Source of the DNA: Candidatus Omnitrophota bacterium | Lineage (GTDB): Bacteria; Omnitrophota; Gorgyraeia; Zapsychrales; Zapsychraceae | Direction of reading: 5' to 3' | Length of the DNA: 58,649 bases | NCBI GenBank assembly: GCA_015232535.1 | Contig: JADFZM010000003.1 | Location: 1-58,649 of the forward strand | Part shown: positions 1 through 58,649 of the stretch, one piece after another | Numbering within the stretch: position 1 is the stretch's first letter | Layout: every line of letters starts with the position of its first letter | Translations under genes and position numbers: made by a program | The notes under the pieces: model-generated | What the model was told of the DNA's origin: nothing | The model's database searches: none | The model's input: the letters and a program-made list of their open reading frames with translations, nothing else

Positions 1-3000
1 TACAAAGTTTTTATATTTTTCAAGAAGATTCTTCCTGCGGACAAGGATAATCCTTCGGCTAAACTTGAAAGTGCGGTGAAAGTGACAGAGGGGGCAGAGA
101 CTTTATTCGAAGGGAGGCCGGCGGGAGTAGAGATGGTCGATACTTTGATATACGGTCATCCAGCTCTTTGGCCGGTGTATAAAGAAGTTGCTAATAATCC
201 TATTAAAGGGAAGAAAGTCCTAGAGGGAATAGCTGAAGCGCTTCAATCTGAAAATTATTATGAGGTAATAGCGGAGATAAAGGAAGAGCTTGCTACTGAT
301 GGGGTAAGCGACAGAGTTGATGAAGAATATTTCTCGATACCGGAAAGGGAGAGCGGAACTCTAGGGATTCAGGATAAGGCGATGTTAAGCAGGTCTCATT
401 TATCAGATGAGGAGTTAGCTGTTCTAAGGGGTTCGGATGAAGAAGCCGGATTTATCTACAAGCGTGAATATGAAGAATCTCGTGTCAGGGGTCAGATAAC
501 AAATATCCAGGAAGCCCTGCGAATAACTAACTATGATGGGCGTAAGAGGCCGGAAGATCAAAATATCAAGGAAGCATTGATTGCTCTTGATGTTGATAAA
601 GTGATTGCGTGGATTGAAAGTCCTGAAGGAAAATTCAGCGGGCAAGAGGTCCACATATTGGATGGGGTTGGCCCGGACGCTAAGGCGATAGGGAGGCTTG
701 ACCGGAAAGTTGCCGAATATTATGGATTTCCCCACGAGACTGCGAACATTGTTATGATCGCGCCGGATGGAAATGTAATTGTACAGTTGCGTAATACCGA
801 TAGATTTGATGACCATCTGGGAATGTATGGCGGGCATTTGAAGGTGGGGTCAACTCATTATGAAGGAGCGCTGGCAGAAACATTGGAAGAGACGGGATTG
901 GCCTATCTGGATTTTAATCCATCCTTTGTGGGATATGAACATTACGCTATTGATGGAGATAATAATAAGGAACGCCGGTCATGGTTTGTTAAAATTTTGA
1001 CTCAAAGGGAGTATGCCAATATTGAAATAGAAGTTAACAGGCTAAAGACTTTGAAAGACCGATATACCCGCCTGGAGGTAAAAGAAATACTCTCCGAAGC
1101 AAGGGAGAGGGTCAAAGACGGTAAGAATGAAGTTGTCGGTAAGTATCTTATTCCTTTTGCAAAATTATTAAACGCTAAGAAGAAGACTTATGTCCTGGGG
1201 AAGATAAACGGAGCTATGCCGTATGAAAATAAGCCGGTCCGGTACTTGTATGTTAGGGACGCTTATCAGGGAAGAGTAAAGCGAATTATGGCATATTTTA
1301 CTCCGGATTCTTTGGACAGATTGTTTTCCGATGAAAATAAAGGCGACCTTTTACCTAAACTTGAACAGGCTGTCAATCAAGCACGACGAGTCATTGCCGG
1401 GATCGCCAAAGATTTAATTGATCGTGACGAAAAAGACGGAATAACCGTAGAGGCTGTTCAGAGAGCTTTACATAAAAAAAACACTATCGTTTTAAATTCA
1501 GGAATAGGGCGGGATCAGCAATCTTTAGCGGAGGAAGTTGTTCAAAAAGCGAATGAGGCAAGGGGTAGAAGCAAAAAGGGAATTGTAATAACTCTTATCG
1601 GAGGCGGTGGTACGGGAAAGAGTACAACGGCACAAGCTATTGCCAAGAAATTAAACGTTACAAATGTTTATGTTGGGCTCATTTATAGAGCTTTGGCTTT
1701 AGAAATACTAAAGGAAGGTTTCACTGCTGATGCTGATACTGTTGCAAAAGCTTTGGAAGAAACACCTCCTGGTTCCTCAAAAACAAGGGCGGCGATTATC
1801 CTAGAAAAGCTTGAGCTTATCTCGGATAATAATTTTAATCCGAGCATAACTTATAACGGTCAAGATATTAATAGTGAAATTGAAGAACGACGAGTCGACC
1901 TTGAAAAGGCAATGAGCGGAACAGCCTGGAGCCAAAATCTACACAAGCAGATAGCCCATTTCTGGCTTAAAACTGTTGAAGCAGAGGTCGCTCAGGGTAA
2001 AGATGTAGTCGTAGATCTGCGCCCTAAACAAGCCGAGTTGATAAAAGACAAGAAATTAACGGTTTATTTAACCGCAGATATTCTTATCCGGGCCGGCCGC
2101 CGGGCTAATGATAATATTGAATCTAAAGGCCTAAATAATACCGAGCAATCTTATGCATCTAGCGTTGTAGTTCCGGAGCAGGCCATATCGGTAGAAGACG
2201 TTTTGGCCCCGTACTATAACAACAAAGCAAGGGTTTATTTTGATGCCGAGCAAGCCAAGGTTGACAAAATGTGGGAAGGGGCTATAGGGTCCCCGCTTGG
2301 GGCATCGGTCGGTGTCCTTAGCCAGGAATTCTATGACTGGGTTCGTATTTCCTCGGGGGAAGGAGACAGGACCACCGGCGAATTATTCGCGAACTTCATT
2401 AAGGACCGCATTCCTGCCGAGTGGATAGAATCTCTTAAGACAGACAGGGATGCTTTCATTGAATTATTTCCCGGGCACATTGAACTAACGGAAGAAGAGA
2501 TTGTTAAAGATTATCCTAAGGCTAGCCTTCATCAAAGAAAGACGGAAATGGCTATCGAACAAATGTATGAGACCAAGAAAGGCCTTCATGCCCGATATAT
2601 TGTGGCCAATATGCCCGGGCGGTCATCCGTTGTTCAGTTGGTCGGGTTCCTTAAATTTATGGGGGTACCACATGATAAGATATTAATTCATCCCGAGCCA
2701 ACAAAAGAAGCAAAGATAGCATGGTATGAAAAGCTACTCGGGAAAGTAATAGACGAGGTAGATTCGATCGTTTTTATCCCGGTATCAAATGCCGATATTA
2801 GTCCTGCCCTGAATCCCAGCCCAGATAAGCAGTCTACGATCTACCCTTCTGAAAGCCAGCTTAAGATGAGGGTTAGTAATCAAACGGGCTTTGGAGGGAT
2901 TATCAAAGGAAAAGATGGCAAGAAAATTCTCGTGTTGAACATCCGTTCGATCTTTGGCGAAGCAACTAGTGATTTTGTAGATTGGCTTACACCGAAAGCC

Positions 3001-6000
3001 AAAAGTAGCGGACGGCTAAGAAAGATTGTTTTTTACGGTACGGCGGGGGCATTTAATTCTCCGGAGCCCGGGTCTATAAAGAAAAGAGTTGGTGATATTA
3101 TCGTTCCGGATCAAACTTCTATGGAGTTCTTTGACAGTGTTTTCGGCGGTCTTTTGTCATATGAAATAAGTTTTGATAATGCCGCGCTTCTAGCCAGACC
3201 ATTGACCCTGCATAAGATTGATATAGGTGATAAAGCTTTAAATGACTTTAATCAAGCTGAAAAAGAAATAATTGTTCAAGCTGTTAATGGGGTTTCGCTT
3301 ATTAAGCCGGAAAATGGCAAGCCGGTTTTAAATGCTACGACTGCTAATGTTGGAAACGAAACGGCCCGAATGGTTAGGCAGTTGCGCGGAAGCGGAGCTG
3401 AAGCGGCTGACATGGAGTTGTATTATTTGGTGAAAGGCATAGGTGAGATTAATGCTTCTCGCTCTTCAGGGGAAAAGATTCAGTTTTCAACAATGCTAAG
3501 AGTTGCAGATATTCCCGGAACTAAACAAGGAACGGATGCCAATATAAAAAGCCGAGATGATAGAGTTGTTAAGAAGATAAGAGAAATTATTAGTGACCAG
3601 GTTTTTACCTCCATAAGGGAGTTTTTTGATCAAGCCATGGTTCCCGATGGCATTCCAGTCTTGCCTTCGGGGAGTGACAGGGCTATGTTGGCTGATAAAA
3701 GAGATTTAAAAGAATACCAGGAAGTGGTTGCAAAGTATTCTAACAAGAAGAATAGCAAGGGGGAATTAGTCCCTAAAGATGTTAGCGGGGCTAGAATAAA
3801 GTTTGATGAAAAGACTTTAAAATCTTTGCCCTTTAGGGGAAACACGGTTGTTGTATGGTTTGATGAAGAAACAAATCAAAAATTTGTCGAGATAAAAAAG
3901 AGAATACAGGAAAAATTATCGCAACTGACTCGCCAGGACCATAAGCGCTATGGCGAAATGATGAATAAAGTGGCTTTTGTTGATGATAGATCATTTCATC
4001 TTACGCTTTTTGACTTAATCAATCCTGATGATTTTAGTAGCTTATCAGCTGAACAAAGAGAAATAAAAATTAAGGCAGTAAACGAGCAAATACGACAAGT
4101 CTTTGCTTCCTTGAGAGCAGAGGGTAGGCTGGCTCCTATTCAAGTAGGGGTTGACGCTTTAGGTTCATTTATGCCTTTTACGTATTCTTTACTAATTGCT
4201 TTGAGTACTCCCAGAAAACAAGAAGACCTAGATCGTATTAATTATATTAGAGAAGAAATAAGTAAAGCAACAGGGATTGTTTTGGCTAAGCCTTTTGTTG
4301 CCCATAGTACTTTGGGGTATATCGTTAATCCTATGAATGTTGAAGAGTATGCGGCGTACAAGAAAATTGTTGATGAGGTTATGGATGATCCGCAATTTAA
4401 GTTTGAGATTGAATTGGGTAACTTGGAATTACGTTTATTTGAGACCATGGATGATTATGGCGAAAATTCCGTTGATAAAGTTGATTTAGCGATGTATTCG
4501 GTCTTAGATATTAATGATCCCAAGAGTTCTGAAATTGCTTTGGTTGGAGGAAAGGCTGCCAGCTTAAAAGAGCTTGGCTCTATACCTGGGATCAGAGTTC
4601 CCGCCGGATTCAATGTTACAACGAAAGTTTACGCGGATTATCTGGAGCAGATCGGCGCTGCTCCCTATATAGCTAAACTTGAAGATTTCTCTGAACAGTG
4701 GAAAGTTCTTCCAGAGAATGAACCAGGCCGTGAAGCTCTGACAATTGAAATGCGCAGGTTGTCGGAAGAAATTCAAGCTATTATTTTAAGCGGAGAGATC
4801 CCCGAGGAGGTACTAGGTTTAATCTTGGAGTCATATAGAAGTTTGGATAAAGAAGGGCTGCCGGCCCTGGTTGCCGTTCGCTCTTCTGCAACAGCAGAAG
4901 ATATGCCAGGGGCATCATTTGCTGGGCAGTACAAGACTTATTTGAATCAGCAGGGTGATGCAAAGGTCATTGAGGCGATTAAGAAAGTTTGGGCTTCAAC
5001 CTACAATATGAACGCTATTGAATATCGTAACAAGCAGAATATGCAGCATAGTAAGAATAAAATGTGTGCGCTGATACTTGAAATGGTAAATCCCCAATCG
5101 GCGGGGACAGCGTTTTCTGTTGATACAGAAACAGGGGCGCCTTTTATAAGCCTTAATAATACATATGGTCTGGGCGAGGCAGAGGTTTCTGGCATCGTCA
5201 CGTCAGACACTTGGGTTATTGACCCGCAAACTAACACTATTCTCAAACGACGACTAGGCAAGAAAAACGTAAAGATTGTTTATGATCCCGAGAAAAGAGA
5301 GAATGTCATTTTGGAAAACTCTGAACGAGAAAGTAACAGATTCGCGATCAGTACTATTACGGCAAAAGAAATAGCAAGGCAGGTTAGAATTATCCATGAA
5401 CATTATACGAAGAAATCAGTAGATATTAAGTATATTGACGCAGAGTATGTCGTAACAAGCACGGGCGACGTTGTTTTTACACAAACTAGGCCGGAAACGG
5501 TCTGGGGAAAAGGCCGGGCAAAATTGTTAGCTGTAGATAAAGAGAAGGCAAGAAGTTATCCAGTTATTCTGGAGGGAGGGGTTACAGGCTCTTCGGGAGT
5601 GGCGACAGGAGTTATTAGAATTGTTCGTTCAGTAGAAGATGCCGCTAAATTTATTGAGCCAGGGGACATCATGGTCGCGCCCAATACAACCAATGTTTGG
5701 GAACACTCAATGGGGCTGGCCGGGGGCATCATTACAGAAGTTGGAGGAAATGGTAATCACACTGCTGTTGTGTCAAGAGAACAGGGAAAGCCGGCTATAG
5801 TCGGGAACTCTAATGCTATTGAAATACTAAAAGAATATGATAATCAGGAAGTCACTATAGATGCTACCTTAAAGAGAGTTTATTTAGGGGCGGTTCCTTC
5901 GGAATATTTCTATAGCCCTGATAAAATTCAGCCGCTTTATGGTGGCCTATACAGTGAAACCTTGGAGGATGGTTGGGAGGCCGCGAGTAAAACCGGGCAA

Positions 6001-8094
6001 ACTCATCTGGACTCAGAGGGAGGACGGTGGATTGGAAAGCCGAATGTTCCGGTCGGAGAATTTATGGGTATAATTTTTCAAAGAAATCATCGTTGGATTG
6101 CGGAACGATTAAAATCTCCTATTCGGGATAGATTTGAAAACAATATCTATCAAGTAAATTTCGAAGACATCTATCAATGGATGGAAAGGATTCAAGGCAT
6201 GAGCTTTGAGGAATTAGAGGCTATCCATATCGAAAAGATACAAACGATAAAAGAGTATTTAGAAAAAAGCAACGATCTTGAGTTGACAGAGGCGTCTATC
6301 CGCGAGTGGATAGATGTTTTTATTCGTATGAACGCCTATATGGGATTTGCATACAATTTTTATAAAATCACTGAAGGGATGCTGGAGGATGCTTTAAAGG
6401 AAAAAGCTATCCCTGAGCCATATTTTTCTCAGGTTCGACAAGGCATGAGTGTTATTTTTGGCGCGACAGAAGCTACCGAGAGATTAAAAGATTATAGAAA
6501 ACTTTTAGCCCTTTTAAGTAAAGACGGCGGTCAGCTTTTGAAAACATTGCAAGAGGCTTTGGCGGCCGGTAATTTTCTTGAGCTTGAAAAGTTATATCCC
6601 CAGTTCTATGAGTTACTTTTTTATCATGCGACTAATTACAAGGCTTCGAAAAGCATAGATGCTACTTTTTTTAGCGAACCTCCGCTTGCAGTAGTTGTTA
6701 AAGAGCTTATTCGTGATATCGAAGACAAAAGAATAATTAGAATCAATGAGCCGACTGCTGAGAATTTTTATCCTGATGACTACGAGTTTCAAAGGATTGC
6801 CCGGCTGGCTTTAATATCCGAGAAAGTTAGGCAGGATTCGCATCATATTAAGGCAAGAGGACAGTGGAAATTCGCAGAAGTTCTAAAACCGTTGGCGGTA
6901 TTCTTGATAGAAAAAGGAGAGATCGAGGCATTTGGAGATATTTTTGATCATTCTCCGGAGTGGATAATGGAAAAGGTCGCTGATTATGAAAAGGCGCGGC
7001 CGGCTGGAGATAAAGATAATCCCGTTTTTCATATTAAACCGTATGAGATACAGGATTTGATAGCAACTAATGATGATATGATCGGGAATGAGACTATTGA
7101 TGAAGCCATGCTTACGAGTATGGGTCGTTGGAAATTTGACTCAGTTCAGTGGATGGAGGCCTCAAGACAATTGGTACTTGTGAATGCTGCGCGCATAGAA
7201 GAGGTCGTTAAACCGGAATTCTTGGAAAAAGGACAGCATTCTTCTAGAGATATTGTTTTAACACCAAGAGAGTTGAATGATAAGGAGCATACCAAGATAG
7301 ATGGCCTTGCAGGTGGCCTAGGGATCGATAGTGCCAAGGTCATTGTTATTAAACTGGATCAGGTAGCGGCTTTTCATAGAATTTATGGGTTATATTCGGA
7401 TGGTGTTTTATTTATTAGAGAAGATATTCTCTCTGAGGGCAATCAGGATCAGATTAAAGAAGCCTTGGATCATTTGCGCTTAAAGCCAACAGGATTGAGT
7501 TATGAGGAATTAAAGAAGATCCAGTATCATGGGGACTTGAGAAGCCTTATAACGAAACTTTCTAATCGGACAATAAAATGGAAATTATTGTTTTCGTTGT
7601 ACGGCGAAAAGGAAGCAGAACTCTTGATGAGTGGGGTAACAGAGCAATCGATCAAAGACGCTATCATAAGGGCGATTTCGGAACAGTTGGGTGCCGCGAA
7701 ATTAGAATACCAAGAACAGGTAGCTCGTTTACGCAGCGATGCGCTATTTTACGATGGCGTAACAAGAGAGATGGTCAGGAATAAAGCGGGATTTATTCAA
7801 GCTGTCGATATTTTTAACAAAATGAATGATAGAGCAGTATTAGGTAAAGGCAAGATTGATAAGGCATCTTTATCCGATGTCGGAGGCGTTGATTTTAACA
7901 ATATTCGCGTAAACCGCATGGGTAATAACATCGATATTAAATTTAAACCCGCTCAAATGCAGGATATCCTTAATAATGGCATCGATGGTTTTGTCCCGGT
8001 CATTATTGATATAATTCCTCTTATGAATATTTTGCCAATCTTGGGCTTGGAGCCGGCGGATAAAGAGGAATTTAATGTGTCTAGTTTAAATTAG
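1..8094 (+). CDS. Giant multidomain protein, 5'-partial (at least 2697 codons in window). It is a fusion of Nudix-like, cytidylate-kinase-like, nucleoside phosphorylase/nucleosidase-like, 2H phosphoesterase and PEP-utilising (ATP-grasp + phosphohistidine swivel) domains, a long helical region, and a conserved 70-aa C-terminal module.
   Basis: The track ORF 76..8094 begins at a GTG. The same frame is stop-free back to nt 1 (YKVFIFFKKILPADKDNPSAKLESAV-KVTEG...) and no convincing RBS precedes nt 76, so the gene most likely starts upstream of the window. Domain motifs are listed as separate features. Confidence 0.9.
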   Translation, partial: YKVFIFFKKILPADKDNPSAKLESAVKVTEGAETLFEGRPAGVEMVDTLIYGHPALWPVYKEVANNPIKGKKVLEGIAEALQSENYYEVIAEIKEELATDGVSDRVDEEYFSIPERESGTLGIQDKAMLSRSHLSDEELAVLRGSDEEAGFIYKREYEESRVRGQITNIQEALRITNYDGRKRPEDQNIKEALIALDVDKVIAWIESPEGKFSGQEVHILDGVGPDAKAIGRLDRKVAEYYGFPHETANIVMIAPDGNVIVQLRNTDRFDDHLGMYGGHLKVGSTHYEGALAETLEETGLAYLDFNPSFVGYEHYAIDGDNNKERRSWFVKILTQREYANIEIEVNRLKTLKDRYTRLEVKEILSEARERVKDGKNEVVGKYLIPFAKLLNAKKKTYVLGKINGAMPYENKPVRYLYVRDAYQGRVKRIMAYFTPDSLDRLFSDENKGDLLPKLEQAVNQARRVIAGIAKDLIDRDEKDGITVEAVQRALHKKNTIVLNSGIGRDQQSLAEEVVQKANEARGRSKKGIVITLIGGGGTGKSTTAQAIAKKLNVTNVYVGLIYRALALEILKEGFTADADTVAKALEETPPGSSKTRAAIILEKLELISDNNFNPSITYNGQDINSEIEERRVDLEKAMSGTAWSQNLHKQIAHFWLKTVEAEVAQGKDVVVDLRPKQAELIKDKKLTVYLTADILIRAGRRANDNIESKGLNNTEQSYASSVVVPEQAISVEDVLAPYYNNKARVYFDAEQAKVDKMWEGAIGSPLGASVGVLSQEFYDWVRISSGEGDRTTGELFANFIKDRIPAEWIESLKTDRDAFIELFPGHIELTEEEIVKDYPKASLHQRKTEMAIEQMYETKKGLHARYIVANMPGRSSVVQLVGFLKFMGVPHDKILIHPEPTKEAKIAWYEKLLGKVIDEVDSIVFIPVSNADISPALNPSPDKQSTIYPSESQLKMRVSNQTGFGGIIKGKDGKKILVLNIRSIFGEATSDFVDWLTPKAKSSGRLRKIVFYGTAGAFNSPEPGSIKKRVGDIIVPDQTSMEFFDSVFGGLLSYEISFDNAALLARPLTLHKIDIGDKALNDFNQAEKEIIVQAVNGVSLIKPENGKPVLNATTANVGNETARMVRQLRGSGAEAADMELYYLVKGIGEINASRSSGEKIQFSTMLRVADIPGTKQGTDANIKSRDDRVVKKIREIISDQVFTSIREFFDQAMVPDGIPVLPSGSDRAMLADKRDLKEYQEVVAKYSNKKNSKGELVPKDVSGARIKFDEKTLKSLPFRGNTVVVWFDEETNQKFVEIKKRIQEKLSQLTRQDHKRYGEMMNKVAFVDDRSFHLTLFDLINPDDFSSLSAEQREIKIKAVNEQIRQVFASLRAEGRLAPIQVGVDALGSFMPFTYSLLIALSTPRKQEDLDRINYIREEISKATGIVLAKPFVAHSTLGYIVNPMNVEEYAAYKKIVDEVMDDPQFKFEIELGNLELRLFETMDDYGENSVDKVDLAMYSVLDINDPKSSEIALVGGKAASLKELGSIPGIRVPAGFNVTTKVYADYLEQIGAAPYIAKLEDFSEQWKVLPENEPGREALTIEMRRLSEEIQAIILSGEIPEEVLGLILESYRSLDKEGLPALVAVRSSATAEDMPGASFAGQYKTYLNQQGDAKVIEAIKKVWASTYNMNAIEYRNKQNMQHSKNKMCALILEMVNPQSAGTAFSVDTETGAPFISLNNTYGLGEAEVSGIVTSDTWVIDPQTNTILKRRLGKKNVKIVYDPEKRENVILENSERESNRFAISTITAKEIARQVRIIHEHYTKKSVDIKYIDAEYVVTSTGDVVFTQTRPETVWGKGRAKLLAVDKEKARSYPVILEGGVTGSSGVATGVIRIVRSVEDAAKFIEPGDIMVAPNTTNVWEHSMGLAGGIITEVGGNGNHTAVVSREQGKPAIVGNSNAIEILKEYDNQEVTIDATLKRVYLGAVPSEYFYSPDKIQPLYGGLYSETLEDGWEAASKTGQTHLDSEGGRWIGKPNVPVGEFMGIIFQRNHRWIAERLKSPIRDRFENNIYQVNFEDIYQWMERIQGMSFEELEAIHIEKIQTIKEYLEKSNDLELTEASIREWIDVFIRMNAYMGFAYNFYKITEGMLEDALKEKAIPEPYFSQVRQGMSVIFGATEATERLKDYRKLLALLSKDGGQLLKTLQEALAAGNFLELEKLYPQFYELLFYHATNYKASKSIDATFFSEPPLAVVVKELIRDIEDKRIIRINEPTAENFYPDDYEFQRIARLALISEKVRQDSHHIKARGQWKFAEVLKPLAVFLIEKGEIEAFGDIFDHSPEWIMEKVADYEKARPAGDKDNPVFHIKPYEIQDLIATNDDMIGNETIDEAMLTSMGRWKFDSVQWMEASRQLVLVNAARIEEVVKPEFLEKGQHSSRDIVLTPRELNDKEHTKIDGLAGGLGIDSAKVIVIKLDQVAAFHRIYGLYSDGVLFIREDILSEGNQDQIKEALDHLRLKPTGLSYEELKKIQYHGDLRSLITKLSNRTIKWKLLFSLYGEKEAELLMSGVTEQSIKDAIIRAISEQLGAAKLEYQEQVARLRSDALFYDGVTREMVRNKAGFIQAVDIFNKMNDRAVLGKGKIDKASLSDVGGVDFNNIRVNRMGNNIDIKFKPAQMQDILNNGIDGFVPVIIDIIPLMNILPILGLEPADKEEFNVSSLN
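700..1010 (+). other. Nudix-hydrolase-like domain within ORF1 (degenerate Nudix box)
   Basis: The segment IVMIAPDGNVIVQLRNTDRFDDHLGMYGGHLKVGSTHYEGALAETLEETGL (box at 829..900) resembles GX5EX7REUXEEXGU. The spacing is off by one and the box Arg is replaced by Ala (AETLEETGL). Confidence 0.55.
1576..2110 (+). other. Cytidylate kinase (CMK)-like P-loop domain within ORF1
   Basis: The Walker A motif is IVITLIGGGGTGKSTTAQAIAKKL (1600..1623). It is followed by VYVGLIYRALAL (compare CMK xDTGAMYRA) and a distal KLTVYLTADILIRAGRRAND (compare CMK FLTAsxexRAxRR). Confidence 0.7.
2920..3520 (+). other. Nucleoside phosphorylase / nucleosidase (PNP_UDP_1-like) domain within ORF1
   Basis: Three motifs fit this superfamily: KILVLNIRSIFGEA, IVFYGTAGAFN...VGDIIVPDQ (glycine-rich loop + GDxxV), and GAEAADMELYYL (compare the xDMEsaa motif). 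Confidence 0.5.
3840..4480 (+). other. 2H phosphoesterase (LigT / cyclic phosphodiesterase-like) domain within ORF1
   Basis: Two H-x-T/S-x motifs occur at the expected ~100-aa spacing: SFHLTLFDL (His codon 3997..3999) and VAHSTLGYI (His codon 4303..4305). Confidence 0.65.
4490..5510 (+). other. PPDK_N-type ATP-grasp (pyruvate phosphate dikinase / PEP synthase N-terminal) domain within ORF1
   Basis: The domain carries VGGKAASLKELGSIPGIRVPAGFNVTT and the near-canonical VAVRSSATAEDMPGASFAGQYKTYLN, and ends at FTQTRPETVW. Confidence 0.9.
5570..5890 (+). other. PEP-utilising enzyme mobile (phosphohistidine swivel) domain within ORF1
   Basis: Motifs are GSSGVATGVIRIV, GDIMVAPNTTNVWEHSM and GGIITEVGGNGNHTAVVSREQGKPAIVG. 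The putative phospho-His codon is at 5758..5760. Confidence 0.85.
7882..8091 (+). other. Conserved 70-aa C-terminal module (copy 1), shared with ORF2
   Basis: The sequence is GGVDFNNIRVNRMGNNIDIKFKPAQMQDILNNGIDGFVPVIIDIIPLMNILPILGLEPADKEEFNVSSLN-stop. It aligns with the last 70 aa of ORF2. Confidence 0.8.
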
Positions 8095-8182
8095 CTTTTA
8101 TACTTATTCTTCTTGGCACGAAGGCTTTTTCTAATATATACTTTCTTTATAATTTTAATTCCTATAACTATTTATATTAGAG

Positions 8183-8296
8183 ATGACATTTCACTTCCAA
8201 AATTTTAAATCCAACAAACTAAACAGGGGCTTAGGCTTTCTAGCCGCCTTCTTTCTAGTACTTGAATCCATTCTTTCTCCCGTTGCTTCTTATGCG
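8183..8296 (+). other. Sec-type signal peptide (or signal anchor) of ORF2
   Basis: In MTFHFQNFKSNKLNRGLGFLAAFFLVLESILSPVASYA|QS there is a basic n-region, a hydrophobic core and an A-x-A-like SYA site. ORF3 carries the same SYAQ junction. Confidence 0.7.
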
Positions 8297-11200
8297 CAAA
8301 GTGTTTATGATCTTCCGGCTGTAGGCGCTCAGGTTAATTTAAGCCAAAGCTTCGCCCCGGCGGTATTAAAAGGGATCAGGATCGACCCCAAAGAGCCGCT
8401 AAACTTTGATTTCATCGTCGATGCCGGCGATTCCGGATTAAAAGACGCGGAGTTAAAGAAAGAATCCGAAAAACTTATTAAATATTTCCTCGCCTCATTG
8501 ACCGTCCCTAAAGACGAGCTTTGGGTCAATTTATCCCCTTATGAAAAAGACCGCATAATCCCCGATTCGCTTTCCCAAACCGATATGGGACGCGACCTTC
8601 TCGCCCAGGATTATATCTTAAAGCAATTAACCGCGGCTTTGGTTTATCCGGAGGATGAACTGGGGGCAAAATTTTGGGAAGAGGTTTATTCTAAAGTTAA
8701 AACAAAATACGGCGCTAAAGACCTGCCGGTCAATACCTTGTCTAAGGTATGGATAATCCCGGATAAAGCGACTATATACGAGAAGAACAACACTGCTTAT
8801 ATCGTTGATTCCCATCTAAAGGTAATGCTTGAGGAGGATTATGTAGCCATGGATAAACAGAAAGCCATGGCGGAATCCCGCGATTCCTCGCGGGACAGTG
8901 ATTTACAAAGGACGAACGGGGAAATAAACAATATTCTGCGTTCGATCATAATCCCGGCAATTGAAAAAGAAGTTAATACCGGAAAGAATTTTGCTAATTT
9001 AAGGCAAGTTGTTAATTCTCTTATTTTGGCAACCTGGTATAAAACCAATTTAAAAGAAAGTTTACTTGGAAAAGTTTACGTCGATAAGAATAAAATATTT
9101 GGCATTGTTACCGCAGATGAGAATTTTAAAGAGAAAATATACAACCGTTATTTAGAAGCTTTAGAGGCCGGAGCAAGGAATTATATCAGAGAAGATTACG
9201 ATCCCAAGACTCGGCAGCTTGTTCCGCGCAAATATTTTGTTGGGGGATTAAACTTAGAAGGAATCGGATATCGCTCCTCTTCTGCGGACAATGAAAAAAT
9301 TAATCGTTTAAGCCCTGGGCCTGTATCAGAAATCAATCTGACTTTAAGAACGGATAGAAATATGCTTTCGGGGATCGAGAAGAAAGCCCCCGCATTAAGC
9401 CGGTTTAATGACCTTAAGATTGTTTCTTGGCAAAATGGAGCAATGATTGCCGAAGGTTATATTGATGATCCCAACGAAAAGATTTTGGTAAAATTACTGA
9501 CTGACGATTCTTTGAAAAATAAAAGAGAGTTTGCGGTTTATGAAGAATTACTTGCCCATGATTCTTCTTTAAGTTTTCTTGAATTATTTCCTTCATATGA
9601 AGGTCAGGCAGTTCTTGAATCTTCTGATTTAAATCTTCCTTTGTTTGCGGGTAAAATCGGCCTTAGTGAAGGAACAAAATATTTTGTTGTCAGAAAAGCA
9701 CAAGGGGTAAATATCAGAGAAAGAATCGTTGAATTAAAAGAAAAACTTCAAGGCGCTCATTCATTGGAAGCAGATGAACATGTTATCGGAGATTTATATT
9801 CGATTATAGATGCAATTAAAAGGCTTCATGCTAGAGGAATAATCCTAAAAAATCTAAGGGCTGATAATATATTAATTGATCCCCGAAAGAATTCGATTAC
9901 GATAGACGTAGTTTCATCTCTTTCCATCGCAGATGCCCATAATTCCGAAATAGATATTTATGGCGGGCAAAGAAAAACCTACCAACAGGGAAATAAATTG
10001 CTTTATTATGGAAAAGCCGATATAGAAAGTTTCGATGAAATAGCGTTATTGTACTCGGAAGGTTTATTAAGCTCAAAGTCTTCTTTAATATCGAGCTTGT
10101 CAAGCCTAAGGTTATCAGCGGCCGAGTTCTTTTATAAAACCAGCGACCCTTATGAATTATCCGAGGTAGTTCCATCAATAGGGGCTGATGAGATATTGCT
10201 TTTGTTGGCTAATAAAAGAAATAATATCGGTGTATGGAATCAATCCCGAAAGATAAGAGAATTAGGGGCAGAAAAAGGTGGAGAAGCGGTATTAGAGCTA
10301 AGAAAATTGTTAAATCCTTTAAAAACCCAGGAACCTCGCTTACGTTCGGCGGCCCTTGATGGTTTGATGGCGACAAATTCTCCATTGTCCGTTAGGGCAA
10401 TTGCCACCGCATTGAAGGATCCCGACCGTTTTGTTAAAAGATCGGCAGCCAGTTATTTGGGGAATTTTCCCAGAAGTAAAGTAGCGGTAAAGGCCTTGAT
10501 CAAGGCATTAGCGGACCCAGACAGCGCGGTTTTTGAGAATGCTCTTGATTCCATAAGTAAGATTGGAGACGAAGATACTATTGTTGAATTGAATATTCTA
10601 CGTTCGGGAGAGCCTAAGATAATGACGTTTTCAAGATTTGATGATCATGGAGGGATGATCAGATATACTAAAAAACCAGTTTACACAGGCTACAACGCCC
10701 AAAAATTGACTTATCAAGGAGAGGAGACCATTGAAAATCCCAGGGTCTCTCAATATTCTAAAACAATCGCAGATCTGCAGAGGAAATTAAAGGAGGAAAG
10801 ATTAAAAAGGAAAATCAATTTAGAAGAAGTTAAAGATAAAAGAATCCCAGCATTCTTCAAATGGCTTGAAGAAAAAGGCCTCGCAGATTATTTTGTTATA
10901 GTCGGCGGAGGCGTCCGCGATCTTTATACGGGAGAGATGCTTAACGATCTAGATATTGGAATAAAAGTAGAATTAACGGATGAAGAAAGGCTGCAGTTTA
11001 TAACTCCCATTAATCAGGCTACTGAAAGGGTTTGGCAATATTCAATGGATAAGCTAAAGTTATTGGCTGATGCCTTAGGTGAGGATGTAAATGTGTTCTT
11101 GCCGCCCCTTTTTGGGAAGAAATCAGTCTTCTGGAGCGATGGCAAGAACCCCACTATAGAAATACAATATACCGGCCCTATAAGACAGGTTGATTCAGAA

Positions 11201-13705
11201 GACGGCACTCCTATTTATATTAAAAGATCCTTATTTGATGAGAATGATCGTTCAGTCTATCTTACTAGGACCAATGCGGCGCTATTATCGACCGGGATTG
11301 ACTCTAGAGGTAACATTTATGGGAGGGTTAGCGCTTTTGATGATTTTGATAACGGTATCGCTCAATTAGCCGGAGATGGTGATAACTTTGATATAGGGGC
11401 CATAATGCGTTTTTTACGGCTCAAATATCAGTTCGGCTTGAAAATTACTCAGGATGATTATTCCTTGGTTCAAGAACAAATAAAGAGGTATTTATCGGAC
11501 GATTCGGAAATCCCCAGCGTTATAATTTATTTTGTTTTGAGCCGGCAGATAGAAAGGCTTCTTGCAACAGCCAAAGACAAAGATGCCGCGCATCTGGAAT
11601 TGGAAAGGCTAGGCATTTATAAATTATTGGACTTGGGAAAACACCGCCAAATAAAGCCGGAAGAAATTGAAGCTTGGGGATTGAATATTGCCCCGGCCTT
11701 AGAAGCGGCAATTATGGAAATTTCTGATATAAGAAAAAGTAGGCAGCGAGAAATATTAAAGTCCAGCTTATTGAATATATTAAATGTGCAAAGTAAGCCG
11801 ATAACGAAGAGGAGGCTTTTTGAGATTCTAAGGATTAATCCAGACTTTGCGAAAGTAAATTTCAGGGAAGTTCTTCAAACTATTGCTTATTATTCTATTT
11901 TAGCCAATCACATCTATTTACTAAGAAAACCATCTCTCTCTGACCTTGCGGAAGAAAGAGCTAATGCTGTGCCGGGATCGGGCGTGACAAATTCAAGATT
12001 ACGTTTTAGCATGGATGATGTCACAAATGTTATTATAAATCCTGAAGTATTAGAATATGATTTTGGTATAAGCTTCGATGAGTTGACTGATGAGGAGATT
12101 TTATTATTGGCTAAAACACCTTATCCCGCTATCGGGCAGACGCTAGGTTTGACTATAGCCGAAAATACCAAGTTAAACCTAAAGCAGTTATTGGAATTAT
12201 TGGAGATCAGGGATAATAGCCTAACAGAAATTGTCTTAGAGAATATTGTATCCAGGTTTAAAGGAGCTACTAATTTAAAAGATACGCTGCAGAGTAGGAT
12301 GCTGCTTATAAGAAATGAGCTAAGAGCTGCCCGTCTTTTGCGTTATGAATGGCTTAAGACTAATACGGATATAGTAGATAAATATAGCCTATCTTTTGTT
12401 GCTAATAATGAATATGCAGGGCTTAGAAATAAGGCCAAGAAATTTAAGGATGAAATTATTCTATATGCCAAAGCCATAGCCAAGCTGGACGGAAAAGACA
12501 CAGTTGTTCACGGTTCAGCGATGAATGTGGTTTTTAATCCTCTAGGTAATTTCCTGCCTCATTCATCAGCGCGATTAAATAGAAATATTGGCATGATAAA
12601 AATAGAGCAATTGCTGGATAAGGAATCAGAAATGGCACCTGTGTGGTCAAGATTAGACTCGGATGAATTATATTTATCCGAGAGAGAGGTCACTGGCGGG
12701 GATTCAGGAATAAATCAGGTCAGAGTCAAGAAATATATAAGGTATAGGGAAAGGAAGACCGGAAAGCTATACTATTCGACCCAATATGAAAAGGCCCAGA
12801 TGTTCTCGGTGATTTCCAGTTATTTGTTCTTTAGGTTGATCGGGCTACCAATCCGCCCGACATTTGTTTTAAGAAAAGAAGACGGAGAGCCGATTCTTTT
12901 AAGAGAGATAATTCACAACAGTTCGCCTTTGGACGAATACAAGATAGTTTTCGGCGAAGATGCTATACAATTTGCTTCCGTATGGAGGAGGCTGTTAAAG
13001 GGGGCGCTATTGGCGGACAATGTTCTGGGCCATCGCGGCCGGGGCCAAGACACTATTTCAATTATCACCAACGCGGATGGCTCGAAAAAACCCTTTTTTG
13101 ATGAAATGAGAAGTGCATTCGGGATTCCCGATGTTATTGATGATAAAATCCCTATTAGCGAGCAGGTAAATTATAATTTCTCCGATAACGTTGTTTCGCT
13201 GCCGGACCGGCAGGTAACGGCAGGAGTATCCGGGCTTTTCCCCGATGAATTATCAGCAAATCCTTATCAATCTAAGGCCCGGCATGCTGACCTGGCCTGG
13301 ATGGCAGGATATTTAAAGCAGGTAACCCCTGAACAATTGCGGGGAATTTTGGATTACGCGAATAAAGCTGTCCCGAATAATGGATTGGATGTTGAGGCGA
13401 TTTTTATGGAATGGCAAAAGGCTTTAGATAAAGTCCGGGAGATATATCCGGATAAAGCGCAATTATCCAACCGAAATTCTCAAGAGACCCCCGGCGGTAT
13501 CGACCTGAATCCGGATAATATAACGATGGATATTAAATCCGATGGGTTAAAGCCGCGCTTTGAGTTCTCCCCCGATATCCTTGAAGCTTATCCAATAAGG
13601 GGGTTTGAGCCGGTCATTATCAATATCTCTCCCATAAACAGCCTGCCTTTATACTTAGGGATCATTAAGGCAGAAGGCGAGATGAGTATAAGCCGCCTTA
13701 ATTGA
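8183..13705 (+). CDS. Giant secreted or membrane-anchored multidomain protein (1840 aa). It has a signal peptide, a conserved N-module, a pseudokinase-like domain, HEAT repeats, a CCA/polyA-polymerase-type nucleotidyltransferase, ~680 aa of unassigned sequence, and the conserved 70-aa C-terminal module.
   Basis: This is one long uninterrupted ORF whose ATG follows an 88-nt AT-rich spacer after ORF1. Domain motifs are listed separately. Confidence 0.92.
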   Translation: MTFHFQNFKSNKLNRGLGFLAAFFLVLESILSPVASYAQSVYDLPAVGAQVNLSQSFAPAVLKGIRIDPKEPLNFDFIVDAGDSGLKDAELKKESEKLIKYFLASLTVPKDELWVNLSPYEKDRIIPDSLSQTDMGRDLLAQDYILKQLTAALVYPEDELGAKFWEEVYSKVKTKYGAKDLPVNTLSKVWIIPDKATIYEKNNTAYIVDSHLKVMLEEDYVAMDKQKAMAESRDSSRDSDLQRTNGEINNILRSIIIPAIEKEVNTGKNFANLRQVVNSLILATWYKTNLKESLLGKVYVDKNKIFGIVTADENFKEKIYNRYLEALEAGARNYIREDYDPKTRQLVPRKYFVGGLNLEGIGYRSSSADNEKINRLSPGPVSEINLTLRTDRNMLSGIEKKAPALSRFNDLKIVSWQNGAMIAEGYIDDPNEKILVKLLTDDSLKNKREFAVYEELLAHDSSLSFLELFPSYEGQAVLESSDLNLPLFAGKIGLSEGTKYFVVRKAQGVNIRERIVELKEKLQGAHSLEADEHVIGDLYSIIDAIKRLHARGIILKNLRADNILIDPRKNSITIDVVSSLSIADAHNSEIDIYGGQRKTYQQGNKLLYYGKADIESFDEIALLYSEGLLSSKSSLISSLSSLRLSAAEFFYKTSDPYELSEVVPSIGADEILLLLANKRNNIGVWNQSRKIRELGAEKGGEAVLELRKLLNPLKTQEPRLRSAALDGLMATNSPLSVRAIATALKDPDRFVKRSAASYLGNFPRSKVAVKALIKALADPDSAVFENALDSISKIGDEDTIVELNILRSGEPKIMTFSRFDDHGGMIRYTKKPVYTGYNAQKLTYQGEETIENPRVSQYSKTIADLQRKLKEERLKRKINLEEVKDKRIPAFFKWLEEKGLADYFVIVGGGVRDLYTGEMLNDLDIGIKVELTDEERLQFITPINQATERVWQYSMDKLKLLADALGEDVNVFLPPLFGKKSVFWSDGKNPTIEIQYTGPIRQVDSEDGTPIYIKRSLFDENDRSVYLTRTNAALLSTGIDSRGNIYGRVSAFDDFDNGIAQLAGDGDNFDIGAIMRFLRLKYQFGLKITQDDYSLVQEQIKRYLSDDSEIPSVIIYFVLSRQIERLLATAKDKDAAHLELERLGIYKLLDLGKHRQIKPEEIEAWGLNIAPALEAAIMEISDIRKSRQREILKSSLLNILNVQSKPITKRRLFEILRINPDFAKVNFREVLQTIAYYSILANHIYLLRKPSLSDLAEERANAVPGSGVTNSRLRFSMDDVTNVIINPEVLEYDFGISFDELTDEEILLLAKTPYPAIGQTLGLTIAENTKLNLKQLLELLEIRDNSLTEIVLENIVSRFKGATNLKDTLQSRMLLIRNELRAARLLRYEWLKTNTDIVDKYSLSFVANNEYAGLRNKAKKFKDEIILYAKAIAKLDGKDTVVHGSAMNVVFNPLGNFLPHSSARLNRNIGMIKIEQLLDKESEMAPVWSRLDSDELYLSEREVTGGDSGINQVRVKKYIRYRERKTGKLYYSTQYEKAQMFSVISSYLFFRLIGLPIRPTFVLRKEDGEPILLREIIHNSSPLDEYKIVFGEDAIQFASVWRRLLKGALLADNVLGHRGRGQDTISIITNADGSKKPFFDEMRSAFGIPDVIDDKIPISEQVNYNFSDNVVSLPDRQVTAGVSGLFPDELSANPYQSKARHADLAWMAGYLKQVTPEQLRGILDYANKAVPNNGLDVEAIFMEWQKALDKVREIYPDKAQLSNRNSQETPGGIDLNPDNITMDIKSDGLKPRFEFSPDILEAYPIRGFEPVIINISPINSLPLYLGIIKAEGEMSISRLN
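8297..9247 (+). other. Conserved ~320-aa N-terminal module (copy 1), shared with ORF3
   Basis: Long runs are identical with ORF3: KLIKYFLASLTVP, WVNLSPYEKDR, MGRDLLAQDYILKQLT, LVYPEDELG, SHLKVMLEED, IEKEVN.GKNFA.LRQ, NLKESLLG, PRKYF.GG. Confidence 0.85.
9420..10060 (+). other. Protein-kinase-like domain of ORF2, probably a pseudokinase
   Basis: ILVKLL matches a VAIK-like Lys and FAVYEEL matches the alpha-C Glu. The catalytic-loop region LHARGIILKNLRADNILID (9826..9880) aligns to HxxGixHRDLKpxNILxD, with HRD replaced by LKN (catalytic Asp to Asn). TIDVV sits at the DFG position. Confidence 0.55.
10250..10595 (+). other. HEAT / PBS-lyase-type repeats in ORF2
   Basis: The segment LRSAALDGLMATNSPLSVRAIATALKDPDRFVKRSAASYLGNFPRSKVAVKALIKALADPDSAVFENALDSISKIGDEDTI shows the repeated (A/L)L.DPD..VR..A pattern. 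Confidence 0.7.
10840..11460 (+). other. tRNA nucleotidyltransferase / poly(A) polymerase family head domain (PolyA_pol-like) in ORF2
   Basis: YFVIVGGGVRDLYTGEMLNDLDIGIKV (10889..10966) matches the GGxVRDxLLGxxxxDxD signature. The downstream IMRFLRLKYQFGLKI matches the RxxRFxxxxgF helix motif. Confidence 0.8.
13493..13702 (+). other. Conserved 70-aa C-terminal module (copy 2), shared with ORF1
   Basis: The sequence is GGIDLNPDNITMDIKSDGLKPRFEFSPDILEAYPIRGFEPVIINISPINSLPLYLGIIKAEGEMSISRLN-stop. Confidence 0.8.
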
Positions 13706-13992
13706 CCCTAATAATTATCAATTTACCTCCTGAATCAATTTGCCTGTGGCTAAAGGCTCAAAAAGTCTAATGACCCGAATTATTCAAGGGATCTTTAAGT
13801 TAAGTTAGAACCTTTTTATTTTATGGGCAAGGCGAAAATCGTGCGTTATAATACAAAAGTAATATTATATTTAAACAAGTCCTAAATTGCTATAACCAGC
13901 CCTTAGCTTGCCATAAATTATTGTAGTTAAATAATTTGCATGTTGTTTTGTATAAAAGCCCGCTATGCGCTTGACATGCGCAATTTTTGCAA

Positions 13993-14040
13993 TTGACATA
14001 GCGGGTTTTTATGTTAATATTTTATGAACATATGTTCATA
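13993..14040 (+). promoter_or_regulatory. Candidate sigma70-type promoter plus palindromic operator of the ars operon
   Basis: TTGACA (13993..13998) is followed after 16 nt by TAATAT (14015..14020). A perfect 18-bp palindrome TATGAACATATGTTCATA (14023..14040) comes next and ends 17 nt before the ATG at 14058. Confidence 0.5.
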
Positions 14041-14057
14041 ACTATCGGCGAGCTCTA

Positions 14058-14363
14058 ATGCGTCCAAAAAAAACAAGATGGGTTAAATGCGAGCCGGGGG
14101 AAAGATGCTTCCGCCCCCGTTGTAAGCCATTAAATAAAGTTGAAGGCGTTTTTTTGACGTTGGATGAATTTGAAGCCATTCGATTGGCTGATTTCGAGCA
14201 ATTACAACAAATTGATGCGGCTAAGATGATGCGTATTTCTCGCCCGACTTTTTCTCGGATTCTTTCTTCTGCGCATAACAAAATAGCGGATGGTTTAGTA
14301 AATATAAAAGCGATAAAAATTGAAGGCGGTTGTTGCAAAATTGAAGAAGCGAGGGATAAATGA
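14058..14363 (+). CDS. DUF134 (UPF0251) family predicted DNA-binding protein, candidate regulator of the ars operon
   Basis: [20 protein letters not shown]...[59 protein letters not shown] is the typical DUF134 pattern with a sigma-70 region-4-like HTH. The stop overlaps the acr3 start (ATGA). Confidence 0.8.
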
Positions 14364-15406
14364 CGATGGGGTTTATAAAAAAACTTTCTTTACTTGATAG
14401 GTTTTTGACTTTATGGATTATTTTGGGGATGACCTCGGGTGTGGGGGTAGGATATTTCTATCCGCCCATTGTGAAGTTCTGGAACAAGTTCCACTTCGGC
14501 ACTACCAACATTCCCATTGCCATTGGTCTTATTTTGATGATGTATCCGCCTTTGGCAAAGGTTAAATATGAGGAATTAGGTGATGTATTTAGGGATAAGA
14601 AAATATTAGGTCTTTCTTTGATACAGAATTGGTTAATCGGGCCGGTGTTAATGTTTTTATTAGCAATAACATTTCTACATGGCTATCCCGAATATATGGT
14701 TGGTCTTATCATGATTGGCTTGGCGCGTTGCATTGCCATGGTTATTGTCTGGAGTGATTTGGCCGGAGGAGATACCGAGTATTGCGCGGGGTTGGTAGCG
14801 TTTAACTCAATATTTCAGGTTCTGTTCTTTTCCGCTTATGCTTGGGTATTTGTTACGATCTTGCCGGGTTGGTTTGGTTTAAAAGGTACGACAGTTAATA
14901 TTACTATGGGCCAGATTGCCGAAAGTGTTTTTATTTATTTAGGGATTCCATTTTTAGCGGGTATTATCACAAGATTTACTCTTATACGTTTTAAGAGTAA
15001 AGAGTGGTATCAGAATAAATTCATTCCCGCGATCAGTCCGGTAACCTTAATCGCTCTACTGTTTACGATTTTTGTAATGTTCTCGCTTAAAGGTGAATAT
15101 ATTGTAAAAATTCCTTTGGATGTTATGCGCATAGCGGTGCCGCTTCTGATTTATTTTGTAGTGATGTTTTTAGTTTCATTCTATATTGGTAAGAATTTTA
15201 ATGCCGGATATCCAAAAACAGCAACTTTGTCATTCACTGCCGCCAGTAATAACTTTGAACTTGCTATTGCCGTGGCTGTTGCGGTGTTTGGCATAAATTC
15301 CGGAGTGGCATTTGCCGCTGTTATCGGCCCTTTGGTGGAAGTTCCCGCCCTTATCGGACTGGTTAATGTTTCACTTTATTTTAAAAAGAGATATTTCCAT
15401 GAGTAA
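14360..15406 (+). CDS. acr3: Arsenite efflux permease, ACR3 family
   Basis: [38 protein letters not shown] and [19 protein letters not shown] are characteristic of ACR3. The protein is polytopic (~10 TM). An alternative ATG lies at 14366. Confidence 0.9.
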
Positions 15407-15821
15407 GGAAAGAGTTTTATTTGTCTGTATTCATAATTCCGCAAGGTCTCAAATGGCGGAGGCATTTTTAAAGCAGTTGGCTGGAGACAAATTTGATGTC
15501 GATAGTGCTGGACTTGAGCCTGGAAAACTCAATCCGATTGTCGTTGAGGTAATGAAAGAAGTCGGGATTGATATTTCCCAAAACAAGACCAAAAGCGTCC
15601 TCGACCTTTTGAAGGAGAGCAAGCTTTATAGTTATGTTATTACAGTCTGCGACCAATCGCAATCCCAAAAATGTCCTATCTTTCCAGGAGTAGCTAAACG
15701 ACTTCACTGGAGCTTTGTTGATCCTTCGAGTTTTCAGGGCAGTTGGGAAGAGAAATTAACGAGGACCAGAATTGTCCGTGAGCAGATAAGACAAAAGATT
15801 AGAGAATGGTTGCAAAGGTAG
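15399..15821 (+). CDS. arsC: Arsenate reductase, LMW-PTP / thioredoxin-coupled type
   Basis: [23 protein letters not shown] is a CX5R(S) P-loop, and [17 protein letters not shown] supplies the distal Cys pair. I place the start at ATG 15399 (8-nt overlap with acr3) rather than the track start 15312, whose extra N-terminus lies inside acr3. Confidence 0.88.
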
Positions 15822-15966
15822 GGTTTAAGTTGTAGTTTAATACTAATCTGGGTAAGAAATTGTTTCTGCCGATGCTGGCAGTCAGGGATGAACTGACCTA
15901 GCCCGGGGATTTGCGCTCGTTCAACCGGATTGTTTAAAGTCTTATATGCAGCGATAAAAGGAGAAC

Positions 15967-16446
15967 ATGAAACCCGAAACCGAAGGCAGAAAAGCTTTAA
16001 AGGCCCTATTAGAGGAAACCAAGGTCAAAGATGTCATGACGAGGGAGGTTTTGTCTATCGGCGTTGATGACAGCTTCAGCAAGGTCCCGGAGTTCTTCCA
16101 AAGGACCGGTTTCCGCCATCTTCCTGTTGTCGGTGAAAACGGCCGGTTCATGGGCCTGATCACAGAGCGGGATTTATATAAGATCAGGTCTCCCCGGAAG
16201 CTTATCGACGGATCCTGGTATTACGACAGCGAAATGCTGGACGATGTGATTTTAAAGCATGTTATGGTTAAAGACACCTTTACTATGAGCCCTGAAGCGA
16301 CTTTGGCCGAAGCCTTAACGAAAATGACTATATGCAAATATGGCTGCGTCCCGATCCTTGAAGAGGACGGGACGTTATGCGGTATCCTCACCCAGCATGA
16401 TCTTTTAAGAGTGGCTTACGAAATACTTAAAGGAAAAAGAAAATAG
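15967..16446 (+). CDS. CBS domain pair protein
   Basis: There are two CBS repeats: VKDVMTREVLSIGVDDSF...HLPVVGENGRFMGLITERDL and VMVKDTFTMSPEATLAEAL...CVPILEEDGTLCGILTQHDL. The RBS is AAGGAGA. Confidence 0.85.
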   Translation: MKPETEGRKALKALLEETKVKDVMTREVLSIGVDDSFSKVPEFFQRTGFRHLPVVGENGRFMGLITERDLYKIRSPRKLIDGSWYYDSEMLDDVILKHVMVKDTFTMSPEATLAEALTKMTICKYGCVPILEEDGTLCGILTQHDLLRVAYEILKGKRK

Positions 16447-16517
16447 TTACAAGCAATGTCCTGCCGCTGCTTAAGCGGACATCAATTTAAATTATTCTTA
16501 TACAAAAGGTTTTCAAA

Positions 16518-16985
16518 ATGTTAATAGAAAAGGTCAATAAGGTGCTCCAGGGCAAGGAATTCATACCCGTTGCGACATCCAGCCCGGAGGGAAGGCCTAA
16601 TTCCGCCCCAAAGCTTTTTATCAAATCGAGCAAAGGATTCCTCTATTTCGCCGATTATGTGATCGGCAAGACATGGGAGAACCTTTCCGTAAATCCTTTT
16701 GTTTCGATTTCTTTCATGGATTTTGAGAATTTAACCGGATATCAGATCAAGGGTTCGGTAACCCTTCTTACTTCCGGTAATGAATTCGAGGCAATAAGAA
16801 AAGAACTTGCCGAAAAAGAATTATCGCTAACCTCTAAGCGCATAGTAGAAGGTGTCCGGCGCGGTAAAGCGCACGCCAATTTCGCAGCTTCTTTCCCCGA
16901 TAACGGAGTAGTCATTAAGGTAAAAGTCGAAGAAGCTGTTGAGATCACCCCCGAAGGAAAGCTTAAGAAAGAGAAATTATCGTAG
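16518..16985 (+). CDS. Pyridoxamine 5'-phosphate oxidase-like (split-barrel FMN-binding) family protein
   Basis: The size (155 aa) and the pattern PVATSSPEGRPNSAPK...FADY...NL..NP.VSISF are typical of the Pyridox_ox_2 family. This is a by-eye call only. Confidence 0.5.
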   Translation: MLIEKVNKVLQGKEFIPVATSSPEGRPNSAPKLFIKSSKGFLYFADYVIGKTWENLSVNPFVSISFMDFENLTGYQIKGSVTLLTSGNEFEAIRKELAEKELSLTSKRIVEGVRRGKAHANFAASFPDNGVVIKVKVEEAVEITPEGKLKKEKLS

Positions 16986-17059
16986 ATCGGACTAGCTGCC
17001 GCTTGTAATAAAATTCCAACCGATTGTTTCAAACCTTTAAAGAAAAATTAAAGAAATAC

Positions 17060-17071
17060 TTGACAAGTCAA
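17060..17071 (+). promoter_or_regulatory. Candidate MarR box / -35 region upstream of marR-like gene
   Basis: TTGACAAGTCAA (inverted TTGAC/GTCAA arms) lies 41 nt upstream of ATG 17113. A near-identical copy is at 17602..17613. Confidence 0.35.
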
Positions 17072-17112
17072 CAATTGCGTTGTAATCTTTAAATAGATCA
17101 AAGGAGAACGGA

Positions 17113-17583
17113 ATGGATTATTTAAAGGGGTTGGGAATAGAGGTAGGGAGGGGCAATTATTACGAGGAAGCAATATACGGCACTATCCTCCTTTATAACC
17201 GCATCAATAGCGAAATAGGAATTTATCTGGACCAGTTCGACCTTTCTCCGGCAAAATTTAATGTGCTTATGGTTATCAAGCACCGGGGCAGCGAAGAGGG
17301 GATAAGCCAGGTTGAGATTAGCAAAAGGCTTTTGGTTACAGCGTCGAATATGACCCGCCTGATCGATAAGCTGGAGGATGAGAAATTGATAGAAAGGTTC
17401 GCACAGGAGGGAGATAGAAGGGTGAATTTGATCCGTGTTACCCAACGGGCAGCAAAGCTTCTGGATGATATATGGCCGGGATATATAGAGAAGTTAAAAG
17501 ATCTGATGAAGGATATGAGCAAAGAAGACCAAATAGCCTTGTCCGGATTAAGTTTAAAATGGTTAAATACTTTGGTGGAATAA
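17113..17583 (+). CDS. MarR family transcriptional regulator
   Basis: The winged-HTH pattern is LSPAKFNVLMVIKHRG..GISQVEISKRLLVTASNMTRLIDKLEDEKLIERFAQEGDRRVNLIRVT. The RBS is AAGGAGA. Confidence 0.88.
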   Translation: MDYLKGLGIEVGRGNYYEEAIYGTILLYNRINSEIGIYLDQFDLSPAKFNVLMVIKHRGSEEGISQVEISKRLLVTASNMTRLIDKLEDEKLIERFAQEGDRRVNLIRVTQRAAKLLDDIWPGYIEKLKDLMKDMSKEDQIALSGLSLKWLNTLVE

Positions 17584-17601
17584 ATTTTTTTATACTAATA
17601 G

Positions 17602-17613
17602 TTGATAAGTCAA
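17602..17613 (+). promoter_or_regulatory. Second copy of the TTGAyAAGTCAA box, downstream of marR and upstream of the lipoprotein gene
   Basis: TTGATAAGTCAA matches 17060..17071 at 11 of 12 positions. Confidence 0.3.
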
Positions 17614-17809
17614 TGATTAATAGGTGAACCGTAGTGGAAAAGGAGGCTCACAATAAAAAGCTTCTTATATATGCTGGTTCTTATTGCTCTTTTTTTAACG
17701 TTAATATTTGATTTTGCAAAAAGCGTTGCTGGAATTATATACAGGCTGGAAGGCGGCATTGCCCTAAAAGATGCGGCTTTTTGGTTGATTTAAAAACAAA
17801 ATATGAAAG

Positions 17810-18532
17810 ATGAAAATGAAAAGATTTATTAAAATGATGTTGTTCTTCGCAGTGGCTTTTACTCTCGCAGGTTGTTATTCAACCGGGCTTTCATTAAGGG
17901 AAAAAGGAAGCTTCAATTATTCAAATTTTATCTATGGTTTATACAATAGAAATGATTCAAAGGCTGAAGCTATAAAGAAGGTTAAAACTCCGATAAAATT
18001 GGCAGTAGCGCAGGTGGGCGAGAATACCCCGCCGGATATCATGGTAAAGATGCTGGAGAAAGAGGGCTATCTTGTTTCCGAGGTTATGGCCCTGCCGGCA
18101 GGAGGGAATGATATAGATTATTACAATAATGAAAGAAAATCAGGCTCCCAGGAGATCGAGAACAGGATGGATAAAATGCGGCGATTGGCCAAGGATTTGG
18201 GCACCGATTACATTTTTCTCTTCGGCGGTTCATCTGATATAGGGACTTCTTCAAACTGGCTTGGGTTTTTTGATATCACGATTGTCGGAGCTTTTGTAAT
18301 CCCCAGCCAGAAAATAACAGCCGAGGGGCGGGCGGCAGGGGCGCTTGTGGAAGTTGAAAGCGGTAAAGTAGTCCTTACCGTAAATTCCGAAGACAGCAAA
18401 ACCGCTTACGCGTCATCGGCTAATTTATCCGGCCAGCATGATGCGGTTTTGATATCGATGAGGAATGACTTAGTGGATCGTTTAAGCAAAGAGTTGATAA
18501 AAAAGCTCAGTTTTTACAGCGGGGATATTTAA
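17810..18532 (+). CDS. Putative lipoprotein, unknown function
   Basis: MKMKRFIKMMLFFAVAFTLAGC has a lipobox (L-A-G-C). I recognise no catalytic motif. Confidence 0.7.
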   Translation: MKMKRFIKMMLFFAVAFTLAGCYSTGLSLREKGSFNYSNFIYGLYNRNDSKAEAIKKVKTPIKLAVAQVGENTPPDIMVKMLEKEGYLVSEVMALPAGGNDIDYYNNERKSGSQEIENRMDKMRRLAKDLGTDYIFLFGGSSDIGTSSNWLGFFDITIVGAFVIPSQKITAEGRAAGALVEVESGKVVLTVNSEDSKTAYASSANLSGQHDAVLISMRNDLVDRLSKELIKKLSFYSGDI

Positions 18533-18824
18533 AATGAAGAAGTTTCCTTATTTAAATTGAACGTCAATGCTGATATTATGTTCAAAGGCCGAGAGTGAGG
18601 AATTAAAATACATGAATACAAATGGCGACCCGTTTTTTGCAAAAGAGGCTCAAAAGAGGCTTGAAGAATTTAATGATTCTCGTGGTATTAAAAGTTGTCA
18701 AAAAGCTTTACTTGAGTTCAGGCATAATTAAGAGGTTGGTATCAAGCAGTCAAAACAGTAAGATCATAGGAAAAAGCATTTTTAATTAGGTAATGATAAA
18801 AAAATTACTAAAAAGGAGGGAACT

Positions 18825-19286
18825 ATGTTAGCTAAAAAATTCGCATTGGGGTTTGGCATAGCGGTTCTTTTACCGATGGTGGTCCATTACGGGGTTAGCA
18901 CTTTTAACCCGGCACCCAAATGGAGAAATTATTACCAATATGAATATTACAACAATTACGAGGAAGAAAAGAACGCGTCTCCGGAGGAGAAGGCTAAAAA
19001 GCAGGCGGAAATACAAAAGAAAGACGAGGATTATAGAAAGGCTCAGAACTCTTTCGGAAAAAGCCTATTTCTTGTCGCGATCCCCGTAGGATTGGCGGCG
19101 ATTATCTTCGGCTCGCTTACCGCGGTGCAGGCTATCGGAACCGGGCTTATGTTTGGAGGGATTTTCACGATAATCGACGGTTATTGCTGGTATTGGTCGG
19201 AATTACAGGATTGGATGCGGTTTGTTTCTTTGCTTGTTGCTTTTATTGTGCTGATTTATATCGGCTACCGAAAAATGGCAAAGTAA
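18825..19286 (+). CDS. Hypothetical membrane protein (about 4 TM segments with a Tyr/Glu/Lys-rich loop)
   Basis: A strong RBS (AAAGGAGGG) sits 5 nt before the ATG. The protein has hydrophobic segments and a charged loop, NYYQYEYYNNYEEEKNASPEEKAKKQAEIQKKDEDYRK. Confidence 0.65.
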   Translation: MLAKKFALGFGIAVLLPMVVHYGVSTFNPAPKWRNYYQYEYYNNYEEEKNASPEEKAKKQAEIQKKDEDYRKAQNSFGKSLFLVAIPVGLAAIIFGSLTAVQAIGTGLMFGGIFTIIDGYCWYWSELQDWMRFVSLLVAFIVLIYIGYRKMAK

Positions 19287-19338
19287 AAAGACGGTGTGTT
19301 TTTCATAATCGAAGCTACTATTCTGAGGGGAGGGTTAG

Positions 19339-22300
19339 ATGGATAAAACCTGCAAATCAAAGCCTTTTAAGGCGCTAATGGTCTCGCAATTCTCAAGCGC
19401 TTTCAATGACAACTGCTTTAAGATCATCATTTCACTTTTAGCGATTAAAACCCTCTCCTCAGAGGAGTCTGCGGCAAAATTTGTAAGCTTTATCGGTTTT
19501 CTTTTCATTGCGCCTTTTATGATCATTTCCCCTTATGCGGGGATTCTCGCCGATCGGTTTTCAAAGCGTTCGATAATTATTGTTATGGAGGGGGTAAAAG
19601 TTTTTAACATGCTCCTCGCCTCTTTCGCTTTTTTAAGCGGGAACTTATGGCTTTTATCCGGGGTATTGTTCCTTTTGGTCCTTGAGAGCGCTCTGTTCAG
19701 CCCGGCGAAATACGGCATTTTGCCGGAGATATTAAAGGAAGAAGAACTCTCCCGCGGGAACGGTTTTATACAGATGTGGACTTTTGTAGCGGTCATTTCC
19801 GGCATTGTTTTAGGCGGAAAATGTTTTGATTTATTATCGGGTAGGTTAGTCTTCGCCGGAATGATAATGCTCGTTGTGGCCCTAGCCGGATTTTCGGCCA
19901 GTTTTTTGATTAAGACCGATTATGCCCCGGAAGGGAAAAAAAGTTTTAATGTCAATTTTGTAGCTGAGGCAATGGAATCATTTTCTGAAGTTAAAAAGGA
20001 CAAAGGTTTATTTCTGACAATGCTGGGATTGGCCTATTTTTCTTTTTTAAGCGCGGTTTTTCAAATGAATATTTTAATTTACGGCTCGCATGTCCTTTCG
20101 CTCCCGCAGTCGAAAAACAGCCTGCTTTTGGCTTTTGTTTTATGCGGAATTGCCGTAGGAGGAGTATTAGCCGGGAAATTATCCGATAAAAAGGTTGAAT
20201 TGGGGTTGGTCCCGGTAGGTGCTTTGGGGATGTGTTATTTTTGCTCAGTTTTGGGAATTTATCCGGGAAATTTCTTTAATACTTCTATTTTTCTTTCTTT
20301 GCTGGGGATTAGTGCCGGGTTTTATACCGTTCCCTTGAATGCTTTTTACCAGCGCTATAGCCCTTTGGAGAAAAGAGGGAAATTCCTTGCCGCGTCGAAT
20401 ATTTTTGGTTCGATTGCGACTCTCATCGCCTCGATTTTTATATGGTTTTTCGCCGGAAAGCTTAAGGTTAATGCCGCCGCGATATTTACCATTATAGGAT
20501 TAGTGTCAGTTTTCACGACAGCCTATATAGTCTCGAAGCTGCCGGATGCATTAATCCGACTGCTTAATTTATTGATTGCCCATTCGATTTACAAATTAAA
20601 AGTGGTCGGAAGCGAGAATATCCCCGATAAAGGCGGGGCGCTTATTGTCGCCAACCACATCTCTTTTGTAGACGGAGTATTGATACAGGCCTGCCTTAAG
20701 CGGCCGGTGCGCTTTATCATAAATAAAGACATGTATGAACTTCCCTGTTTAAAGCCGATTTGCCGGGCCATGCGCGCCATTTCTATTGACCAGAAAAGCG
20801 GGCCGAAAGCGATACTTAAGGTTTTGCACGAGGCGCGCGATGCCGTAAATCAGGGTGATTTGGTTTGTATTTTCCCTGAAGGCCATTTAAGCCGCACCGG
20901 CAACATGCTTCCCTTCTATAAGGGTTTTGAGGTGATCATGAAGGATTTAACCGCTCCGATAATCCCGCTTTACCTGGATAATGTCTGGGGAAGCATTTTC
21001 AGTTACGCCGACGGAAAATATTTCTGGAAATTCCCTAAATCGACCCGCTATCCTGTTTCTTTGGTTTTCGGAAAACAGCTTTCTTCCGGAGCAAAGGCTT
21101 ATCAGATCCGGACTTCCGTTCAGGAGCTGGGGGCGGAAGCAAATATGCTGCGCGGGCTTTACCGGCAGAAACTGCATTTGTCTTTTATCAATGAAGTTAA
21201 GCGCCATACTTTTTGTTTCTGCATGGCGGATTCGAGCGGTTTAAAATTACGATATTTCGAAGTGTTGGCAGCCGCGCTTTCTTTCTCCCGCACATTATTC
21301 CCTCCTTACCGCCGGCCGAAGGAGACAAATGAAATGGTCGGGGTGCTTTTGCCCTCGTCTTGTATTGCGGCAATCGCGAATTTATCGGTCTGTTATGCCG
21401 GTAAAGTCCCGGTAAACCTGAACTTCACTTTATCGGCGGAGGCGTTTAGCTCTTGCGTTAAACAGTGCAATATGAAAACGATTATTACTTCTCGTATTTT
21501 TATTGGGAAAATAGGCATGTCTGAAGCTCCGGGCATGGTTTTTGTCGAGGACATCAAGGATAAAATATCAAGATTGCGCCAGATATTCTTAGCTGTATGC
21601 TCGGTCATTCTTCCGGGTTATCTGCTTCGTCTTATTTTCGTCGAGGGCGATAAAAAGAACGTTGATGATGTCGCGACCGTTATTTTCTCGAGCGGCTCAA
21701 CGGGAGAGCCCAAAGGCGTTATGCTGACGCACGCTAATATCTTCTCGAACATCGAAAGCTTTTATCAGGTATTTGATATGCGGCATAATGATATTGTTAT
21801 GGCGGCTTTGCCTTTTTTCCATTCTTTCGGTTTTACCGCGACTTTGTGCTTTCCGATAGGGACCGGCTTAGGGGTTGTTTATCATGCAAACCCCGTCGAC
21901 GCTTCGACTATCGGGAAGCTTGTGATGAAATATAGGGCGACAATGATAATGGGTACCCCGACTTTCATCTCCAGCTATTTACGCAAATGCACCCCTGAGC
22001 AGTTCGCGTCGCTTCGACGGGCGGTGGTCGGCGCGGAGAAGCTCAAAGAACCCCTAGCCCGTGCGTTTTACGAAAAATTCAAGGTAATGCCTTTCGAGGG
22101 CTATGGAGCGACAGAGCTTTCTCCTATTGTTACCGTCGGGTTTCCCGATTATTATAACGAAGAAACAAAGGAAAGGCAACTGGGGCATAAGATCGGCAAA
22201 GTCGGGCATCCTATTCCGGGGGTGGCGGTCAAGGTTGTTGACCCCGAGACCTTTGAGGTAAAAGGATATGATGAGGAAGGCCTGCTTATGGTCAAAGGCG

Positions 22301-22785
22301 CTAACGTTATGAAGGGTTATTTGAATAATCCGTCTAAGACAGCCGAGGTGATAAAAGAAGGATGGTACATAACCGGCGATATCGCTACTATCGACCCCGA
22401 CGGGTTTGTCAAGATAACGGACCGCTTAAGCCGTTTCAGTAAGATCGGAGGGGAAATGGTCCCGCATATCAAGATAGAGGAAAATATCATGGAGGTTGTA
22501 GGTTGCGTTGAACCGGTAATCGCCGTAACTTCCGTTCCCGATGAAAGAAAAGGCGAGCGGCTGGCCGTTCTTCATTCTATTGATATCGATGCCGAGGAGA
22601 TTGTTAAGGCGCTTGCTCAAAAGGGTTTGCCTAATCTCTGGATACCGAAAAAAGAAAGCTTTTTCCGCGTTGAAGCGATCCCGCTTCTGGGCACGGGGAA
22701 GTCCGATCTAAAGAAGATAAAAAGCCTTGCGGATGAACTTTCGGTAAAAATCCCGGCCGCTTCATCCGAGGAGGGGCAGCCATGA
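19339..22785 (+). CDS. aas: Triple fusion: MFS lysophospholipid transporter (LplT-like) + PlsC-type acyltransferase + acyl-ACP synthetase / AMP-dependent ligase (Aas-like)
   Basis: The N-terminal ~400 aa is a polytopic MFS domain (GILADRFSKR). The acyltransferase motifs are VANHISFVDG (HX4D) and FPEGHLSRTG. The adenylation motifs are IFSSGSTGEPKGVMLTH, GYGATE, TGD and the terminal GKSD. Confidence 0.88.
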   Translation: MDKTCKSKPFKALMVSQFSSAFNDNCFKIIISLLAIKTLSSEESAAKFVSFIGFLFIAPFMIISPYAGILADRFSKRSIIIVMEGVKVFNMLLASFAFLSGNLWLLSGVLFLLVLESALFSPAKYGILPEILKEEELSRGNGFIQMWTFVAVISGIVLGGKCFDLLSGRLVFAGMIMLVVALAGFSASFLIKTDYAPEGKKSFNVNFVAEAMESFSEVKKDKGLFLTMLGLAYFSFLSAVFQMNILIYGSHVLSLPQSKNSLLLAFVLCGIAVGGVLAGKLSDKKVELGLVPVGALGMCYFCSVLGIYPGNFFNTSIFLSLLGISAGFYTVPLNAFYQRYSPLEKRGKFLAASNIFGSIATLIASIFIWFFAGKLKVNAAAIFTIIGLVSVFTTAYIVSKLPDALIRLLNLLIAHSIYKLKVVGSENIPDKGGALIVANHISFVDGVLIQACLKRPVRFIINKDMYELPCLKPICRAMRAISIDQKSGPKAILKVLHEARDAVNQGDLVCIFPEGHLSRTGNMLPFYKGFEVIMKDLTAPIIPLYLDNVWGSIFSYADGKYFWKFPKSTRYPVSLVFGKQLSSGAKAYQIRTSVQELGAEANMLRGLYRQKLHLSFINEVKRHTFCFCMADSSGLKLRYFEVLAAALSFSRTLFPPYRRPKETNEMVGVLLPSSCIAAIANLSVCYAGKVPVNLNFTLSAEAFSSCVKQCNMKTIITSRIFIGKIGMSEAPGMVFVEDIKDKISRLRQIFLAVCSVILPGYLLRLIFVEGDKKNVDDVATVIFSSGSTGEPKGVMLTHANIFSNIESFYQVFDMRHNDIVMAALPFFHSFGFTATLCFPIGTGLGVVYHANPVDASTIGKLVMKYRATMIMGTPTFISSYLRKCTPEQFASLRRAVVGAEKLKEPLARAFYEKFKVMPFEGYGATELSPIVTVGFPDYYNEETKERQLGHKIGKVGHPIPGVAVKVVDPETFEVKGYDEEGLLMVKGANVMKGYLNNPSKTAEVIKEGWYITGDIATIDPDGFVKITDRLSRFSKIGGEMVPHIKIEENIMEVVGCVEPVIAVTSVPDERKGERLAVLHSIDIDAEEIVKALAQKGLPNLWIPKKESFFRVEAIPLLGTGKSDLKKIKSLADELSVKIPAASSEEGQP

Positions 22786-23561
22786 TAAGTTTTGCCTTAG
22801 TCACCGGATTCCTGCTGACCGCCGATAATCAGAAAATATTTTACAACCATTATAAGTCCGGCCATGATAAAGTCATTATTATCGCCCACGGATTCTTTAA
22901 CAATAAAGATACTTTGCTCTTTAAAGAGCTCTCGGAGGGAATAGCCCGTGATTATGATGTTATCACCTTTGATTTTCGCGGGCACGGGAAAAGCAGCGGG
23001 CTTTTCGCCTGGACCACCCGAGAAGAAAATGACTTAACCCGTGTGATTCAATACGCTAAAGAAGAAAATTATAAAAAGATCGGAGTTATCGGTTTTTCTT
23101 TAGGAGCCGCGGTGTCGCTTATAAACGCCGGGAAAGAGAAAAACATTGACTCGCTGATTTCGGTAAGCGCTCCGACTGATTTCTGGAAGATAAATTATCA
23201 TTTCTGGGAACCGGACATGATAAAGGATTTGCGGCTGAATATAGGGAAGAAGGGAATCGGCAAAGGAGTGCGCCCGGGAAATCCTTTCCGCAAGAAAATC
23301 CGGCCTATTGATATTGTTTCTAAAATTTCTCCTCTTCCGGTTTTGTTTATTCACGGTAAAAAAGACTGGCTTATTAAGCCGCAGCATAGCGAAGAGCTTT
23401 ATGAAAAAGCAAAAAGGCCGCGCAAGCTTATTCTGCTCGCCTCCGCCGGGCATGCGGAGAGGATATTCGACGAATATCCGGATGAATTCTTGCGCCTCTG
23501 CCGTGACTGGTTTCAAAAAACATTCAAAAAAGATATGGAGGGCTTATGCGAGAAGCAATGA
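22782..23561 (+). CDS. Alpha/beta hydrolase (possible lysophospholipase/esterase)
   Basis: The motifs are IIIAHGFFNNKD, GHGKSSG, the nucleophile elbow GVIGFSLGAA (GxSxG), and a distal GHAE. An ATGA overlap links it to the upstream gene. Confidence 0.8.
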   Translation: MISFALVTGFLLTADNQKIFYNHYKSGHDKVIIIAHGFFNNKDTLLFKELSEGIARDYDVITFDFRGHGKSSGLFAWTTREENDLTRVIQYAKEENYKKIGVIGFSLGAAVSLINAGKEKNIDSLISVSAPTDFWKINYHFWEPDMIKDLRLNIGKKGIGKGVRPGNPFRKKIRPIDIVSKISPLPVLFIHGKKDWLIKPQHSEELYEKAKRPRKLILLASAGHAERIFDEYPDEFLRLCRDWFQKTFKKDMEGLCEKQ

Positions 23562-24304
23562 TAACGATTGCGCAGTTAGTATTTACTTTATTTTTATACG
23601 CTTTAGGGATTATTTTGATCGGGACCGCGGCTTTCCCGGGGGCGCTACTCATAAAACATGCTTGGATGATGAGTTTTCAGTCCGATCCTTTATTGCGAAT
23701 ATTCATTATATGCTTGTCTGGCGCGGCAGCTTATTTCATTTATGGAATAACTTTGATCGCGCTGGTTACTTTTATTAAGGTTTTACTTGGTTTATCCCTT
23801 AAAGAGGGTGAATATAAAATCCCTTCTTGGGGGGCGGCAAAATGGGCCTTGACCAATTCGCTGGTTCTGGTTGTTGCGGTGACTTTCATGGATTTTATCC
23901 TCTTGACTCCGCTGGCTCCGCTATTTTTCCGATTGATGGGGGCAAAGGTGGGTAAAAACGTACAGATAAATTCGAAGAATTGCGCCGATCTTTCTTTACT
24001 GGAGATCGGAGACGGGGCGGTTATAGGCGGGCACGCGACGGTTATCGCTCATTCGGTTGAAAGGGGAAGGATTGTCTTGCGCAAGGTGCGCATCGGCCCG
24101 AATGTTGTTGTCGGGTTAAATTCGGTGGTCCTTCCGGGGTCGGATTTGGGAAGGCGCTCGATGCTTGCGGCCGGAACAGTCTTGCAGAAAGACTCTCAGG
24201 TAGGCGAGCGGGAAGTTTATTTCGGAGTTCCGGCGCAGTCGGTCAAAGAAAGGCGCGAAAAAGAGGAGCTTTTGAAGAAGCTAGAGAATATAAAAGATTC
24301 TTGA
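23546..24304 (+). CDS. Membrane-anchored hexapeptide-repeat (left-handed beta-helix) transferase-like protein
   Basis: About 130 aa with 3-4 TM segments are followed by imperfect hexapeptide repeats, GAKVGKNVQINSKNCADLSLLEIGDGAVIGGHATVIAHSVERGRIVLRKVRIGPNVVVGLNSVVLPGSDLGRRSMLAAGTVL. Confidence 0.65.
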   Translation: MREAMITIAQLVFTLFLYALGIILIGTAAFPGALLIKHAWMMSFQSDPLLRIFIICLSGAAAYFIYGITLIALVTFIKVLLGLSLKEGEYKIPSWGAAKWALTNSLVLVVAVTFMDFILLTPLAPLFFRLMGAKVGKNVQINSKNCADLSLLEIGDGAVIGGHATVIAHSVERGRIVLRKVRIGPNVVVGLNSVVLPGSDLGRRSMLAAGTVLQKDSQVGEREVYFGVPAQSVKERREKEELLKKLENIKDS

Positions 24305-24344
24305 AAACTCGGACTGCTTTAAACACTTTTGCAGGAGGAATCTC

Positions 24345-24956
24345 ATGGCATCTGTTTATGACCTGAAACCGAAATTCCAAAACTTCTTACGCCCTCTTGT
24401 TTTTTTGTTACACAAATCAAATATTACCCCAAACCAGATTACCGTTTTTGCTCTCTTGGGATCTTGCGTTGTTGGTTTTATCGGGTTTTTTACGAATTGC
24501 AATCCTATATGGCTTATCTTGCTTCCTTCATGGCTTTTTATTCGAATGGCAATGAATGCTATAGACGGTATGTTGGCCCGTGAATATAACCTTAAATCGG
24601 TAGAAGGGGCAATGTTAAATGAATTGGGTGATGTGTTATCAGATATAATGCTTTATCTTCCTTTTTGCAGTGTTGGAAAAGGTGTGTTCTGGCCGGTAAT
24701 ATGTTTTGTTATGGGGTCTATCCTGACTGAGTTCTGCGGGTTGTTGGGTCAAGCCTTAGGAGGTAAACGTCGTTATGAAGGCCCGATGGGAAAAAGTGAC
24801 CGGGCTTTTGCGGTAGGGAGTATTTCTCTAATATCTTTCTTTCTCCCAAATGTTATTATTTATTGGCAATGGTTATTCGTTATTGCTTTTTTATTAACAT
24901 TATTGACCTGCGCGAATCGTTTAGCCTTTGCGGTAAAGGAGCTAAAGAATGAATAA
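24345..24956 (+). CDS. CDP-alcohol phosphatidyltransferase family protein
   Basis: NAIDGMLAREYNLKSVEGAMLNELGDVLSD fits D-G-x2-A-R-x8-G-x3-D-x3-D. It is a polytopic membrane protein. Confidence 0.85.
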   Translation: MASVYDLKPKFQNFLRPLVFLLHKSNITPNQITVFALLGSCVVGFIGFFTNCNPIWLILLPSWLFIRMAMNAIDGMLAREYNLKSVEGAMLNELGDVLSDIMLYLPFCSVGKGVFWPVICFVMGSILTEFCGLLGQALGGKRRYEGPMGKSDRAFAVGSISLISFFLPNVIIYWQWLFVIAFLLTLLTCANRLAFAVKELKNE

Positions 24957-25896
24957 TTTATTACTTTTTGCAACCTCTTCTCCGGTTAGGCAAGCGGCGA
25001 TGTTTATTTTATTACTTCTAACTTTTTCCTCTTTTTTAGTTTGGCTTCTGACAAAAATCCTTCCTCAAACCGACTGGAAGGAATTGACTCTGCGCGTACG
25101 TTCTTGGTGGATAATGGCAACGGTGTTTTTGGTAGCTGTTACCGTAAATCGTACTTTGACCCTATTGTTTTTCGCTCTAATGAGTTTCTGGGTGTTAAAA
25201 GAATATATAACAATTTTGGATACCAGAAGGGCAGATCATCGTGCTTTGTTTTGGGCGTTTCTTGTTATTCCGATCCATTATTATTTCATATCTATAAATT
25301 GGTACTTGATGTTCCTTATATTTATTCCGGTTTATGTCTTCCTTTTTCTTCCTTTAAGATTAGTTTTAACTGAAAAGACCGAGGGGTTCTTGTCTTCGGC
25401 AGCAAAAATCCAATGGGGATTAATGGCTTTTGTGTTTGGGTTAAGCCACATGGCCTATTTATCAATTATGCCGAGAATTGGAGGTTTACCCTCGAGTGGG
25501 CAGACGCTGCTTATTTTCTTGGTTATTGTTACGGAAATGAACGATGTTTTTCAGTATCTCTGGGGAAAGTCTTTGGGCCGGCACAAGATCCTTCCTTTGG
25601 TCAGCCCGAAGAAGACCTCGGAGGGCTTCTGGGGAGGGATTATTACAACAAGTGTCCTTAGCCTTTTCTTGCGATTTCTTACTCCTTTCGGAGTATTCGA
25701 AACTATATTTTTTGCGTTTTGTATAGCAGTAGCCGGGTTTTTTGGAGATGTTGTTATGTCGGCGGTAAAAAGGGATGCCGGGATAAAAGATTTTAGCAAT
25801 ATAATTCCCGGGCATGGGGGTGCCCTTGATAGGGTAGACTCCTTATGTTACACCGCCCCGATATTTTTTCATTTGATGGCATATTTTTACTATTGA
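24949..25896 (+). CDS. cdsA: Phosphatidate cytidylyltransferase (CDP-diglyceride synthase)
   Basis: SPKKTSEGFWGG and GDVVMSAVKRDAGIKDFSNIIPGHGGALDRVDS form the CdsA signature. It overlaps the upstream gene by 8 nt. Confidence 0.9.
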   Translation: MNNLLLFATSSPVRQAAMFILLLLTFSSFLVWLLTKILPQTDWKELTLRVRSWWIMATVFLVAVTVNRTLTLLFFALMSFWVLKEYITILDTRRADHRALFWAFLVIPIHYYFISINWYLMFLIFIPVYVFLFLPLRLVLTEKTEGFLSSAAKIQWGLMAFVFGLSHMAYLSIMPRIGGLPSSGQTLLIFLVIVTEMNDVFQYLWGKSLGRHKILPLVSPKKTSEGFWGGIITTSVLSLFLRFLTPFGVFETIFFAFCIAVAGFFGDVVMSAVKRDAGIKDFSNIIPGHGGALDRVDSLCYTAPIFFHLMAYFYY

Positions 25897-25897
25897 G

Positions 25898-26530
25898 ATG
25901 GCTAATCTTATACGCGCTATTTTCTTTGTTTGTGTAATCCGCCCAATTATGGGTTTTTTCATCGGCCTTAGGGTGCGAGGGAGAGAAAACTTGCCCCAAA
26001 AGCACCCGTTTATTATTATCGCCAATCATTCGAGCCATCTCGATACAGTCGCTATCATGAATCTTTTCCCGTTAAAATTCTTAAGCAGGATTCATCCGGT
26101 TGCTGCCGCTGATTATTTTAATCGCAATACAATAGTTTCATTCGTAAGCAGATTGTTTTTCAATATCTTACCTATCGAACGTAAACACATTTGCCATAAT
26201 CGGAATCCTCTTGATGCTATTTCAGCTATTCTTGCGGCGGGGAGCAGTATAATTCTTTTCCCTGAGGGGACGCGTTCTTTATCCGGCGAAATAGCTCCTT
26301 TCCATTCCGGCATTGCCCATGTAGCTAAGCAATTTCCCATCGTCCCCATAATCCCTGTTTACATGTCGAACATGTGGAGGGCTTTGCCGAAAGGGGAGTT
26401 TATTATTTTACCGTTTATATGCGAGATGAATATCGGGAAGCCTATTTATCCTGATGGTTCGAAAGAAGAAATAATGGAGATATTGCGCAATACTATTGTT
26501 CGGCTAAAAGGGGAGTCTTCTTGGCAATAA
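25898..26530 (+). CDS. plsC: 1-acyl-sn-glycerol-3-phosphate (lysophospholipid) acyltransferase
   Basis: The motifs are IIIANHSSHLDT (HX4D), FPEGTRS, and a downstream PIIPVYM block. Confidence 0.85.
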   Translation: MANLIRAIFFVCVIRPIMGFFIGLRVRGRENLPQKHPFIIIANHSSHLDTVAIMNLFPLKFLSRIHPVAAADYFNRNTIVSFVSRLFFNILPIERKHICHNRNPLDAISAILAAGSSIILFPEGTRSLSGEIAPFHSGIAHVAKQFPIVPIIPVYMSNMWRALPKGEFIILPFICEMNIGKPIYPDGSKEEIMEILRNTIVRLKGESSWQ

Positions 26531-27078
26531 TAAAACTTGTATCTTTTTTCTGGGGCTTTGCGGAAGCGACTTTCTTTTTTATCATACCGGATGTCTTTCT
26601 GGCTTGGTTAGTTCTAACTCAAAAAGAATACAAGAAAATTAGAGCGGCGGTTTCTTGGGCAGTATTCGGGGCGATTTGCGGGGGAGTTTTGATGTATTGG
26701 CTTGGCTATTTTATCCGACCAGAAATATTAATTGGAATGTTGGATCATATCCCGGGGATTAGTCAAGCGATTATCAGTGATGTATCAGCCCAGATAGAAA
26801 AAGGCGGCATTTCAAGTGTTTTCCTCGGCATAATTAAGGGAATACCATATAAGCTTTATGCTTCGCAGTGGGGTTATTATAAGGGCAATATATGGATTTT
26901 GATCGCTTGCTCCGTTTTTGCCCGAGGAGGAAGGTTTATTTTAAGCGTTTTAGTGACCTTTTTCATTGATTCAATGGCCAAAAAACTATTTATCAATTGG
27001 GAGCATGTTAAAAGACCGGTTTTTACAGTTTTTTGGATTACTTTCTATATATTTTATTTCATCCAGTATCCGTTGTAA
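26521..27078 (+). CDS. Hypothetical membrane protein, last gene of the lipid operon
   Basis: The ORF has a TTG start that overlaps the plsC stop by 10 nt. It has several TM segments. The family is not recognised, and any DedA/YqaA-like resemblance is weak. Confidence 0.55.
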   Translation: MAIIKLVSFFWGFAEATFFFIIPDVFLAWLVLTQKEYKKIRAAVSWAVFGAICGGVLMYWLGYFIRPEILIGMLDHIPGISQAIISDVSAQIEKGGISSVFLGIIKGIPYKLYASQWGYYKGNIWILIACSVFARGGRFILSVLVTFFIDSMAKKLFINWEHVKRPVFTVFWITFYIFYFIQYPL

Positions 27079-27244
27079 TTCCTTAAGTTTGTTCCGAGGC
27101 TGTATAGTAATCCAGCTGACATGCTGTAACCGCAATTGATTGAATAAATATTCTCGGATTTAAAATCCTTGCCAGCGGTATTCAATGCCAATATAATATG
27201 TTTCAGAATTTTTGTATTACAGAACGCCGGAGATTTAAACGACT

Positions 27245-29224
27245 ATGCGGATTTTTCCCAAACTGATTATCCTTTCTCTTTCTATTTCCCTTATCCCCGC
27301 AATATTTATTTCCTACGTAATTTTTGTCAATGTCCGTTCAAGCATGGAAAGGGAGTTTATTGATAAGTTAAAATCGGTTACTTCCCTAAAGGCAGAACGC
27401 ATAGAAACCTTCTTTTCCGTCAATAAGGAAACGATCCGTTCTGCCCGCAACTTGTTGATATTGAAGCAGAATTTGCCGATTTTGGCGGAAAAAATAAAAA
27501 GCAAGAATGCGGCCACTGTAAATGAAGCAAGGAAGATTTTAGATAGTTATTTGATCCCATTTCGCTCATCCTACGGTTATGCGGATGTTATCCTAAGGGA
27601 TCCGTCAGGATCGATCCTTTATTCGGCAAATAAACAGAATTCTTCTTTTTCGTTAAGTTTGCCTTTTGTGGTTGCGGCGAAAAATGATCCTCAAGAAATA
27701 ACGAGAGGGAATGTAACAAAGTCATCCTACCAAGGCTTCCCCTATATAATTCCGGTAGCTAGCGGCATTCGAGGTTATAATGGCGAAACTATCGGCTACA
27801 TTGAGGCTTATGTCGACATGGAGGAGGTTTATAAAATTTTACGGGATAATACCGGGACGGGAAACACCGGGGAATCTTTGATCGTCCAGAAGACAGGAAA
27901 AAATAAGGTTATATTCTTAAGCCCCTTACGTTTTGACCCGAAGGCGATTTTAAAGAAAGAAGTTGTTTTGGGTCAGGATGAAGCCCTCCCTGCGCAAAAA
28001 GCGGCAAAAGGAGAATCAGGGATCGGATTAAGTATTGATTACCGGGGAAGAGAGGTTATTTCCTGCTGGAGGTATTTGCCTTCATTAGGATACGGGCTTG
28101 TTTCAAAAGTCGATACCGAGGAAGCTTTTGCCTCTATCGGGAAAATCCAAAAGCTTATATTCTTCGTTTTTATCCTGACTTTTATAATGGTTTTTATCGT
28201 AGCATTCTCTTTGGCAAAGTCCATTTCTGACCCGATACATGAATTGCATAAGGGCACGGAAATTATCGGAGCGGGTAATCTTAACCATAAAGTTGGAAAA
28301 AAGTCGAGAGACGAGATCGGCCAGCTTTCCCGGGCATTTGACGAGATGGTTGGTAACCTTAAAATGACTACCGCTTCAAAGGCCGAATTGGAAGAAGAAG
28401 TCAAACAGCGCAAAAATGCGGAGGAAAATTTAAAGGTGGCAATTTCTGATTTGGAGCGCTCCAACAAAGAGTTGGAGCAGTTTGCATATGTCGCATCGCA
28501 CGATTTGCAGGAGCCTTTAAGAATGGTCACGAGTTATACTCAGCTTTTGGAGAAGAAATATAACGATATGTTAGACGATAAAGGAAGGGAATTTATTCAT
28601 TACGCCACCGACGGGGCGAAGCGGATGCAGAATTTAATCACCGATCTGCTCCAATTCTCGAGGGTAAGTACCAAGGGCAAGCCCTTTGTCAGTTGTGATG
28701 CATCTAAATGCTGCGAGAACGCTATAGCAAATTTGTCTGTTGCTATAAAAGAATCCGGCGCCAAAATAGAAGCTAATAAGCTTCCCAAAATTATCGCTGA
28801 TGAGGCGCAGATCTCCTCTTTGTTTCAAAATCTTATATCTAATTCTTTAAAATACCGGGGAGAAGCTACTCCTCAGATAAAAATATCATGTGCGGAGCGG
28901 CCTGGTGAGTGGCTTTTCTTTGTGAGGGATAACGGGATTGGCATCGAAAGGGAATATCACGAGCGGATCTTTGTCCTATTCCAAAGGCTTCATACCCGAG
29001 AAGAATACAGCGGAACAGGGATAGGTTTAGCGGTTTGCAAGAAAATAGTCGAGCGCCATGGGGGCAATATATGGGTCGAATCCGAGATAGGGAAAGGCGC
29101 GATTTTTTATTTTACTATTCCCAAGAAGCAGAAAAGGAAGATCGGCGAAATCCTGGTCGAGGACGGGCTGATAACCTCCGAAGCCTTGGATAAGACCCTA
29201 AAGAAGCAGGAAGGCCGATCATAA
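27245..29224 (+). CDS. Sensor histidine kinase: TM, Cache-like periplasmic domain, TM, HAMP, HisKA, HATPase_c, and a C-terminal MshEN/T2SSE_N-like 24-aa motif
   Basis: The H-box is FAYVASHDLQEPLRMV (His codon 28499..28501). The N box is NLISNSLKY. The G boxes are DNGIGI and GTGIGLAVC. The HAMP domain contains DEIGQLSRAFDEM. The tail is KIGEILVEDGLITSEALDKTLKKQ. Confidence 0.9.
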   Translation: MRIFPKLIILSLSISLIPAIFISYVIFVNVRSSMEREFIDKLKSVTSLKAERIETFFSVNKETIRSARNLLILKQNLPILAEKIKSKNAATVNEARKILDSYLIPFRSSYGYADVILRDPSGSILYSANKQNSSFSLSLPFVVAAKNDPQEITRGNVTKSSYQGFPYIIPVASGIRGYNGETIGYIEAYVDMEEVYKILRDNTGTGNTGESLIVQKTGKNKVIFLSPLRFDPKAILKKEVVLGQDEALPAQKAAKGESGIGLSIDYRGREVISCWRYLPSLGYGLVSKVDTEEAFASIGKIQKLIFFVFILTFIMVFIVAFSLAKSISDPIHELHKGTEIIGAGNLNHKVGKKSRDEIGQLSRAFDEMVGNLKMTTASKAELEEEVKQRKNAEENLKVAISDLERSNKELEQFAYVASHDLQEPLRMVTSYTQLLEKKYNDMLDDKGREFIHYATDGAKRMQNLITDLLQFSRVSTKGKPFVSCDASKCCENAIANLSVAIKESGAKIEANKLPKIIADEAQISSLFQNLISNSLKYRGEATPQIKISCAERPGEWLFFVRDNGIGIEREYHERIFVLFQRLHTREEYSGTGIGLAVCKKIVERHGGNIWVESEIGKGAIFYFTIPKKQKRKIGEILVEDGLITSEALDKTLKKQEGRS

Positions 29225-29241
29225 AAGAAAGGGATTAAAAA

Positions 29242-29685
29242 ATGTCTAATGCGCATGTTATAGAGATATTGCTTGTTGAGGATAACCCCGGGGATATAAA
29301 CCTTACAAAAGAAGCGTTGTCGGAAAGCAAAATGGCGAATAAACTCTCGGTAGTAAAAGACGGAGTTGAAGCGATGAAATTTTTACGCAAGGAAGGCCAA
29401 TATTCTGACACTACTTCTCCGGATATAGTTTTTCTTGATTTGAACCTGCCTAAAAAAGACGGCCGTGAGGTATTAAAAGAGCTTAAAGAGGATGCTCAAT
29501 TACGGGTCATACCGGTTGTTGTCTTGACTAGCTCCGAGGCGGAGGAAGATATCATAAAGGCTTATTTAAATCACGCGAATTGTTATGTGCGAAAACCGCT
29601 TGATTTCGCAAAATTCCTGGAAGTGGTGAGAAAAATCGAGGATTTCTGGTTCTCGATTGTAAAGCTTCCTCATCGTGATAAATAA
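29242..29685 (+). CDS. Stand-alone response regulator receiver
   Basis: The motifs are [32 protein letters not shown] and YVRKP. Confidence 0.9.
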
Positions 29686-29707
29686 CGTTTATAACAGCAG
29701 GAGATTT

Positions 29708-30076
29708 ATGCCAAAGAAAATATTGATCGTTGACGACAATCCCGGCGACCTGTTTTTGATGACAGTTGCCCTCGATGAGTCAGGGGTAGCTTATGAACTA
29801 GCAAGCGCTTTATCCGGAGAAGAAGCCATCAAAAAAGCGGAAGATTTCCGCCCCGAACTCGCTATCGTTGATACCCGCCTGCCTAAAATAGACGGTTATG
29901 AAACCTGCAAGAAATTGAAGGAAAAATTCGGAGCTTCATGCAAGGTTGTAATCATAACAGGGTTAATCGATGCGGTTGATAGCATTAAGGCCCGCATCTC
30001 AGCATGCGACGCTTATTGCGTTAAAACTCTCGATAGGAAAGACCTGATAGAAACGGTAAAAAGGCTTTCTTTGTAG
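29708..30076 (+). CDS. Stand-alone response regulator receiver
   Basis: MPKKILIVDDNPGD is preceded by the RBS AGGAG. The protein also carries AIVDTRLPKIDG and VVIITG. I prefer ATG 29708 to the non-ATG track start at 29675. Confidence 0.85.
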   Translation: MPKKILIVDDNPGDLFLMTVALDESGVAYELASALSGEEAIKKAEDFRPELAIVDTRLPKIDGYETCKKLKEKFGASCKVVIITGLIDAVDSIKARISACDAYCVKTLDRKDLIETVKRLSL

Positions 30077-30131
30077 TATTGTTTTCCCCATAAAAAGCCT
30101 ATAAAAACAGCGAAATCATGTTACAAATAAT

Positions 30132-30163
30132 ATTATGGCAATATCGCCTAATATTGCTATAAT
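30132..30163 (+). promoter_or_regulatory. Imperfect palindrome overlapping a TATAAT -10 box upstream of pckG
   Basis: ATTATGGCAATAT (30132..30144) and ATATTGCTATAAT (30151..30163) are inverted repeats matching at 12 of 13 positions. TATAAT lies at 30158..30163. Confidence 0.3.
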
Positions 30164-30211
30164 ATCCCCCAATAAATTAATTATTAACAATTTGTAAGAA
30201 GGATTTGGGAA

Positions 30212-31984
30212 ATGACAACACCGCTAGAAAAATGGGTCGATGAACAGGCTAAACTTACCCGGCCGAAAAAGATATATTGGTGCGACGGCTCGGAAAAAGA
30301 GGCGAAAATGCTTCTTGATATAGGGATGAACGAGGAGAAAATAAACGGCCAGCCGGTTTTTGAAGCGCTTAACCATAAAAATTGGCCAAAGGCTTATTAT
30401 CACCGCAGCCACCCTTCGGATGTTGCCCGCACCGAACAGCTTACTTTTGTCTGCCACAAAGATAAAGATACCGCCGGCCCGAATAATAATTGGATGGACC
30501 CCGATGAAGCAAAGGCAAAGATGAGACAGCTTTCCGAAGGGTGTATGAAGGGCAGGACAATGTATGTCATGCCATATACTATGGGGCATCCGGATTCTCC
30601 TTATTCCAAAGCTTGCATACAGTTAACGGATATCTCTTATGTGGTTGTCAGCATGCGCATCATGACTCGTATGGGAAAATCCGCCTTGGATAAGATAGGC
30701 AAAAGTGAAAACTTTGTAAAAGGCCTGCACTCGATCGGCGATTTAGATCCCAATCGGCGTTTTATCATGCATTTCCCCGAGGAGAGTTTTGTATGGAGCA
30801 TCGGTTCCGGTTACGGCGGCAATGCGCTTTTGGGCAAGAAATGTTTTTCGCTTCGTATCGCTTCCTGCCAGGGGCATAAAGAAGGATGGCTCGCCGAGCA
30901 TATGGTGATAATCGGCATAGAAGACCCTAAAGGAAATGTTACTTATGTTACAGCGGCCTTGCCTTCGGCCTGCGGCAAGACAAACTTGGCCATGCTCGAA
31001 TCGGCTTTGCCCGGTTATAAGGTCTGGACGCTGGGTGATGATATCGCCTGGCTTAATGTAGGCGAGGACGGAAGGCTTTGGGCCATAAACCCCGAAGCCG
31101 GGCTTTTCGGGGTGGCTCCGGGGACATCAATGAGCACTAATCCCAATATGATGAGAACTCTAAAAGCGGATAAGTTCTTCCCGACTTTATTTACCAATAC
31201 GGCTTTAAATACTGATACAAACGAACCGTGGTGGGAAGGCCTCGACGGAGGAGTTCCCGGCAATCTTTTGGATTGGCAAGGCGCTAATTGGGACAAATCA
31301 AAATCGACAAAGGCCGCTCATCCTAATTCGCGTTTTACTGTCTCGATAACTAATTCTCCAACTCTTTCTAAAGAATTCAATAATCCTAAAGGCGTTCCCA
31401 TATCGGCGATAATCCTCGGCGGGAAAAGGACTCAGCTTATCCCCTTGGTGTGCGAAGCGCCTGACTGGCAGTCGGGAGTTTTTACGGCTGTCCGTACCGG
31501 CTCCGAGACTACCGCCGCCGCCGCGCATCAGGTGGGGGTTTTGCGCCGTGACCCTATGGCGATGCTTCCTTTTTGCGGTTACAATATGGCGGATTATTTC
31601 GCTCATTGGTTAAAGATCGGTAAAAAGTTAACTCATCCCCCGAAGATCTTCTCGGTTAATTGGTTTAGGATGGATGATGAAGGAAAATATATTTGGCCCG
31701 GCTTCGGCGATAATATCCGCGTTCTAAAATGGGTTATCGACCGGGTAAATAATAAAGTTGATGCTAAAGAAACCCCGATAGGCCTCATTCCTCATTTAAA
31801 GGATTTGAGCTTAGAAGGGCTTAATATCCCTCATGCTAAATTGGCGCGATTATTTGAAATAGACAAAGATGGCTGGAAAGCCGAAATCAGCGATATTGAA
31901 AAGTTCCTCTCGCAGTTCGGCAGCCGCCTTCCCGAGGGAATTAAGGAAGAATTTAAAAAGCTCTCTGAAGAAATCTGCATTTAA
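30212..31984 (+). CDS. pckG: Phosphoenolpyruvate carboxykinase (GTP)
   Basis: The motifs are GSGYGGNALLGKKCFSLRIAS, PSACGKTNLAML, NPEAGLFGVAPGTS and FSVNWFR. Confidence 0.93.
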   Translation: MTTPLEKWVDEQAKLTRPKKIYWCDGSEKEAKMLLDIGMNEEKINGQPVFEALNHKNWPKAYYHRSHPSDVARTEQLTFVCHKDKDTAGPNNNWMDPDEAKAKMRQLSEGCMKGRTMYVMPYTMGHPDSPYSKACIQLTDISYVVVSMRIMTRMGKSALDKIGKSENFVKGLHSIGDLDPNRRFIMHFPEESFVWSIGSGYGGNALLGKKCFSLRIASCQGHKEGWLAEHMVIIGIEDPKGNVTYVTAALPSACGKTNLAMLESALPGYKVWTLGDDIAWLNVGEDGRLWAINPEAGLFGVAPGTSMSTNPNMMRTLKADKFFPTLFTNTALNTDTNEPWWEGLDGGVPGNLLDWQGANWDKSKSTKAAHPNSRFTVSITNSPTLSKEFNNPKGVPISAIILGGKRTQLIPLVCEAPDWQSGVFTAVRTGSETTAAAAHQVGVLRRDPMAMLPFCGYNMADYFAHWLKIGKKLTHPPKIFSVNWFRMDDEGKYIWPGFGDNIRVLKWVIDRVNNKVDAKETPIGLIPHLKDLSLEGLNIPHAKLARLFEIDKDGWKAEISDIEKFLSQFGSRLPEGIKEEFKKLSEEICI

Positions 31985-31998
31985 AGAGTTGCTTTCAC

Positions 31999-32042
31999 GG
32001 CGGGGAAGAAAAGAGCCGTTCTCTCCCCGCCGATTTATTTTA
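31999..32042 (+). terminator. Rho-independent terminator after pckG
   Basis: The stem GGCGGGGA (31999..32006) pairs with TCCCCGCC (32024..32031) and is followed by the T-rich GATTTATTTTAT. Confidence 0.65.
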
Positions 32043-32413
32043 TCCAGAGCTGTTTACTGGATTTAATTGCGCGAAAAAACTGAGTACTTAAGGGTGTGGG
32101 TGGATGTGCGTTTGAGAGCGGGTTATAGTGAGCATTATCGAGGAATCAATGGCTCTTGTCCCAAAGATCATGAAGCGATTTCTCAGCTCGATATTCTTCG
32201 GCGGTCAATTATCATTAAAAAAAAGCTCCTTAGCTTTCCGGTGGCTTCACAACTATACGGTTTTCCTCCTGCAGAAAGAATTCTACAATAACGGCATACC
32301 GTTTTTTATAGTTCCGATAAGAGTTTGAGGGGTCATTATCGTAATTGTTTATATAACCTATCTTTTCCCTATAAAATAAGTATAATAGGCTAATAAAATG
32401 GAATAGACTATCT

Positions 32414-32770
32414 ATGACTGACAAAACGACATTGTTTAAAAAAGAATTAAGTATAGACCTTAAAGAGCTGCTTACGGAAATGCACGTGGCGGAAGATGTT
32501 TTTATCCGGATATTGAAGATCTCTATAGAGACTACGGAAGAAGACCTCGCGTCTTTGAAAGCTTACATTGAAGAGGGAAATAGAGAAAAAGCCGAAGAAA
32601 CTTCTCACAAGCTTAAAGGGGTATATGCCAATATGCGCATAACTCCGCTTTATAAAATTGCCGCGGACATGTATTCATTGGCTAGAAGCGAGCAAGGTTT
32701 ATCAGAGCTGAATCCTCTTTTGGATCTGTTCTCGCAAAATTACTCTAAGCTTAAAGCGATATTAGATTGA
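32414..32770 (+). CDS. Histidine phosphotransfer (HPt) domain protein
   Basis: AEETSHKLKGVYANMRI contains the HxLKG phospho-His motif. The protein is small (118 aa) and helical. Confidence 0.8.
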   Translation: MTDKTTLFKKELSIDLKELLTEMHVAEDVFIRILKISIETTEEDLASLKAYIEEGNREKAEETSHKLKGVYANMRITPLYKIAADMYSLARSEQGLSELNPLLDLFSQNYSKLKAILD

Positions 32771-32802
32771 TAAATACGATCTATCAAGAAAGCACATCCT
32801 TT

Positions 32803-33198
32803 ATGTGGAAAGCTATAATTGTTGATGATAATAAAAATAACCGCGAGCTGGTATTAGAGATCCTGCGCGGCCACGCTCTTTGCGACATTGCCTGCGACGG
32901 CAAGGAGGCAAAAGAGCGATATGATAAATCAATAGGGGCGAAAAAGCCTTATGATTTCATGATCCTCGATATAAATATGCCTGAGGTAGACGGGCTGGAG
33001 GTCCTTTCCTATATTCGGGGAAAGGAAAAGAAATCCGGCATTCGCTCAGGAGAAGGCCTGGCGATAATAATGGCTACGGCCTTTGAAGAGCCTTTCGCCG
33101 ATGCTTTTGATTCAGGCTGTGACGATTATATTCTTAAGCCTATTGACGGACAAAGGCTTTTGGAAAAAATAAGGGTGAAGCTCGCAGTTCAGAAATAG
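32803..33198 (+). CDS. Stand-alone response regulator receiver
   Basis: The motifs are MWKAIIVDDNKNNRE, DFMILDINMPEVDG, IIMATA and YILKP. An alternative TTG start at 32767 overlaps the Hpt stop. Confidence 0.85.
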   Translation: MWKAIIVDDNKNNRELVLEILRGHALCDIACDGKEAKERYDKSIGAKKPYDFMILDINMPEVDGLEVLSYIRGKEKKSGIRSGEGLAIIMATAFEEPFADAFDSGCDDYILKPIDGQRLLEKIRVKLAVQK

Positions 33199-33240
33199 GA
33201 TTTTGTTTCTCGGTGAGTTTGCAAAAAATAAGGAAAGTGC

Positions 33241-36200
33241 ATGGCAAGTTATTTTCAGGCAAGGTTAGATTACATATTCTTTATATACGGATTAGCATTT
33301 ATCCTTCTAGCGGTCATTTGTTTCTTCTTGAGTTATCGCCGGGAGAATAAAATCCCCTGGAATATGCTGGGGTTTTTCGGCCTGGTGCACGGGATTAATG
33401 AATGGCTGGATATGTTGGCTATTATCGCCGGAGACGGGGCCGGATTTAAGTTGGCCCGTACGGGAATAATGGCCGTATCTTTTATCTTCCTTTTTGAATT
33501 TGGCAGGCAGGGGATGATTATCCTGAGGGGCAAAGGCTTGAAGAGGTATTGGACGATTATCCCGGTTTTGTTGTTCCTCTCGGGTGGGTTGCTTTCGATA
33601 AACTATCTTAATCCTTTCGGGCGGTATTTTCTTGGTCTTCCGGGCGCGCTTTTAGCTTCGTTTGTACTATTTCTTTTAGCCGGGAAAGATAAGAAGAATT
33701 ACGGCTATTTTTTCGCCTCCGCAACGGGCTTAGCCCTTTACGCTATTGCTTCGGGGTTTATTGTCCCTAAATCGGGGTTCGCCCCAGCCTCGTTTATAAA
33801 TCATGATTCTTTTCTTGCTTTTGCCAATTTCCCGGTACAGCTTTTACGTTGCCTGCTAGCCTGTATTGTCACCTATTCGCTTTGGCTATATTACGAGGAG
33901 GCTATTCAAATCAGGCAGGAAGATAAAAGAACTGAAAGAGTATTGCGTAAGGCAGGCCTTGTATTTTTAATCGCGATTATTGTTTCCGGATGGCTTTTGA
34001 CCGACTGGATGGGGCGAAAAAAGACCGAAGCGAACAAAGAAGATTTGCTGGCTTTTGCACGCCGCAGCCAAATGTTGTTGGATGTAAAAGACATTATGGC
34101 CCTTACAGGAACGAAAGCTGATATTCAAATTCAGGCATATCGGCATCTTAAAGATACTCTGCAGGTCCTTCGTTCTTCTCTGCCCAGGGTAAGGTTTATT
34201 TATTTAATGAGGATTTATGAAGGAAAAGTGATATTTCTTGTCGATTCAGAAACTCCCGGCAGCAAGGATGAATCGCTTCCCGGCGATGTGTATGATGATG
34301 GCAGCCCTGTTTTGACACAGGTTTTTGTTGATGGCCTTGAAAGAGTCGAAGGGCCGGTAAAAGATTCTTGGGGTACTTGGTTCAGCAGTTTTAACCCGGT
34401 CATAAATATCGAGGACAATAGTATCAACGCTATTTTGGGCGTTGATATGGATGCCGGTTTGTTTCTTTCCGAGATTCAACAGGAAAGGAAAAAAGGTATC
34501 TTCCTTTCTTTTCTTCTCGCCTTAGCAGTGATTTGGTCTTTTGTGTATCGGCGTATTTTTATCGAAGCGGTTAGGTTGGTTGGGACAAAAAAAGGGTTGC
34601 CTGTTTTGGTCAGGTTTGGATCAGGGTTTGTAGGTGTTTTTGTTTTGCTGGCCATAACTCTTTTTGTTTTCTTTGAGTCTAGGTCTATGAGCATTAGAAG
34701 TTTTAAGGACATCTTTGAAGACAAAGCAGAACAAAGAGCTTTATTGTTAAATAATAAGTTATCCGATATCATAGACGATCTGGAAGATGTAAATTCTTTG
34801 TATAAATCATCAAATGAAGTCGACAGGGATGAGTTTTATACTTATACGGGCGAGACTTTCCCTTCCGATAACGGAATTCGTTCGATTCTTTGGTTACCGC
34901 GAATATCAAAGCCCGAACGCCGGCAGTTTGAAGAAAGCCTCATAAAAGAGGGTTTCTCCGGGTTCAGGGTTATGGAAAAAGATGAAAAAGGCATTATCGT
35001 TAACGCTAAGGAAAGGGAAGAATATTATCCTGTTCTTTATCACTCAGTCTTTAATCAACATAGTGGGCTCATAGGATTTGATCTTGCTTCGGAGGGTTTT
35101 ATTGCCCAGTTCTTGTCGGAAGCAGGCGATATGGGTCATCCTTTTTCTTTTCATTTGGCTGATAGCTCGCTAAAAGAGGAAGATCATAGCGATATTATGG
35201 TTTTGGTCCCTGTATATAAAAACGGCCGGCCTATAGATACTTTAATTGAAAGGCGAGAAAACCTGCAGGGATTTATCGCCGTGATATTTAACTTGGGAGA
35301 AATGATAGAGAAAACCCTGGCTAACAAACCCAGGGAAGGTATCAATCTGCTTATCGAGGAAGTTATGCTGAGAAAATCCAAGGAGAGGGAGCCTTTATAT
35401 TTTCACCCCTCTCGCTTGGACCATGCTTCGCAGCAAAAACTTTTTAAAGGGGTTGCGTCCGATTTACTGATCAACTTCGGAGATCTGAAAATAAATCTTC
35501 ATTCATTTCCCGGGAAAGCTTTCACAAAGAAAAACCTTTCTTACTCTTATTGGGCTGTTTTGCCTATCGGGTTGGTTTTGACTTTACTTTTATTCATGCT
35601 TCTCAATCAGACTGTCACCGGGCGGCTGAAAGCGGAAGGAATGGTGATTATCCGTACCGAAGAGCTTATGCGGGAAAAGAAATTGCTCGAGCAAAAAGAG
35701 GAGGCTTTGACCGAGGCGCAGATTATCGGAAAGATGGGGAGCTGGGAGATCGACTTGGCGAAGGGAAAACGGACTTGGTCCAAGCAGATGTTTTCTTTGC
35801 TGGAGGTCCCCGAGACAATTGAGCCGTCGGTTGATGTTATAAAAATGCGCGCTCATCCCGACGATTGGGATGTGCTATCCGGCAGGCTGCAGGCTTTGAC
35901 CAAGGAATTCAAGCCTTACCGCCTTGAGCATAGGATTATAACTCCTTCGGGAAAGGTAAAATGGTTGAGCGTTATTGGTGATATTATCTATGACTCGTCA
36001 AAAAATCCTGTAAAAGCCCGGGGCACTCTTCAGGATATTACCGAGAAGAAGAACGCCGAAATATCTTTTCGGGAACAGGCGGATTTCTTAAAAGCCCTTT
36101 TTAATTCGGTGCCGATCCCGGTTTTTTTCAAGGATATTAACGGCCGGTATATGGGCATAAACAAAGGTTTTGAAACTTTCTACGGAAAGCCGGCGGAATA

Positions 36201-38391
36201 TTTTATCGGCAAAACCGTTTTTGATATAGCGCCGAAGGAGTTGGCTGAAGTTTATCATGCAAAAGACAAGGAGCTTTTTGATAACCCCGGAGAGCAAGTT
36301 TATAACTCGCAAGTTATAAATGAGAACAAAGAGCTTCGGGACGTGATTTTCTATAAGGCCACTTTCTTGGATCAGAACGGTAAAGTCGGCGGTCTTATCG
36401 GCGCAATAATGGATATGACCGAACAGGCCCGCTCACAGGAAAGGGTGGCCCGTATCGCTAGGGAATGGGAAGCAACCTTTGCTTCGATAACTGATATGGT
36501 TTCTATACAGGACAAAGATTCTCGCCTGATCAGGGTTAACAAAGCGTATGCCGAAATGTTCAAATGCAAACCTGATGAGCTCATCGGGAAACGGTGCTAT
36601 AATATTGTCCACAATTTAGAAGCTCCTTGCGAAAATTGCCCGCATGAACAGACGCTTAAATCAAAGAAGGGGGCTATCGAAGAGGTCTATGAGCCGACTC
36701 TTGGTTGTTATCTGGAGGTTTCAACATCGCCTATTTTTGATGACAAAGGAGAGGTGTCCGGCACAGTCCACATAGCAAAGGATATCACCACTCGAAAGAA
36801 AGCCGAGATTGAATTAAGGGAGGCAAAAAAGAAAGCGGAAGAGGCCAGCTTGGCAAAGAGCCGGTTTCTTGCTAATATGTCCCATGAGGTCCGTACCCCG
36901 ATGAACGCTATAATCGGATTCCTTGACCTGTTAAAAGCTACGGAGCTCAACGACTTGCAACTGCGTTATGTCGGCATCATTGTCTCAAGCGGCAAGGCTT
37001 TGTTGGATATTATTAACGATATACTCGATATTTCTAAGATCGAGGCGGGTAAGATAATCCTTGAGAGCGTTGATTTTAATTTAGAACATTTACTGGAAGG
37101 CGTTTTTGAGCTGATGAAAATCCGGCTGGAAGGGAAATCCGTCGAGCTTTCATATTCTATTGATAAAGGCGTGCCGCTTGATTTAAGGGGAGACCCGACC
37201 CGTTTAAGGCAGGTAATATTTAATCTTGTAGGTAATGCCATTAAGTTTACCGAAAAAGGGGCAATAACGCTTAACATTCAAAATCATGGCCAGGAACAAG
37301 AAGGAAGCCAGGAACTATTCTTCTCGGTAAAAGATACCGGGATTGGAATTTCCGAAGATAAATTGGAAGATATTTTCAAGCCTTTTACCCAGGCGGATGA
37401 AACAACGACGAGGAAATACGGAGGGACCGGCCTGGGGTTATCGATCGCGAGCGGATTTATCAGGCTTATGGGCGGCGATATTTGGGCGGAATCAAAGATC
37501 GCAGAGGGGAGCAGGTTTAACTTTACGGTCAAGTATAAGAAGATCATGCCTGTCGTGGAAAAAGATATATATCCTTTACTGAAGCAGGATTTGAAAGGTA
37601 AGGCAGTAATGGTTGTCGACGATAATCTCGTAGCCCGCGAGAAATTATCCGGGGTTTTCCGGGCGATCGGGATGGAAGTTATTGAGGTTTCATCCGGGGC
37701 ACAAGCTCTGGATAGTTTAAAGGGTGAGCTCAGCGGGGCTCTGCCGGAGATTATTTCAATCGACGATATTATGCCCCAGATGAACGGCTTCCAATTAGCG
37801 AGAAAAATAAAGGAAGACCCGCTATTAACTAAAATTAAATTGATCGCTATAACATCCGATGCCCGTATCGGCTCGGCGTCCCATGCCCGGGAATCCGGTT
37901 TTGACGCTTTTCTTCCCGATACCGCCGGAAACGAGGACCTTATCAAATGCGTCAGCACGGTTTTGGGGGATAAAAGGGCGGGCGGGCAGATAGTTACCCG
38001 GCATATGGCGCAGGAGCTTTCCTGTAAAGGGATAAAGGTCCTTTTAGTCGAGGATGTTTTAGCTAACAGGCTTCTGATGGAAGAGTATTTTAAAGAGCTT
38101 GGTTGCCCCTTTGATATAGCCAGTAACGGCCAGGAAGCGGTAAATAAAGTAAAGCAAAACAATTACGATGTTGTTTTGATGGATTTGCTGATGCCGGTTA
38201 TGGACGGCATAACCAGCACGAAATTGATCCGTTCCGATATAAATAAAGATATCCCCATTATCGCTTTGACAGCCGCGGCAATGAAAGAAGATGCTGACCG
38301 GGCGCTCGAGGCGGGCATGAATGACTTTCTCTCTAAGCCTATTGATATAAAAAATCTCAGGGAGAAGCTTTTCCGGTGGGGAAGGGCATAA
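33241..38391 (+). CDS. Giant hybrid sensor histidine kinase (1716 aa): polytopic N-terminal membrane domain, periplasmic sensor modules including a CHASE-like domain, about 3 PAS domains, HisKA, HATPase_c and two receiver domains
   Basis: The CHASE-like region is LWLPRISKPERRQFEES...EEYYPVLYH...IGFDLASE. PAS-like segments include FLKALFNSVPIPVFFKDINGRYMGINKGFETFYG and WEATFASITDMVSIQDKDSRLIRVNKAYAEMF. The H-box is FLANMSHEVRTPMNAIIGF (His codon 36883..36885). The ATP-binding boxes are VGNAIKFT, DTGIGI and GGTGLGLSI. The receivers carry VMVVDDN... and KVLLVEDVLANR...VVLMDLLMPVMDG...SKP. Confidence 0.92.
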   Translation: MASYFQARLDYIFFIYGLAFILLAVICFFLSYRRENKIPWNMLGFFGLVHGINEWLDMLAIIAGDGAGFKLARTGIMAVSFIFLFEFGRQGMIILRGKGLKRYWTIIPVLLFLSGGLLSINYLNPFGRYFLGLPGALLASFVLFLLAGKDKKNYGYFFASATGLALYAIASGFIVPKSGFAPASFINHDSFLAFANFPVQLLRCLLACIVTYSLWLYYEEAIQIRQEDKRTERVLRKAGLVFLIAIIVSGWLLTDWMGRKKTEANKEDLLAFARRSQMLLDVKDIMALTGTKADIQIQAYRHLKDTLQVLRSSLPRVRFIYLMRIYEGKVIFLVDSETPGSKDESLPGDVYDDGSPVLTQVFVDGLERVEGPVKDSWGTWFSSFNPVINIEDNSINAILGVDMDAGLFLSEIQQERKKGIFLSFLLALAVIWSFVYRRIFIEAVRLVGTKKGLPVLVRFGSGFVGVFVLLAITLFVFFESRSMSIRSFKDIFEDKAEQRALLLNNKLSDIIDDLEDVNSLYKSSNEVDRDEFYTYTGETFPSDNGIRSILWLPRISKPERRQFEESLIKEGFSGFRVMEKDEKGIIVNAKEREEYYPVLYHSVFNQHSGLIGFDLASEGFIAQFLSEAGDMGHPFSFHLADSSLKEEDHSDIMVLVPVYKNGRPIDTLIERRENLQGFIAVIFNLGEMIEKTLANKPREGINLLIEEVMLRKSKEREPLYFHPSRLDHASQQKLFKGVASDLLINFGDLKINLHSFPGKAFTKKNLSYSYWAVLPIGLVLTLLLFMLLNQTVTGRLKAEGMVIIRTEELMREKKLLEQKEEALTEAQIIGKMGSWEIDLAKGKRTWSKQMFSLLEVPETIEPSVDVIKMRAHPDDWDVLSGRLQALTKEFKPYRLEHRIITPSGKVKWLSVIGDIIYDSSKNPVKARGTLQDITEKKNAEISFREQADFLKALFNSVPIPVFFKDINGRYMGINKGFETFYGKPAEYFIGKTVFDIAPKELAEVYHAKDKELFDNPGEQVYNSQVINENKELRDVIFYKATFLDQNGKVGGLIGAIMDMTEQARSQERVARIAREWEATFASITDMVSIQDKDSRLIRVNKAYAEMFKCKPDELIGKRCYNIVHNLEAPCENCPHEQTLKSKKGAIEEVYEPTLGCYLEVSTSPIFDDKGEVSGTVHIAKDITTRKKAEIELREAKKKAEEASLAKSRFLANMSHEVRTPMNAIIGFLDLLKATELNDLQLRYVGIIVSSGKALLDIINDILDISKIEAGKIILESVDFNLEHLLEGVFELMKIRLEGKSVELSYSIDKGVPLDLRGDPTRLRQVIFNLVGNAIKFTEKGAITLNIQNHGQEQEGSQELFFSVKDTGIGISEDKLEDIFKPFTQADETTTRKYGGTGLGLSIASGFIRLMGGDIWAESKIAEGSRFNFTVKYKKIMPVVEKDIYPLLKQDLKGKAVMVVDDNLVAREKLSGVFRAIGMEVIEVSSGAQALDSLKGELSGALPEIISIDDIMPQMNGFQLARKIKEDPLLTKIKLIAITSDARIGSASHARESGFDAFLPDTAGNEDLIKCVSTVLGDKRAGGQIVTRHMAQELSCKGIKVLLVEDVLANRLLMEEYFKELGCPFDIASNGQEAVNKVKQNNYDVVLMDLLMPVMDGITSTKLIRSDINKDIPIIALTAAAMKEDADRALEAGMNDFLSKPIDIKNLREKLFRWGRA

Positions 38392-38543
38392 AGAAACCAA
38401 GAAAAATTGTTTAGGCTAAACGAAAGAAGGCTGGCGGGCAAATAGATTGTTAGGTTAAATTGCCTGAAGCGACATCAAGTTAAACTCCTCAATTAAAAAG
38501 CACCCCGGATAAATTCCGGGCAAAGCGAAAGGTATATTAAATC

Positions 38544-39809
38544 ATGACTCAACATATTTCAAGCGGCGGTCAGCACCCTCATAAGGGCGGCGGCGAAAAC
38601 CGGGACTTTTTCGGATTGGGGATAGCGCCCAATATCCTAGATGTCTTAGAGAGAATGAAATTCTCTATTCCGACACCAATTCAGTTCAAGGCTATACCCT
38701 CAGCGCTTGAAGGAAAAGATATAATCGGCGTTGCCCAAACAGGGACGGGAAAAACGCATTCTTTTGCTATTCCGATGGTCCAAAATTTGGCACAAAAGAA
38801 AGGGACAGGCCTGGTTATTGCTCCTACGAGAGAACTGGCTCTGCAGATAGACGAGGCTTTTGATGAAATAGCCCGTCCTTTCGGGATGCGGCGGGCTTGC
38901 CTGATAGGCGGTGCATCGATGCGGGATCAAGTGCATGCCTTAGAGCGAAATCCAAGGATTGTTATCGCGACCCCGGGTAGGCTTATCGATCATATCGGGC
39001 AGTGGAATTTCCTGCCCCAAGAAGTTGTTATGCTGGTTTTGGATGAGGCTGATCGGATGCTGGATATGGGTTTCGCGCCACAGGTCGATAAGATTTTGAA
39101 ATTCCTGCCCAAAGAGAGGCAGACAATGCTTTTTTCGGCTACTATTCCCCGCGCCATCATGGAGATAGCTGCTAAGCATATGAAATTACCCGTCAGCATT
39201 GAGGTAGCGCCCTCCGGTACCACCGCCGAGAAAATTACTCAGGAAGTATTTATAATTAAGAAAGAAGATAAATTAAAGCTCTTGCGTAAAATCCTTGATC
39301 AGTATAAAGGTTCGATACTTCTTTTTTCCCGGACCAAGCATAATGCCCACCGGATAACGCGCTCGATAAGGGAAATGGGTTTCCGCTCGGCGGAGATACA
39401 CTCCGACAGGTCACTTCCGCAGCGCCGGGAAGCACTGGAAGGTTTTAAGTCCGGCAAATACCGGGTTTTGGTTGCGACCGATATTGCCTCAAGAGGCATT
39501 GATGTTTTCGGCATCGAGCTGGTTATAAATTACGACCTCCCCGAGGACGCGGAGAATTATGTCCACCGTATCGGACGGACCGGCCGGGCCGGGCATAAAG
39601 GCCACGCGATATCGTTTGCCACCCCCGACCAGAAAAATGAAGTACGGGATATTGAGAAGCTTATACGCACTACTTTACCCGTCGGGAAGCATCAGGGGCT
39701 TTCGGAGGAAGGGTTTACCCGCTTTATTCAAAAGCGCCCTCAAAGGAGTTTCGTCCAGGGTTTCCGCCACAAAAAGCAGGATTTTCGCCGTCGGCATAAT
39801 AAAAGTTGA
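38544..39809 (+). CDS. DEAD-box ATP-dependent RNA helicase (RhlE/CshA-like)
   Basis: The Q motif region is PTPIQ, followed by AQTGTGKT, PTRELA, VLDEADRMLDMGF, SAT, ARGID and HRIGRTGRAG. The C-terminal tail is basic. Confidence 0.93.
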   Translation: MTQHISSGGQHPHKGGGENRDFFGLGIAPNILDVLERMKFSIPTPIQFKAIPSALEGKDIIGVAQTGTGKTHSFAIPMVQNLAQKKGTGLVIAPTRELALQIDEAFDEIARPFGMRRACLIGGASMRDQVHALERNPRIVIATPGRLIDHIGQWNFLPQEVVMLVLDEADRMLDMGFAPQVDKILKFLPKERQTMLFSATIPRAIMEIAAKHMKLPVSIEVAPSGTTAEKITQEVFIIKKEDKLKLLRKILDQYKGSILLFSRTKHNAHRITRSIREMGFRSAEIHSDRSLPQRREALEGFKSGKYRVLVATDIASRGIDVFGIELVINYDLPEDAENYVHRIGRTGRAGHKGHAISFATPDQKNEVRDIEKLIRTTLPVGKHQGLSEEGFTRFIQKRPQRSFVQGFRHKKQDFRRRHNKS

Positions 39810-39881
39810 CAAACTAGTATCAAGAGCTTAATATCTTTTTTTTACTTGAAGGCTTGATTTTTATTATCCGTCTTTAAAGCC

Positions 39882-41057
39882 ATGACCTATAACCCCTTTG
39901 TTTACGGGGCACCCAGGCTTTACCAAGGGGAAAAGGCCATGGACATATTTTTTCAATTCGAAAAAAAACCAGTTAGATTTAGCGATCCGTTATTTATTAT
40001 CGAATGTTACGATGAAAGGTCTTTTTCGGAGAGTTTCCGAAGGATCGAATCGGCATTGAAGGACGGATTTTATATTGCTGGTTTCTTTTCTTATGAAGCC
40101 GGGTATTCTTTTGAGAAGCGTTTGAATGTTAAGGGCAAGTCGGAATTCCCGTTGATCTACCTCGGTGTTTATAAAGATTATTCAAAATTCAAGCCTGCCT
40201 TATCCGGGAATAAACAAAAGAATTGTGTTGAAAATTTAAAGCTCAGTATTTCATTTGAGGACTATTCAAAAAATATCCGGGCCATCCGCGATTATATAGC
40301 CCAGGGAGAAGTTTACCAGATAACCTATTGTTTAAAAATGTATTTTGATTTTAGCGGGGACCCGTTTTCCTTATATTCGGAGCTTTTAAAGGAACAGCCT
40401 GTGCCTTACCCTGCCTATATAGATACGGGCAAATACCGGATCTTGTCCTGTTCACCGGAGATGTTTTTAAAGAAAGAAAAAGAGCGTATTTGCGCCAAAC
40501 CGATGAAAGGGACATGGTTTAGGGGGAATAATTGGGTATCCGATAAGCTCGAGAAAATAAGGTTCCGGCAGGATGAGAAAAACCGCGCGGAGAATGTGAT
40601 GATCGCCGATCTTCTTAGGAACGACCTAGGGCGCACGGCGAGCGGCATCCGCGCGCCAAAGCTTTTTGAGGTTGACGGGTACAAAACTCTTTATCAAATG
40701 ACATCGACGGTCACGGGAAATGTAGAAAAGGATATCGATTTATATAAACTATTTGCTTCGATATTTCCTTCTGGGTCAGTGACGGGCGCGCCCAAAATCC
40801 GGGCAATGGAAATTATAAAAGAGCTCGAGCGAGAAGAACGGCGGATATATACCGGCGCTATCGGCTATATTACTCCCGACAAAAACTTATTTTTCAATGT
40901 TCCGATAAGGACCATTCTCATAAATGAAAGAAAAGCTGAGATGGGAATAGGCGGCGGGATAGTATGGGATTCGACACCTGAGGGAGAATGGAAAGAAGGA
41001 TTGCTTAAAGCGCGGTTTTTGACCAAGTTTTCCTCTTCGAACGCCTCTTTTTCTTAG
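39882..41057 (+). CDS. pabB: Chorismate-binding enzyme, aminodeoxychorismate synthase component I-like (PabB/TrpE family)
   Basis: The motifs are VYQITYC, SCSPEMFLK, KPMKGT, ENVMIADLLRNDLGR, SGSVTGAPKIRAMEIIKELE..RRIYTGAIGYI and GIGGGIVWDS. An alternative ATG lies at 39939. Confidence 0.8.
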   Translation: MTYNPFVYGAPRLYQGEKAMDIFFQFEKKPVRFSDPLFIIECYDERSFSESFRRIESALKDGFYIAGFFSYEAGYSFEKRLNVKGKSEFPLIYLGVYKDYSKFKPALSGNKQKNCVENLKLSISFEDYSKNIRAIRDYIAQGEVYQITYCLKMYFDFSGDPFSLYSELLKEQPVPYPAYIDTGKYRILSCSPEMFLKKEKERICAKPMKGTWFRGNNWVSDKLEKIRFRQDEKNRAENVMIADLLRNDLGRTASGIRAPKLFEVDGYKTLYQMTSTVTGNVEKDIDLYKLFASIFPSGSVTGAPKIRAMEIIKELEREERRIYTGAIGYITPDKNLFFNVPIRTILINERKAEMGIGGGIVWDSTPEGEWKEGLLKARFLTKFSSSNASFS

Positions 41058-41129
41058 TTTATACCTACCGGAGGATACATGCCAAAGAATGAAAGTATTT
41101 TATAGCGTAGAAGTAATTTAATATTTTAT

Positions 41130-41158
41130 TTGTCAACGCGCTAAATATGATTTATCAT
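41130..41158 (+). promoter_or_regulatory. Candidate sigma70-type promoter of the abrB-tolC-macAB-MFS operon
   Basis: TTGTCA (41130..41135) is separated by 17 nt from TATCAT (41153..41158). Confidence 0.45.
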
Positions 41159-41223
41159 ACATTTCATGTAATTCATATTGCTCTTTCGCAGGAAAGAGCC
41201 ATATGGCGCAAGGAGGTGTCTAT

Positions 41224-41463
41224 ATGCAGGCGATATTTAGAGGCAAGGCTTACGGGGCCGTTACCGTCGGGGAAAGAGGGCAACTGGTAATACCGGCTCA
41301 GCTAAGGAAAGAGTTCAACATCAATCCCGGAGACCAGCTTATGGTTTTTGCCAAGCCCGACAAGAAGGTCATAAGCCTTATGCATGCAAAGGATTTCGCG
41401 AAATTCTTGGAACAGGCAGCGAGGATGATTTCCAAGCTGGAAAGAAAGATTGATAAAAAGTAG
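41224..41463 (+). CDS. AbrB/MazE/SpoVT family DNA-binding protein
   Basis: VTVGERGQLVIPAQLRKEFNINPGDQLMVF is the SpoVT-AbrB swapped-hairpin motif. I prefer ATG 41224, which has an AAGGAGGT RBS 6 nt upstream, over the track start 41203. Confidence 0.8.
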   Translation: MQAIFRGKAYGAVTVGERGQLVIPAQLRKEFNINPGDQLMVFAKPDKKVISLMHAKDFAKFLEQAARMISKLERKIDKK

Positions 41464-41473
41464 GAAAAGAGCG

Positions 41474-42736
41474 ATGCAAATCATATTTATTAGTCTTTTT
41501 TTATTATTTTCATCCCCGGGAATTTCCATAGCTGAAGAGATTTTATCCTGGGAAGATTGCATTAAGGAAGCGGCAAAGAACCATCCCGACCTTATATCCG
41601 CAAAAGAAGTCCTTAAGCAATCACAGGCTAACAAAGAAATAACAAAAAGCTCAGCCCTGCCGCAGGTAGGCGCCAGCGTAAGCGCGTCAAGCTCAAAAAA
41701 GTCTACAGCTGAGGGAACAGATGAAACCTACAGCTATGGGGTTACGGCAACGCAGCTTCTTTTTGACGGATTCAAGGCCCAAGACGATATAAAGGCGGCT
41801 TCCGAGGATTTGCAGGCGGCGCGCTACGGCTTTCAATACGCCTCTTCGCAGGTAAGGAAGGAATTAAGAGCGGCTTTCATTAATTTGCTCAAGGCGCAGG
41901 AATTGTCAGTGATAACCGAAGAGATCTATAAAATAAGAAAAAGCAATCTGGATTTAATAACTTTGCGCTACGAGTCCGGCGTCGAGCATAAAGGCGCGCT
42001 GCTTAAGGCCAGGGCAAACTTAGCCCAGGCGCAATTGGAAATTGACGAGAATAAAAGAAATATTAATTCTGCCCAAAGGGAGTTGTCTTCTCACTTGGGC
42101 CGAACTGAAAGCTCCCGGTTGAAGGTGAACGGAAGCCTTGGGGTAAAATTTGCGAAAGAAGAATCTCCGGATTTCGATAAATTAGCGCAAGCCCATCCCA
42201 ATCTGGCAAAATATGTTTCGCAAAGAAATTCCGCGGTGTTTTCCCTTAAATCCGCTAAGGCCGGTTTTATTCCTGAGCTTAATGCCCATGGAGGCGCGAG
42301 CCGAAGTTCTTCGGAGTGGCCCCCCGAGGGCGAAGCCTGGAACGCAGGGCTAACATTATCGGTCCCTATTTTCGAAGGCGGATTAAAGACCGCGCAATTA
42401 CGGAAGGCAGAGGCAGTTTACAACCAAGCGGTTGCGGATGAAAAAAGCGTCAGAAATTCAGTGGCTGTTTCTATTGAAAAAGCGTGGGGGGAATTAATCT
42501 CGGCCGTTGATTCGGTCGATATCGAAAGGCAATTTCTGGATGCTGCCGAGGAGCGGGCAAAGATATCCGAGGAGCAGTATTCGCTTGGCTTGATTCAGTT
42601 CGACAATTGGACGATAATCGAAGACGACCTGGTCAGGGCAAAAAAGGCCTTCTTGGATGCTCAGATAAATGCTTTGGTTTCCGAGGCGAATTGGATTCAG
42701 GCGAAAGGAGAAACCCTGGAATATGCGCAAAATTAA
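41474..42736 (+). CDS. TolC family outer-membrane efflux protein
   Basis: The signal peptide is MQIIFISLFLLFSSPGISIA. The two-repeat OEP pattern is present (LSWEDCIKEAAKNHPDL...; PNLAKYVSQRNSA...). ATG 41474 is preferred over 41450. Confidence 0.85.
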   Translation: MQIIFISLFLLFSSPGISIAEEILSWEDCIKEAAKNHPDLISAKEVLKQSQANKEITKSSALPQVGASVSASSSKKSTAEGTDETYSYGVTATQLLFDGFKAQDDIKAASEDLQAARYGFQYASSQVRKELRAAFINLLKAQELSVITEEIYKIRKSNLDLITLRYESGVEHKGALLKARANLAQAQLEIDENKRNINSAQRELSSHLGRTESSRLKVNGSLGVKFAKEESPDFDKLAQAHPNLAKYVSQRNSAVFSLKSAKAGFIPELNAHGGASRSSSEWPPEGEAWNAGLTLSVPIFEGGLKTAQLRKAEAVYNQAVADEKSVRNSVAVSIEKAWGELISAVDSVDIERQFLDAAEERAKISEEQYSLGLIQFDNWTIIEDDLVRAKKAFLDAQINALVSEANWIQAKGETLEYAQN

Positions 42737-43682
42737 TAAAAAGGCTATTATTGTTACCTTGCTTGTTTTTTGTTCCGTATTTATTTTGGTTATGAAAAAA
42801 CAAAATAAAAGCGGTTCAAAAGAGATCAAGATGGAAATTACTCCCGCGATCGGCACAATCGAGAATTATATTTCAACGACGGGAACGGTCCTTCCTAAAA
42901 ACAGGCTGGAGATAAAGCCGCCGGTAAGCGGCCGCATAGAAAGTATACTTGTAAAAGAAGGTGATATTGTAAAAAGCTCTCAGGTCTTAGGATGGATGAG
43001 CTCGACCGACCGGGCGGCTTTGCTGGACGCGGCGAGGGGCAAAGGAGAGGAAACCCTTCAATATTGGCAAGAAACTTATAAGCCCATACCGCTTATCGCC
43101 CCTATCGACGGAGAAGTTATCGTCGCCACCATTCAGCCCGGGCAGGCGGTTTTAACGGTTGAGGCGGTTGTTGTATTGTCCGATAGGTTGATTGTCCGGG
43201 CCCAGGTCGATGAAACTGACATTGGCAAAATAAAGAAAGAAGGTAAAGCTTTCGTAACCCTTGATGCTTATCCGCAGGAAAGAATAAATGCAGTTGTATC
43301 GCATATATATTACGAATCGAAAACGGTCAGCAATGTGACTGTTTATGAGGTTGATCTTTTATCCGAGGAACTTCCCGCATTTTTCCGCTCCGGGATGAAT
43401 GCGAATATTGATTTTATCGAGGAAAGCAGGTCTGACGTTCTAACAGTCCCTCTTAATGCCGTTCAAAAAGAAAAAGAAGGGAATTTTGTAATGGTAAAAG
43501 ATAAAAGCCTCAAAGGTATTGCGAAAAAGCAGGTAGTCCTAGGAATATCCGACGAGAAGAACGTTGAAATTGTTTCGGGAATCGATCTTTCCGATAAAAT
43601 CATCGTCAAGACCAAGAAATACGAGCTGCCGGAGAACAAAGAAGGCGGCAATCCGTTTATGCCGAACCGCAGAAAACAATGA
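42723..43682 (+). CDS. macA: Periplasmic adaptor (HlyD/MacA-like membrane fusion protein)
   Basis: [16 protein letters not shown] is the N-terminal anchor. The lipoyl/barrel motifs are [45 protein letters not shown] and VPLNAV. The start overlaps the tolC stop. Confidence 0.8.
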
Positions 43683-45646
43683 TCGAGCTTAAAAATATTT
43701 ATAAAACTTACCAGATGGGCAAGGTTCAGGTAAAGGCCTTAGACGGTGTTTCTTTGAGCGTGGGAACAGGAGAATTCCTGGCAATAATGGGCCCGTCGGG
43801 ATCGGGCAAGTCGACCTTAATGCATGTGCTTGGCCTTTTAGATAAGCCGGACAAAGGGGAATATTTACTCGGCGGAAATACGGTTAATGATATCCCGGAA
43901 GAGAAAATATCCGCTATAAGGAACCTTCTAGCGGGTTTTATTTTTCAGCAATTTCACCTGCTTCCCCGGATGAGCGCACTTGAAAACGTAAAACTCCCTT
44001 TGATCTATGCCGGAAGAGGCGCATCTGATGCAGAGGCGGAAAGGCGTATCAAGGATGTGGGGTTGGAGGACAGGGGCAACCACCGTCCGAATGAGCTTTC
44101 CGGCGGGCAACAGCAAAGGGTGGCGATAGCCAGGGCTTTGGTGAACGATCCTCTTTTGATCCTTGCCGATGAACCTACCGGGAATCTGGATTCAAAAAGC
44201 AAAGAAGAGATAATGAGTATCCTTCGTGAGCTTAATGATCGGGGAAAAACCGTTATTGTAGTCACGCATGAGGACGAAGTTGCCGCGTATGCTAAAAGGG
44301 TTATAAGAATGCGGGACGGCAGGGTAATTTCCGATGAAAAGAAACGCTACGGGGGGCGTTTCTCGAGCCAGGATCAGGTGGATAAAATATTCCGCTCTGT
44401 TATGTCGTCGACAGAGCGTGTTTCCCTTCGGGGTAAAGTTTTAGATTGCCTAAGGCAGGCAGTCGTCTCTATGCTGTCGCATAAGATGCGCTCGGTTTTA
44501 TCGATTTTAGGGATACTTATAGGAGTCGCAGCGGTTATTGCGATGCTTGCATTGGGGCAGGGCGCAAAAGAATCGATAGAAAAACAGCTCGCTTCTTTAG
44601 GGTCAAATCTACTTGTTATACGTCCCGGTTCCTCCCGGATACACGGGGTGTCGATGGAGGCGGGAACGGTTACCCGCTTCACTTTCCGCGACGTTAGGGA
44701 TATTCACTCGCTCTTTGGTTTAGTTAAAAAAGTTTGCCCGTCGGTAAACGGAAAGGGGCAGATTGTTTACGGCAACAAGAATTGGAGCACTCAAGTTGAA
44801 GGGGTAGGAGTGGATTACGCCGAAATGCGCGCGGCAATACCTGTTTTGGGAAGGTTTTTCTCCGAGGAGGAAATGAGGATGAGGGAAAAAGTCGCGGTTT
44901 TGGGTCAAACCGTTGTCCGCGAACTTTTCGGGGACCAAAATCCGGTCGGAGAAACAATAAAGGTAAACGGCGTTAATTTTAAGGTTATCGGGATACTTCC
45001 TTCCAAAGGCGGAGATTCCTGGCGTGACCGCGATGATAATATTGTCATTCCGATTACGACCGCCATGTTTAGAGTTTTCGGGAAGGAATATATTGATTCT
45101 ATATCAGTCGAGATAGTCAGCCCTCAACTTATTGATTCGGCTCAGGAAGAGATCAAGGCCCTTATCATTACCAAGCATCGCCTTGATAAGAAAGATGAGG
45201 ACAGTTTTCAGATCCGTAACATGTCGGAGATAAAAAGCACGCTTGAATCGACGACAAAAACAATGTCGCTTCTTTTAGGGGCGATCGCGGCGATATCGCT
45301 TTTGGTCGGGGGGATAGGAATTATGAATATTATGCTCGTTTCGGTCACCGAACGCACCCGCGAAATAGGGTTAAGGAAAGCGATCGGGGCCAATAATAAG
45401 GATATTCTTGTGCAATTTATTATCGAGGCTGTTTTGATGTCTTTTATCGGAGGAATATCCGGGATAATTCTGGGGACCGGTGCGGCAGTTCTTATAACGC
45501 TTTTTGCCGGATGGTCAGTCAAGATCACGGTTTCTTCTATTGTAATGGCGGTTGGTTTTTCTGTTGCTATCGGGGTTTTCTTCGGTATCTGGCCGGCGAA
45601 GCAAGCTTCCAAACTTGATCCTATTGAAGCGCTGAGGTATGAGTAG
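43679..45646 (+). CDS. macB: MacB-type ABC transporter (fused ATPase + FtsX-like permease)
   Basis: The motifs are [35 protein letters not shown] and VTHE. A periplasmic core domain is followed by C-terminal FtsX helices with [14 protein letters not shown]. Confidence 0.92.
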
Positions 45647-45654
45647 AGCATCCT

Positions 45655-46908
45655 ATGACAAACAACAACCAAAATGAATCGGGGCTAAAATTCGTGCTTC
45701 GCGCTTTTAGGAATAGAAATTACCGGATATTTTTTGTCGGGCAGGGAGCCTCTTTGGTGGGCACCTGGATGCAGCAAATGGCTATGAGCTGGTTGGTTTA
45801 CCGTCTTACCAATTCGCCTTTTCTTTTGGGAATGATCGGATTTTTGGGGCAGGTCCCGACATTTTTATTGGCGCCTTTAGCCGGGGTTATAGCCGACAGG
45901 CATAACCGCCATAGGCTTTTGGTTATTGTGAATATTCTTTCGATGCTTCAGGCGGCTGTGTTGGCCTGGCTATTTTTTACTCACAATTTGCAAATATGGC
46001 ATATTCTAGCCTTAAGCGTTTTTGTGGGGATGGTCAACGCCTTTGAAATCCCTACACGGCATTCGTTTACATTCGAACTTGTTGAACACAAAGAAGACCT
46101 GGGGAATGCCATTGCGCTTAACTCTTCTATGTTCAATATAGCTCGGCTGATCGGGCCTTCTATCGCCGGAATTATGATCTCTGTGGCCGGAGAAGGATGG
46201 TGTTTTACTCTTAATGCTTTAAGTTTTCTCGCTGTCATAGGGGCATTATTGCTGATGAGAGGTCTTGGATCAAGGCCGAAAAATAATGATAACGATATAT
46301 GGCGGGATTTAAAGGTCGGTTTTGTTTATGCTTTTAATCATAAGTTGATCAGAAATGTTCTTTTGCTATTGAGTTTTATTACTTTAATGGGTGTTCCTTT
46401 TCAAGTATTGATGCCAGTTTATGCCAAGGATATTTTTCACGGTGACTCGCGCACACTTGGCTTTTTATGGGCTATGGCCGGAGTGGGCGCCCTTACAGGC
46501 ACGCTTTATTTGGCGGGAAGGGGAAATGCTATGGGTTTACTTCCGATCGTCACTTCTTCGACCGTGATTTTCTCCGTTTCGATTATTGCCTTTTCGTTTT
46601 GCAGTATTTTCTGGCTGACGATGGCAATAATCGGGGTTGCCGCTTTTTATATGATGGTGAATATGGCCGCGAGCAATACTATTTTGCAGACTGTTGTCGA
46701 TGAAGATAAGCGCGGCAGGGTAATGAGTTTTTTTACTATGTCCTTTATGGGGACCGCTCCTTTTGGAAGTTTGATAGCCGGGGTTGTTGCCGAGAAGATC
46801 GGCGGGCCTTGGACTTTGCTTGTCACGGGTATTATATGCCTTATCGGAGCCGTTATCTTTCAGAAGGTTATAACGGATAAACCTATTAGCGATAGCCTGA
46901 AGGCTTAG
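45655..46908 (+). CDS. MFS transporter (EntS/MFS_3-like)
   Basis: The protein has about 12 TM segments and the motif GVIADRHNRHRLL (MFS motif A-like). Confidence 0.8.
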   Translation: MTNNNQNESGLKFVLRAFRNRNYRIFFVGQGASLVGTWMQQMAMSWLVYRLTNSPFLLGMIGFLGQVPTFLLAPLAGVIADRHNRHRLLVIVNILSMLQAAVLAWLFFTHNLQIWHILALSVFVGMVNAFEIPTRHSFTFELVEHKEDLGNAIALNSSMFNIARLIGPSIAGIMISVAGEGWCFTLNALSFLAVIGALLLMRGLGSRPKNNDNDIWRDLKVGFVYAFNHKLIRNVLLLLSFITLMGVPFQVLMPVYAKDIFHGDSRTLGFLWAMAGVGALTGTLYLAGRGNAMGLLPIVTSSTVIFSVSIIAFSFCSIFWLTMAIIGVAAFYMMVNMAASNTILQTVVDEDKRGRVMSFFTMSFMGTAPFGSLIAGVVAEKIGGPWTLLVTGIICLIGAVIFQKVITDKPISDSLKA

Positions 46909-47000
46909 GGAAGTTGTTGGGGCGATAAATTCGGCTATAAAATAAGTTGCATTTAGGAAATAATATGTTAAACTAAAAACAGTAAAGAAGCATGTCTCAA

Positions 47001-47037
47001 GCCGCAAGGTTTTTGAGCTAGCCTTGCGGTTTTTTTA
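47001..47037 (+). terminator. Rho-independent terminator after the MFS gene
   Basis: The stem CCGCAAGG (47002..47009) pairs with CCTTGCGG (47022..47029) and is followed by T8. Confidence 0.8.
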
Positions 47038-47220
47038 TTAATCCTAATTTTGTATATGAATTTTTGGATTGAAGAAATCAAGCGCATAATAAAGTGCGCC
47101 GCAAAATTGGGATAACCCCGCGGGATGGTTTGTTGCCGTATAGCAACAAAACATGGCGGGAATATCAGGGGATTTTGCTAGTGCAAAATCAAGGTTAATG
47201 CTAAAAGGAGGAAACAGGAA

Positions 47221-47421
47221 ATGGTACGAGGAAAAGTAAAGTGGTTCAGCAATCAAAAAGGTTATGGTTTTATCACTCCCGAATCAGGAAGCGATGTATT
47301 CGTGCATCACTCTGAAATTCAAGGCGAGGGTTATAAAACTCTTAACGAAGGGCAGGAAGTAGAGTTCTCAATAACTAAAGGTCCAAAAGGCGAACAAGCT
47401 ACCAAAGTAGTGAAACTATAA
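47221..47421 (+). CDS. cspA: Cold-shock protein (CspA family)
   Basis: [33 protein letters not shown] contains the RNP1 (KGYGFI) and RNP2 (VFVHH) motifs. The RBS is AAAGGAGGA. Confidence 0.95.
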
Positions 47422-47435
47422 ATTCTCTGCACAAT

Positions 47436-47475
47436 CCCCGGACGGTTTAAGGACTGTCCGGGGATTTCCTTTTTA
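47436..47475 (+). terminator. Rho-independent terminator after cspA
   Basis: The stem CCCCGGAC (47436..47443) pairs with GTCCGGGG (47456..47463) and is followed by ATTTCCTTTTT. Confidence 0.75.
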
Positions 47476-47552
47476 CCCCATCGATATAAACAATAATTTA
47501 TCCGAAGAAACTTTGACAGGCTCTTTCTTCTGTAGTATATTTAACTCGCTGA

Positions 47553-47570
47553 ATAGTTAACATAGTTAAC
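47553..47570 (+). promoter_or_regulatory. Tandem ATAGTTAAC ATAGTTAAC repeat (each unit contains the palindrome GTTAAC), candidate MarR operator
   Basis: A perfect 9-nt direct repeat lies immediately upstream of the marR-like gene that heads the RND operon. Confidence 0.4.
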
Positions 47571-47587
47571 AATTAATGGAGTTAGAT

Positions 47588-48046
47588 ATGAGCCATATCC
47601 CCTTACCCGAGTTTGCCGACAGGATCAACGAAATTCTTCCGGTATTGTTCCGCGAGTTCTCTAAAAGGCAGGCTAACGAGTTTTTCAAGGGCAAGATTAC
47701 TATGCCGCAATTCCTTGTTTTAGGATTTTTATACAAGCAAAAAGAAGCAAAGATGTCGGATTTGGCAATGTTCATGAAAGTTTCAACTCCCGCCATGACC
47801 GGCACCGTCGATAGGATGGTAAGAGACGGTTATGTGTCACGTTTATACGAAGCCAATGACCGAAGGATCATAAATATCGGACTGACCGCAAAAGGCATAG
47901 CTTTGGTAAAGAAAATATATGAGCAAAGGCGGGAAATGATAATCAATGTGTTCGGAAAATTAACCGAAAAAGATCGAGAGGATTATTTGAGGGTATTAAC
48001 CCAAGTACATAATGTGATGGTAACCGAAAACAACGTTAATTTATGA
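47588..48046 (+). CDS. MarR family transcriptional regulator
   Basis: The winged-HTH pattern is ITMPQFLVLGFLYKQKEAKMSDLAMFMKVSTPAMTGTVDRMVRDGYVSRLYEANDRRIINIGLT. An alternative start lies at 47576. The stop overlaps the tolC start (ATGA). Confidence 0.88.
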   Translation: MSHIPLPEFADRINEILPVLFREFSKRQANEFFKGKITMPQFLVLGFLYKQKEAKMSDLAMFMKVSTPAMTGTVDRMVRDGYVSRLYEANDRRIINIGLTAKGIALVKKIYEQRREMIINVFGKLTEKDREDYLRVLTQVHNVMVTENNVNL

Positions 48047-49320
48047 AAAAAATTTTAGCAAGCCTAGTAACATTTACCTTTATATATGCCCAGCTGATAT
48101 ACGCAAGCGAGCCGATATCCTTGACCATTGAACAGGCGCTAGGATTAGCCCTTCGTGATAACCGGGAAATTTTGTTAAAGTCACAAGAAGTAGAGAAATC
48201 TAAGAAGAAATTAAGCGAGACTATTTCAGGGTTTATGCCGAGCATCACGCTCGGAGGAAGCTGGTCGCAGACGAATGAATTATACGATTCAAGCCTAAAA
48301 CAAACGACTGCTCAGGGGACATTAAAACAGTATCTTTTCAGGGGAGGAAAAGCGATTAATACCGTCTCGCAGAACAAAGCAAAAGTCTCAGTTGCCGAAG
48401 CGGTCCTCGAGAAAACCCGAATTGAAACCGTTTTAAATGTGCAAAAAGCCTTCTATCTTATTTTACTGGCACAAGAGTATGCTTCGCTTAATGAAAGAAT
48501 AGTTGAAAATGCCAAAATACATTACCAAAGCATTGAAATCCGCTATCAAAAAGGCCGAGCTTCTTCCTTGGAAAGGGCTCTCATGAAGGAAGAACTGGAG
48601 AATGTCGAGCAGGTTTACGGCTCATCTTTGAGCCAGGTCGAATCAGCCCAAACGTTGCTAAAAAATTTGCTTTTTATAGCTTTGGATACGGAAGTAAAAC
48701 CGCAAGGGGATTTCTCCTCCACATCTGACCAGCTTAAATGGGAAGACGGTTATCTTCAGGCGCTTAAGACCCGCCCGGAAATAAAGCAGTATGAATCGCA
48801 GATAAAAGCGGATAAAAAAGGAATCGAGATCGCGAAAGCCGATACCCGTCCGACTATATATGCTTCCTGGGATTATTACGGCCGCTCCCATACAAGCGGC
48901 ACGGCAACAAAGAATTGGAATGATTATAACGTTATCGGGGTCACAGTCTCCTGGCCGATATTCGACGGATGGACGACAAAATCCAAGGTAGAACAGGCCA
49001 TAATCGATCTTAAGGAAACCGAGCTTAGTAAAGAGAAGGTAACTTCAGATATTATTTCGGAATTGAAGAATGCTTATTTGGACATGAATGATGCCTTTGC
49101 CAAAATAAAGTCGCAGGAAGCAGAGGCGGCATTTTACAAGGAGTATTTAGATGAGTTTCAGGCGAAACACGACAAAGGAATAGCCAGCGTTCTTGATTTA
49201 AGCGACGCGAAACTCGCCTTTGAGGTTTCTCTTTTCAGCCAAAAACAAGCCGTATATGAATATCTGGTTGCCAAGGCGAGGTATCAAAAGGCAATGGGAG
49301 GAAGGATCAATGAAAAATAG
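48043..49320 (+). CDS. TolC family outer-membrane efflux protein
   Basis: The signal peptide is MKKILASLVTFTFIYAQLIYA. The OEP repeats are LTIEQALGLALRDNREIL and YLQALKTRPEIKQYESQ. Confidence 0.88.
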   Translation: MKKILASLVTFTFIYAQLIYASEPISLTIEQALGLALRDNREILLKSQEVEKSKKKLSETISGFMPSITLGGSWSQTNELYDSSLKQTTAQGTLKQYLFRGGKAINTVSQNKAKVSVAEAVLEKTRIETVLNVQKAFYLILLAQEYASLNERIVENAKIHYQSIEIRYQKGRASSLERALMKEELENVEQVYGSSLSQVESAQTLLKNLLFIALDTEVKPQGDFSSTSDQLKWEDGYLQALKTRPEIKQYESQIKADKKGIEIAKADTRPTIYASWDYYGRSHTSGTATKNWNDYNVIGVTVSWPIFDGWTTKSKVEQAIIDLKETELSKEKVTSDIISELKNAYLDMNDAFAKIKSQEAEAAFYKEYLDEFQAKHDKGIASVLDLSDAKLAFEVSLFSQKQAVYEYLVAKARYQKAMGGRINEK

Positions 49321-50259
49321 CTGGAATAGTTTCTATCAGGCAATAATTTCCCATAAAGCGAATTTGGGGAAAATCAGTAAGAAGTTTTTATATCTTCTTT
49401 TGGCCGCTGTATTGATTGTGGTCATAACCAGAAGTGTATCTCCTAAGAAGGAAAAGGCGAAGAAAACAGAGTCAATCCCCGTTAAAGTCAATGTGACCCA
49501 ACTGACCCAGCTTAACGAGATTATCGAATACGTCGGGGATGTCAAGGCCGATGAAGAAGCGATAGTTTATCCTAAGGTAACAGGGAAAGTGATTGAAAAA
49601 GCGAAAAAAGACGGCGATGTTGTCACGAAAGGGGAACCCTTAATGTATGTAGACCGTGATGAAGTCGGGTTAGAATATCAGAAAGCCCCGATAGAAAGCC
49701 CGATAAACGGTGTATTAGGGAGGATATATGTCGATGTCGGGACGAATGTCGCCCCTTCAACCGCTTGTGCCTTGGTCGTGAATATAGATAAGGTGAAAAT
49801 AGAGCTTGATATCCCGGAGAAATACCTTCCTTTTGTCAGTATTTCTCAACCGGCCCAGGTCAGGGTCGATGCTTATCCCGATGAGATCTTTAATGGCGAG
49901 GTTACTAAAGTCAGCCCGGTTATCGATATCTCGACGAGGAGCGCTCCCGTTGAGATTACTTTAGCCAATTTTGACCATCGCCTTAAATCGGGGATGTTTG
50001 CCAAAGCCTTATTGACCGTAAAGGAACATAAAAATGTTGCGGTAACCCAAAGGAAGCTGTTATCGGCAAGGAACCCAATGCCTATCTTTATGTTGTGGAG
50101 AATAATAAAGCGGTGTTAAGGAAAGTTTCTTTAGGGATAAGGCAGGGGCCGTATTATGAAGTTGATGAGGGGATAAAAGAAGGCGAAAAAGTTGTTGTTA
50201 TGGGCCAACAAAGGCTTTTTGAAGGGGCGGAAGTTTCGGTTGAGGAGGAAGGAAAATGA
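49310..50259 (+). pseudogene. RND-type periplasmic adaptor (membrane fusion protein) interrupted by a 1-nt frameshift near 50032..50048
   Basis: The first frame (ATG 49310) gives a TM anchor and lipoyl/barrel motifs (VGDVKADEEAIVYPKVTGKVIEK..., SPINGVLGRIYVDVG), then runs into 25 junk codons and a stop at 50119. The -1 frame continues from about 50044 with the canonical MFP C-terminus NPKEAVIGKEPNAYLYVVENNKAVLRKVSLGIRQGPYYEVDEGIKEGEKVVVMGQQRLFEGAEVSVEEEGK. It ends at TGA 50257..50259, overlapping the RND pump ATG (ATGA). Confidence 0.85.
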
Positions 50260-53200
50260 ACCTTCCGGAATTTGGTGTAAGAAAGCCGGTCACAAATATG
50301 ATGATTTTTCTTTCGATCATCATCATTGCTTTCTATAGCCTTACCCGCCTCGGGATCGATATGATGCCCAAGATCGAACCGCCGTCGATTACCGTTATTT
50401 CCGCTTATCCGGGGGCTAGCCCCGAGGACGTTGAGATAAAAGTGACGGAACCTTTGGAGAATCAGCTATCAACCACTCCGGGAATAGAGAAAATAACCTC
50501 ATCGTCTATGGACGGGGTTTCAACAGTTACGCTAAAATTCAAATGGGGGACTAATTTAGATGAAGCCTCCAATGATATCCGCGACAGGATCGAATTAGCC
50601 AAAAGGCAGCTTCCTTCCATTCCCGATGAGATGGACAACCCGTTTATTTTTAAGTTTAACACCGCTAATTTCCCTATCCTTTTTATGGGGATCACGGCCA
50701 AAGAATCATATTCCGGGCTTTATGATTTAATAGAGAAAAGAGTAGCTGATACGATCCGGCAGATACCTGGGGTGGGGACCGTACAGGCTTTCGGCGGGCT
50801 GGAGAGGCAAATAAATATATGGATCGACCATGCAAAGCTGGAGGGATACGGCTTATCGATATTCGACATACAAGGTGCCTTGAAGAAAGAAAATGTTACC
50901 CAGCCCTTGGGAAGCATTAAATCCGGGATGACGGATTATCTTCTGCGCCTTCCGGGGGAATTTGCGACACCCGATGAGATAAATAAAGTCATACTTTCCA
51001 AGAAAGACGGGAAATACATTTACCTGAGGGACGTTGCCACGATCGAGGACGGGTTTAAAGAACAGTTGATGAAAATAAGGTTTAACCGTAAGCAGGCGCT
51101 ACTCATGATGATGCTTAAGCAAACCGGCACAAATACAGTCGAGGTCGCAACGAAGATTAAAAAGAAATTGAAGGAATTAGAGAAGGTACTGCCGCAGGAC
51201 GTAAAGATGCATATTATTTTCGACAGCTCTAAAGATATCATAAGTGCTCTAGATTCTCTTAAGAGCTCTGTTTGGCTGGGGGTTATTTTGGTGGTTTTTG
51301 TCGTCTGGTTTTTCCTGAGGCAGATAATGGGTAGCTTGATAATTGCTTTGACTATCCCTTTTTCTCTTCTTATTTCTTTTGTTTATCTTTTTCTGGCCGG
51401 AAAAACAATAAATGTCATCAGCCTGTCATCTTTGGCTATAGCCTCGGGGATGGTGGTAGACAATGCCATTGTTGTCGTAGATAACGTTTACCGGCACCTG
51501 GAACGGGGCAAAAGGCCGACGGAAGCCGCTATTTACGGCACCTCGGAGATGGCCCTTTCGGTCGGGGCATCGACTTTGACCACGGTCGTAGTTTTCCTTC
51601 CGATGTTATTTGTTACCGGAGTTACGGGTATAATGTTCGGGGAACTTGCGGTAATTGTTACCGTAACTTTGATCGCCTCATTATTCACCGCGATAACCTT
51701 TAGCCCCATGCTTTGTTCGAAATGGTTAAGGGTGCAGACGCTGCTCAAGGGGGGGAACCGTTGGCAGTTATTCTTTAATAATTTCTATGAAACATCCGAA
51801 AGGATGTTTAAGGGCTGGGAAGAATATTATTCTAAGGCCCTGGGATGGTGCCTATCGCACAGAAGAAGGGTTATAACTGTTTTTAGCGTTGTTTTTGTTG
51901 TTAGCCTGATATTGGTAAAGTTCATCGGCACGGAATTTATTCCCGAGGAAGATACGGGAGATTTAAGGGTTAATGTCAGTTTGGGCTTAGGAACACGGCT
52001 TGAGGAGACGGATAAGGTTGCTCATCGTATCGAGGATATTTATGAGAAATATGTTCCGGAGGCGACCGTTATTTATGCCAGAAGCGGAGAGACACCTTCT
52101 TCGCGCCGTTCGACAGCCGGGGCTTCGGGAAAACATGTCGTAGTCAGCGGGGCGAAATTAATCGAAAAATCGAAGAGGAAAAGATCTGTTTGGGATATCG
52201 GCCAGGGGGTAAGGAATGAAATCAAGAAAATCCCCGGGGTTATAAAGACGGACATCGTCGCCGGTAATCCGATGAGCCGCATGATCGTCGGTGGTTCCGG
52301 GAAAAGCATCGAGATCGATATTATCGGCAATTCCTTCGAAGAGACGGGAAAACTGGCCGAGAGGATAAAAGCTTTAGTGGAAAAAGTCCCGGGGGCGGTT
52401 GATGCCTCGATCTCCCGCGAAATAAACCGCCCGGAATTAAAGATTGCAGTAGATCGGGAGAAAGCGGCTGTTCTGGGTTTGGATATGAGCACGACCGCGA
52501 ATACTATCAAATCTTTTATTGAAGGCACGACAGCGACGAGGTATCGGGAAAAAGGGGAGACTTATGACATCTATTTAAGGCTGGAAGAAAGTTCGCGTTC
52601 TAAGATAGAAGATGTGGAGAACCTCTCGATCGTTTCGCCTTCAACGGGGAAGATGGTTAAATTAAGCAACTTTGCCGCTGTTTACGAAGAGGCCGGGGCG
52701 GTCGCCATAGAAAGGCAGAACAGAGAAAGGATAGTCAAGGTCGAATGCAATGTTTATAAGACCTCTCCGGGAAGGCTAAGGGAAGCGATCAAAAAAGAGT
52801 TGGACAAGATTACTATTCCCGAGGATATTATCGTCGAGTTTGGGGGCGAGGCGGAAGAACAGGCTAAGGCATTCAAGGACCTGATCTTGCTCCTTATTCT
52901 GGGCATAATATTGGTCTATATGGTCATGGCCGCGCAATTTGAATCTCTTTTGGACCCTTTTATCGTTATGTTTTCCGTCCCTTTTACTTTTACGGGTGTG
53001 TTCGTCGCGCTTTTCATCACCCGGATGACTTTAAGCATTATTTCATTTTTGGGAATAATAATGTTAATGGGTATCGTGGTTAACAATGCCATTGTGCTCA
53101 TCAGTTATATCAATATCCTGCGGGCCAGGGGTTATTCACTTTTTGATGCGATAACGGTTGGTGGCAAAGAAAGGCTGCGCCCCGTACTTATGACTACGAT

Positions 53201-53384
53201 CACTACTTTAGCCGGGCTTTTGCCTTTGGCTTTTTTTCAAGGAGAAGGTTCCGAGACCTGGCAGCCTTTGGGGATAACGATGCTGGGAGGATTGACGGTG
53301 TCTACTTTGGTAACCATGCTTTATGTCCCGACTTTGTATGCGATTTTTGAGACCAGAGTCCGCGGGAAAAACGGGCGTCGGTAG
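50256..53384 (+). CDS. RND efflux transporter permease (AcrB/HAE1-like)
   Basis: The 1042-aa protein has 12-TM RND topology with two large periplasmic loops. Motifs include GIDMMPKIEPPSITVISAYPGASPEDVE, ASGMVVDNAIVVVDNV and MGIVVNNAIVLISY. Confidence 0.93.
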   Translation: MNLPEFGVRKPVTNMMIFLSIIIIAFYSLTRLGIDMMPKIEPPSITVISAYPGASPEDVEIKVTEPLENQLSTTPGIEKITSSSMDGVSTVTLKFKWGTNLDEASNDIRDRIELAKRQLPSIPDEMDNPFIFKFNTANFPILFMGITAKESYSGLYDLIEKRVADTIRQIPGVGTVQAFGGLERQINIWIDHAKLEGYGLSIFDIQGALKKENVTQPLGSIKSGMTDYLLRLPGEFATPDEINKVILSKKDGKYIYLRDVATIEDGFKEQLMKIRFNRKQALLMMMLKQTGTNTVEVATKIKKKLKELEKVLPQDVKMHIIFDSSKDIISALDSLKSSVWLGVILVVFVVWFFLRQIMGSLIIALTIPFSLLISFVYLFLAGKTINVISLSSLAIASGMVVDNAIVVVDNVYRHLERGKRPTEAAIYGTSEMALSVGASTLTTVVVFLPMLFVTGVTGIMFGELAVIVTVTLIASLFTAITFSPMLCSKWLRVQTLLKGGNRWQLFFNNFYETSERMFKGWEEYYSKALGWCLSHRRRVITVFSVVFVVSLILVKFIGTEFIPEEDTGDLRVNVSLGLGTRLEETDKVAHRIEDIYEKYVPEATVIYARSGETPSSRRSTAGASGKHVVVSGAKLIEKSKRKRSVWDIGQGVRNEIKKIPGVIKTDIVAGNPMSRMIVGGSGKSIEIDIIGNSFEETGKLAERIKALVEKVPGAVDASISREINRPELKIAVDREKAAVLGLDMSTTANTIKSFIEGTTATRYREKGETYDIYLRLEESSRSKIEDVENLSIVSPSTGKMVKLSNFAAVYEEAGAVAIERQNRERIVKVECNVYKTSPGRLREAIKKELDKITIPEDIIVEFGGEAEEQAKAFKDLILLLILGIILVYMVMAAQFESLLDPFIVMFSVPFTFTGVFVALFITRMTLSIISFLGIIMLMGIVVNNAIVLISYINILRARGYSLFDAITVGGKERLRPVLMTTITTLAGLLPLAFFQGEGSETWQPLGITMLGGLTVSTLVTMLYVPTLYAIFETRVRGKNGRR

Positions 53385-53404
53385 TAAAAAGGGGAGGTTG
53401 TTTT

Positions 53405-53698
53405 ATGCAGAAAATGGTAATGATAACATATAATGAATCTATCGACGCTGAGGTGATGGAAGCCTTGGAAATATCGGGCTTAAGCAGTTACACTAAAATT
53501 CCCGGAGTACTGGGAAAAGGAAATCTTTCCGGTACCCATTTAGGCACTGATGTATGGCCGGGCAAGAATAATATTTTATACATTGCGTGCGAGGAAAGAG
53601 AGGCGAGGCAGCTTCTCACTTCGGTCAGGAGCTTAAGGAAAGAAATCGGGAAAGAAGGACTCAAGGCTTTTGTTTTGCCGCTGGAGGAGCAGACTTAA
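53405..53698 (+). CDS. Small PII-like transporter-associated protein (resembles the PG0541/DUF3240-type proteins encoded after RND pumps)
   Basis: This 97-aa protein begins MVMITYNESIDAEVMEALEISGL...YTKIPGVLGKG, consistent with a beta-alpha-beta ferredoxin-like start. An RBS (GGGGAGG) is present and the gene sits directly downstream of the pump. The family assignment comes from memory of sequence pattern and context. Confidence 0.5.
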   Translation: MQKMVMITYNESIDAEVMEALEISGLSSYTKIPGVLGKGNLSGTHLGTDVWPGKNNILYIACEEREARQLLTSVRSLRKEIGKEGLKAFVLPLEEQT

Positions 53699-53797
53699 CT
53701 AGTCAATAATCAAGAAAAAACTTGTTATATCAGGAATATATTTTATAATTCGTAAATAAAGCAGTTTTAATCAAAGAAACCGAGAATTTTAAGAATG

Positions 53798-53832
53798 AAC
53801 CTTGATTAAGCTCAATCAAGGTTTTTATTTTT
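53798..53832 (+). terminator. Rho-independent terminator of the RND operon
   Basis: A perfect 10-bp stem, AACCTTGATT (53798..53807) with AATCAAGGTT (53814..53823), has a 6-nt loop and is followed by TTTATTTTT. Confidence 0.85.
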
Positions 53833-53847
53833 AGGAAAGAGATTCAA

Positions 53848-55491
53848 ATGTTTGTCCCAAAGCTATTCACAACTCTTAAGGATTATTCCCGGGAGAGCTT
53901 TTTTAAGGATTTAACAGCGGGTATTATCGTCGGTATTGTGGCCATACCTTTGGCCATTGCTTTCGCTATCGCGAGCGGGGTTTCTCCGCAAAACGGATTG
54001 ATAACCGCGATCGTAGCCGGATTCCTTGTTTCTGTCCTAGGCGGGAGCCGCGTTCAGATCGGCGGGCCGACCGGCGCTTTTATCGTTATTGTTTACGGGA
54101 TCGTACAGAAATACGGCAATGAAGGCCTTATTATCGCCACTTTTATCGCCGGAATTCTGCTTATTGTTATGGGTTTGGCAAAATTCGGAACGATCATCAA
54201 ATTTATCCCGCATTCGGTGATCGTCGGGTTTACCAGCGGAATCGCATTGATAATCTTTTCTTCCCAGGTTAAGGATTTTCTGGGATTGTCTATCGACACA
54301 ATTCCCGCTGATTTTATCGAAAAATGGAAGCTCTTCATTGTTAATCTGCACACCGTTAATTATTGGGCGGTTTTATTGTCTTTATTGACCGTTTTAATTA
54401 TTGTGATCTGGCCGAAAGTTTCCAGGGAATTGCCGGGCGGGCTGGTTGCGATCATCGTGACTTCTTTTTTGGTCAGCTTTTTTAACTTACCGGTCGAAAC
54501 AATAGGTTCGCGCTTCGGCAGCCTGCCGCATTCTTTGCCTGTGCCGCATCTTCCAAGAATCGATATGCAGGTAATCCGCGAGCTTTTTCAGCCGGCGTTT
54601 ACTATCGCTCTTTTGGGGGCGATAGAATCCCTGCTTTCCGCGGTGGTTGCCGACGGAATGATAGGAGGCAAGCACCGTTCGAATATGGAGCTTGTCGCTC
54701 AGGGGGTGTCGAATATCGGCTCGGCACTTTTTGGCGGGATGCCGGCAACGGGTGCGATCGCCCGTACGGTTACTAATATCCGTAACGGCGGGAGGACCCC
54801 GATCGCCGGAATTGTTCATGCTATCACGGTACTGATCGTTCTTCTTCTCTTCGGAAAGCTCATAACAAAAGTTCCTTTTGCCTGCCTGGCGGGGATATTG
54901 GTTGTTATTGCGTATTACATGAGCGAATGGCGTTCCTTCCGGGAACTTTTAAACGGGTCAAAAGGCGGGAAAATAATCCTTCTTTCCACCTTTTTTGTTA
55001 CTATTTTTATCGATCTTCCCTCGGCTATAGAGCTAGGAGTGATCCTTTCCGCGTTTCTTTTTATGAAAAGAATGTCGGATGCGACAACGATACAAATATA
55101 TGCTAAGGAGATCGAAAGCGATGATAATAACGGAGAAGAACTAAGCGCTAAATTCGTGATTCCGGATGGGGTGCAGGTCTATGAGGTAAACGGACCCTTA
55201 TTTTTCGGGGCGGCCAATCATTTCGATGAGATTGACTTAAGCCTCAGCGGGAAGCCGAAGGTGAGAATATTGAGGTTTAGAAATGTTCCCTTGATCGACT
55301 CAACAGGAATGCATGCCTTAAAATGTTTCTATCAAAAATGCAAACGAAGCGGAATAAGGCTTATTATAACCGGTTTGCATGTCCAGCCCCTAAACGAAGT
55401 TGTTAAATCAAACCTTTATGACCTGATCGGCGAAGACAATGTCTTCTCCAGCATGAAAGAGTCGATCGAGAAGGCCAAAAGTTACCTCTAA
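53848..55491 (+). CDS. SulP family inorganic anion transporter with C-terminal STAS domain
   Basis: The motifs are DLTAGIIVGIVAIPLAIAFAIASGV, GGSRVQIGGPTGAF and GAIARTVTNIRNGGRTP. The STAS tail is VYEVNGPLFFGAANHF...LRFRNVPLIDSTG. Confidence 0.92.
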   Translation: MFVPKLFTTLKDYSRESFFKDLTAGIIVGIVAIPLAIAFAIASGVSPQNGLITAIVAGFLVSVLGGSRVQIGGPTGAFIVIVYGIVQKYGNEGLIIATFIAGILLIVMGLAKFGTIIKFIPHSVIVGFTSGIALIIFSSQVKDFLGLSIDTIPADFIEKWKLFIVNLHTVNYWAVLLSLLTVLIIVIWPKVSRELPGGLVAIIVTSFLVSFFNLPVETIGSRFGSLPHSLPVPHLPRIDMQVIRELFQPAFTIALLGAIESLLSAVVADGMIGGKHRSNMELVAQGVSNIGSALFGGMPATGAIARTVTNIRNGGRTPIAGIVHAITVLIVLLLFGKLITKVPFACLAGILVVIAYYMSEWRSFRELLNGSKGGKIILLSTFFVTIFIDLPSAIELGVILSAFLFMKRMSDATTIQIYAKEIESDDNNGEELSAKFVIPDGVQVYEVNGPLFFGAANHFDEIDLSLSGKPKVRILRFRNVPLIDSTGMHALKCFYQKCKRSGIRLIITGLHVQPLNEVVKSNLYDLIGEDNVFSSMKESIEKAKSYL

Positions 55492-55845
55492 AAAATTACC
55501 GGTCCTTTTTCTATCAATAAAAATTTTAGGACTCAATTATTGAGATTAATTGTAAATAATTTTATCACGATTATAAGTTATTGCGGTGAAATGATTTACG
55601 TATGTGTAATTTTCTTTGCTCGCTTGCCATCGCAAAATTACATATGTTATACTTAATTCAAGTTCCAAAAGTTCTTAATTTTTAGGCCCACGCCACGGAT
55701 AACCTAAAATAATTATGGGTTATGCTGTCTTTTGCTATACCCCAATTGAATCCTGATTTTTCCAAGTAATTTATTTTTAAATATTTTTTATTTAAAAAGA
55801 TAAAAGATAGTGGATATCATAATTTAAAATCAAGGAGAAATTAAA

Positions 55846-58649
55846 ATGATCAGGTTTATAGAAAACAAAAAACAAACAAAATATCACCGCTTAATTTGCG
55901 CTGTGGTGCTTATCGCCTTTGTCTTTACTGGCATAATCCCGCCTTCTTACGCGCAAATAGCCGCACAGACTGTATTGAACCTGCCTGTGCCGGGGGCGAT
56001 GGTGCCGGTGAGCTCCGGCTACATACCTACTCTAATAAAGGGGATCACTATACATCCCGAAAACCAACTTCTCTTTGATTTTATTGTGGATACCGGAGAC
56101 AGCCAGTTGCAGGGGAAAGAGCTGACCGATGAAGCGGTCAAACTTATCAAATATTTTCTTGCTTCTTTGACCGTTCCGGAAGATGAAATGTGGGTCAACC
56201 TGTCCCCTTATGAGAAAGACCGTGTTGTTCCCGATGGATTCGGAGTAACCGAAATGGGCCGCGACCTTTTGGCGCAGGATTACATTTTAAAACAGCTTAC
56301 CTCGACGCTTGTTTACCCTGAAGATGAATTAGGCAAAACGTTCTGGGCGCGGGTATACGAAAAGACTCAAAAAGAATTTAATACAACTGATATCCCGATG
56401 AATACCTTTAACAAGATATGGATATTACCGGAAAAAGCGGCTGTTTACGAGCACGGCAACAGCGTTTTTGTCGTTGAAAGCCATTTGAAGGTCATGCTCG
56501 AGGAAGACTTTGTGGCTTTAAATAAGAATTTAGGTATAAAAAGTTTCGGCCTTGAGGGCGTTGAAAAAGAATCCGCTGAAAAATACAGTGCGGTATCAAG
56601 CAAAATTATCAAAGAAATATTAATTCCTGAGATTGAGAAAGAAGTTAATGAAGGTAAAAACTTTGCGCAGTTGAGGCAAATTTATAATTCGGTCATCTTA
56701 GCCAGCTGGTATAAAGAGAATTTAAAGGAAAGCTTGTTGGGACAGGTTTATGTCGGGAAGAATAAGACATTCGGCGTGGATGTTGAGGATAAAGAAATCA
56801 AACAAAGGATTTATAATCAGTATTTAGAGGCTTTTAAGAAAGGCGTTTACAACTATATTAAGGAAGATTATGACTCTCAAACAAAGACTATTATCCCCAG
56901 GAAATATTTTTCCGGCGGTTCAAAGATGGGTAATGTAAAAGTTGCCAAAAGAAGCGGTAATGACGTGGCAATGTTGGCCTCGCGCAAAAATGGCGATGTT
57001 TTAGATTTTAGAACAAATTTAGCCGATGCGGGAGAGGGCGCTTTACCTGGTGCAATAGCAGAAGCCGATCGCTTTGCAGAAGAGGCCAGCTCTGGGCTTT
57101 CCTTAATAGCCGTTGAGCCGGGGACCGATGAGGCTATTTTCGGCCAAACCACAATAGAATTAAATGGACGGCAAGTTTATACCAGCGAATTAAAGAGTAT
57201 ACTTGAAGCGATGGGCGATGATTTGCTGACCCAAAATGTTGCGCAAGCCGCCGGCCCGCAAGGCCAGGCATCAGAGGATGTCAGAATTCTGAGGTTCAAT
57301 GTGCTAGAACGCTTGGTTGATGCAAGAATGACACAGGCAGTTACTAGGCCCTTGAGCGGTGAAAATCCTCTCAATTATGTTGAATTCAGCAAAGAGCTAT
57401 TAGCCTCATTAGTTGAATACCTAAAACCAAGTGAAACCGGAGCACGCCTTGTCATAAATGGTGCTGAGATGTATTTAGAATGGAAACAAGCATATAAAGA
57501 AGCTGACAGTTCTTTTATTATTAATAAAGCCAGATTTTGGGTTGATTTTCGTAGAAAAGTAGCAGATGAAGAGGAACGCCTAATGAGGGATTTTCATCGG
57601 GGGTTTCTGGATTATAGGCTGGTTGAGTTATCCCGTTTCCTGGAAAATAAAGTTTTAAATGTAGAGGTAACTTCCTTCACAATGCGAAGTGGAAGTATGG
57701 GATTAGAATGGGAGGAAGATGAGGGACACTTGAAATTTTCTATTAGGCAAGGAAAACTAGAAATAATATTCAATGATAAGGACGTTGTTTATACTAGTCT
57801 CATCTCATACAAGAGCCCAGTTCAAGTCCTTAGGGAAATCTTGGATGTCAGCAATTACCAAAACAAAAGAAATTTAGAAATAAAGTTAACTGACCAAACC
57901 GTGAAAATAATCACAGATAAAATAAGGGAATTAGAATCCCGTGAGGCCGCGATAAAAGATATGGCCGATAATGTTAAAAAAGGCGGGGACATCGTTGGAT
58001 TGCACTCTTGGGCGGACGAAGATACCCTGGCCGGTTTCACCGCCGCAAAGAAAGCCGGTCTTAATCCTGAGTTAAAAGGCCCACAGCAGACAAATCGGGT
58101 GCGTTCGCAAAATCCCCAAGCAATATTATTACAGACCGTAAAAAAGGGCGGATTATCCGAAGCTGTCAGAGCCGGGGCGGATGTTTTAATCTCCTCTGAA
58201 ATGCTCTTGAAAGGAGAAATAGCTCAAGCCCGCGAAGACGCAAAAGAAAAGAATATCCTGATAATTGCCGGTATTAACACACAGCCCAAAGAAGGGGAGA
58301 TTTCTGTTCAAAGTCAAATCGCCATGGCCTTCAAAAATGGAGCCGACGGCGTAAAATTCAAACCCGCCGGTAGAGGGCTGGAATACAAGGTCCTTGATTG
58401 GATTGAAATTGTCCGTGAAAGATATCCAACAATGATTATTATGGTAGCCGGAGGCGTGACCAATCAAAACCGTAATCAATTCGGGCCCGATGTCATCGCC
58501 GGAATTGGAGCGGATTCGCTTCGTGAAATTAATTCGATAGCTAATTGGGCAGTTAAAAAAACAACCACCGACACCTCCATGCTGGCCACTTACAAACTGC
58601 CCAAAGGGACGATGGAATTCGGCGGAGAAGTTGTAGGGATCCTTGCTTT
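55846..58649 (+). CDS. Third giant-family ORF, 3'-partial (at least 934 codons, no stop in window): signal peptide + conserved N-module + unassigned region + aldolase-like TIM-barrel segment
   Basis: This ORF is absent from the supplied track. I translated the frame starting at ATG 55846 (RBS AAGGAG 8 nt upstream) codon by codon to nt 58649 and found no stop. The N-terminus is MIRFIENKKQTKYHRLICAVVLIAFVFTGIIPPSYA|QI, and it then parallels ORF2. Confidence 0.9.
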   Translation, partial: MIRFIENKKQTKYHRLICAVVLIAFVFTGIIPPSYAQIAAQTVLNLPVPGAMVPVSSGYIPTLIKGITIHPENQLLFDFIVDTGDSQLQGKELTDEAVKLIKYFLASLTVPEDEMWVNLSPYEKDRVVPDGFGVTEMGRDLLAQDYILKQLTSTLVYPEDELGKTFWARVYEKTQKEFNTTDIPMNTFNKIWILPEKAAVYEHGNSVFVVESHLKVMLEEDFVALNKNLGIKSFGLEGVEKESAEKYSAVSSKIIKEILIPEIEKEVNEGKNFAQLRQIYNSVILASWYKENLKESLLGQVYVGKNKTFGVDVEDKEIKQRIYNQYLEAFKKGVYNYIKEDYDSQTKTIIPRKYFSGGSKMGNVKVAKRSGNDVAMLASRKNGDVLDFRTNLADAGEGALPGAIAEADRFAEEASSGLSLIAVEPGTDEAIFGQTTIELNGRQVYTSELKSILEAMGDDLLTQNVAQAAGPQGQASEDVRILRFNVLERLVDARMTQAVTRPLSGENPLNYVEFSKELLASLVEYLKPSETGARLVINGAEMYLEWKQAYKEADSSFIINKARFWVDFRRKVADEEERLMRDFHRGFLDYRLVELSRFLENKVLNVEVTSFTMRSGSMGLEWEEDEGHLKFSIRQGKLEIIFNDKDVVYTSLISYKSPVQVLREILDVSNYQNKRNLEIKLTDQTVKIITDKIRELESREAAIKDMADNVKKGGDIVGLHSWADEDTLAGFTAAKKAGLNPELKGPQQTNRVRSQNPQAILLQTVKKGGLSEAVRAGADVLISSEMLLKGEIAQAREDAKEKNILIIAGINTQPKEGEISVQSQIAMAFKNGADGVKFKPAGRGLEYKVLDWIEIVRERYPTMIIMVAGGVTNQNRNQFGPDVIAGIGADSLREINSIANWAVKKTTTDTSMLATYKLPKGTMEFGGEVVGILA
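55954..56919 (+). other. Conserved ~320-aa N-terminal module (copy 2), shared with ORF2
   Basis: The module reads LIKGITIHPENQLLFDFIVDTGD...KLIKYFLASLTVPEDEMWVNLSPYEKDRVVPD...MGRDLLAQDYILKQLTSTLVYPEDELG...SHLKVMLEEDFVAL...IEKEVNEGKNFAQLRQ...NLKESLLGQVYV...PRKYFSGG. Confidence 0.85.
57960..58560 (+). other. Possible KDPG-aldolase-like / phosphate-binding TIM-barrel segment in ORF3
   Basis: ILIIAGINTQ...AMAFKNGADGVKFKPAG...RERYPTMIIMVAGGVTNQN resembles the GA..vKfFPa ... ptGGv..(d)N pattern of Eda-type aldolases. This is a weak by-eye call. Confidence 0.3.

What the first reader, a model, noticed from the sequence alone, without database searches (positions are those of the whole stretch)
1..13705. 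A family of giant proteins with constant ends and variable enzymatic middles (three members in this window)
ORF1 (1..8094, 5'-open) and ORF2 (8183..13705) are tandem, and ORF3 (55846..>58649) lies 42 kb downstream. ORF2 and ORF3 share a Sec-type signal peptide with the same SYAQ junction plus a ~320-aa N-module. ORF1 and ORF2 share a 70-aa C-terminal module ending S-x-L-N-stop. ORF1 is cut at its 5' end and ORF3 at its 3' end, so all three may carry both caps. Between the caps the proteins are unrelated mosaics of nucleotide/RNA-acting domains. Conserved trafficking ends with swappable payloads are the logic of polymorphic toxin/effector families. I recognise neither cap as a known sorting or delivery domain: they are not LPXTG, PEP-CTERM, T9SS CTD, RTX/T1SS, autotransporter, Rhs/YD or CDI. 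Several payload domains need ATP or PEP (CMP-kinase-like, dikinase, nucleotidyltransferase) and would be useless in the extracellular milieu. That suggests either delivery into another cell or an unusual compartment.
Basis: partly seen in the sequence, partly recalled or inferred. Interest (0 to 1): 0.9.

Follow-up and report, generated by a model that had tools for sequence, protein, structure and literature searches.

The report
Capped modular exported proteins of Omnitrophota
The three large genes belong to a very large, undescribed protein family of the tiny, host-dependent Omnitrophota bacteria, in which an export signal and two conserved end-domains frame interchangeable, almost cysteine-free enzymes of the kind normally found inside cells, most likely an exported effector arsenal.

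Summary
ORF2 and ORF3 share a signal peptide and a ~320-aa N-domain (51% identity, E 3e-122). ORF1 and ORF2 share a ~78-aa C-terminal domain, weak pairwise (E 0.001) but real: a profile finds 5,608 cluster representatives, almost always within 10 residues of the C-terminus.

Named hits are nearly all Candidatus Omnitrophota. In an independent sample, 58 of 71 complete N-cap genes end in the C-cap. Minimal members are N-cap plus C-cap only. Caps co-evolve (Mantel r 0.82), and caps ~90% identical carry unrelated payloads such as hexokinase, PGI, dikinase-like, NUDIX, kinases, HEAT and DnaJ. Neither cap matches Pfam, NCBIfam or PDB.

Three new findings:
- The family is 18-24-fold depleted in cysteine.
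- A D-x-A-M linker motif is 12-50-fold enriched at module boundaries.
- Members often sit in head-to-tail tandem arrays.

Best reading: Sec-exported modular effectors of a predatory or parasitic nanobacterium. Export is well supported. Delivery into another cell and proteolytic processing are inferred. The family resembles the published Omnitrophota giant proteins in domain content, but it is smaller, has no internal membrane helices, and I found no description of it.

The parts
1..8094 (+). ORF1, a family member cut at the 5' end by the contig end (2697 codons). It has several payload modules and a C-cap.
   Evidence: The library holds the identical 2697-aa partial protein P0126, so the contig itself starts here.
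373..387 (+). D-x-A-M linker motif (DKAML, ORF1 aa 125)
733..1002 (+). NUDIX-like domain (ORF1 aa 245-334). The EExG core of the Nudix box is kept.
   Evidence: E 1.9e-4, 21.9 bits against a cut-off of 21.1; sequence read
1588..2136 (+). Cytidylate-kinase-like P-loop kinase (ORF1 aa 530-712). The P-loop GGGGTGKST is intact.
   Evidence: sequence
3010..3432 (+). Weak, sub-threshold match to the nucleoside phosphorylase superfamily (PNP_UDP_1)
   Evidence: E 0.0011, 18.9 bits against a cut-off of 25.1
3628..3690 (+). D-x-A-M doublet (DQAMV at aa 1210, DRAML at aa 1226). It marks the junction where collinear homology to the single-payload relative P0272 begins.
3799..4410 (+). 2H phosphoesterase / 2'-5' RNA-ligase-like domain (ORF1 aa 1267-1470), sub-threshold
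   Evidence: The same Pfam family (PF08975) is precomputed for homologues P0272 and P0275.
4537..5868 (+). Dikinase-like unit: PPDK_N ATP-grasp (aa 1513-1842) and phospho-His swivel domain (aa 1885-1956). The canonical PEP/pyruvate TIM-barrel domain is absent.
   Evidence: Close homologues lack PF02896.
7099..7113 (+). D-x-A-M motif (DEAML, aa 2367). Its position is conserved in P0272 (DDAMM at 1533) and P0274 (DDAML at 1544).
7858..8091 (+). C-cap of ORF1 (aa 2620-2697): DKASL..GGVDFN..GFVPVIIDIIP..LGLEP..VSSLN-stop
8113..8142 (+). Promoter-like site (TTGGCA-18-TATACT) in the 88-bp AT-rich spacer between ORF1 and ORF2
   Evidence: This is a consensus match only.
8183..13705 (+). ORF2, a complete family member (1840 aa, no cysteine)
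8183..8296 (+). ORF2 signal peptide (aa 1-38), with predicted cleavage SYA|Q
   Evidence: Sequence; hydrophobic segment; family statistics
8297..9247 (+). ORF2 N-cap (aa 39-355, ending PRKYFVGG)
9356..9370 (+). Variant linker motif DRNML, 37 aa after the N-cap
10403..10588 (+). HEAT repeats (ORF2 aa 741-802)
10898..10966 (+). GGGVRD...DLD motif of the poly(A)-polymerase/CCA-adding head domain (sub-threshold)
   Evidence: E 0.021; sequence
13451..13702 (+). C-cap of ORF2 (aa 1757-1840): DKAQL..GGIDLN..GFEPVIINISP..LGI..ISRLN-stop
55846..58649 (+). ORF3, a family member cut at the 3' end (934 codons seen). An SD-like AAGGAGA lies 7 nt upstream of the ATG.
55846..55953 (+). ORF3 signal peptide (aa 1-36, SYA|Q). 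It holds ORF3's only cysteine.
55954..56919 (+). ORF3 N-cap (aa 37-358, ending PRKYFSGG)
56962..56976 (+). D-x-A-M motif (DVAML), 15 aa after the N-cap
58570..58584 (+). Variant motif DTSML (ORF3 aa 909)

Best explanation
ORF1, ORF2 and ORF3 are paralogues of a phylum-wide Omnitrophota family with a fixed frame.

The frame, in order:
- a long (median 36 aa) signal peptide cleavable by signal peptidase I (...S-Y-A|Q);
- a ~320-330-aa alpha/beta N-cap, 50-60% identical across the phylum, with no detectable relative;
- a hydrophilic linker rich in D-x-A-M motifs;
- one to several interchangeable payload modules;
- a ~75-aa C-cap at the very C-terminus.

Shown:
- the architecture and its size and distribution;
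- co-occurrence and co-evolution of the two caps;
- payload exchange between nearly identical caps, at junctions that coincide with D-x-A-M motifs;
- near-absence of cysteine;
- tandem arrays.

Inferred from this, with good support:
- The proteins are threaded out of the cytoplasm by Sec.
- They function outside the producer's cytoplasm. The cysteine level matches the low level of the window's own outer-membrane and periplasmic proteins.

Inferred, with less support:
- The caps are the constant handling part, for passage across or attachment to the outer envelope. They work like a TPS domain or a T9SS C-terminal domain, using machinery encoded elsewhere.
- The payloads keep ATP/NTP-dependent catalytic motifs: a P-loop, a phospho-His swivel domain and a GGxVRD..DxD nucleotidyltransferase head. 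J-domains and HEAT/Ank repeats occur elsewhere in the family. The payloads therefore act where nucleotides and partner proteins exist, that is, in or at an attached host or prey cell.
- The D-x-A-M linkers are processing or recognition sites that release modules.
For: Family and taxon:
- 1,281 N-cap hits from the word-indexed search (3,621 candidates scored); named ones are almost all Candidatus Omnitrophica/Omnitrophota.
- 5,608 C-cap representatives.

- 40 of 146 listed C-cap hits also carry the N-cap, and these include nearly all long complete ones.
- 58 of 71 complete N-cap ORFs end in the C-cap. At least 5 more are split by a stop or frameshift, with the C-cap on the next piece.
- No cap is ever internal.
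- P0073 (438 aa) and P0098 (500 aa) are N-cap plus C-cap only.

Payload diversity: PGI, hexokinase, PGM, aldose epimerase, GHMP kinase, DnaJ, Pkinase, HATPase_c, methyltransferase, radical SAM, deaminase, HEAT and Ank.

Cassette behaviour:
- Mantel r 0.82 between N-cap and C-cap identities, 0 of 2000 permutations as high.
- N-caps 87-94% identical sit on payloads that share only 43-82 aligned residues in five of six such pairs.
- ORF1 aa 1220-2682 is collinear with P0272 aa 373-1848, which is the whole stretch between P0272's N-cap and its C-terminus. The junction lies within about 10 aa of D-x-A-M motifs in both proteins.

Export:
- 120 of 134 complete N-termini have an A|Q junction.
- Position -3 is S/A/V/G/T in 107 of 120.
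- The n-region carries a mean net charge of +3.1.
- There is no internal hydrophobic helix.

Cysteine:
- 2 in 5,471 aa of the window trio, against 0.78% in the other 27 window proteins (P about 3e-16).
- 0.043% in 32 homologues.
- Replicated at 0.047% against 1.13% in neighbouring ORFs.

Motif:
- D.AM[LV]: 57 observed against 1.1 expected in payloads, with permuted controls at chance. Replicated at 43 against 1.06.
- D.AM core: 8.1 per 1000 aa just after the N-cap, 0 in the N-cap, and chance level in neighbours.

Lifestyle context from the literature:
- Omnitrophota are ultra-small and host-dependent, and V. archaeovorus preys on archaea (PMC10066038).
- Predator RNA is found in dead prey cells (PMC13153191).
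- Giant Omnitrophota proteins carry the same domain types on predicted extracytoplasmic stretches (10.1101/2023.11.21.568195; 10.64898/2026.06.07.730766).
Against: - There is no experimental localisation, and no secretion or translocation machinery is linked to the family. Across 80 loci no neighbour gene is conserved. The commonest is an ABC ATPase/MacB-like gene in 11 of 80 loci, which is compatible with chance.
- Cap function is inferred from position and conservation only.
- Structure comparison gives nothing significant (best E 0.1, TM about 0.1).
- Cysteine depletion proves an extracytoplasmic or unfolded-transport constraint at most. It does not prove delivery into another cell.
- Only about half of the members carry a D-x-A-M motif in the first 100 aa after the N-cap (31 of 58). 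No protease is associated with it, so processing is conjecture.
- Several payload domain calls in the window are below family thresholds, and catalytic competence is judged from motifs only.
- The TEM report of open cytoplasmic contact between predator and prey (cited in PMC13153191) would make a Sec route unnecessary for transfer.
- The 50%-identity representative library inflates apparent payload diversity.
Confidence: 0.5

Rival explanations
1. Envelope-resident exo-enzymes or coat. The proteins are exported but stay in the producer's periplasm or on its surface. The N-cap and/or C-cap act as anchors or assembly domains. The payloads work on material leaking from lysed or attached cells (nucleotides, sugars, RNA ends), or serve as binding modules. 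They do not enter another cell.
For: - The same export evidence applies: signal peptide and cysteine depletion.
- Natural cap-only proteins (P0073, P0098) would make sense as structural subunits.
- AF2 models the N-cap plus C-cap protein as one fairly compact unit (pTM 0.77).
- The 2026 preprint places metabolic Pfam domains on the periplasmic or extracellular face.
Against: - P-loop kinases, hexokinase, the dikinase ATP-grasp, the nucleotidyltransferase, J-domains and radical SAM need ATP/NTP, Hsp70 or a reducing system. These are not expected outside a cytoplasm (general biochemistry).
- No anchor motif is recognisable: no LPXTG, PEP-CTERM, lipobox or beta-barrel.
Confidence: 0.3
2. Membrane-tethered cytoplasmic enzyme scaffolds. 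The N-terminal hydrophobic segment is an uncleaved anchor, and the enzymes are the cell's own metabolism. Hexokinase and PGI are otherwise patchy in Omnitrophota genomes.
For: - The 2026 preprint reports canonical hexokinase in only 25 of 176 genomes and PGI in 67 of 176.
- The payloads are of housekeeping type.
- The window context is ordinary chromosome.
Against: - The positively charged n-region and the A-x-A-like junction place the bulk of the protein outside.
- An 18-24-fold cysteine depletion is unlike the cytoplasmic neighbours. It resembles the window's TolC/HlyD/AcrB proteins, at 0-0.67%.
- There are dozens of unrelated payloads, and cap-only members exist.
Confidence: 0.1
3. The tandem ORFs are fragments of one giant 'Archaeovorin'-type gene broken by sequencing errors. 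The 'caps' would then be internal repeats of a giant protein.
For: - Domain content overlaps with that of Archaeovorins: HEAT, NUDIX, PPDK_N.
- Tandem head-to-tail arrays are common.
- A few family genes are interrupted by in-frame stops.
Against: - Every unit begins with its own start codon and signal peptide.
- An 88-bp AT-rich spacer with a promoter-like site separates ORF1 from ORF2.
- The C-cap ends at a stop codon within 10 residues in most of the 154 scored proteins.
- No ORF has an internal cap among 95 N-cap ORFs or among the 146 listed C-cap hits.
Confidence: 0.04

Closest known systems
Omnitrophota giant proteins ('Archaeovorins'; West-Roberts et al. 2023 preprint 10.1101/2023.11.21.568195; 2026 preprint 10.64898/2026.06.07.730766)
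   Same: Same phylum. Same unusual mix of HEAT, NUDIX, PPDK_N, hexokinase, PGM, methyltransferase and radical SAM domains on proteins with export signals. Same open question of whether they are cut into pieces.
   Different: This family is 0.4-3.7 kaa, not >10 kaa. It has no internal transmembrane helices. Its terminal caps are defined, whereas the papers say the N-terminal regions lack identifiable domains. No T2SS-like or PilZ neighbours were seen in the window. I found no mention of the caps, the cysteine depletion or the D-x-A-M motif.
MARTX toxins (own knowledge)
   Same: Conserved N- and C-terminal regions frame a variable, recombining set of central effector domains. Inter-domain linkers are cleaved after Leu to release the modules inside the target cell. 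D-x-A-M-L-[small residue] would fit a cut after Leu.
   Different: MARTX toxins have no Sec signal (T1SS), their ends are glycine-rich repeats, and they carry a cysteine protease domain in cis. None of these is present here, and this family is virtually cysteine-free.
Two-partner secretion exoproteins (TpsA: FHA, CdiA) (own knowledge)
   Same: A long signal peptide is followed directly by a conserved ~250-300-aa N-terminal secretion domain. The proteins are very large and cysteine-poor, with variable functional parts. Multiple paralogues occur per genome.
   Different: The N-cap is alpha/beta, not a beta-helix. It does not match the TPS/Haemagg_act profile. No TpsB gene lies adjacent. A conserved C-terminal domain is not a TpsA feature.
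T9SS cargo proteins (own knowledge)
   Same: A Sec signal, arbitrary cargo and a ~70-100-aa conserved C-terminal domain at the very end of the protein. Many paralogous cargos occur per genome.
   Different: T9SS is a Bacteroidota system. The C-cap matches no Por_Secre_tail or TIGR04183/04131 profile. T9SS cargo has no conserved N-domain.
Polymorphic toxin systems (Rhs, CDI and others) (own knowledge)
   Same: Constant trafficking parts with variable payloads exchanged by recombination.
   Different: There the variable part is the C-terminal tip and is followed by an immunity gene. Here the variable part is central, the C-terminus is constant, and no immunity-like gene follows ORF2. The payloads are mostly metabolic enzymes rather than nucleases or pore-formers.
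Secreted hexokinases of microsporidia (own knowledge)
   Same: A host-dependent organism attaches a secretion signal to a glycolytic, ATP-requiring enzyme and sends it to the host.
   Different: The parasite is eukaryotic, the proteins are single enzymes, and there are no caps.

Membership tests
N-cap/C-cap family of Omnitrophota (defined here) | Signal peptide with an A|Q junction, followed by the ~320-aa N-cap | tested here: met
   Met for ORF2 and ORF3. ORF1 cannot be tested because its 5' end is missing; its closest relative P0272 has the N-cap.
N-cap/C-cap family of Omnitrophota (defined here) | ~75-aa C-cap (GGID.N ... PVII.I.P ... LG) at the extreme C-terminus | tested here: met
   ORF1 scores E 3.8e-29 and ORF2 E 3.1e-28 against the profile. 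ORF3's 3' end is missing. The expectation for ORF3 is 82-90%.
N-cap/C-cap family of Omnitrophota (defined here) | Near-absence of cysteine in the mature protein | tested here: met
   1, 0 and 0 cysteines in the mature parts of ORF1, ORF2 and ORF3.
Archaeovorin-type giant proteins | Length above 10,000 aa (genes above 20-30 kb) | tested here: not met
   1840 aa for ORF2 and >2697 aa for ORF1. The family maximum seen is about 3.6-3.7 kaa.
Archaeovorin-type giant proteins | Many internal transmembrane helices | tested here: not met
   No Kyte-Doolittle segment >=1.6 apart from the signal peptide and the C-cap's PVII stretch.
Archaeovorin-type giant proteins | Domain repertoire (HEAT, NUDIX, PPDK_N and others) | tested here: met
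   compared with the list.
Archaeovorin-type giant proteins | T2SS/T4P-like locus upstream and PilZ or sugar ABC genes downstream | tested here: not met
   Downstream of ORF2 lie a DUF134-like ORF, an SBF transporter, CBS, MarR and others. The region upstream of ORF1 is not available.
T9SS cargo | C-terminal domain that matches Por_Secre_tail or TIGR04183/TIGR04131 | tested here: not met
   No Pfam or NCBIfam hit for the C-caps at E<=5.
Two-partner secretion TpsA | TPS (Haemagg_act) beta-helical N-domain and an adjacent TpsB | tested here: not met
   No profile hit. The model is alpha/beta with long helices. No POTRA/ShlB gene occurs in the window.
T1SS/RTX and MARTX | No Sec signal, GGxGxD nonapeptide repeats, and a CPD (for MARTX) | tested here: not met
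   A Sec-type signal is present. There is no HemolysinCabind or CPD hit. The proteins are virtually cysteine-free.
Autotransporter (T5aSS) | C-terminal beta-barrel of at least ~250 aa | tested here: not met
   The C-cap is ~75 aa and there is no Autotransporter profile hit.
PEP-CTERM / LPXTG / GlyGly-CTERM sorting signals | Signature motif, then a transmembrane helix, then a basic tail at the C-terminus | tested here: not met
   The C-cap's hydrophobic stretch is proline-rich and is followed by an acidic tail. There are no profile hits.
Polymorphic toxin systems (Rhs/CDI type) | Variable C-terminal toxin tip with a cognate immunity gene immediately downstream | tested here: not met
   The C-terminus is the conserved part. 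No small partner gene follows ORF1 (88-bp spacer) or ORF2. There are no Rhs/YD or VENN hits.
ClyA-family alpha-pore-forming toxins | Elongated helical bundle with a beta-tongue, and significant structural similarity | tested here: inconclusive
   NheA, MakA/B and SmhA recur at the top of both Foldseek lists, but with E 0.1-3 and TM about 0.1. This is a lead only.

The most novel reading that the evidence does not exclude
The caps define a previously unknown, Omnitrophota-specific export or translocation route. Through it, a nanobacterial predator or parasite injects a recombining toolkit of ATP-dependent metabolic and regulatory enzymes into its prey. These include hexokinase, PGI, PGM, a dikinase, nucleotide and RNA-end enzymes, kinases and J-domains. 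The D-x-A-M linkers, and possibly the invariant GG at both cap boundaries, would be the long-sought cleavage points that turn these proteins, and perhaps the giant 'Archaeovorins', into polyprotein precursors.
Probability: 0.25. Interest if true: 0.9.

Novelty: new variant of a known kind. Interest (0 to 1): 0.72.

Why it matters
- Omnitrophota are widespread, uncultured, ultra-small bacteria thought to live off other cells. How they act on those cells is unknown.
- The published work concentrates on their giant genes. It states that cleavage points and N-terminal domains are unidentified.
- This family offers a tractable handle: thousands of members of manageable size, two sharply defined and very conserved domains that can be used as search profiles, antigens or baits, and a simple linker motif that makes the polyprotein question testable by N-terminomics.
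- If the caps are a delivery frame, the payload catalogue is a direct read-out of what these bacteria do to their hosts.
- Two new domain families of this size, with thousands of members and no Pfam or NCBIfam entry, are also worth curating.

Tried and rejected
- Extending the contig. Exact look-ups of ORF2 and of the SulP gene next to ORF3 found nothing, so the missing caps of ORF1 and ORF3 could not be seen.
- The genome-contig scan was run with a single protein and gave only 3 loci.
An alignment of intact sequences was used instead. No PAE or coordinates are returned, so N-cap/C-cap docking could not be judged.
- Foldseek against PDB for both models and profile searches against PDB sequences found no relative.
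- Pfam and NCBIfam searches on isolated caps at E<=5 gave only noise.
- A search for a conserved neighbour gene in 80 loci found only ABC ATPase/MacB-like genes in 11 loci, integrases, response regulators and similar. I do not claim any association. One recurrent 'family' was an antisense ORF inside the N-cap.
- Recoded stop codons as the cause of the split family genes: rejected, because the interrupting stops are a mix of TAG, TGA and TAA.
- D-x-A-M as an internal ribosome-binding site plus start codon: considered unlikely. The Ala codon varies synonymously, no SD-like consensus precedes the ATG, and positions -1 and +1 are conserved at the protein level.
- Text search for cap peptides in 8.3 million papers returned none. 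The West-Roberts supplementary sequences are not held, so the giants could not be scanned for the motif or the caps.
- No tRNA or Rfam element occurs in the window.


Full report
**1. What is in the window**

All long ORFs lie on the + strand. ORF1 (1..8094) is open at the 5' end, ORF2 (8183..13705) is complete, and ORF3 (55846..>58649) runs off the 3' end.

The genes between them are ordinary chromosomal genes of a diderm bacterium. They include an SBF transporter, MarR regulators, an Aas-like MFS-acyltransferase-ligase, CdsA, histidine kinases, PEPCK, a DEAD helicase, two TolC/HlyD sets with MacB and AcrB, and SulP. There is no tRNA or Rfam element.

The protein library holds a 2697-aa partial protein identical to the ORF1 translation (P0126). 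ORF1 is therefore cut by the contig end, not by the window.

**2. The observation**

N-module:
- ORF2 and ORF3 align over their first 375 residues at 51% identity (E 3e-122).
- This stretch includes a signal peptide that ends SYAQ in both.

C-module:
- The ORF1/ORF2 C-terminal match is weak pairwise (39% over 88 aa, E 0.001) and invisible to tblastn.
- A profile built from these two and five database fragments (A2) was run exhaustively over 1.84 billion representatives.
- It found 5,608 proteins at E<=1e-3 and 1,686 at E<=1e-10.
- The match ends within 10 residues of the C-terminus in most of the 154 proteins scored.
- 35 of 154 end S-x-[LFV]-N, like ORF1 and ORF2.

The middles of the three proteins are unrelated.

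**3. Payloads in the window**

ORF1 carries, in order:
- a NUDIX-like domain;
- a cytidylate-kinase-like P-loop domain (GGGGTGKST intact);
- a weak nucleoside-phosphorylase-like stretch;
- a 2H phosphoesterase-like domain;
- a PEP-synthase-like ATP-grasp and phospho-His swivel domain, without the usual PEP/pyruvate TIM barrel.

ORF2 has significant HEAT repeats only. It also has sub-threshold protein-kinase-like and poly(A)-polymerase/CCA-head matches. The second of these has the GGGVRD...DLD motif readable in the sequence.

ORF3's visible payload has no significant match. 'Nucleotide/RNA-acting' therefore fits ORF1 and is tentative for ORF2.

**4. A phylum-wide family with both caps**

- The N-cap alone finds 1,281 proteins in a word-indexed search. 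Those that carry names are almost all Candidatus Omnitrophica/Omnitrophota.
- Among C-cap hits, nearly every long, N-terminally complete protein starts with a signal peptide and the N-cap.
- In an independent sample of 80 metagenome loci chosen by the N-cap only, 58 of 71 N-cap ORFs with a stop codon in the locus end in the C-cap.
- At least five of the remaining 13 are the same gene split by one in-frame stop or a frameshift, with the C-cap on the next piece.
- No ORF has an internal cap.
- P0073 (438 aa) and P0098 (500 aa) consist of signal peptide, N-cap, a short linker and C-cap, with no payload.
- Complete members range from about 440 to about 3,550 aa.
- Sixteen of the 80 loci hold two to four members, mostly head-to-tail on one strand like ORF1-ORF2. 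L002 repeats the window's layout with different payloads.

**5. Payload exchange**

- Across 32 two-cap proteins, Pfam finds PGI, hexokinase, phosphoglucomutase, aldose epimerase, GHMP kinase, DnaJ, protein kinase, HATPase_c, methyltransferase, radical SAM, a cytidine/dCMP deaminase domain, HEAT and ankyrin repeats.
- N-cap and C-cap identities are tightly correlated across 36 proteins (Mantel r 0.82; 0 of 2000 permutations).
- Proteins whose N-caps are 87-94% identical share only 43-82 aligned payload residues in five of six pairs.
- Only 6 of 630 pairs share 100 or more payload residues. One caveat applies: the library keeps one representative per 50%-identity cluster, which favours dissimilar pairs.
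- ORF1 residues 1220-2682 are collinear at 55% identity with residues 373-1848 of P0272. That protein is signal peptide + N-cap + this payload + C-cap.
- ORF1 is thus a P0272-type protein with at least 1,219 extra residues of other modules on the N-terminal side.

**6. Evidence for export**

- Of 134 N-terminally complete N-cap proteins, 120 have an A|Q junction just before the cap.
- Position -3 is S/A/V/G/T in 107 of the 120.
- The h-region is strongly hydrophobic, and the n-region has a mean net charge of +3.1.
- The median signal length is 36 aa. This is the pattern of signal peptidase I substrates (established knowledge).
- No further hydrophobic helix occurs in the three window proteins.

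The family is also almost free of cysteine:
- The window trio has 2 cysteines in 5,471 residues, one of them inside ORF3's signal peptide. The other 27 window proteins have 0.78% (binomial P about 3e-16).
- 32 homologues have 0.043%.
- The 58 complete proteins of the independent sample have 0.047%, against 1.13% in 410 neighbouring ORFs.
- The window's own TolC, HlyD and AcrB proteins are also cysteine-poor (0-0.67%), and its cytoplasmic enzymes are not.

I take this as good evidence that the proteins work outside the producer's cytoplasm, are transported unfolded, or both.

**7. A linker motif**

D-x-A-M-[LV] occurs 57 times in 67,508 payload residues, against 1.1 +/- 1.0 in shuffles. Four permuted control patterns sit at chance.

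In the independent sample the count is 43 against 1.06, with 2 occurrences in 160,156 residues of neighbouring ORFs.

Density of the core D-x-A-M:

| Region | Observed | Expected | Per 1000 aa |
|---|---|---|---|
| First 100 aa after the N-cap | 47 | 1.2 | 8.1 |
| Rest of the payload | 77 | 6.2 | 1.3 |
| N-cap | 0 | 1.65 | 0 |
| Neighbouring ORFs | 13 | 14.4 | 0.08 |

- Flanks are hydrophilic and not conserved, and motifs often come in pairs.
- Window sites are ORF1 aa 125, 1210, 1226 and 2367, and ORF3 aa 373. Variants occur at ORF2 aa 392 and 1757, ORF1 aa 2620 and ORF3 aa 909.
- The P0272 homology block in ORF1 starts within about 10 residues of such motifs in both proteins.
- The motif at ORF1 aa 2367 is positionally conserved in P0272 and P0274.
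- Codon variation argues for selection at the protein level.

I read the motif as a module-boundary signal, most simply a processing or recognition site. This is inference: no protease is linked to it.

The N-cap always ends ...YFSGG and the C-cap core starts GGID. This is reminiscent of double-glycine processing sites, but it was not tested.

**8. The caps themselves**

- Neither cap matches Pfam or NCBIfam, even at E<=5.
- Neither matches PDB sequences by profile.
- AlphaFold2 gives an alpha/beta N-cap with long helices and two beta-hairpins (pLDDT 72).
- For the natural cap-only protein P0073 it gives a better model (pLDDT 79, pTM 0.77, C-cap pLDDT 65-81).
- Foldseek against PDB finds nothing significant. 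ClyA-family pore-forming toxins recur at the top of both lists at E 0.1-3 and TM about 0.1. That is a lead, not a result.
- No neighbouring gene is conserved across the 80 loci, so any handling machinery is encoded elsewhere.

**9. Interpretation**

The shown facts fit a frame-plus-cargo design. Export is by Sec. The constant N- and C-terminal domains are kept in step with each other. Cargo modules are exchanged at linker boundaries.

The cargo retains ATP/NTP-dependent motifs and includes J-domains, HEAT/Ank repeats and radical SAM. These functions are expected to need a cytoplasm.

Omnitrophota are ultra-small and host-dependent, and one member preys on archaea (PMC10066038). Predator RNA has been detected in dead prey cells (PMC13153191).

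My preferred explanation is an exported effector arsenal that acts at or in the attached cell. Under this explanation the caps are the handling signal or anchor, and D-x-A-M is a release site. Confidence by level:
- the architecture: about 0.95;
- an extracytoplasmic fate: about 0.8;
- delivery into another cell: about 0.4-0.5.

The main rival is retention in the producer's envelope as exo-enzymes or coat (0.3). A cytoplasmic tethered scaffold (0.1) and fragments of a broken giant gene (0.04) fit the data poorly.

**10. Relation to what is known**

The two preprints on Omnitrophota giant proteins describe the same kinds of domains on exported or membrane proteins. They ask whether these are cleaved, and they state that cleavage points are unknown and that N-terminal regions lack identifiable domains.

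I found no description of this cap family, its cysteine depletion or the motif. No paper prints the cap peptides.

Functionally, the closest analogues are MARTX toxins, TpsA/CdiA exoproteins and T9SS cargo. The defining features of each were tested and not met (see the membership table).

I therefore class the family as a new variant of a known kind, namely modular exported effectors with constant handling parts, built on two new domain families.

Noticed in passing
Family-wide; window 1-13705 and 55846-58649: Extreme cysteine depletion. The window trio has 2 Cys in 5,471 aa, and 90 complete homologues have 0.043-0.047%. Neighbouring genes have 0.78-1.13%. The window's TolC, HlyD and AcrB proteins are also cysteine-poor.
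   Followed up: yes
Window nt 373, 3628, 3676, 7099, 56962 (variants at 7858, 9356, 13451, 58570); family-wide: The short linear motif D-x-A-M-[LV] is enriched 12-50-fold in linkers. It is densest in the 100 aa after the N-cap and coincides with a module junction (ORF1 against P0272). It is a candidate processing site. No protease was identified.
   Followed up: partly
N-cap end (window 9224-9247, 56896-56919) and C-cap start (window ~7882, ~13490): An invariant Gly-Gly sits at both cap boundaries: ...PRKYFSGG at the end of the N-cap and GGID at the start of the C-cap core. This is reminiscent of double-glycine (C39 peptidase) sites, and C39 domains are reported on Omnitrophota giants. It was not tested.
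   Followed up: no
L029 13441-13445; L070 13354-13358; L078 12586-12590; L073 1213-1217 and ~4879; L059 ~2190: Several family genes in metagenome contigs are interrupted by a single in-frame stop (a mix of TAG, TGA and TAA) or a frameshift, with the C-cap on the downstream piece. These are pseudogenes or assembly errors rather than recoding.
   Followed up: partly
L008, L012, L014, L016, L029, L046, L047, L063, L067, L079; L002 3-13257; window 1-13705: Head-to-tail tandem arrays of two or three family members on one strand are common. The next signal peptide starts within about 0-1000 nt of the previous C-cap stop, and the reading frames sometimes overlap.
   Followed up: partly
P0273, P0274, L003 9851-13675: A second, divergent N-cap subtype exists, about 30% identical to ORF2's, with signal peptides ending ...GFAQV. 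It is attached to the same dikinase-like payload as ORF1.
   Followed up: no
Window 4537-7098; P0272-P0281: The dikinase-like payload lacks the PEP/pyruvate-binding TIM barrel (PF02896). It carries a conserved ~400-650-aa region of unknown function instead. The layout resembles that of rifampin phosphotransferase-type enzymes. Shorter cysteine-containing relatives (P0279-P0281, ~880-900 aa) have their own N-terminal hydrophobic or lipoprotein-like starts.
   Followed up: no
Window 41450-45646 and 48043-53384: Two tripartite efflux sets (TolC-HlyD-MacB and MarR-TolC-HlyD-AcrB) lie between ORF2 and ORF3. ABC/MacB-like genes occur within 10 kb of family genes in 11 of 80 loci. This is probably chance, given how common ABC ATPases are.
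   Followed up: partly
Window 14058-14363: A small ORF (101 aa, [18 protein letters not shown]...) overlaps the start of the SBF transporter gene. From memory it looks like a DUF134-type DNA-binding protein. It is not an immunity-gene candidate.
   Followed up: no
One search hit names: Some N-cap fragments are deposited under Pacearchaeota, Heimdallarchaeota or Planctomycetales MAG names. These are probably binning errors, so the N-cap may be a handy marker for Omnitrophota contamination in bins.
   Followed up: no

Follow-up and report, generated by a model that had tools for sequence, protein, structure and literature searches.

Five enzyme cassettes on one open reading frame of Candidatus Omnitrophota: a probable member of a family of modular carrier proteins

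The window analysed here, i.e. the whole stretch of 58,649 nucleotides from contig JADFZM010000003.1 of a Candidatus Omnitrophota bacterium, begins with ORF1 (nt 1..8094; this and all following features are on the + strand), a single uninterrupted open reading frame. Its first start codon is a GTG at nt 76 and its stop codon lies at nt 8092-8094. Counted from this GTG, the product has 2,672 aa, which is a minimum, the upstream frame being open as far as nt 1; its database copy, P0001, is a partial protein of 2,697 aa. The 5' end of the gene is probably cut off by the contig edge. The first-pass annotation had read five domains on this chain, in the order Nudix, CMP-kinase-like, PNP/MTAN-like, 2H phosphoesterase and PEP-synthase-type dikinase, and profile searches support all five in that order. 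Its box at nt 700-5890 covers the five enzymes, but the ORF extends further on both sides, to nt 8094: about 100 residues without assigned function precede the Nudix cassette, and about 740 residues follow the box (helical domain, cassette E and tail). The catalytic motifs are largely present, though the Nudix box is degenerate and the CMP-kinase-like module lacks a GRD motif. The N1 segment upstream of the enzymes (aa 1-99, nt 76..372) gave 0 matches in Pfam and NCBIfam scans and had no homologue among the compared sequences or the JGI metagenomes; it may form the end of a cassette lying further upstream.

The Nudix cassette (aa 104-437, nt 385..1386) contains a Pfam NUDIX domain at aa 220-309 (nt 733-1002), which scored 21.9 bits when the full length was scanned and 25.6 bits as an isolated module, for a curated cut-off of 21.1 bits. 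The degenerate box, GGHLKVGSTHYEGALAETLEETGL, lies at nt 829-900 as had been proposed. It retains all three Glu of REUxEE, the Arg and the upstream Glu being substituted, and is followed by a coiled insertion. Homologous Nudix modules match NUDIX in 4 cases out of 4 (best 8e-8). The CMP-kinase-like P-loop cassette (aa 438-715, nt 1387..2220) matches Cytidylate_kin at aa 505-687 (nt 1588-2136; E 2e-16) and presents a P-loop, GGGGTGKST (nt 1600-1626), a GxIYR motif (nt 1675-1695) and a lid, IRAGRR (nt 2086-2103). Like the GRD motif, the RDxxDxxR…PL region found at the C-terminus of true CMKs is missing, and the score on TIGR00017 (50.8 bits) is below the cut-off of 135.55. The cassette is read as a divergent P-loop kinase of CMK-like type.

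Cassette X (aa 716-1184, nt 2221..3627) consists of a conserved N-terminal alpha/beta part, without assigned function, and a PNP_UDP_1 domain (nucleoside phosphorylase / MTA-SAH nucleosidase superfamily; aa 979-1119, nt 3010-3432). This domain remains under the cut-off of 25.1 bits in ORF1 (14.7-17.8 bits), but the homologous cassette of P0009 reaches 31.7 bits with conserved motifs, which upholds the earlier assignment. The motifs are FYGTAGAFN (nt 3031-3057), GDIIVPD (nt 3091-3111), DMELYY (nt 3409-3426) and RVADIP (nt 3499-3516), and relatives keep FYGTxG, DMEL and [AS]D. The entire unit of about 455 aa is common to P0008 and P0009; in P0009, it is flanked by another repeated motif, R-[ASP]-E-x-R (14 observed vs. 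0.29 expected). The AF2 model of the cassette was poor and its Foldseek matches were non-significant.

The 2H phosphoesterase cassette (aa 1205-1469, nt 3688..4482) passes the Pfam cut-offs as an isolated module, with 30.4 bits on 2_5_RNA_ligase2 (cut-off 27) and 24.5 bits on PF08975 (cut-off 21). Its two HxT motifs, HLT (nt 3997-4005) and HST (nt 4303-4311), already noticed by eye, are unchanged in 8 out of 8 sequences. The two invariant H-x-T motifs and the size, close to that of standalone counterparts (237-265 aa), are those of the 2H superfamily (LigT / 2'-5' RNA ligase; PF08975 DUF1868). Unlike standalone 2H phosphoesterases, that of ORF1 forms part of a carrier, in which a dikinase follows it on the same chain. 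Neither ORF1 nor the window contains a partner for tRNA splicing or RNA repair (kinase/ligase, RtcB, Pnkp/Hen1).

The dikinase cassette (aa 1474-2341, nt 4495..7098), also anticipated, includes a PPDK_N ATP-grasp domain (nt 4537-5526; E 9e-83), a swivel phosphohistidine domain (PEP-utilizers; nt 5653-5868; 4e-17) retaining the catalytic His1895 (nt 5758-5760), and a helical domain of about 400 aa (nt 5911-7098). The first two are shared with PEP synthase/PPDK and their offshoots (rifampin phosphotransferase, prodigiosin ligase PigC, plant glucan-water dikinase). In contrast to PEP synthase/PPDK, the PEP/pyruvate TIM barrel (PF02896) is replaced, after the His domain, by the helical domain, which appears to be a novel substrate domain. 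The cassette is far under every equivalog cut-off (341.9 vs. 598 for NF005057), and its counterparts P0167 and P0169 (879-899 aa) are standalone proteins of a type bearing its own signal peptide. Cassette E (aa 2346-2584, nt 7111..7827; MGRWKF…FIREDILSEG…EALDHLRLKPTG…), of unassigned function, gave 0 matches in Pfam and NCBIfam scans. Nine long relatives (P0010, P0157-P0164) have it after their dikinase, and it is missing from P0165/P0166 and from the standalone P0167/P0169. The chain ends with the family tail (aa 2603-2672, nt 7882..8091; GGVDFN…FKPAQ…DGFVPVIIDIIPLMNILPILGL and an acidic end).

By its sequence, ORF1 is one of a paralogous family of modular carrier proteins that is specific to Omnitrophota. 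The family frame comprises a signal peptide, a conserved N-domain of about 355 aa, variable cargo and a conserved C-terminal tail of about 55 aa (consensus GGIDxN…GFxPVIINIxP…LLGL, of which the PVIINIxP…LLGL stretch is hydrophobic). Relatives of the N-domain number at least 1,427 proteins (E<=1e-20) in at least 581 genome loci, nearly all titled Omnitrophota, with several per genome. The tail closes most complete members, and small members consist of the N-domain alone, of N-domain, TM segment and tail, or of N-domain and NUDIX. Signal peptides and topology were assessed by visual inspection and with a hydropathy scan rather than a dedicated predictor: the N-termini show a positive n-region and a hydrophobic core, then x-[YF]-A|Q, and no internal hydrophobic segment was seen in ORF1, ORF2, P0002, P0005, P0008, P0159 and P0160. 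For the N-domain, we found no annotation, no PDB fold match and no invariant His, Ser or Cys. Both frame ends are present in ORF2 (nt 8183..13705; 1,840 aa), the adjoining sibling of ORF1, where signal peptide, N-domain and tail enclose a kinase-like region, HEAT repeats and a weak PolyA_pol-like motif.

The own N-terminus of ORF1 is not seen, and a good AGGAG stands 5 nt ahead of an in-frame ATG at nt 133, so that a complete, signal-less cytoplasmic protein is possible. Such a protein would be tail-anchored at the inner membrane face and would act as a nucleotide-salvage scaffold inside the Omnitrophota cell. The cytoplasm would suit its ATP-dependent enzymes, the tail (nt 7987-8049) is the sole strongly hydrophobic segment of ORF1, and two proteins, P0160 and P0004, have no N-domain. 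However, 44 open codons separate ATG 133 from the contig edge (estimated chance ~0.07 from base composition), nt 1-400 contain no promoter-like site, and the gene caller's product extends to nt 1. Moreover, the N-domain is present in most tail-bearing proteins, and the nearest relatives over aa 1201-2672 (the C-terminal 1,470 aa), P0157 and P0159, both start with a signal peptide and an N-domain. We therefore consider this alternative unlikely.

The cargo of the family is diverse. Within the same frame, Pfam scans detected PGK, enolase, GAPDH, PGM, UDPGP, PRTases, SNF2, PP2C and GDPD, and further cargo includes NDK, transaldolase, IMPase, glycogen synthase, and HEAT and ankyrin repeats. ORF1 could also be imagined as a structural or adhesive coat protein, with catalytically dead enzyme folds serving as bulk, binding modules or decoys; adhesion and coat roles are stressed in what has been published on giant proteins of Omnitrophota. 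The loss of the Arg and first Glu from the Nudix box, the absence of GRD and of the C-terminal NMP-binding region from the CMK-like module, and the sub-threshold PNP_UDP_1 score would fit. Against this, both HxT motifs are invariant, and conservation extends to the swivel His, the RSSATAED ATP-grasp motif, the P-loop, the lid RxxRR and, in the PNP fold, the EME-like and [AS]D motifs. In addition, the PGK cargo, found in three family proteins, matches Pfam at 2.7e-107, an argument that purifying selection acts on the function of the enzymes. A coat of dead enzymes thus seems very improbable.

We then considered whether the five enzymes form a single-chain assembly line acting on one nucleotide-derived substrate (second messenger, NAD/ADP-ribose derivative or RNA end), in the style of conflict or RNA-repair systems, as the first-pass annotation had suggested. 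Nucleotides or phosphoesters are the substrates of all five enzyme families, and a SMODS-associated NUDIX is present in one member of the carrier family. The 2H+dikinase+E block, the only multi-cassette block of ORF1 seen to recur, is found in P0157, P0158, P0010, P0161 and P0162 (55% identity over 99% coverage in P0157), so that 2H is joined to a dikinase in at least five proteins. This recurrence and the nucleotide theme of the cargo could reflect functional coupling. Nevertheless, the five-cassette combination was met in no other protein of the databases searched. In an exhaustive HMMER search of 1.84e9 representatives, no protein besides ORF1 combined any two of the CMK-like, PNP-like and 2H cassettes, in line with the earlier statement that no such chain had been described; each was found singly in other proteins of 1-7.6 kaa with unrelated partners, and the Nudix cassette likewise occurs elsewhere without the CMK-like and X cassettes. 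The 2H and Nudix cassettes of P0011 are in reverse order relative to ORF1, the same frame bears glycolytic, sugar-phosphate, helicase and repeat cargo, and the CMK-like module lacks CMP-binding motifs. PADLOC returned only trivial P-loop matches, and the neighbours in the window are ordinary chromosomal or housekeeping genes. These comparisons show cargo cassettes that correspond to whole standalone enzymes, shuffled independently, and make a dedicated line unlikely.

A short motif, DxAM, punctuates the chain. It occurs before the Nudix cassette (D-K-A-M, aa 100-103, nt 373..384), twice in the linker at nt 3628..3687 (D-Q-A-M, nt 3628-3639; D-R-A-M, nt 3676-3687), at the 2H-dikinase junction (D-L-A-M, aa 1470-1473, nt 4483..4494) and at the dikinase-cassette E junction (D-E-A-M, aa 2342-2345, nt 7099..7110; DDAM in P0157, P0158 and P0159); a variant, D-R-A-V (nt 7828..7839), lies just upstream of the tail. 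For four of the five sites, an independent homology block starts no more than 5 aa away: the match to the Nudix cassettes of P0002 and P0003 begins at aa 103-104, the 2H blocks of P0010, P0011 and P0017 at aa 1203, and NCBIfam PEP-synthase alignments at aa 1475-1476. Across the family, 146 motifs were observed vs. 15.8 expected (shuffled sequences: mean 16.1, sd 4.1, max 29). The density is 0.96 per kaa, whereas ORFs outside the family, from the same loci and the window, have 0.11-0.15, an enrichment of about 8-fold over neighbouring genes. The median spacing is 296 aa; the motif adjoins the end of the N-domain in 28 cases out of 74 and lies within 30 aa upstream of the tail in 15 out of 60. 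It was not found in many family members (including ORF2), at the 2H-dikinase junction of P0157, P0158 and P0010, or within the 3,232 aa examined of a 14,390-aa gene beside P0002. Judging from these counts, cassette junctions are preferentially marked by DxAM.

The invariant Met (ATG) at the start of cassettes, near the start points of standalone homologues, is what internal initiation would require, with separate cytoplasmic enzymes also read from internal ATGs. However, SD-like sequences precede only 14% of DxAM ATGs, vs. 12% of other internal ATGs and 36-58% of real starts. The Asp and Ala are conserved, as are the following residues (extended motif D-x-A-M-(hydrophobic)-(small)), which points to selection on the peptide, and all four Ala and both Asp codons are in use. 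Selection thus appears to act at the protein level, without ribosome-binding-site association, and internal starts are extremely improbable.

The architecture class of ORF1 has already been described, as 'Archaeovorins', long multi-enzyme proteins of Omnitrophota reaching more than 85 kaa (West-Roberts et al. 2023, bioRxiv 10.1101/2023.11.21.568195), and as the Omnitrophota 'multi-enzyme metabolic cluster' class of at least 10 kaa (Nielsen & Lui 2026, bioRxiv 10.64898/2026.06.07.730766). Like ORF1, these proteins have many distinct enzyme Pfams tiling one polypeptide in the same phylum, and NUDIX, PPDK_N, PGM, starch synthase and HEAT repeats are among the domains listed for them. A signal peptide and/or TM segments are present in most, and post-translational cleavage is suspected, at points stated as unknown in 10.1101/2023.11.21.568195. 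They usually have many TM helices, whereas ORF1 has about 2.7 kaa and no internal TM. Neither preprint mentions the N-domain, the tail or a linker/cleavage motif, and neither the carrier frame nor the DxAM punctuation was found described.

Other systems offer partial parallels. The eukaryotic multi-enzyme polypeptides CAD and AROM, and viral polyproteins, also hold several complete enzymes per reading frame; CAD and AROM perform consecutive steps in a fixed order, whereas carrier cargo sets are combinatorial. Viral polyproteins, like the carriers, have a short recurrent site between units, but ORF1 encodes no protease; none was identified in ORF1 or the N-domain, and no protease gene recurring beside family genes was found. 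The MARTX toxins of Vibrio and relatives have variable, strain-shuffled autonomous effector or enzyme domains between conserved N- and C-terminal regions; these domains are freed after export by cleavage at short inter-domain sites. The carriers similarly have conserved ends framing shuffled autonomous domains. They differ by a Sec-type rather than T1SS signal, by housekeeping-type metabolic enzymes instead of known toxins, and by a cleavage that is putative; moreover, the Pfam scan of ORF1 detected neither RTX or glycine-rich repeats nor a cysteine protease domain.

We favour, with moderate confidence, the reading of ORF1 as a 5'-truncated modular carrier of separate exported enzyme cassettes, with DxAM as a hinge or processing site. 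The protein would be exported through its Sec-type signal peptide, then anchored or sorted via its tail. As the family mixes self-contained cassettes separated by DxAM, the five enzymes probably do not form one dedicated pathway; they would work separately beyond the producer's cytoplasm, either at its surface or within host or prey cells that can supply ATP. Kinases using ATP outside the cytoplasm require an ATP source. A scavenging machine for a host-dependent cell, as also suggested in the first-pass annotation, would agree with an origin in Omnitrophota and with the export signals. DxAM may be a flexible hinge or a proteolytic processing site; if it is the latter, the carriers would be bacterial polyproteins.

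The first-pass annotation had recognised, by eye, five nucleotide- or RNA-end-processing enzyme domains in ORF1 (nt 1-8094, + strand), and all five are supported by Pfam scans of the full-length protein and of isolated cassettes with their homologs, PNP_UDP_1 by way of a homologous cassette. The full-length scan identified NUDIX (PF00293; aa 220-309; E = 1.8e-4, 21.9 bits for a cut-off of 21.1), Cytidylate_kin (PF02224; aa 505-687; E = 2e-16, 60.8 bits for a cut-off of 26), PNP_UDP_1 (aa 979-1119; E = 0.02), 2_5_RNA_ligase2 and 2H-phosphodiest (aa 1242-1445; E = 1.5e-4 and 6e-4, respectively), PPDK_N (aa 1488-1817; E = 9.3e-83) and PEP-utilizers (aa 1860-1931; E = 4e-17). The motifs quoted for these domains, among them the Nudix box (nt 829-900), lie where they had been placed. 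The interval 700-5890 drawn around them leaves out some sequence at both ends, about 100 aa on the upstream side and about 740 aa on the downstream side.

We then considered what each domain has kept of its family. The isolated NUDIX module scores 25.6 bits (gathering threshold 21.1), four out of four homologous modules match the family (best E = 8e-8), and a Nudix profile retrieves AtNUDX1 and ADPR pyrophosphatase structures from the PDB at about 5e-4. The ORF1 box (G-x5-S-x7-A-E-T-x-E-E-x-G-L) does not correspond to the canonical GX5EX7REUXEEXGU: the three Glu of REUxEE are kept, the Arg and the upstream (first) Glu are replaced. Because of these departures, the Nudix activity of ORF1 is uncertain. 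Four Nudix cassettes were aligned, and the three from relatives have Gln in place of the first Glu of EE. The CMK-like module keeps the P-loop GGGGTGKST, GLIYR (GxIYR) and the lid IRAGRR (RxxRR). It lacks GRD(I/M)G (L-R-P instead) and stops before the C-terminal NMP-binding region of true CMKs (RDxxDxxR…PL), and the four CMK-like modules of long proteins aligned with it likewise lack GRD and the C-terminal region. It reaches 50.8 bits with TIGR00017, below the equivalog cut-off of 135.55. We call it a CMK-like kinase and assign it no specificity. A small conserved helical element (window 1387-1515, aa ~438-480; …IAKDLIDRDEKDGITVEAV… / …ISDRDARDGFSDADLE…) flanks the CMK-like cassettes, on either side, in ORF1 and in the relatives P0013, P0015, P0016, P0021 and P0034.

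In cassette X, PNP_UDP_1 (PF01048) remains at 14.7-17.8 bits in ORF1, under the gathering threshold of 25.1, while the homologous cassette of the relative P0009, at 32-35% identity, reaches 31.7 bits and covers profile positions 43-224 of 233. The FYGTxG, DMEL and [AS]D motifs are conserved in this cassette. Its AF2 model from a three-sequence alignment had a low pLDDT (45.5) and was not counted as evidence; MTAN, UP and PNP were the top Foldseek matches (E ≥ 0.015, none at E ≤ 0.001). Searches of PDB chains by sequence returned nothing useful for cassette X, even with a three-sequence profile, or for the 2H cassette. The isolated 2H cassette exceeds the thresholds of PF13563 (30.4 bits vs. 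27) and PF08975 (24.5 bits vs. 21), and its two H-x-T motifs (H1308-L-T and H1410-S-T) are invariant in 8 sequences. Finally, the dikinase comprises an ATP-grasp PPDK_N and a swivel His domain, with His1895 within GGNGNHTAVVSRE. It has no match to PF02896, the PEP/pyruvate-binding TIM barrel, although this domain is present in every true PpsA match; a helical domain of ~400 aa follows the His domain where the barrel would be expected. With a score of 341.9 bits for NF005057, far under the equivalog cut-off of 598, and no TIM barrel, identity as a PEP synthase was rejected.

ORF1 is an uninterrupted frame whose first start codon is a GTG at nt 76 and whose stop lies at 8092-8094, i.e. 2,672 aa. 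As the frame is stop-free back to nt 1 and the public protein copy, on a contig as long as the window (58,649 bp), counts 2,697 aa, the gene is probably cut at the contig edge. The AGGAG-ATG found at nt 133 would also allow a complete protein without a signal peptide. No promoter-like site was found in nt 1-400, and a JGI metagenome scan with peptides of the N1 segment, the most N-terminal part of ORF1, found neither a relative nor a longer copy. At the other extremity, aa 2603-2672 correspond to a C-terminal tail (GGIDxN…FDPA…GFxPVIINIxP…LLGL, ~70 aa or less from the stop) that matches tails in about 30 loci with E-values down to 4e-23 (tblastn); 51 tails were aligned. The whole-protein search with ORF1 found four relatives of 2.4-4.3 kaa, each with a different enzyme set (NDK and glycogen synthase; PGM, transaldolase, IMPase and NUDIX; HEAT; ankyrin), most others having surfaced only in sub-region searches. 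The tail is common to these whole-protein relatives and is also found on the adjoining ORF2, and a short D/N-x-A-M-L/T motif recurs between their enzyme modules.

The second element of this frame is an N-domain of ~355 aa (WVNLSPYE…AQDYILKQ…PRKYFSGG) located behind a signal peptide. Both are at the N-terminus of the relatives P0002, P0003 and P0005 and of ORF2, and P0157 and P0159, the closest relatives of ORF1, likewise have both; as for ORF1 itself, the contig begins within the open frame. Searched with a profile of the N-domain, GTDB species genomes yield at least 581 confirmed loci, several per genome, with titles that are nearly all Omnitrophota / Omnitrophica or 'uncultured Planctomycetales' MAGs; at E ≤ 1e-20, the profile also finds at least 1,427 proteins, none of which is annotated. 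The family extends from a bare N-domain (401 aa), N-domain with TM and tail, or N-domain with NUDIX, up to proteins of more than 4,000 aa, and most complete members finish in the tail. Pfam and NCBIfam hold no model for the N-domain or the tail, nor does NCBIfam for cassettes X and E, and the AF2 model of the N-domain (pLDDT 69.6) matches no PDB structure (best E = 0.35). This makes the window an Omnitrophota contig, on which ORF1 and ORF2 stand in tandem as two members of a carrier family specific to the lineage.

ORF2 (window 8183-13705, + strand; 1,840 aa) consists of the signal peptide, the N-domain, HEAT repeats (3.7e-10) and the same tail. It contains no canonical DxAM, as the D-x-A-M motif is abbreviated here, only variants (TDRNML, QNGAMI). 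A protein-kinase-like stretch at aa ~480-575 gives weak matches to Pkinase and to PADLOC PD-T4-6, and a weak motif of the PolyA_pol/CCA-type NTase (VIVGGGVRDL…DLD, E = 0.13) is also present. The gap between the two genes contains a promoter-like site (TTGGCA-18-TATACT, 8113-8142).

To follow the cassettes individually, we used an exhaustive HMMER search of 1.84 billion representatives with ORF1 aa 481-1475. Of the CMK-like, X and 2H cassettes, the first occurs alone in P0013, P0015, P0016, P0021 and P0034, the entire ~455-aa cassette X in P0008 and P0009, and the 2H cassette in P0010, P0011, P0012, P0017, P0018, P0020 and P0055. Besides ORF1, no protein in this database matches more than one of the three. 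In P0011, the 2H and Nudix cassettes are in reverse order relative to ORF1. Both units also exist as standalone proteins, of 237-265 aa for the 2H cassette (aligned from end to end) and of 879-899 aa for the dikinase with its helical domain. Two of the latter, P0167 and P0169, begin with a signal or lipoprotein-like sequence of their own (…VGMSCS…); therefore, the ATP-dependent dikinase seems extracytoplasmic even off the carrier.

One block is conserved, namely 2H, dikinase, helical domain and cassette E (P0157, P0158, P0010, P0161 and P0162). P0157 is arranged as N-domain-2H-dikinase-E-tail (55% identity, 99% coverage), and ORF1 looks like a protein of this type with an insertion of Nudix, CMK-like and X. 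The dikinase-E pair is also associated with a NAGPA-like domain (P0159) or UDPGP (P0160), and P0165 combines dikinase and helical domain with CofD but has no cassette E. An assembly chimera was ruled out, the 2H-dikinase-E-tail junctions being found again on independent contigs. The cargo of 22 complete family members (loci L004-L069) includes PGK (3 proteins, 2.7e-107), enolase, GAPDH, PGM, UDPGP and phosphoribosyltransferases, as well as SNF2 helicase, PP2C, GDPD, GNAT, HEAT repeats and SMODS-associated NUDIX. Cargo is therefore combinatorial and of a cytosolic housekeeping type.

These results bear on the initial proposal that the five domains form a single assembly line. A nucleotide theme does persist in the cargo of ORF1 and the 2H-dikinase linkage may be functional; however, the cassettes shuffle independently and the same carrier frame holds diverse cargo, which makes this model improbable and did not bear it out. 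Nor did the evidence favour the conflict or RNA-repair system also suggested. PADLOC gave only P-loop matches on ORF1 (E ~0.005-0.01), and the window neighbours are ordinary housekeeping genes: ACR3, an Aas-like fusion, histidine kinases, PEPCK, a DEAD helicase, a PabB-like enzyme and SulP. The fusion (19339-22785, + strand; 1,148 aa) joins an MFS transporter, an acyltransferase and an AMP-binding enzyme, as in LplT-Aas-type lysophospholipid recycling. With P-loop noise and no defence or RNA-repair partner genes nearby, membership of ORF1 in a defence system was rejected.

Among 81 family proteins (152,253 aa), we counted 146 D-x-A-M against 15.8 expected (200 shuffles: mean 16.1, sd 4.1, max 29). 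Asp occupies position -2 in 40% of all A-M dipeptides, a 6.2-fold enrichment, and the two residues after the motif are hydrophobic, then small. Per kaa, the family carries 0.96 sites and ORF1, with five in 2,672 aa, carries 1.87, whereas ORFs outside the family have 0.11 at the same loci and 0.15 elsewhere in the window. The five sites are D100KAM at the start of Nudix-cassette homology, D1185QAM at the end of cassette X, D1201RAM at the start of 2H homology, D1470LAM 2 aa ahead of the start of the PEP-synthase alignment, and D2342EAM at the start of cassette E, which is kept as DDAM in P0157, P0158 and P0159; homology-block starts thus coincide with four of the five. Across the family, the motif lies within 60 aa after the N-domain in 28 out of 74 cases and within 30 aa before the tail in 15 out of 60, with a median spacing of 296 aa between sites.

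The Asp of the motif uses both its codons and the Ala all four, and the motif is therefore selected as a peptide and not as DNA; a DNA-level repeat or recombination site was rejected for the same variation of synonymous codons. Internal translation starts were also rejected, as an SD-like sequence is not enriched at these sites (14% of DxAM ATGs and 12% of other internal ATGs vs. 36-58% of real starts). In P0009, a TM-rich giant of another class (4,526 aa), R-[ASP]-E-x-R occurs 14 times for 0.29 expected, and its copy of cassette X lies between two such sites, at aa 1149 and 1621, which suggests that there is a second system of junction motifs. With a different motif around the same cassette, the boundaries are marked by a carrier-specific short motif, which is not inherited along with the cassette. 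Such a motif is as would be expected of a processing recognition site, or at least of a selected linker. In P0002, an internal copy of the tail-opening motif (RGGIDMNTISPVSMDEAMT) lies at a cassette junction (aa ~1545-1570) with DEAM directly after, which hints that the GGIDxN element and DxAM may be functionally linked. A 14,390-aa gene, with no DxAM in the 3,232 aa of it examined, lies before P0002 in its locus (L001 1-9696 and 17654-20942), and a toxin-antitoxin cluster (HEPN/NTase, MazE/PemK, Gp49/HTH) comes after P0002.

The N-termini of the family, judged by eye, are Sec-signal-like (basic n-region, hydrophobic core, x-[YF]-A|Q). No internal hydrophobic segment was found in ORF1, ORF2 or several relatives, the sole one of ORF1 being the tail stretch PVIIDIIPLMNILPILGL. 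For these two reasons, we propose that the carrier protein would be exported, with the tail as an anchor or sorting element, and that each cassette would function as an enzyme of its own, outside the cytoplasm of the producer. As several cassettes are ATP-dependent, the cytoplasm of a host or prey, or lysate at the cell surface, would be the most sensible site, which agrees with published descriptions of Omnitrophota as host-dependent or predatory nanobacteria. The Pfam scan identified no protease in ORF1, the N-domain has no invariant His, Ser or Cys and a protease role for it is unsupported, and no conserved protease or secretion gene was found beside 79 family loci. Only response regulators and sensor-like genes recur there: a ~390-aa response-regulator gene lies a few kb upstream of carriers in 14 loci (e.g. 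L037 5629-6811) and a sensor-like 623-aa gene is found in 7. This recurrence may reflect a regulatory link, or chance given the many paralogs.

A bolder and only tentative possibility is that DxAM sites are cleavage sites and that Omnitrophota make bacterial polyproteins, i.e. Sec-exported carriers that, on the cell surface or within a host or prey cell, are cleaved to set free batteries of cytosol-type enzymes (kinases, nucleosidases, glycolytic enzymes). If so, ORF1 would release a Nudix-kinase-nucleosidase unit, a 2H esterase, a novel dikinase and cassette E, and the second carrier class would use R-[ASP]-E-x-R as its site. The closest functional analogy is with the MARTX toxins. Their RTX-type repeats and cysteine protease domain have no corresponding Pfam family in ORF1 at E ≤ 1 and, by this domain content, ORF1 is not a MARTX member.

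Two preprints describe giant proteins of Omnitrophota that tile many enzymes, listing NUDIX, PPDK_N, PGM and starch synthase (10.1101/2023.11.21.568195; 10.64898/2026.06.07.730766). Cleavage is suspected in one of them, the cleavage points being unknown according to the 2023 text (10.1101/2023.11.21.568195). Neither text makes mention of the carrier N-domain, the tail or the junction motif. In contrast to Archaeovorin and the giant proteins (10 kaa and above in the 2026 catalogue, 'giant' in 2023; multiple TM helices), ORF1 has at least 2,697 aa, well below this size, and no internal TM.

The ORF1 locus thus offers a smaller and tractable case, with a defined frame (N-domain and tail), discrete cassettes, each equivalent to a complete standalone enzyme, and a junction motif with firm statistics. 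This frame and motif make it directly testable by proteomics whether and where such proteins are processed, and the motif gives rational cut points in giant proteins for structure prediction and expression. It also brings into view a dikinase family, as yet uncharacterised, whose members have a helical substrate domain, keep cassette E as a constant partner and repeatedly accompany a 2H phosphoesterase. Among the 22 complete members, core cytosolic enzymes (PGK, enolase, GAPDH, PGM) are placed on an export frame with signal peptides. Omnitrophota are ultra-small, mostly host-dependent bacteria, and the question raised is why, in a lineage of predators or episymbionts, glycolytic and nucleotide enzymes bear signals for export.

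Follow-up and report, generated by a model that had tools for sequence, protein, structure and literature searches.

A conserved N-terminal module and a C-terminal tail bracket unrelated cargo in a large Omnitrophota family of putatively exported proteins

The exoproteins of two-partner secretion (TpsA proteins such as FHA, HMW1 and CdiA) carry a conserved TPS domain (PF05860) of ~250–300 residues right after the Sec signal, and this domain is the common secretion handle of proteins that are very large, highly variable and often present as several paralogues per genome. In MARTX toxins, conserved N- and C-terminal regions surround interchangeable enzymatic effector domains. Proteins handled by the T9SS CTD, LPXTG/sortase, PEP-CTERM/exosortase and GlyGly-CTERM/rhombosortase systems have an N-terminal Sec signal, unrelated middles and, at the extreme C-terminus, a short conserved motif together with a hydrophobic stretch. 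The small conserved N- and C-terminal domains of spidroins bracket a long variable core and are under purifying selection across ancient paralogues. Each of these arrangements resembles that of the protein family described here from the Omnitrophota, which are widespread, uncultivated, ultra-small bacteria. Their giant proteins are unexplained, as is the location of enzymes of cytoplasmic type downstream of a signal peptide. Omnitrophota are inferred to be predators or parasites (PMC10066038).

The DNA analysed, called the window here, is a stretch of 58,649 nucleotides from contig JADFZM010000003.1 of a Candidatus Omnitrophota bacterium (assembly GCA_015232535.1). Two of its genes, ORF2 and ORF3, share an N-terminal block, and a third, ORF1, ends in a tail that resembles the end of ORF2 (Table 1). 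The start codon of ORF3, ATG, is preceded by AAGGAG 8 nt upstream. The cargo of ORF2 contains HEAT repeats at residues 741–802 (Pfam HEAT_2, 3.7e-10) and, near residues 496–576, a weak protein-kinase-like match (Pkinase in Pfam and kinase-like models in NCBIfam, all sub-threshold), the rest of it being unassigned, while residues 765–889 of ORF3 gave a weak KDPG-aldolase/TIM-barrel-like match. The frame of ORF1 runs unbroken from the first base of the window, bases 1–75 having no in-frame stop, and this gene may well form a tandem with ORF2 as the third member of the family; the idea that it is a tail-bearing protein lacking the module was dropped for the same reason. ORF3 would be expected, by the rule of the family, to end in the family tail. 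The window also encodes TolC-like, MacB and AcrB components, thus there is an outer membrane in this organism that could be crossed or decorated. No RNA family from Rfam was matched within the window.

Table 1. Positions of the family genes and their parts in the window.
Feature	Position	Strand	Description
ORF2	8183..13705	+	1840 aa
ORF2 putative Sec signal peptide	8183..8296	+	residues 1-38, cleavage S-Y-A|Q; rule-based
ORF2 mature N-terminal module	8297..9247	+	residues 39-355, last motif PRKYFVGG
ORF2 variable cargo	9248..13474	+	residues 356-1764
ORF2 C-terminal tail	13475..13705	+	residues 1765-1840 + stop; PGGIDLNP…GFEPVIINISPINSLPLYLG…SRLN
ORF3	55846..window end	+	>=934 aa, runs past window end
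ORF3 putative Sec signal peptide	55846..55953	+	residues 1-36, cleavage S-Y-A|Q; rule-based
ORF3 mature N-terminal module	55954..56919	+	residues 37-358, last motif PRKYFSGG
ORF3 variable cargo	56920..58649	+	cut by window end; C-terminus outside window
ORF1 body	1..7863	+	NUDIX, cytidylate kinase, PNP-like, 2H phosphoesterase, PPDK_N + PEP-utilizers (Pfam)
ORF1 C-terminal tail	7864..8094	+	VGGVDFNN…GFVPVIIDIIPLMNILPILG…SSLN; aligns with ORF2 and family tails

A sequence-only reading of this DNA had proposed that ORF2 and ORF3 are collinear up to a shared PRKYF-x-GG boundary and that the similarity then halts abruptly. Both proposals were borne out. A single BLASTP HSP joined residues 1–370 of ORF2 to residues 1–373 of ORF3 (51% identity, 69% positives, E 3e-122, ~375 aa), the block ended in PRKYF(V/S)GG and the six identical runs quoted in that reading were all found in the alignment. 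The boundaries that it had placed at 8183..9247 (355 codons to LVPRKYFVGG) and 55846..56919 (358 codons to IIPRKYFSGG) were exact. Counted per 40 aa, identity was 0.23 over the signal-peptide residues 1–40 and 0.45–0.78 over residues 41–360, and it dropped to 0.03–0.30 past residue 360. The cargo regions of ORF2 and ORF3 showed no similarity by BLASTP, with no second HSP below E 0.2.

The synonymous codon differences that had been pointed out between the two copies were reproduced letter for letter. Over 370 aligned codons the Nei-Gojobori method gave pS 0.796, pN 0.322 and dN 0.42, with a nucleotide identity of 58%. The same codon was used at 83 of the 183 identical residues with degenerate codons, where 74.4 were expected from the codon usage of both genes, so codon sharing is near chance. 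Since pS lies above the Jukes-Cantor limit, dS is saturated, and dN/dS therefore has no numeric value though it is clearly far below 1. Given that the synonymous sites are randomised while pN is only 0.32, the two modules are ancient paralogues under purifying selection, as the sequence-only reading had held. Recent duplication, gene conversion and an assembly artefact are ruled out by the 58% nucleotide identity together with the randomised synonymous sites.

The Sec assignment and the cleavage site were made by rules, supplemented by the near-invariant A-Q of the family alignment. The N-termini have the basic n-region (net charge +3/+4 in ORF2 and ORF3, +3 in ORF2), the h-region of 10–15 residues and the small residues at -3/-1 that are typical of a cleavable Sec-type signal. 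The hydrophobic core is 15 aa long (residues 17–31, Kyte-Doolittle 2.3–3.0) and the c-region reads P-x-x-S-Y-A|Q (P-V-A-S-Y-A|Q in ORF2). A conserved (S/T/V/A)-x-A|Q site is shared across the family, with A38 and Q39 reaching 90% conservation or more in its alignment. The signal peptide is the one hydrophobic segment of ORF2, and no further transmembrane helix was found in 102 of 130 family members. Export of the family, cleavage of the signal and a role of the module in docking or targeting are inferred rather than observed.

The module belongs to one of the largest lineage-specific Omnitrophota families and is more than a two-gene curiosity. A word-indexed search gave 1,274 matches, and the module is carried by 8,400 clusters at 50% identity with E at most 1e-3, 6,793 of them with E at most 1e-30. 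Its position is strictly N-terminal: it occupied approximately residues 1–375 in nearly all of the matches listed, in proteins of up to 5,312 aa, and in 149 of the 150 listed proteins the match was one unbroken stretch. At least 589 module loci, several per MAG, were confirmed in contigs representing one genome per species. A search for the lineages carrying the module and for what is fused downstream of it, as the earlier reading had advised, placed every locus with a resolved name in the Omnitrophota, the remainder being unresolved or bearing Planctomycetales labels, and the downstream fusions were highly varied. Cargo is unrelated between members and includes hexokinase, radical SAM with B12, methyltransferases, UDPGP, peptidase M3, HATPase_c, DnaJ, HAD, ROK, response regulator, HEAT and kinases. 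Other genomes often carry family genes in tandem. When the ORFs of 79 loci were clustered only family members recurred, and there was no conserved neighbour, hence any partner must act in trans on all members. One other recurring cluster, of minus-strand ORFs overlapping the module, was taken as an antisense artefact. A search of the full-text literature, including Omnitrophota papers, found no published description or mention of the module or the tail.

Our preferred, still tentative, explanation is that the module serves a family of two-ended cargo proteins as an exported domain for handling or docking. This very large, Omnitrophota-specific family would consist of Sec-exported modular proteins, the shared block being their N-terminal domain. 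Each member would have five parts, namely a cleavable signal peptide, an alpha+beta module of ~320 residues with PRKYFSGG as its last motif, a cargo of enzyme and repeat domains (250 to ~5,000 residues) that is freely exchangeable, the tail and a variable acidic extension. After crossing of the inner membrane the module would act as the common handle of all members, docking them to shared machinery of the envelope, of secretion or of the cell surface whose genes lie at another place in the genome, with the tail as a second address label. Such a scheme would resemble the workings of the TPS domain in two-partner secretion or of the conserved N- and C-terminal regions in MARTX toxins. The role suggested in the sequence-only reading, envelope docking, translocation or chaperone binding, fits these findings and may be correct. 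Against docking, the cargo is of cytoplasmic type and depends on ATP, SAM or Fe-S clusters, and outside the cytoplasm it would be idle or unassembled unless delivered into another cell. Furthermore, the conservation of the module, described below, exceeds the obvious needs of a mere handle.

Approximately 45 columns were invariant among 38 family members, and ORF2 and ORF3 carry every one of them. The invariant residues, many of them charged or aromatic, include N116, E121, D143, K147, K188, E217, D219, E263, N265, R274, Q275, K287 and R349 as well as the tryptophans W114, W165, W190 and W285; S118 was invariant only in a 42-member set. The median identity of the module was 63% among the 93 best-scoring representatives. 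The signature of the family, WVNLSPYE, TEMGRDLLAQDY, LRQ…W-K and PRKYFSGG at the extreme N-terminus after the signal peptide, is present in both ORF2 and ORF3. The AlphaFold (AF2) model of the ORF2 module (pLDDT 74.9, pTM 0.70) is a helix-rich alpha+beta structure with eight helices and a long beta-hairpin at residues 189–216, which is polar. The earlier remark that the module resembles no named domain held in every search made: there was no match in Pfam-A or NCBIfam at curated cut-offs, nothing from sequence and profile searches of the PDB and no significant Foldseek match of the model in the PDB or BFVD. The module is thus, judged by its model, a candidate new fold with no detectable relative in the PDB. 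A relaxed Pfam scan of the 38 members gave scattered sub-threshold hits to DUF896 (seven members), DUF5095 (five) and SurA_N_3 (two), which were taken as chance.

Such strong conservation, and the compact and confidently modelled fold, might mean that the module is itself the working part, an enzyme, a ligand-binding domain or an adhesin whose target would be an envelope polymer or the host or prey cell surface, with the variable regions as accessories. However, the searches of Pfam, NCBIfam, PDB and Foldseek recognised no catalytic motif or family, and the 38-sequence alignment has no invariant His, Cys or Ser column, which argues against the common hydrolase triads. One fixed activity attached to hundreds of unrelated sets of enzymes is also harder to rationalise than a shared address, and we regard a working part as unlikely.

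The docking explanation gives the tail a role as well. Its consensus, GGI(D/N)(L/F)NP…GFxPVIINIxPxxNLPxLLG, is present in ORF2 and ORF1, and in 42 full-length members G1771, G1772, G1807, P1810, I1812 and P1817 (ORF2 numbering) are invariant. About 88% of complete family genes end in the tail. Among 52 complete genes in the loci, 40 have it in strict form and at least six more have a divergent form; it is carried by 103 of ~138 long representatives. Some of the apparently tailless members are split genes with the tail on a downstream ORF, and the tailless appearance of short members is partly an artefact of these split genes and of a limit on match length. A search with a single tail sequence gave one match and a search with a tail profile gave only fragments of at most 126 aa, both searches being apparently limited to matches of ~1.75x the query length. 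Modelled alone the tail is coil (AF2, pTM 0.21), and the idea that it forms a globular domain was rejected for that reason. Its hydrophobic stretch is punctuated by prolines, with a hydrophobicity of 2.12 over 19 aa in ORF1, and is followed by a variable acidic extension of 13–98 residues (E+D 17% vs K+R 9%). Being non-globular and hydrophobic, the tail looks like a signal or an anchor.

The tail is coupled to the module. Pairwise identities of the two regions gave a Spearman correlation of 0.40, whereas 999 permutations gave 0.22 at most; simple co-inheritance can explain this correlation. Several module columns were associated with tail subtype at p ~1e-5, but relatedness was uncontrolled in this comparison and it was set aside as evidence. 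The near-constant joint presence of both ends and their correlation beyond permutation might also be expected if module and tail were complementary assembly ends, the tail of the same or another molecule docking into the N-terminal module. By analogy with spidroin ends or with the donor-strand exchange of pili, head-to-tail linkage of the heterogeneous cargo proteins could then build up a fibre or coat on the surface, which might be the non-covalent equivalent of the phylum's giant proteins. A tail that is disordered alone is what would be expected of a segment folding upon binding, and the cargo palette, HEAT_2, PPDK_N, NUDIX, HAD, radical SAM and HATPase_c, is that of the ‘Archaeovorin’ giants (bioRxiv 10.1101/2023.11.21.568195). 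As co-inheritance predicts the correlation equally well, we consider assembly, in each of these forms, rather improbable.

The cytoplasmic character of the cargo, which weighs against docking, would make sense solely inside a cell and could suggest that the module forms pores or mediates membrane translocation, delivering unfolded cargo to the cytoplasm of host or prey cells in the manner of AB-toxin T domains or the conserved MARTX ends. The inferred predatory or parasitic life of the Omnitrophota (PMC10066038) and the helix-rich module with its long beta-hairpin are in keeping with this, and among the highest-ranked Foldseek rows are NheA, SmhA and Cry6Aa, all alpha-pore-forming toxins, plus colicin Ia. 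However, these rows are insignificant (E at least 0.15, probability at most 0.16, TM at most 0.23; for the ClyA-family toxins NheA, SmhA and Cry6Aa, E at least 0.24, probability at most 0.06, TM ~0.1). The module also lacks a hydrophobic helical hairpin, or indeed any hydrophobic segment besides the signal peptide, and the polar nature of its beta-hairpin is a further objection, thus translocation by the module appears improbable to a greater degree than assembly. Finally, retention of the proteins in the cytoplasm, with the N-terminal hydrophobic helix as a membrane tether and the module as a scaffold, would account for cofactor-dependent cargo of cytoplasmic type but is very hard to credit, as the charged n-region, the proline in the c-region and the conserved small-x-small site are typical of a cleaved Sec signal, with most of the protein lying outside, and most members (102 of the 130) have no second transmembrane helix to return the cargo inside.

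Module and tail give a simple sequence definition of a very large class of presumably exported Omnitrophota proteins. With it, the destination, cleavage and recognition of these proteins become testable using the existing proteomes of the one enrichment culture, and the module can serve as a search key for the partner machinery via its phyletic pattern over complete genomes. The preferred docking role can be extended to a broader and more doubtful proposal, that module and tail are the two address labels of an undescribed, Omnitrophota-specific sorting or delivery pathway which exports, displays or injects cytoplasm-type enzyme assemblies, hundreds per lineage. If this were true, the effector or surface proteome of these ultra-small predators or parasites would be defined by the family, which would also be the modular counterpart of the Omnitrophota giant proteins.

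Set against the known systems, the family differs from each. The TPS domain is a beta-helix whereas the module is modelled as a helix-dominated alpha+beta structure; the module had no Pfam match to PF05860 (Haemagg_act) at E at most 0.1, no TpsB-like (Omp85-type) gene lies near ORF2 or ORF3 and no neighbour family is conserved across the 79 loci. TpsA proteins also lack a conserved C-terminal tail. In MARTX toxins the ends are glycine-rich repeats, export is by a type I system that needs no Sec signal, and a cysteine protease performs autoprocessing; none of these traits was seen here. None of the C-terminal sorting systems has a 320-residue N-terminal module. The T9SS CTD models (TIGR04183, Por_Secre_tail) gave no match in the ORF1 and ORF2 tails, the tail being modelled as coil and not as a beta-sandwich, and no sortase, exosortase or rhombosortase signal was matched by NCBIfam or Pfam in ORF1 or ORF2; in the family tail an acidic rather than a basic extension follows the hydrophobic stretch. 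Spidroins are unrelated in sequence, fold and organism, and the assembly role of their ends is demonstrated while here it is a rival hypothesis. Neither the module nor the tail is described in the papers on the Archaeovorin giants (bioRxiv 10.1101/2023.11.21.568195; 10.64898/2026.06.07.730766). The Archaeovorin type has >10,000 residues and many transmembrane helices, whereas ORF2 has 1,840 aa and falls outside it, and members of the module family have 0.7–5.3 thousand residues and mostly no internal transmembrane helices. The likeness, which is a resemblance only, is that Archaeovorins belong to the same phylum, draw on the same cargo palette (bioRxiv 10.1101/2023.11.21.568195; 10.64898/2026.06.07.730766) and present the same puzzle, that of cytoplasm-type enzymes lying beyond a signal peptide.

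ORF2 and ORF3 share a single block of sequence at their N-termini. BLASTP gave one significant HSP, residues 1-370 of ORF2 against 1-373 of ORF3 (51% identity, 69% positives, E 3e-122), and no further HSP below E 0.2. Identity per 40-residue window was 0.45-0.78 over residues 41-360 and 0.03-0.30 thereafter. The block boundaries proposed by the sequence-only reading proved exact, ending at PRKYFVGG in ORF2 and PRKYFSGG in ORF3, and the identical runs and synonymous codon differences that it quoted were all present, confirming the shared block. Nei-Gojobori counting over the block gave pS 0.796, past the saturation limit, pN 0.322 and dN 0.42. The same codon is used at 83 of the 183 identical residues with codon choice, where 74.4 are expected from codon usage alone. 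Given saturated pS and codon sharing close to this expectation, the two copies are as old as synonymous sites record and under purifying selection, which supports the earlier proposal of old paralogues held by selection. The ratio dN/dS is far below 1, without a numerical value since dS is saturated. The other strand offers no more than three ORFs, all short (62-69 aa), and Rfam gave no match anywhere in the window. Beneath the module in loci fetched from other genomes (L001-L079), 19 minus-strand ORFs of ~150 aa, spread over 18 loci, form one cluster, which is taken not as a gene but as an antisense artefact produced by the conserved coding sequence.

A word-indexed search gave 1,274 relatives of the module; the 120 listed are 48-57% identical, and those with names are almost all hypothetical proteins of Candidatus Omnitrophota/Omnitrophica. 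Searching 1.84 billion cluster representatives with a profile yielded 8,400 proteins at E<=1e-3, of which 6,793 reach E<=1e-30. A duplication private to ORF2 and ORF3 is ruled out by these relatives. The 150 listed representatives have lengths of 420 to 5,312 aa. Nearly all have the start of the module at or before residue ~30, with a start as late as residue 64 in two, and 149 match it as one uninterrupted stretch. Long members were found only in the cluster-representative search; word-indexed matches reached at most 630 aa with a 360-aa query and 126 aa with a 72-aa query, up to ~1.75x query length, so that conclusions on architecture from that search alone would be biased. As to lineage, one-genome-per-species contigs gave at least 589 confirmed loci, of which all those with resolved names are Omnitrophota; the others come from MAGs that bear the label 'uncultured Planctomycetales', 'Planctomycetales bacterium' or just 'bacterium'. 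The family is limited to one phylum and has no known relative. Up to four of the best 79 loci come from one MAG, and in 11 of the 79 two module genes lie within the locus, itself 3.5 to 13 kb long, most side by side. For the 93 best-scoring representatives in which the tail described below is present as well, mature modules are 53-97% identical (median 63%), in a sample biased to consensus-like sequences.

The position of the module is strictly N-terminal, after a Sec-type signal. By rule-based assessment, the N-termini of ORF2 and ORF3 fit a cleavable Sec signal, with an n-region net charge of +3/+4, a hydrophobic core (17-31), a proline and S-Y-A↓Q. The A-Q pair at the predicted cleavage site is at least 90% conserved among relatives, and the predicted site in other family members is (S/T/V/A)-x-A↓Q. 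The mature module of ~320 residues had no match in Pfam-A or NCBIfam, even when 38 members were scanned at relaxed cut-offs, nor in PDB by single-sequence or profile search, in keeping with the earlier view that it is no named domain. An AlphaFold2 model from 38 homologues gave pLDDT 74.9, rising to 80-95 over most of the core, and pTM 0.70. Foldseek found nothing for this model at E<=1e-3 in PDB or BFVD, the best TM-scores being <0.25. As modelled, the module is a candidate new fold, in the sense only of having no counterpart among solved structures.

Features of the window and elements of the module model (residue numbers)
Feature	Position	Length	Description
ORF1	1..8094	>=2,697 codons	chain of nucleotide-metabolism domains
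ORF1 tail	7864..8094		GGVDFNN…GFVPVIIDIIPLMNILPILG…SSLN
ORF2	8183..13705	1,840 aa	module at 8183..9247
ORF2 tail	13475..13705		GGIDLNP…GFEPVIINISPINSLPLYLG…SRLN
Arsenic-resistance-like cluster (by eye)	14058..15821		small DNA-binding ORF, then ACR3-type permease (14360..15406), then ArsC
ArsC	15312..15821	169 aa	low-molecular-weight phosphatase type, by eye from motif; start as listed lies within permease gene
Fusion (by eye)	19339..22785	1,148 aa	looks like MFS-type membrane domain + PlsC-type acyltransferase + acyl-CoA/AMP-ligase
Acyltransferase paralogue	25898..26530		28% identical to acyltransferase part of fusion
Two small ORFs	32414..33198		response-regulator or Hpt-like; precede histidine kinase
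Hybrid sensor histidine kinase	33241..38391	1,716 aa	long membrane + periplasmic N-terminal half, several receiver domains
Efflux set	41450..46908		OEP-HlyD-MacB(ABC/FtsX)-MFS_3
Efflux set	47576..53384		MarR-OEP-HlyD-AcrB
Intergenic region	55492..55845	354 nt	AT-rich; clear AAGGAG ribosome-binding site 8 nt ahead of ORF3 ATG
ORF3	55846 to past right window edge	>=934 aa	module at 55846..56919
Module model	61-80		short beta-hairpin
Module model	88-107, 134-153, 159-176		helices
Module model	189-216		long beta-hairpin
Module model	228-241		variable disordered insert
Module model	239-266, 271-290, 315-334		helices
Module model			two short strands ahead of PRKYFSGG end

Most family members are closed by a second conserved element, the tail. 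The tails of ORF1 and ORF2 are alike over ~76 residues, GG(I/V)D(L/F)N…GFxPVII(N/D)IxP…LPxxLG…S(S/R)LN. The family consensus is GGI(D/N)(L/F)NPxxLxLQIKRDGNGVPLPxxxQPIxxxxIxGFxPVIINIxPxxNLPxLLG, followed by an extension of 13-98 residues that is variable and rather acidic, with an LN end in 18 of 103. The tail is present in 103 of ~138 long representatives (many being fragments) and in ~88% of the 52 module genes with both ends in the locus, 40 with the strict pattern and at least 6 visibly divergent. It was never internal in the family members examined. Module genes without a tail are short, and the four such cases examined (L018, L047, L048 and the locus of the short representative P0037) appear to be split genes, since a downstream ORF ends in the tail. 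The first three are module-ORF and tail-ORF pairs resembling the P0037 locus, L080 7997..10963 (JADFYJ010000014.1), where P0037, module-only and 504 aa long, precedes ORFs of 215 and 259 aa, of which the second is tail-terminated; either frame disruptions have split this gene or it is a genuine three-ORF version. Modelled alone, the tail is a coil and not globular (pLDDT 67, pTM 0.21). Its core scores as a membrane segment (19-residue Kyte-Doolittle 1.8-2.1) interrupted by two or three prolines, and 102 of 130 members have no hydrophobic segment beyond signal peptide and tail. Pairwise identities of module and tail correlate (Spearman 0.40; permutation maximum 0.22, n=999), which shows shared history and possibly co-evolution.

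The module is coupled to this hydrophobic, non-globular tail, and the middle, or cargo, is freely exchanged. Pfam/NCBIfam gave a weak kinase-like region and HEAT repeats in the middle of ORF2 and a weak aldolase-type barrel match in that of ORF3. Pfam matches in 41 other complete members are scattered, each in only 1-2 proteins, and include hexokinase, ROK, UDP-glucose pyrophosphorylase, radical SAM with a B12-binding domain, several methyltransferases, peptidase M3, HATPase_c, response-regulator receiver, DnaJ and HAD. What is fused downstream of the module is a range of unrelated domains of cytoplasmic type. ORF1 contains NUDIX, cytidylate kinase, phosphorylase-like (PNP-like), 2H phosphoesterase and PPDK ATP-grasp and mobile domains (Pfam/NCBIfam). 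Its frame has no stop from window base 1 to the first start codon, a GTG at 76, so that ORF1 is probably cut by the window edge and this GTG is probably not its genuine start. ORF1 may be a third family member in tandem with ORF2. Only 88 nt separate the ORF1 stop from ORF2, which has no obvious Shine-Dalgarno, an arrangement compatible with co-transcription of the two. The cargo palette matches that reported for the 'Archaeovorin' giant proteins of Omnitrophota, namely HEAT_2, HATPase_c, radical SAM, PPDK_N, NUDIX and HAD (bioRxiv 10.1101/2023.11.21.568195).

ORF2 and ORF3 are separated by 42 kb, and the genes around them are ordinary, including an arsenic-resistance-like cluster, lipid metabolism, histidine kinases, PEP carboxykinase, a DEAD helicase and a SulP permease. 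Also present is a pair of efflux operons whose TolC-like, MacB and AcrB components show the organism to possess an outer membrane; their OEP pair and HlyD pair are each paralogous at ~23% identity. When all ORFs of the 79 loci were clustered, no neighbour family recurred except further family members, so the genes for any partner machinery lie in another part of the genome, and it would act for every member.

The sequence-only reading had suggested docking, translocation or chaperone binding, and such a role for the module is plausible. Our own reading, held tentatively and given slightly less than an even chance, is that Sec would export the proteins, the signal being cut before Gln, and that the module would be a common handle for a post-export step, with the tail as a second label, in a TPS- or MARTX-like working. 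The step could be docking to a structure of the envelope, of the cell surface or of a secretion system. That the module instead has a binding or catalytic function of its own would explain its many invariant charged and aromatic residues, and is unlikely. It is distinctly unlikely that module and tail form a complementary pair of assembly ends stringing cargo proteins into a coat, an arrangement that fits their co-occurrence, the identity correlation and the disordered tail. Delivery of cargo into prey by the module as a membrane-translocation domain accounts for the cytoplasm-type cargo but is quite improbable, the Foldseek resemblances of the module to pore toxins being not significant. A complete lack of export runs counter to the signal-peptide features and is highly improbable.

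Neither module nor tail was found in curated libraries, and the Omnitrophota literature searched describes neither; the N-terminal regions of Omnitrophota giant genes are said there to 'generally lack identifiable domains' (bioRxiv 10.1101/2023.11.21.568195). The module identifies a family that spans the phylum and is conserved at both ends, and would offer a practical handle on the predicted exported proteome of Omnitrophota. As a post-export handle it would work much as the TPS domain does, and together with the tail much as MARTX toxins use their conserved ends. It belongs to neither group, because the features that define each were looked for and not found. Conserved terminal address domains around interchangeable cargo are a general logic known from other systems, and within that logic the module and tail, judged by sequence analysis, appear to be new parts.
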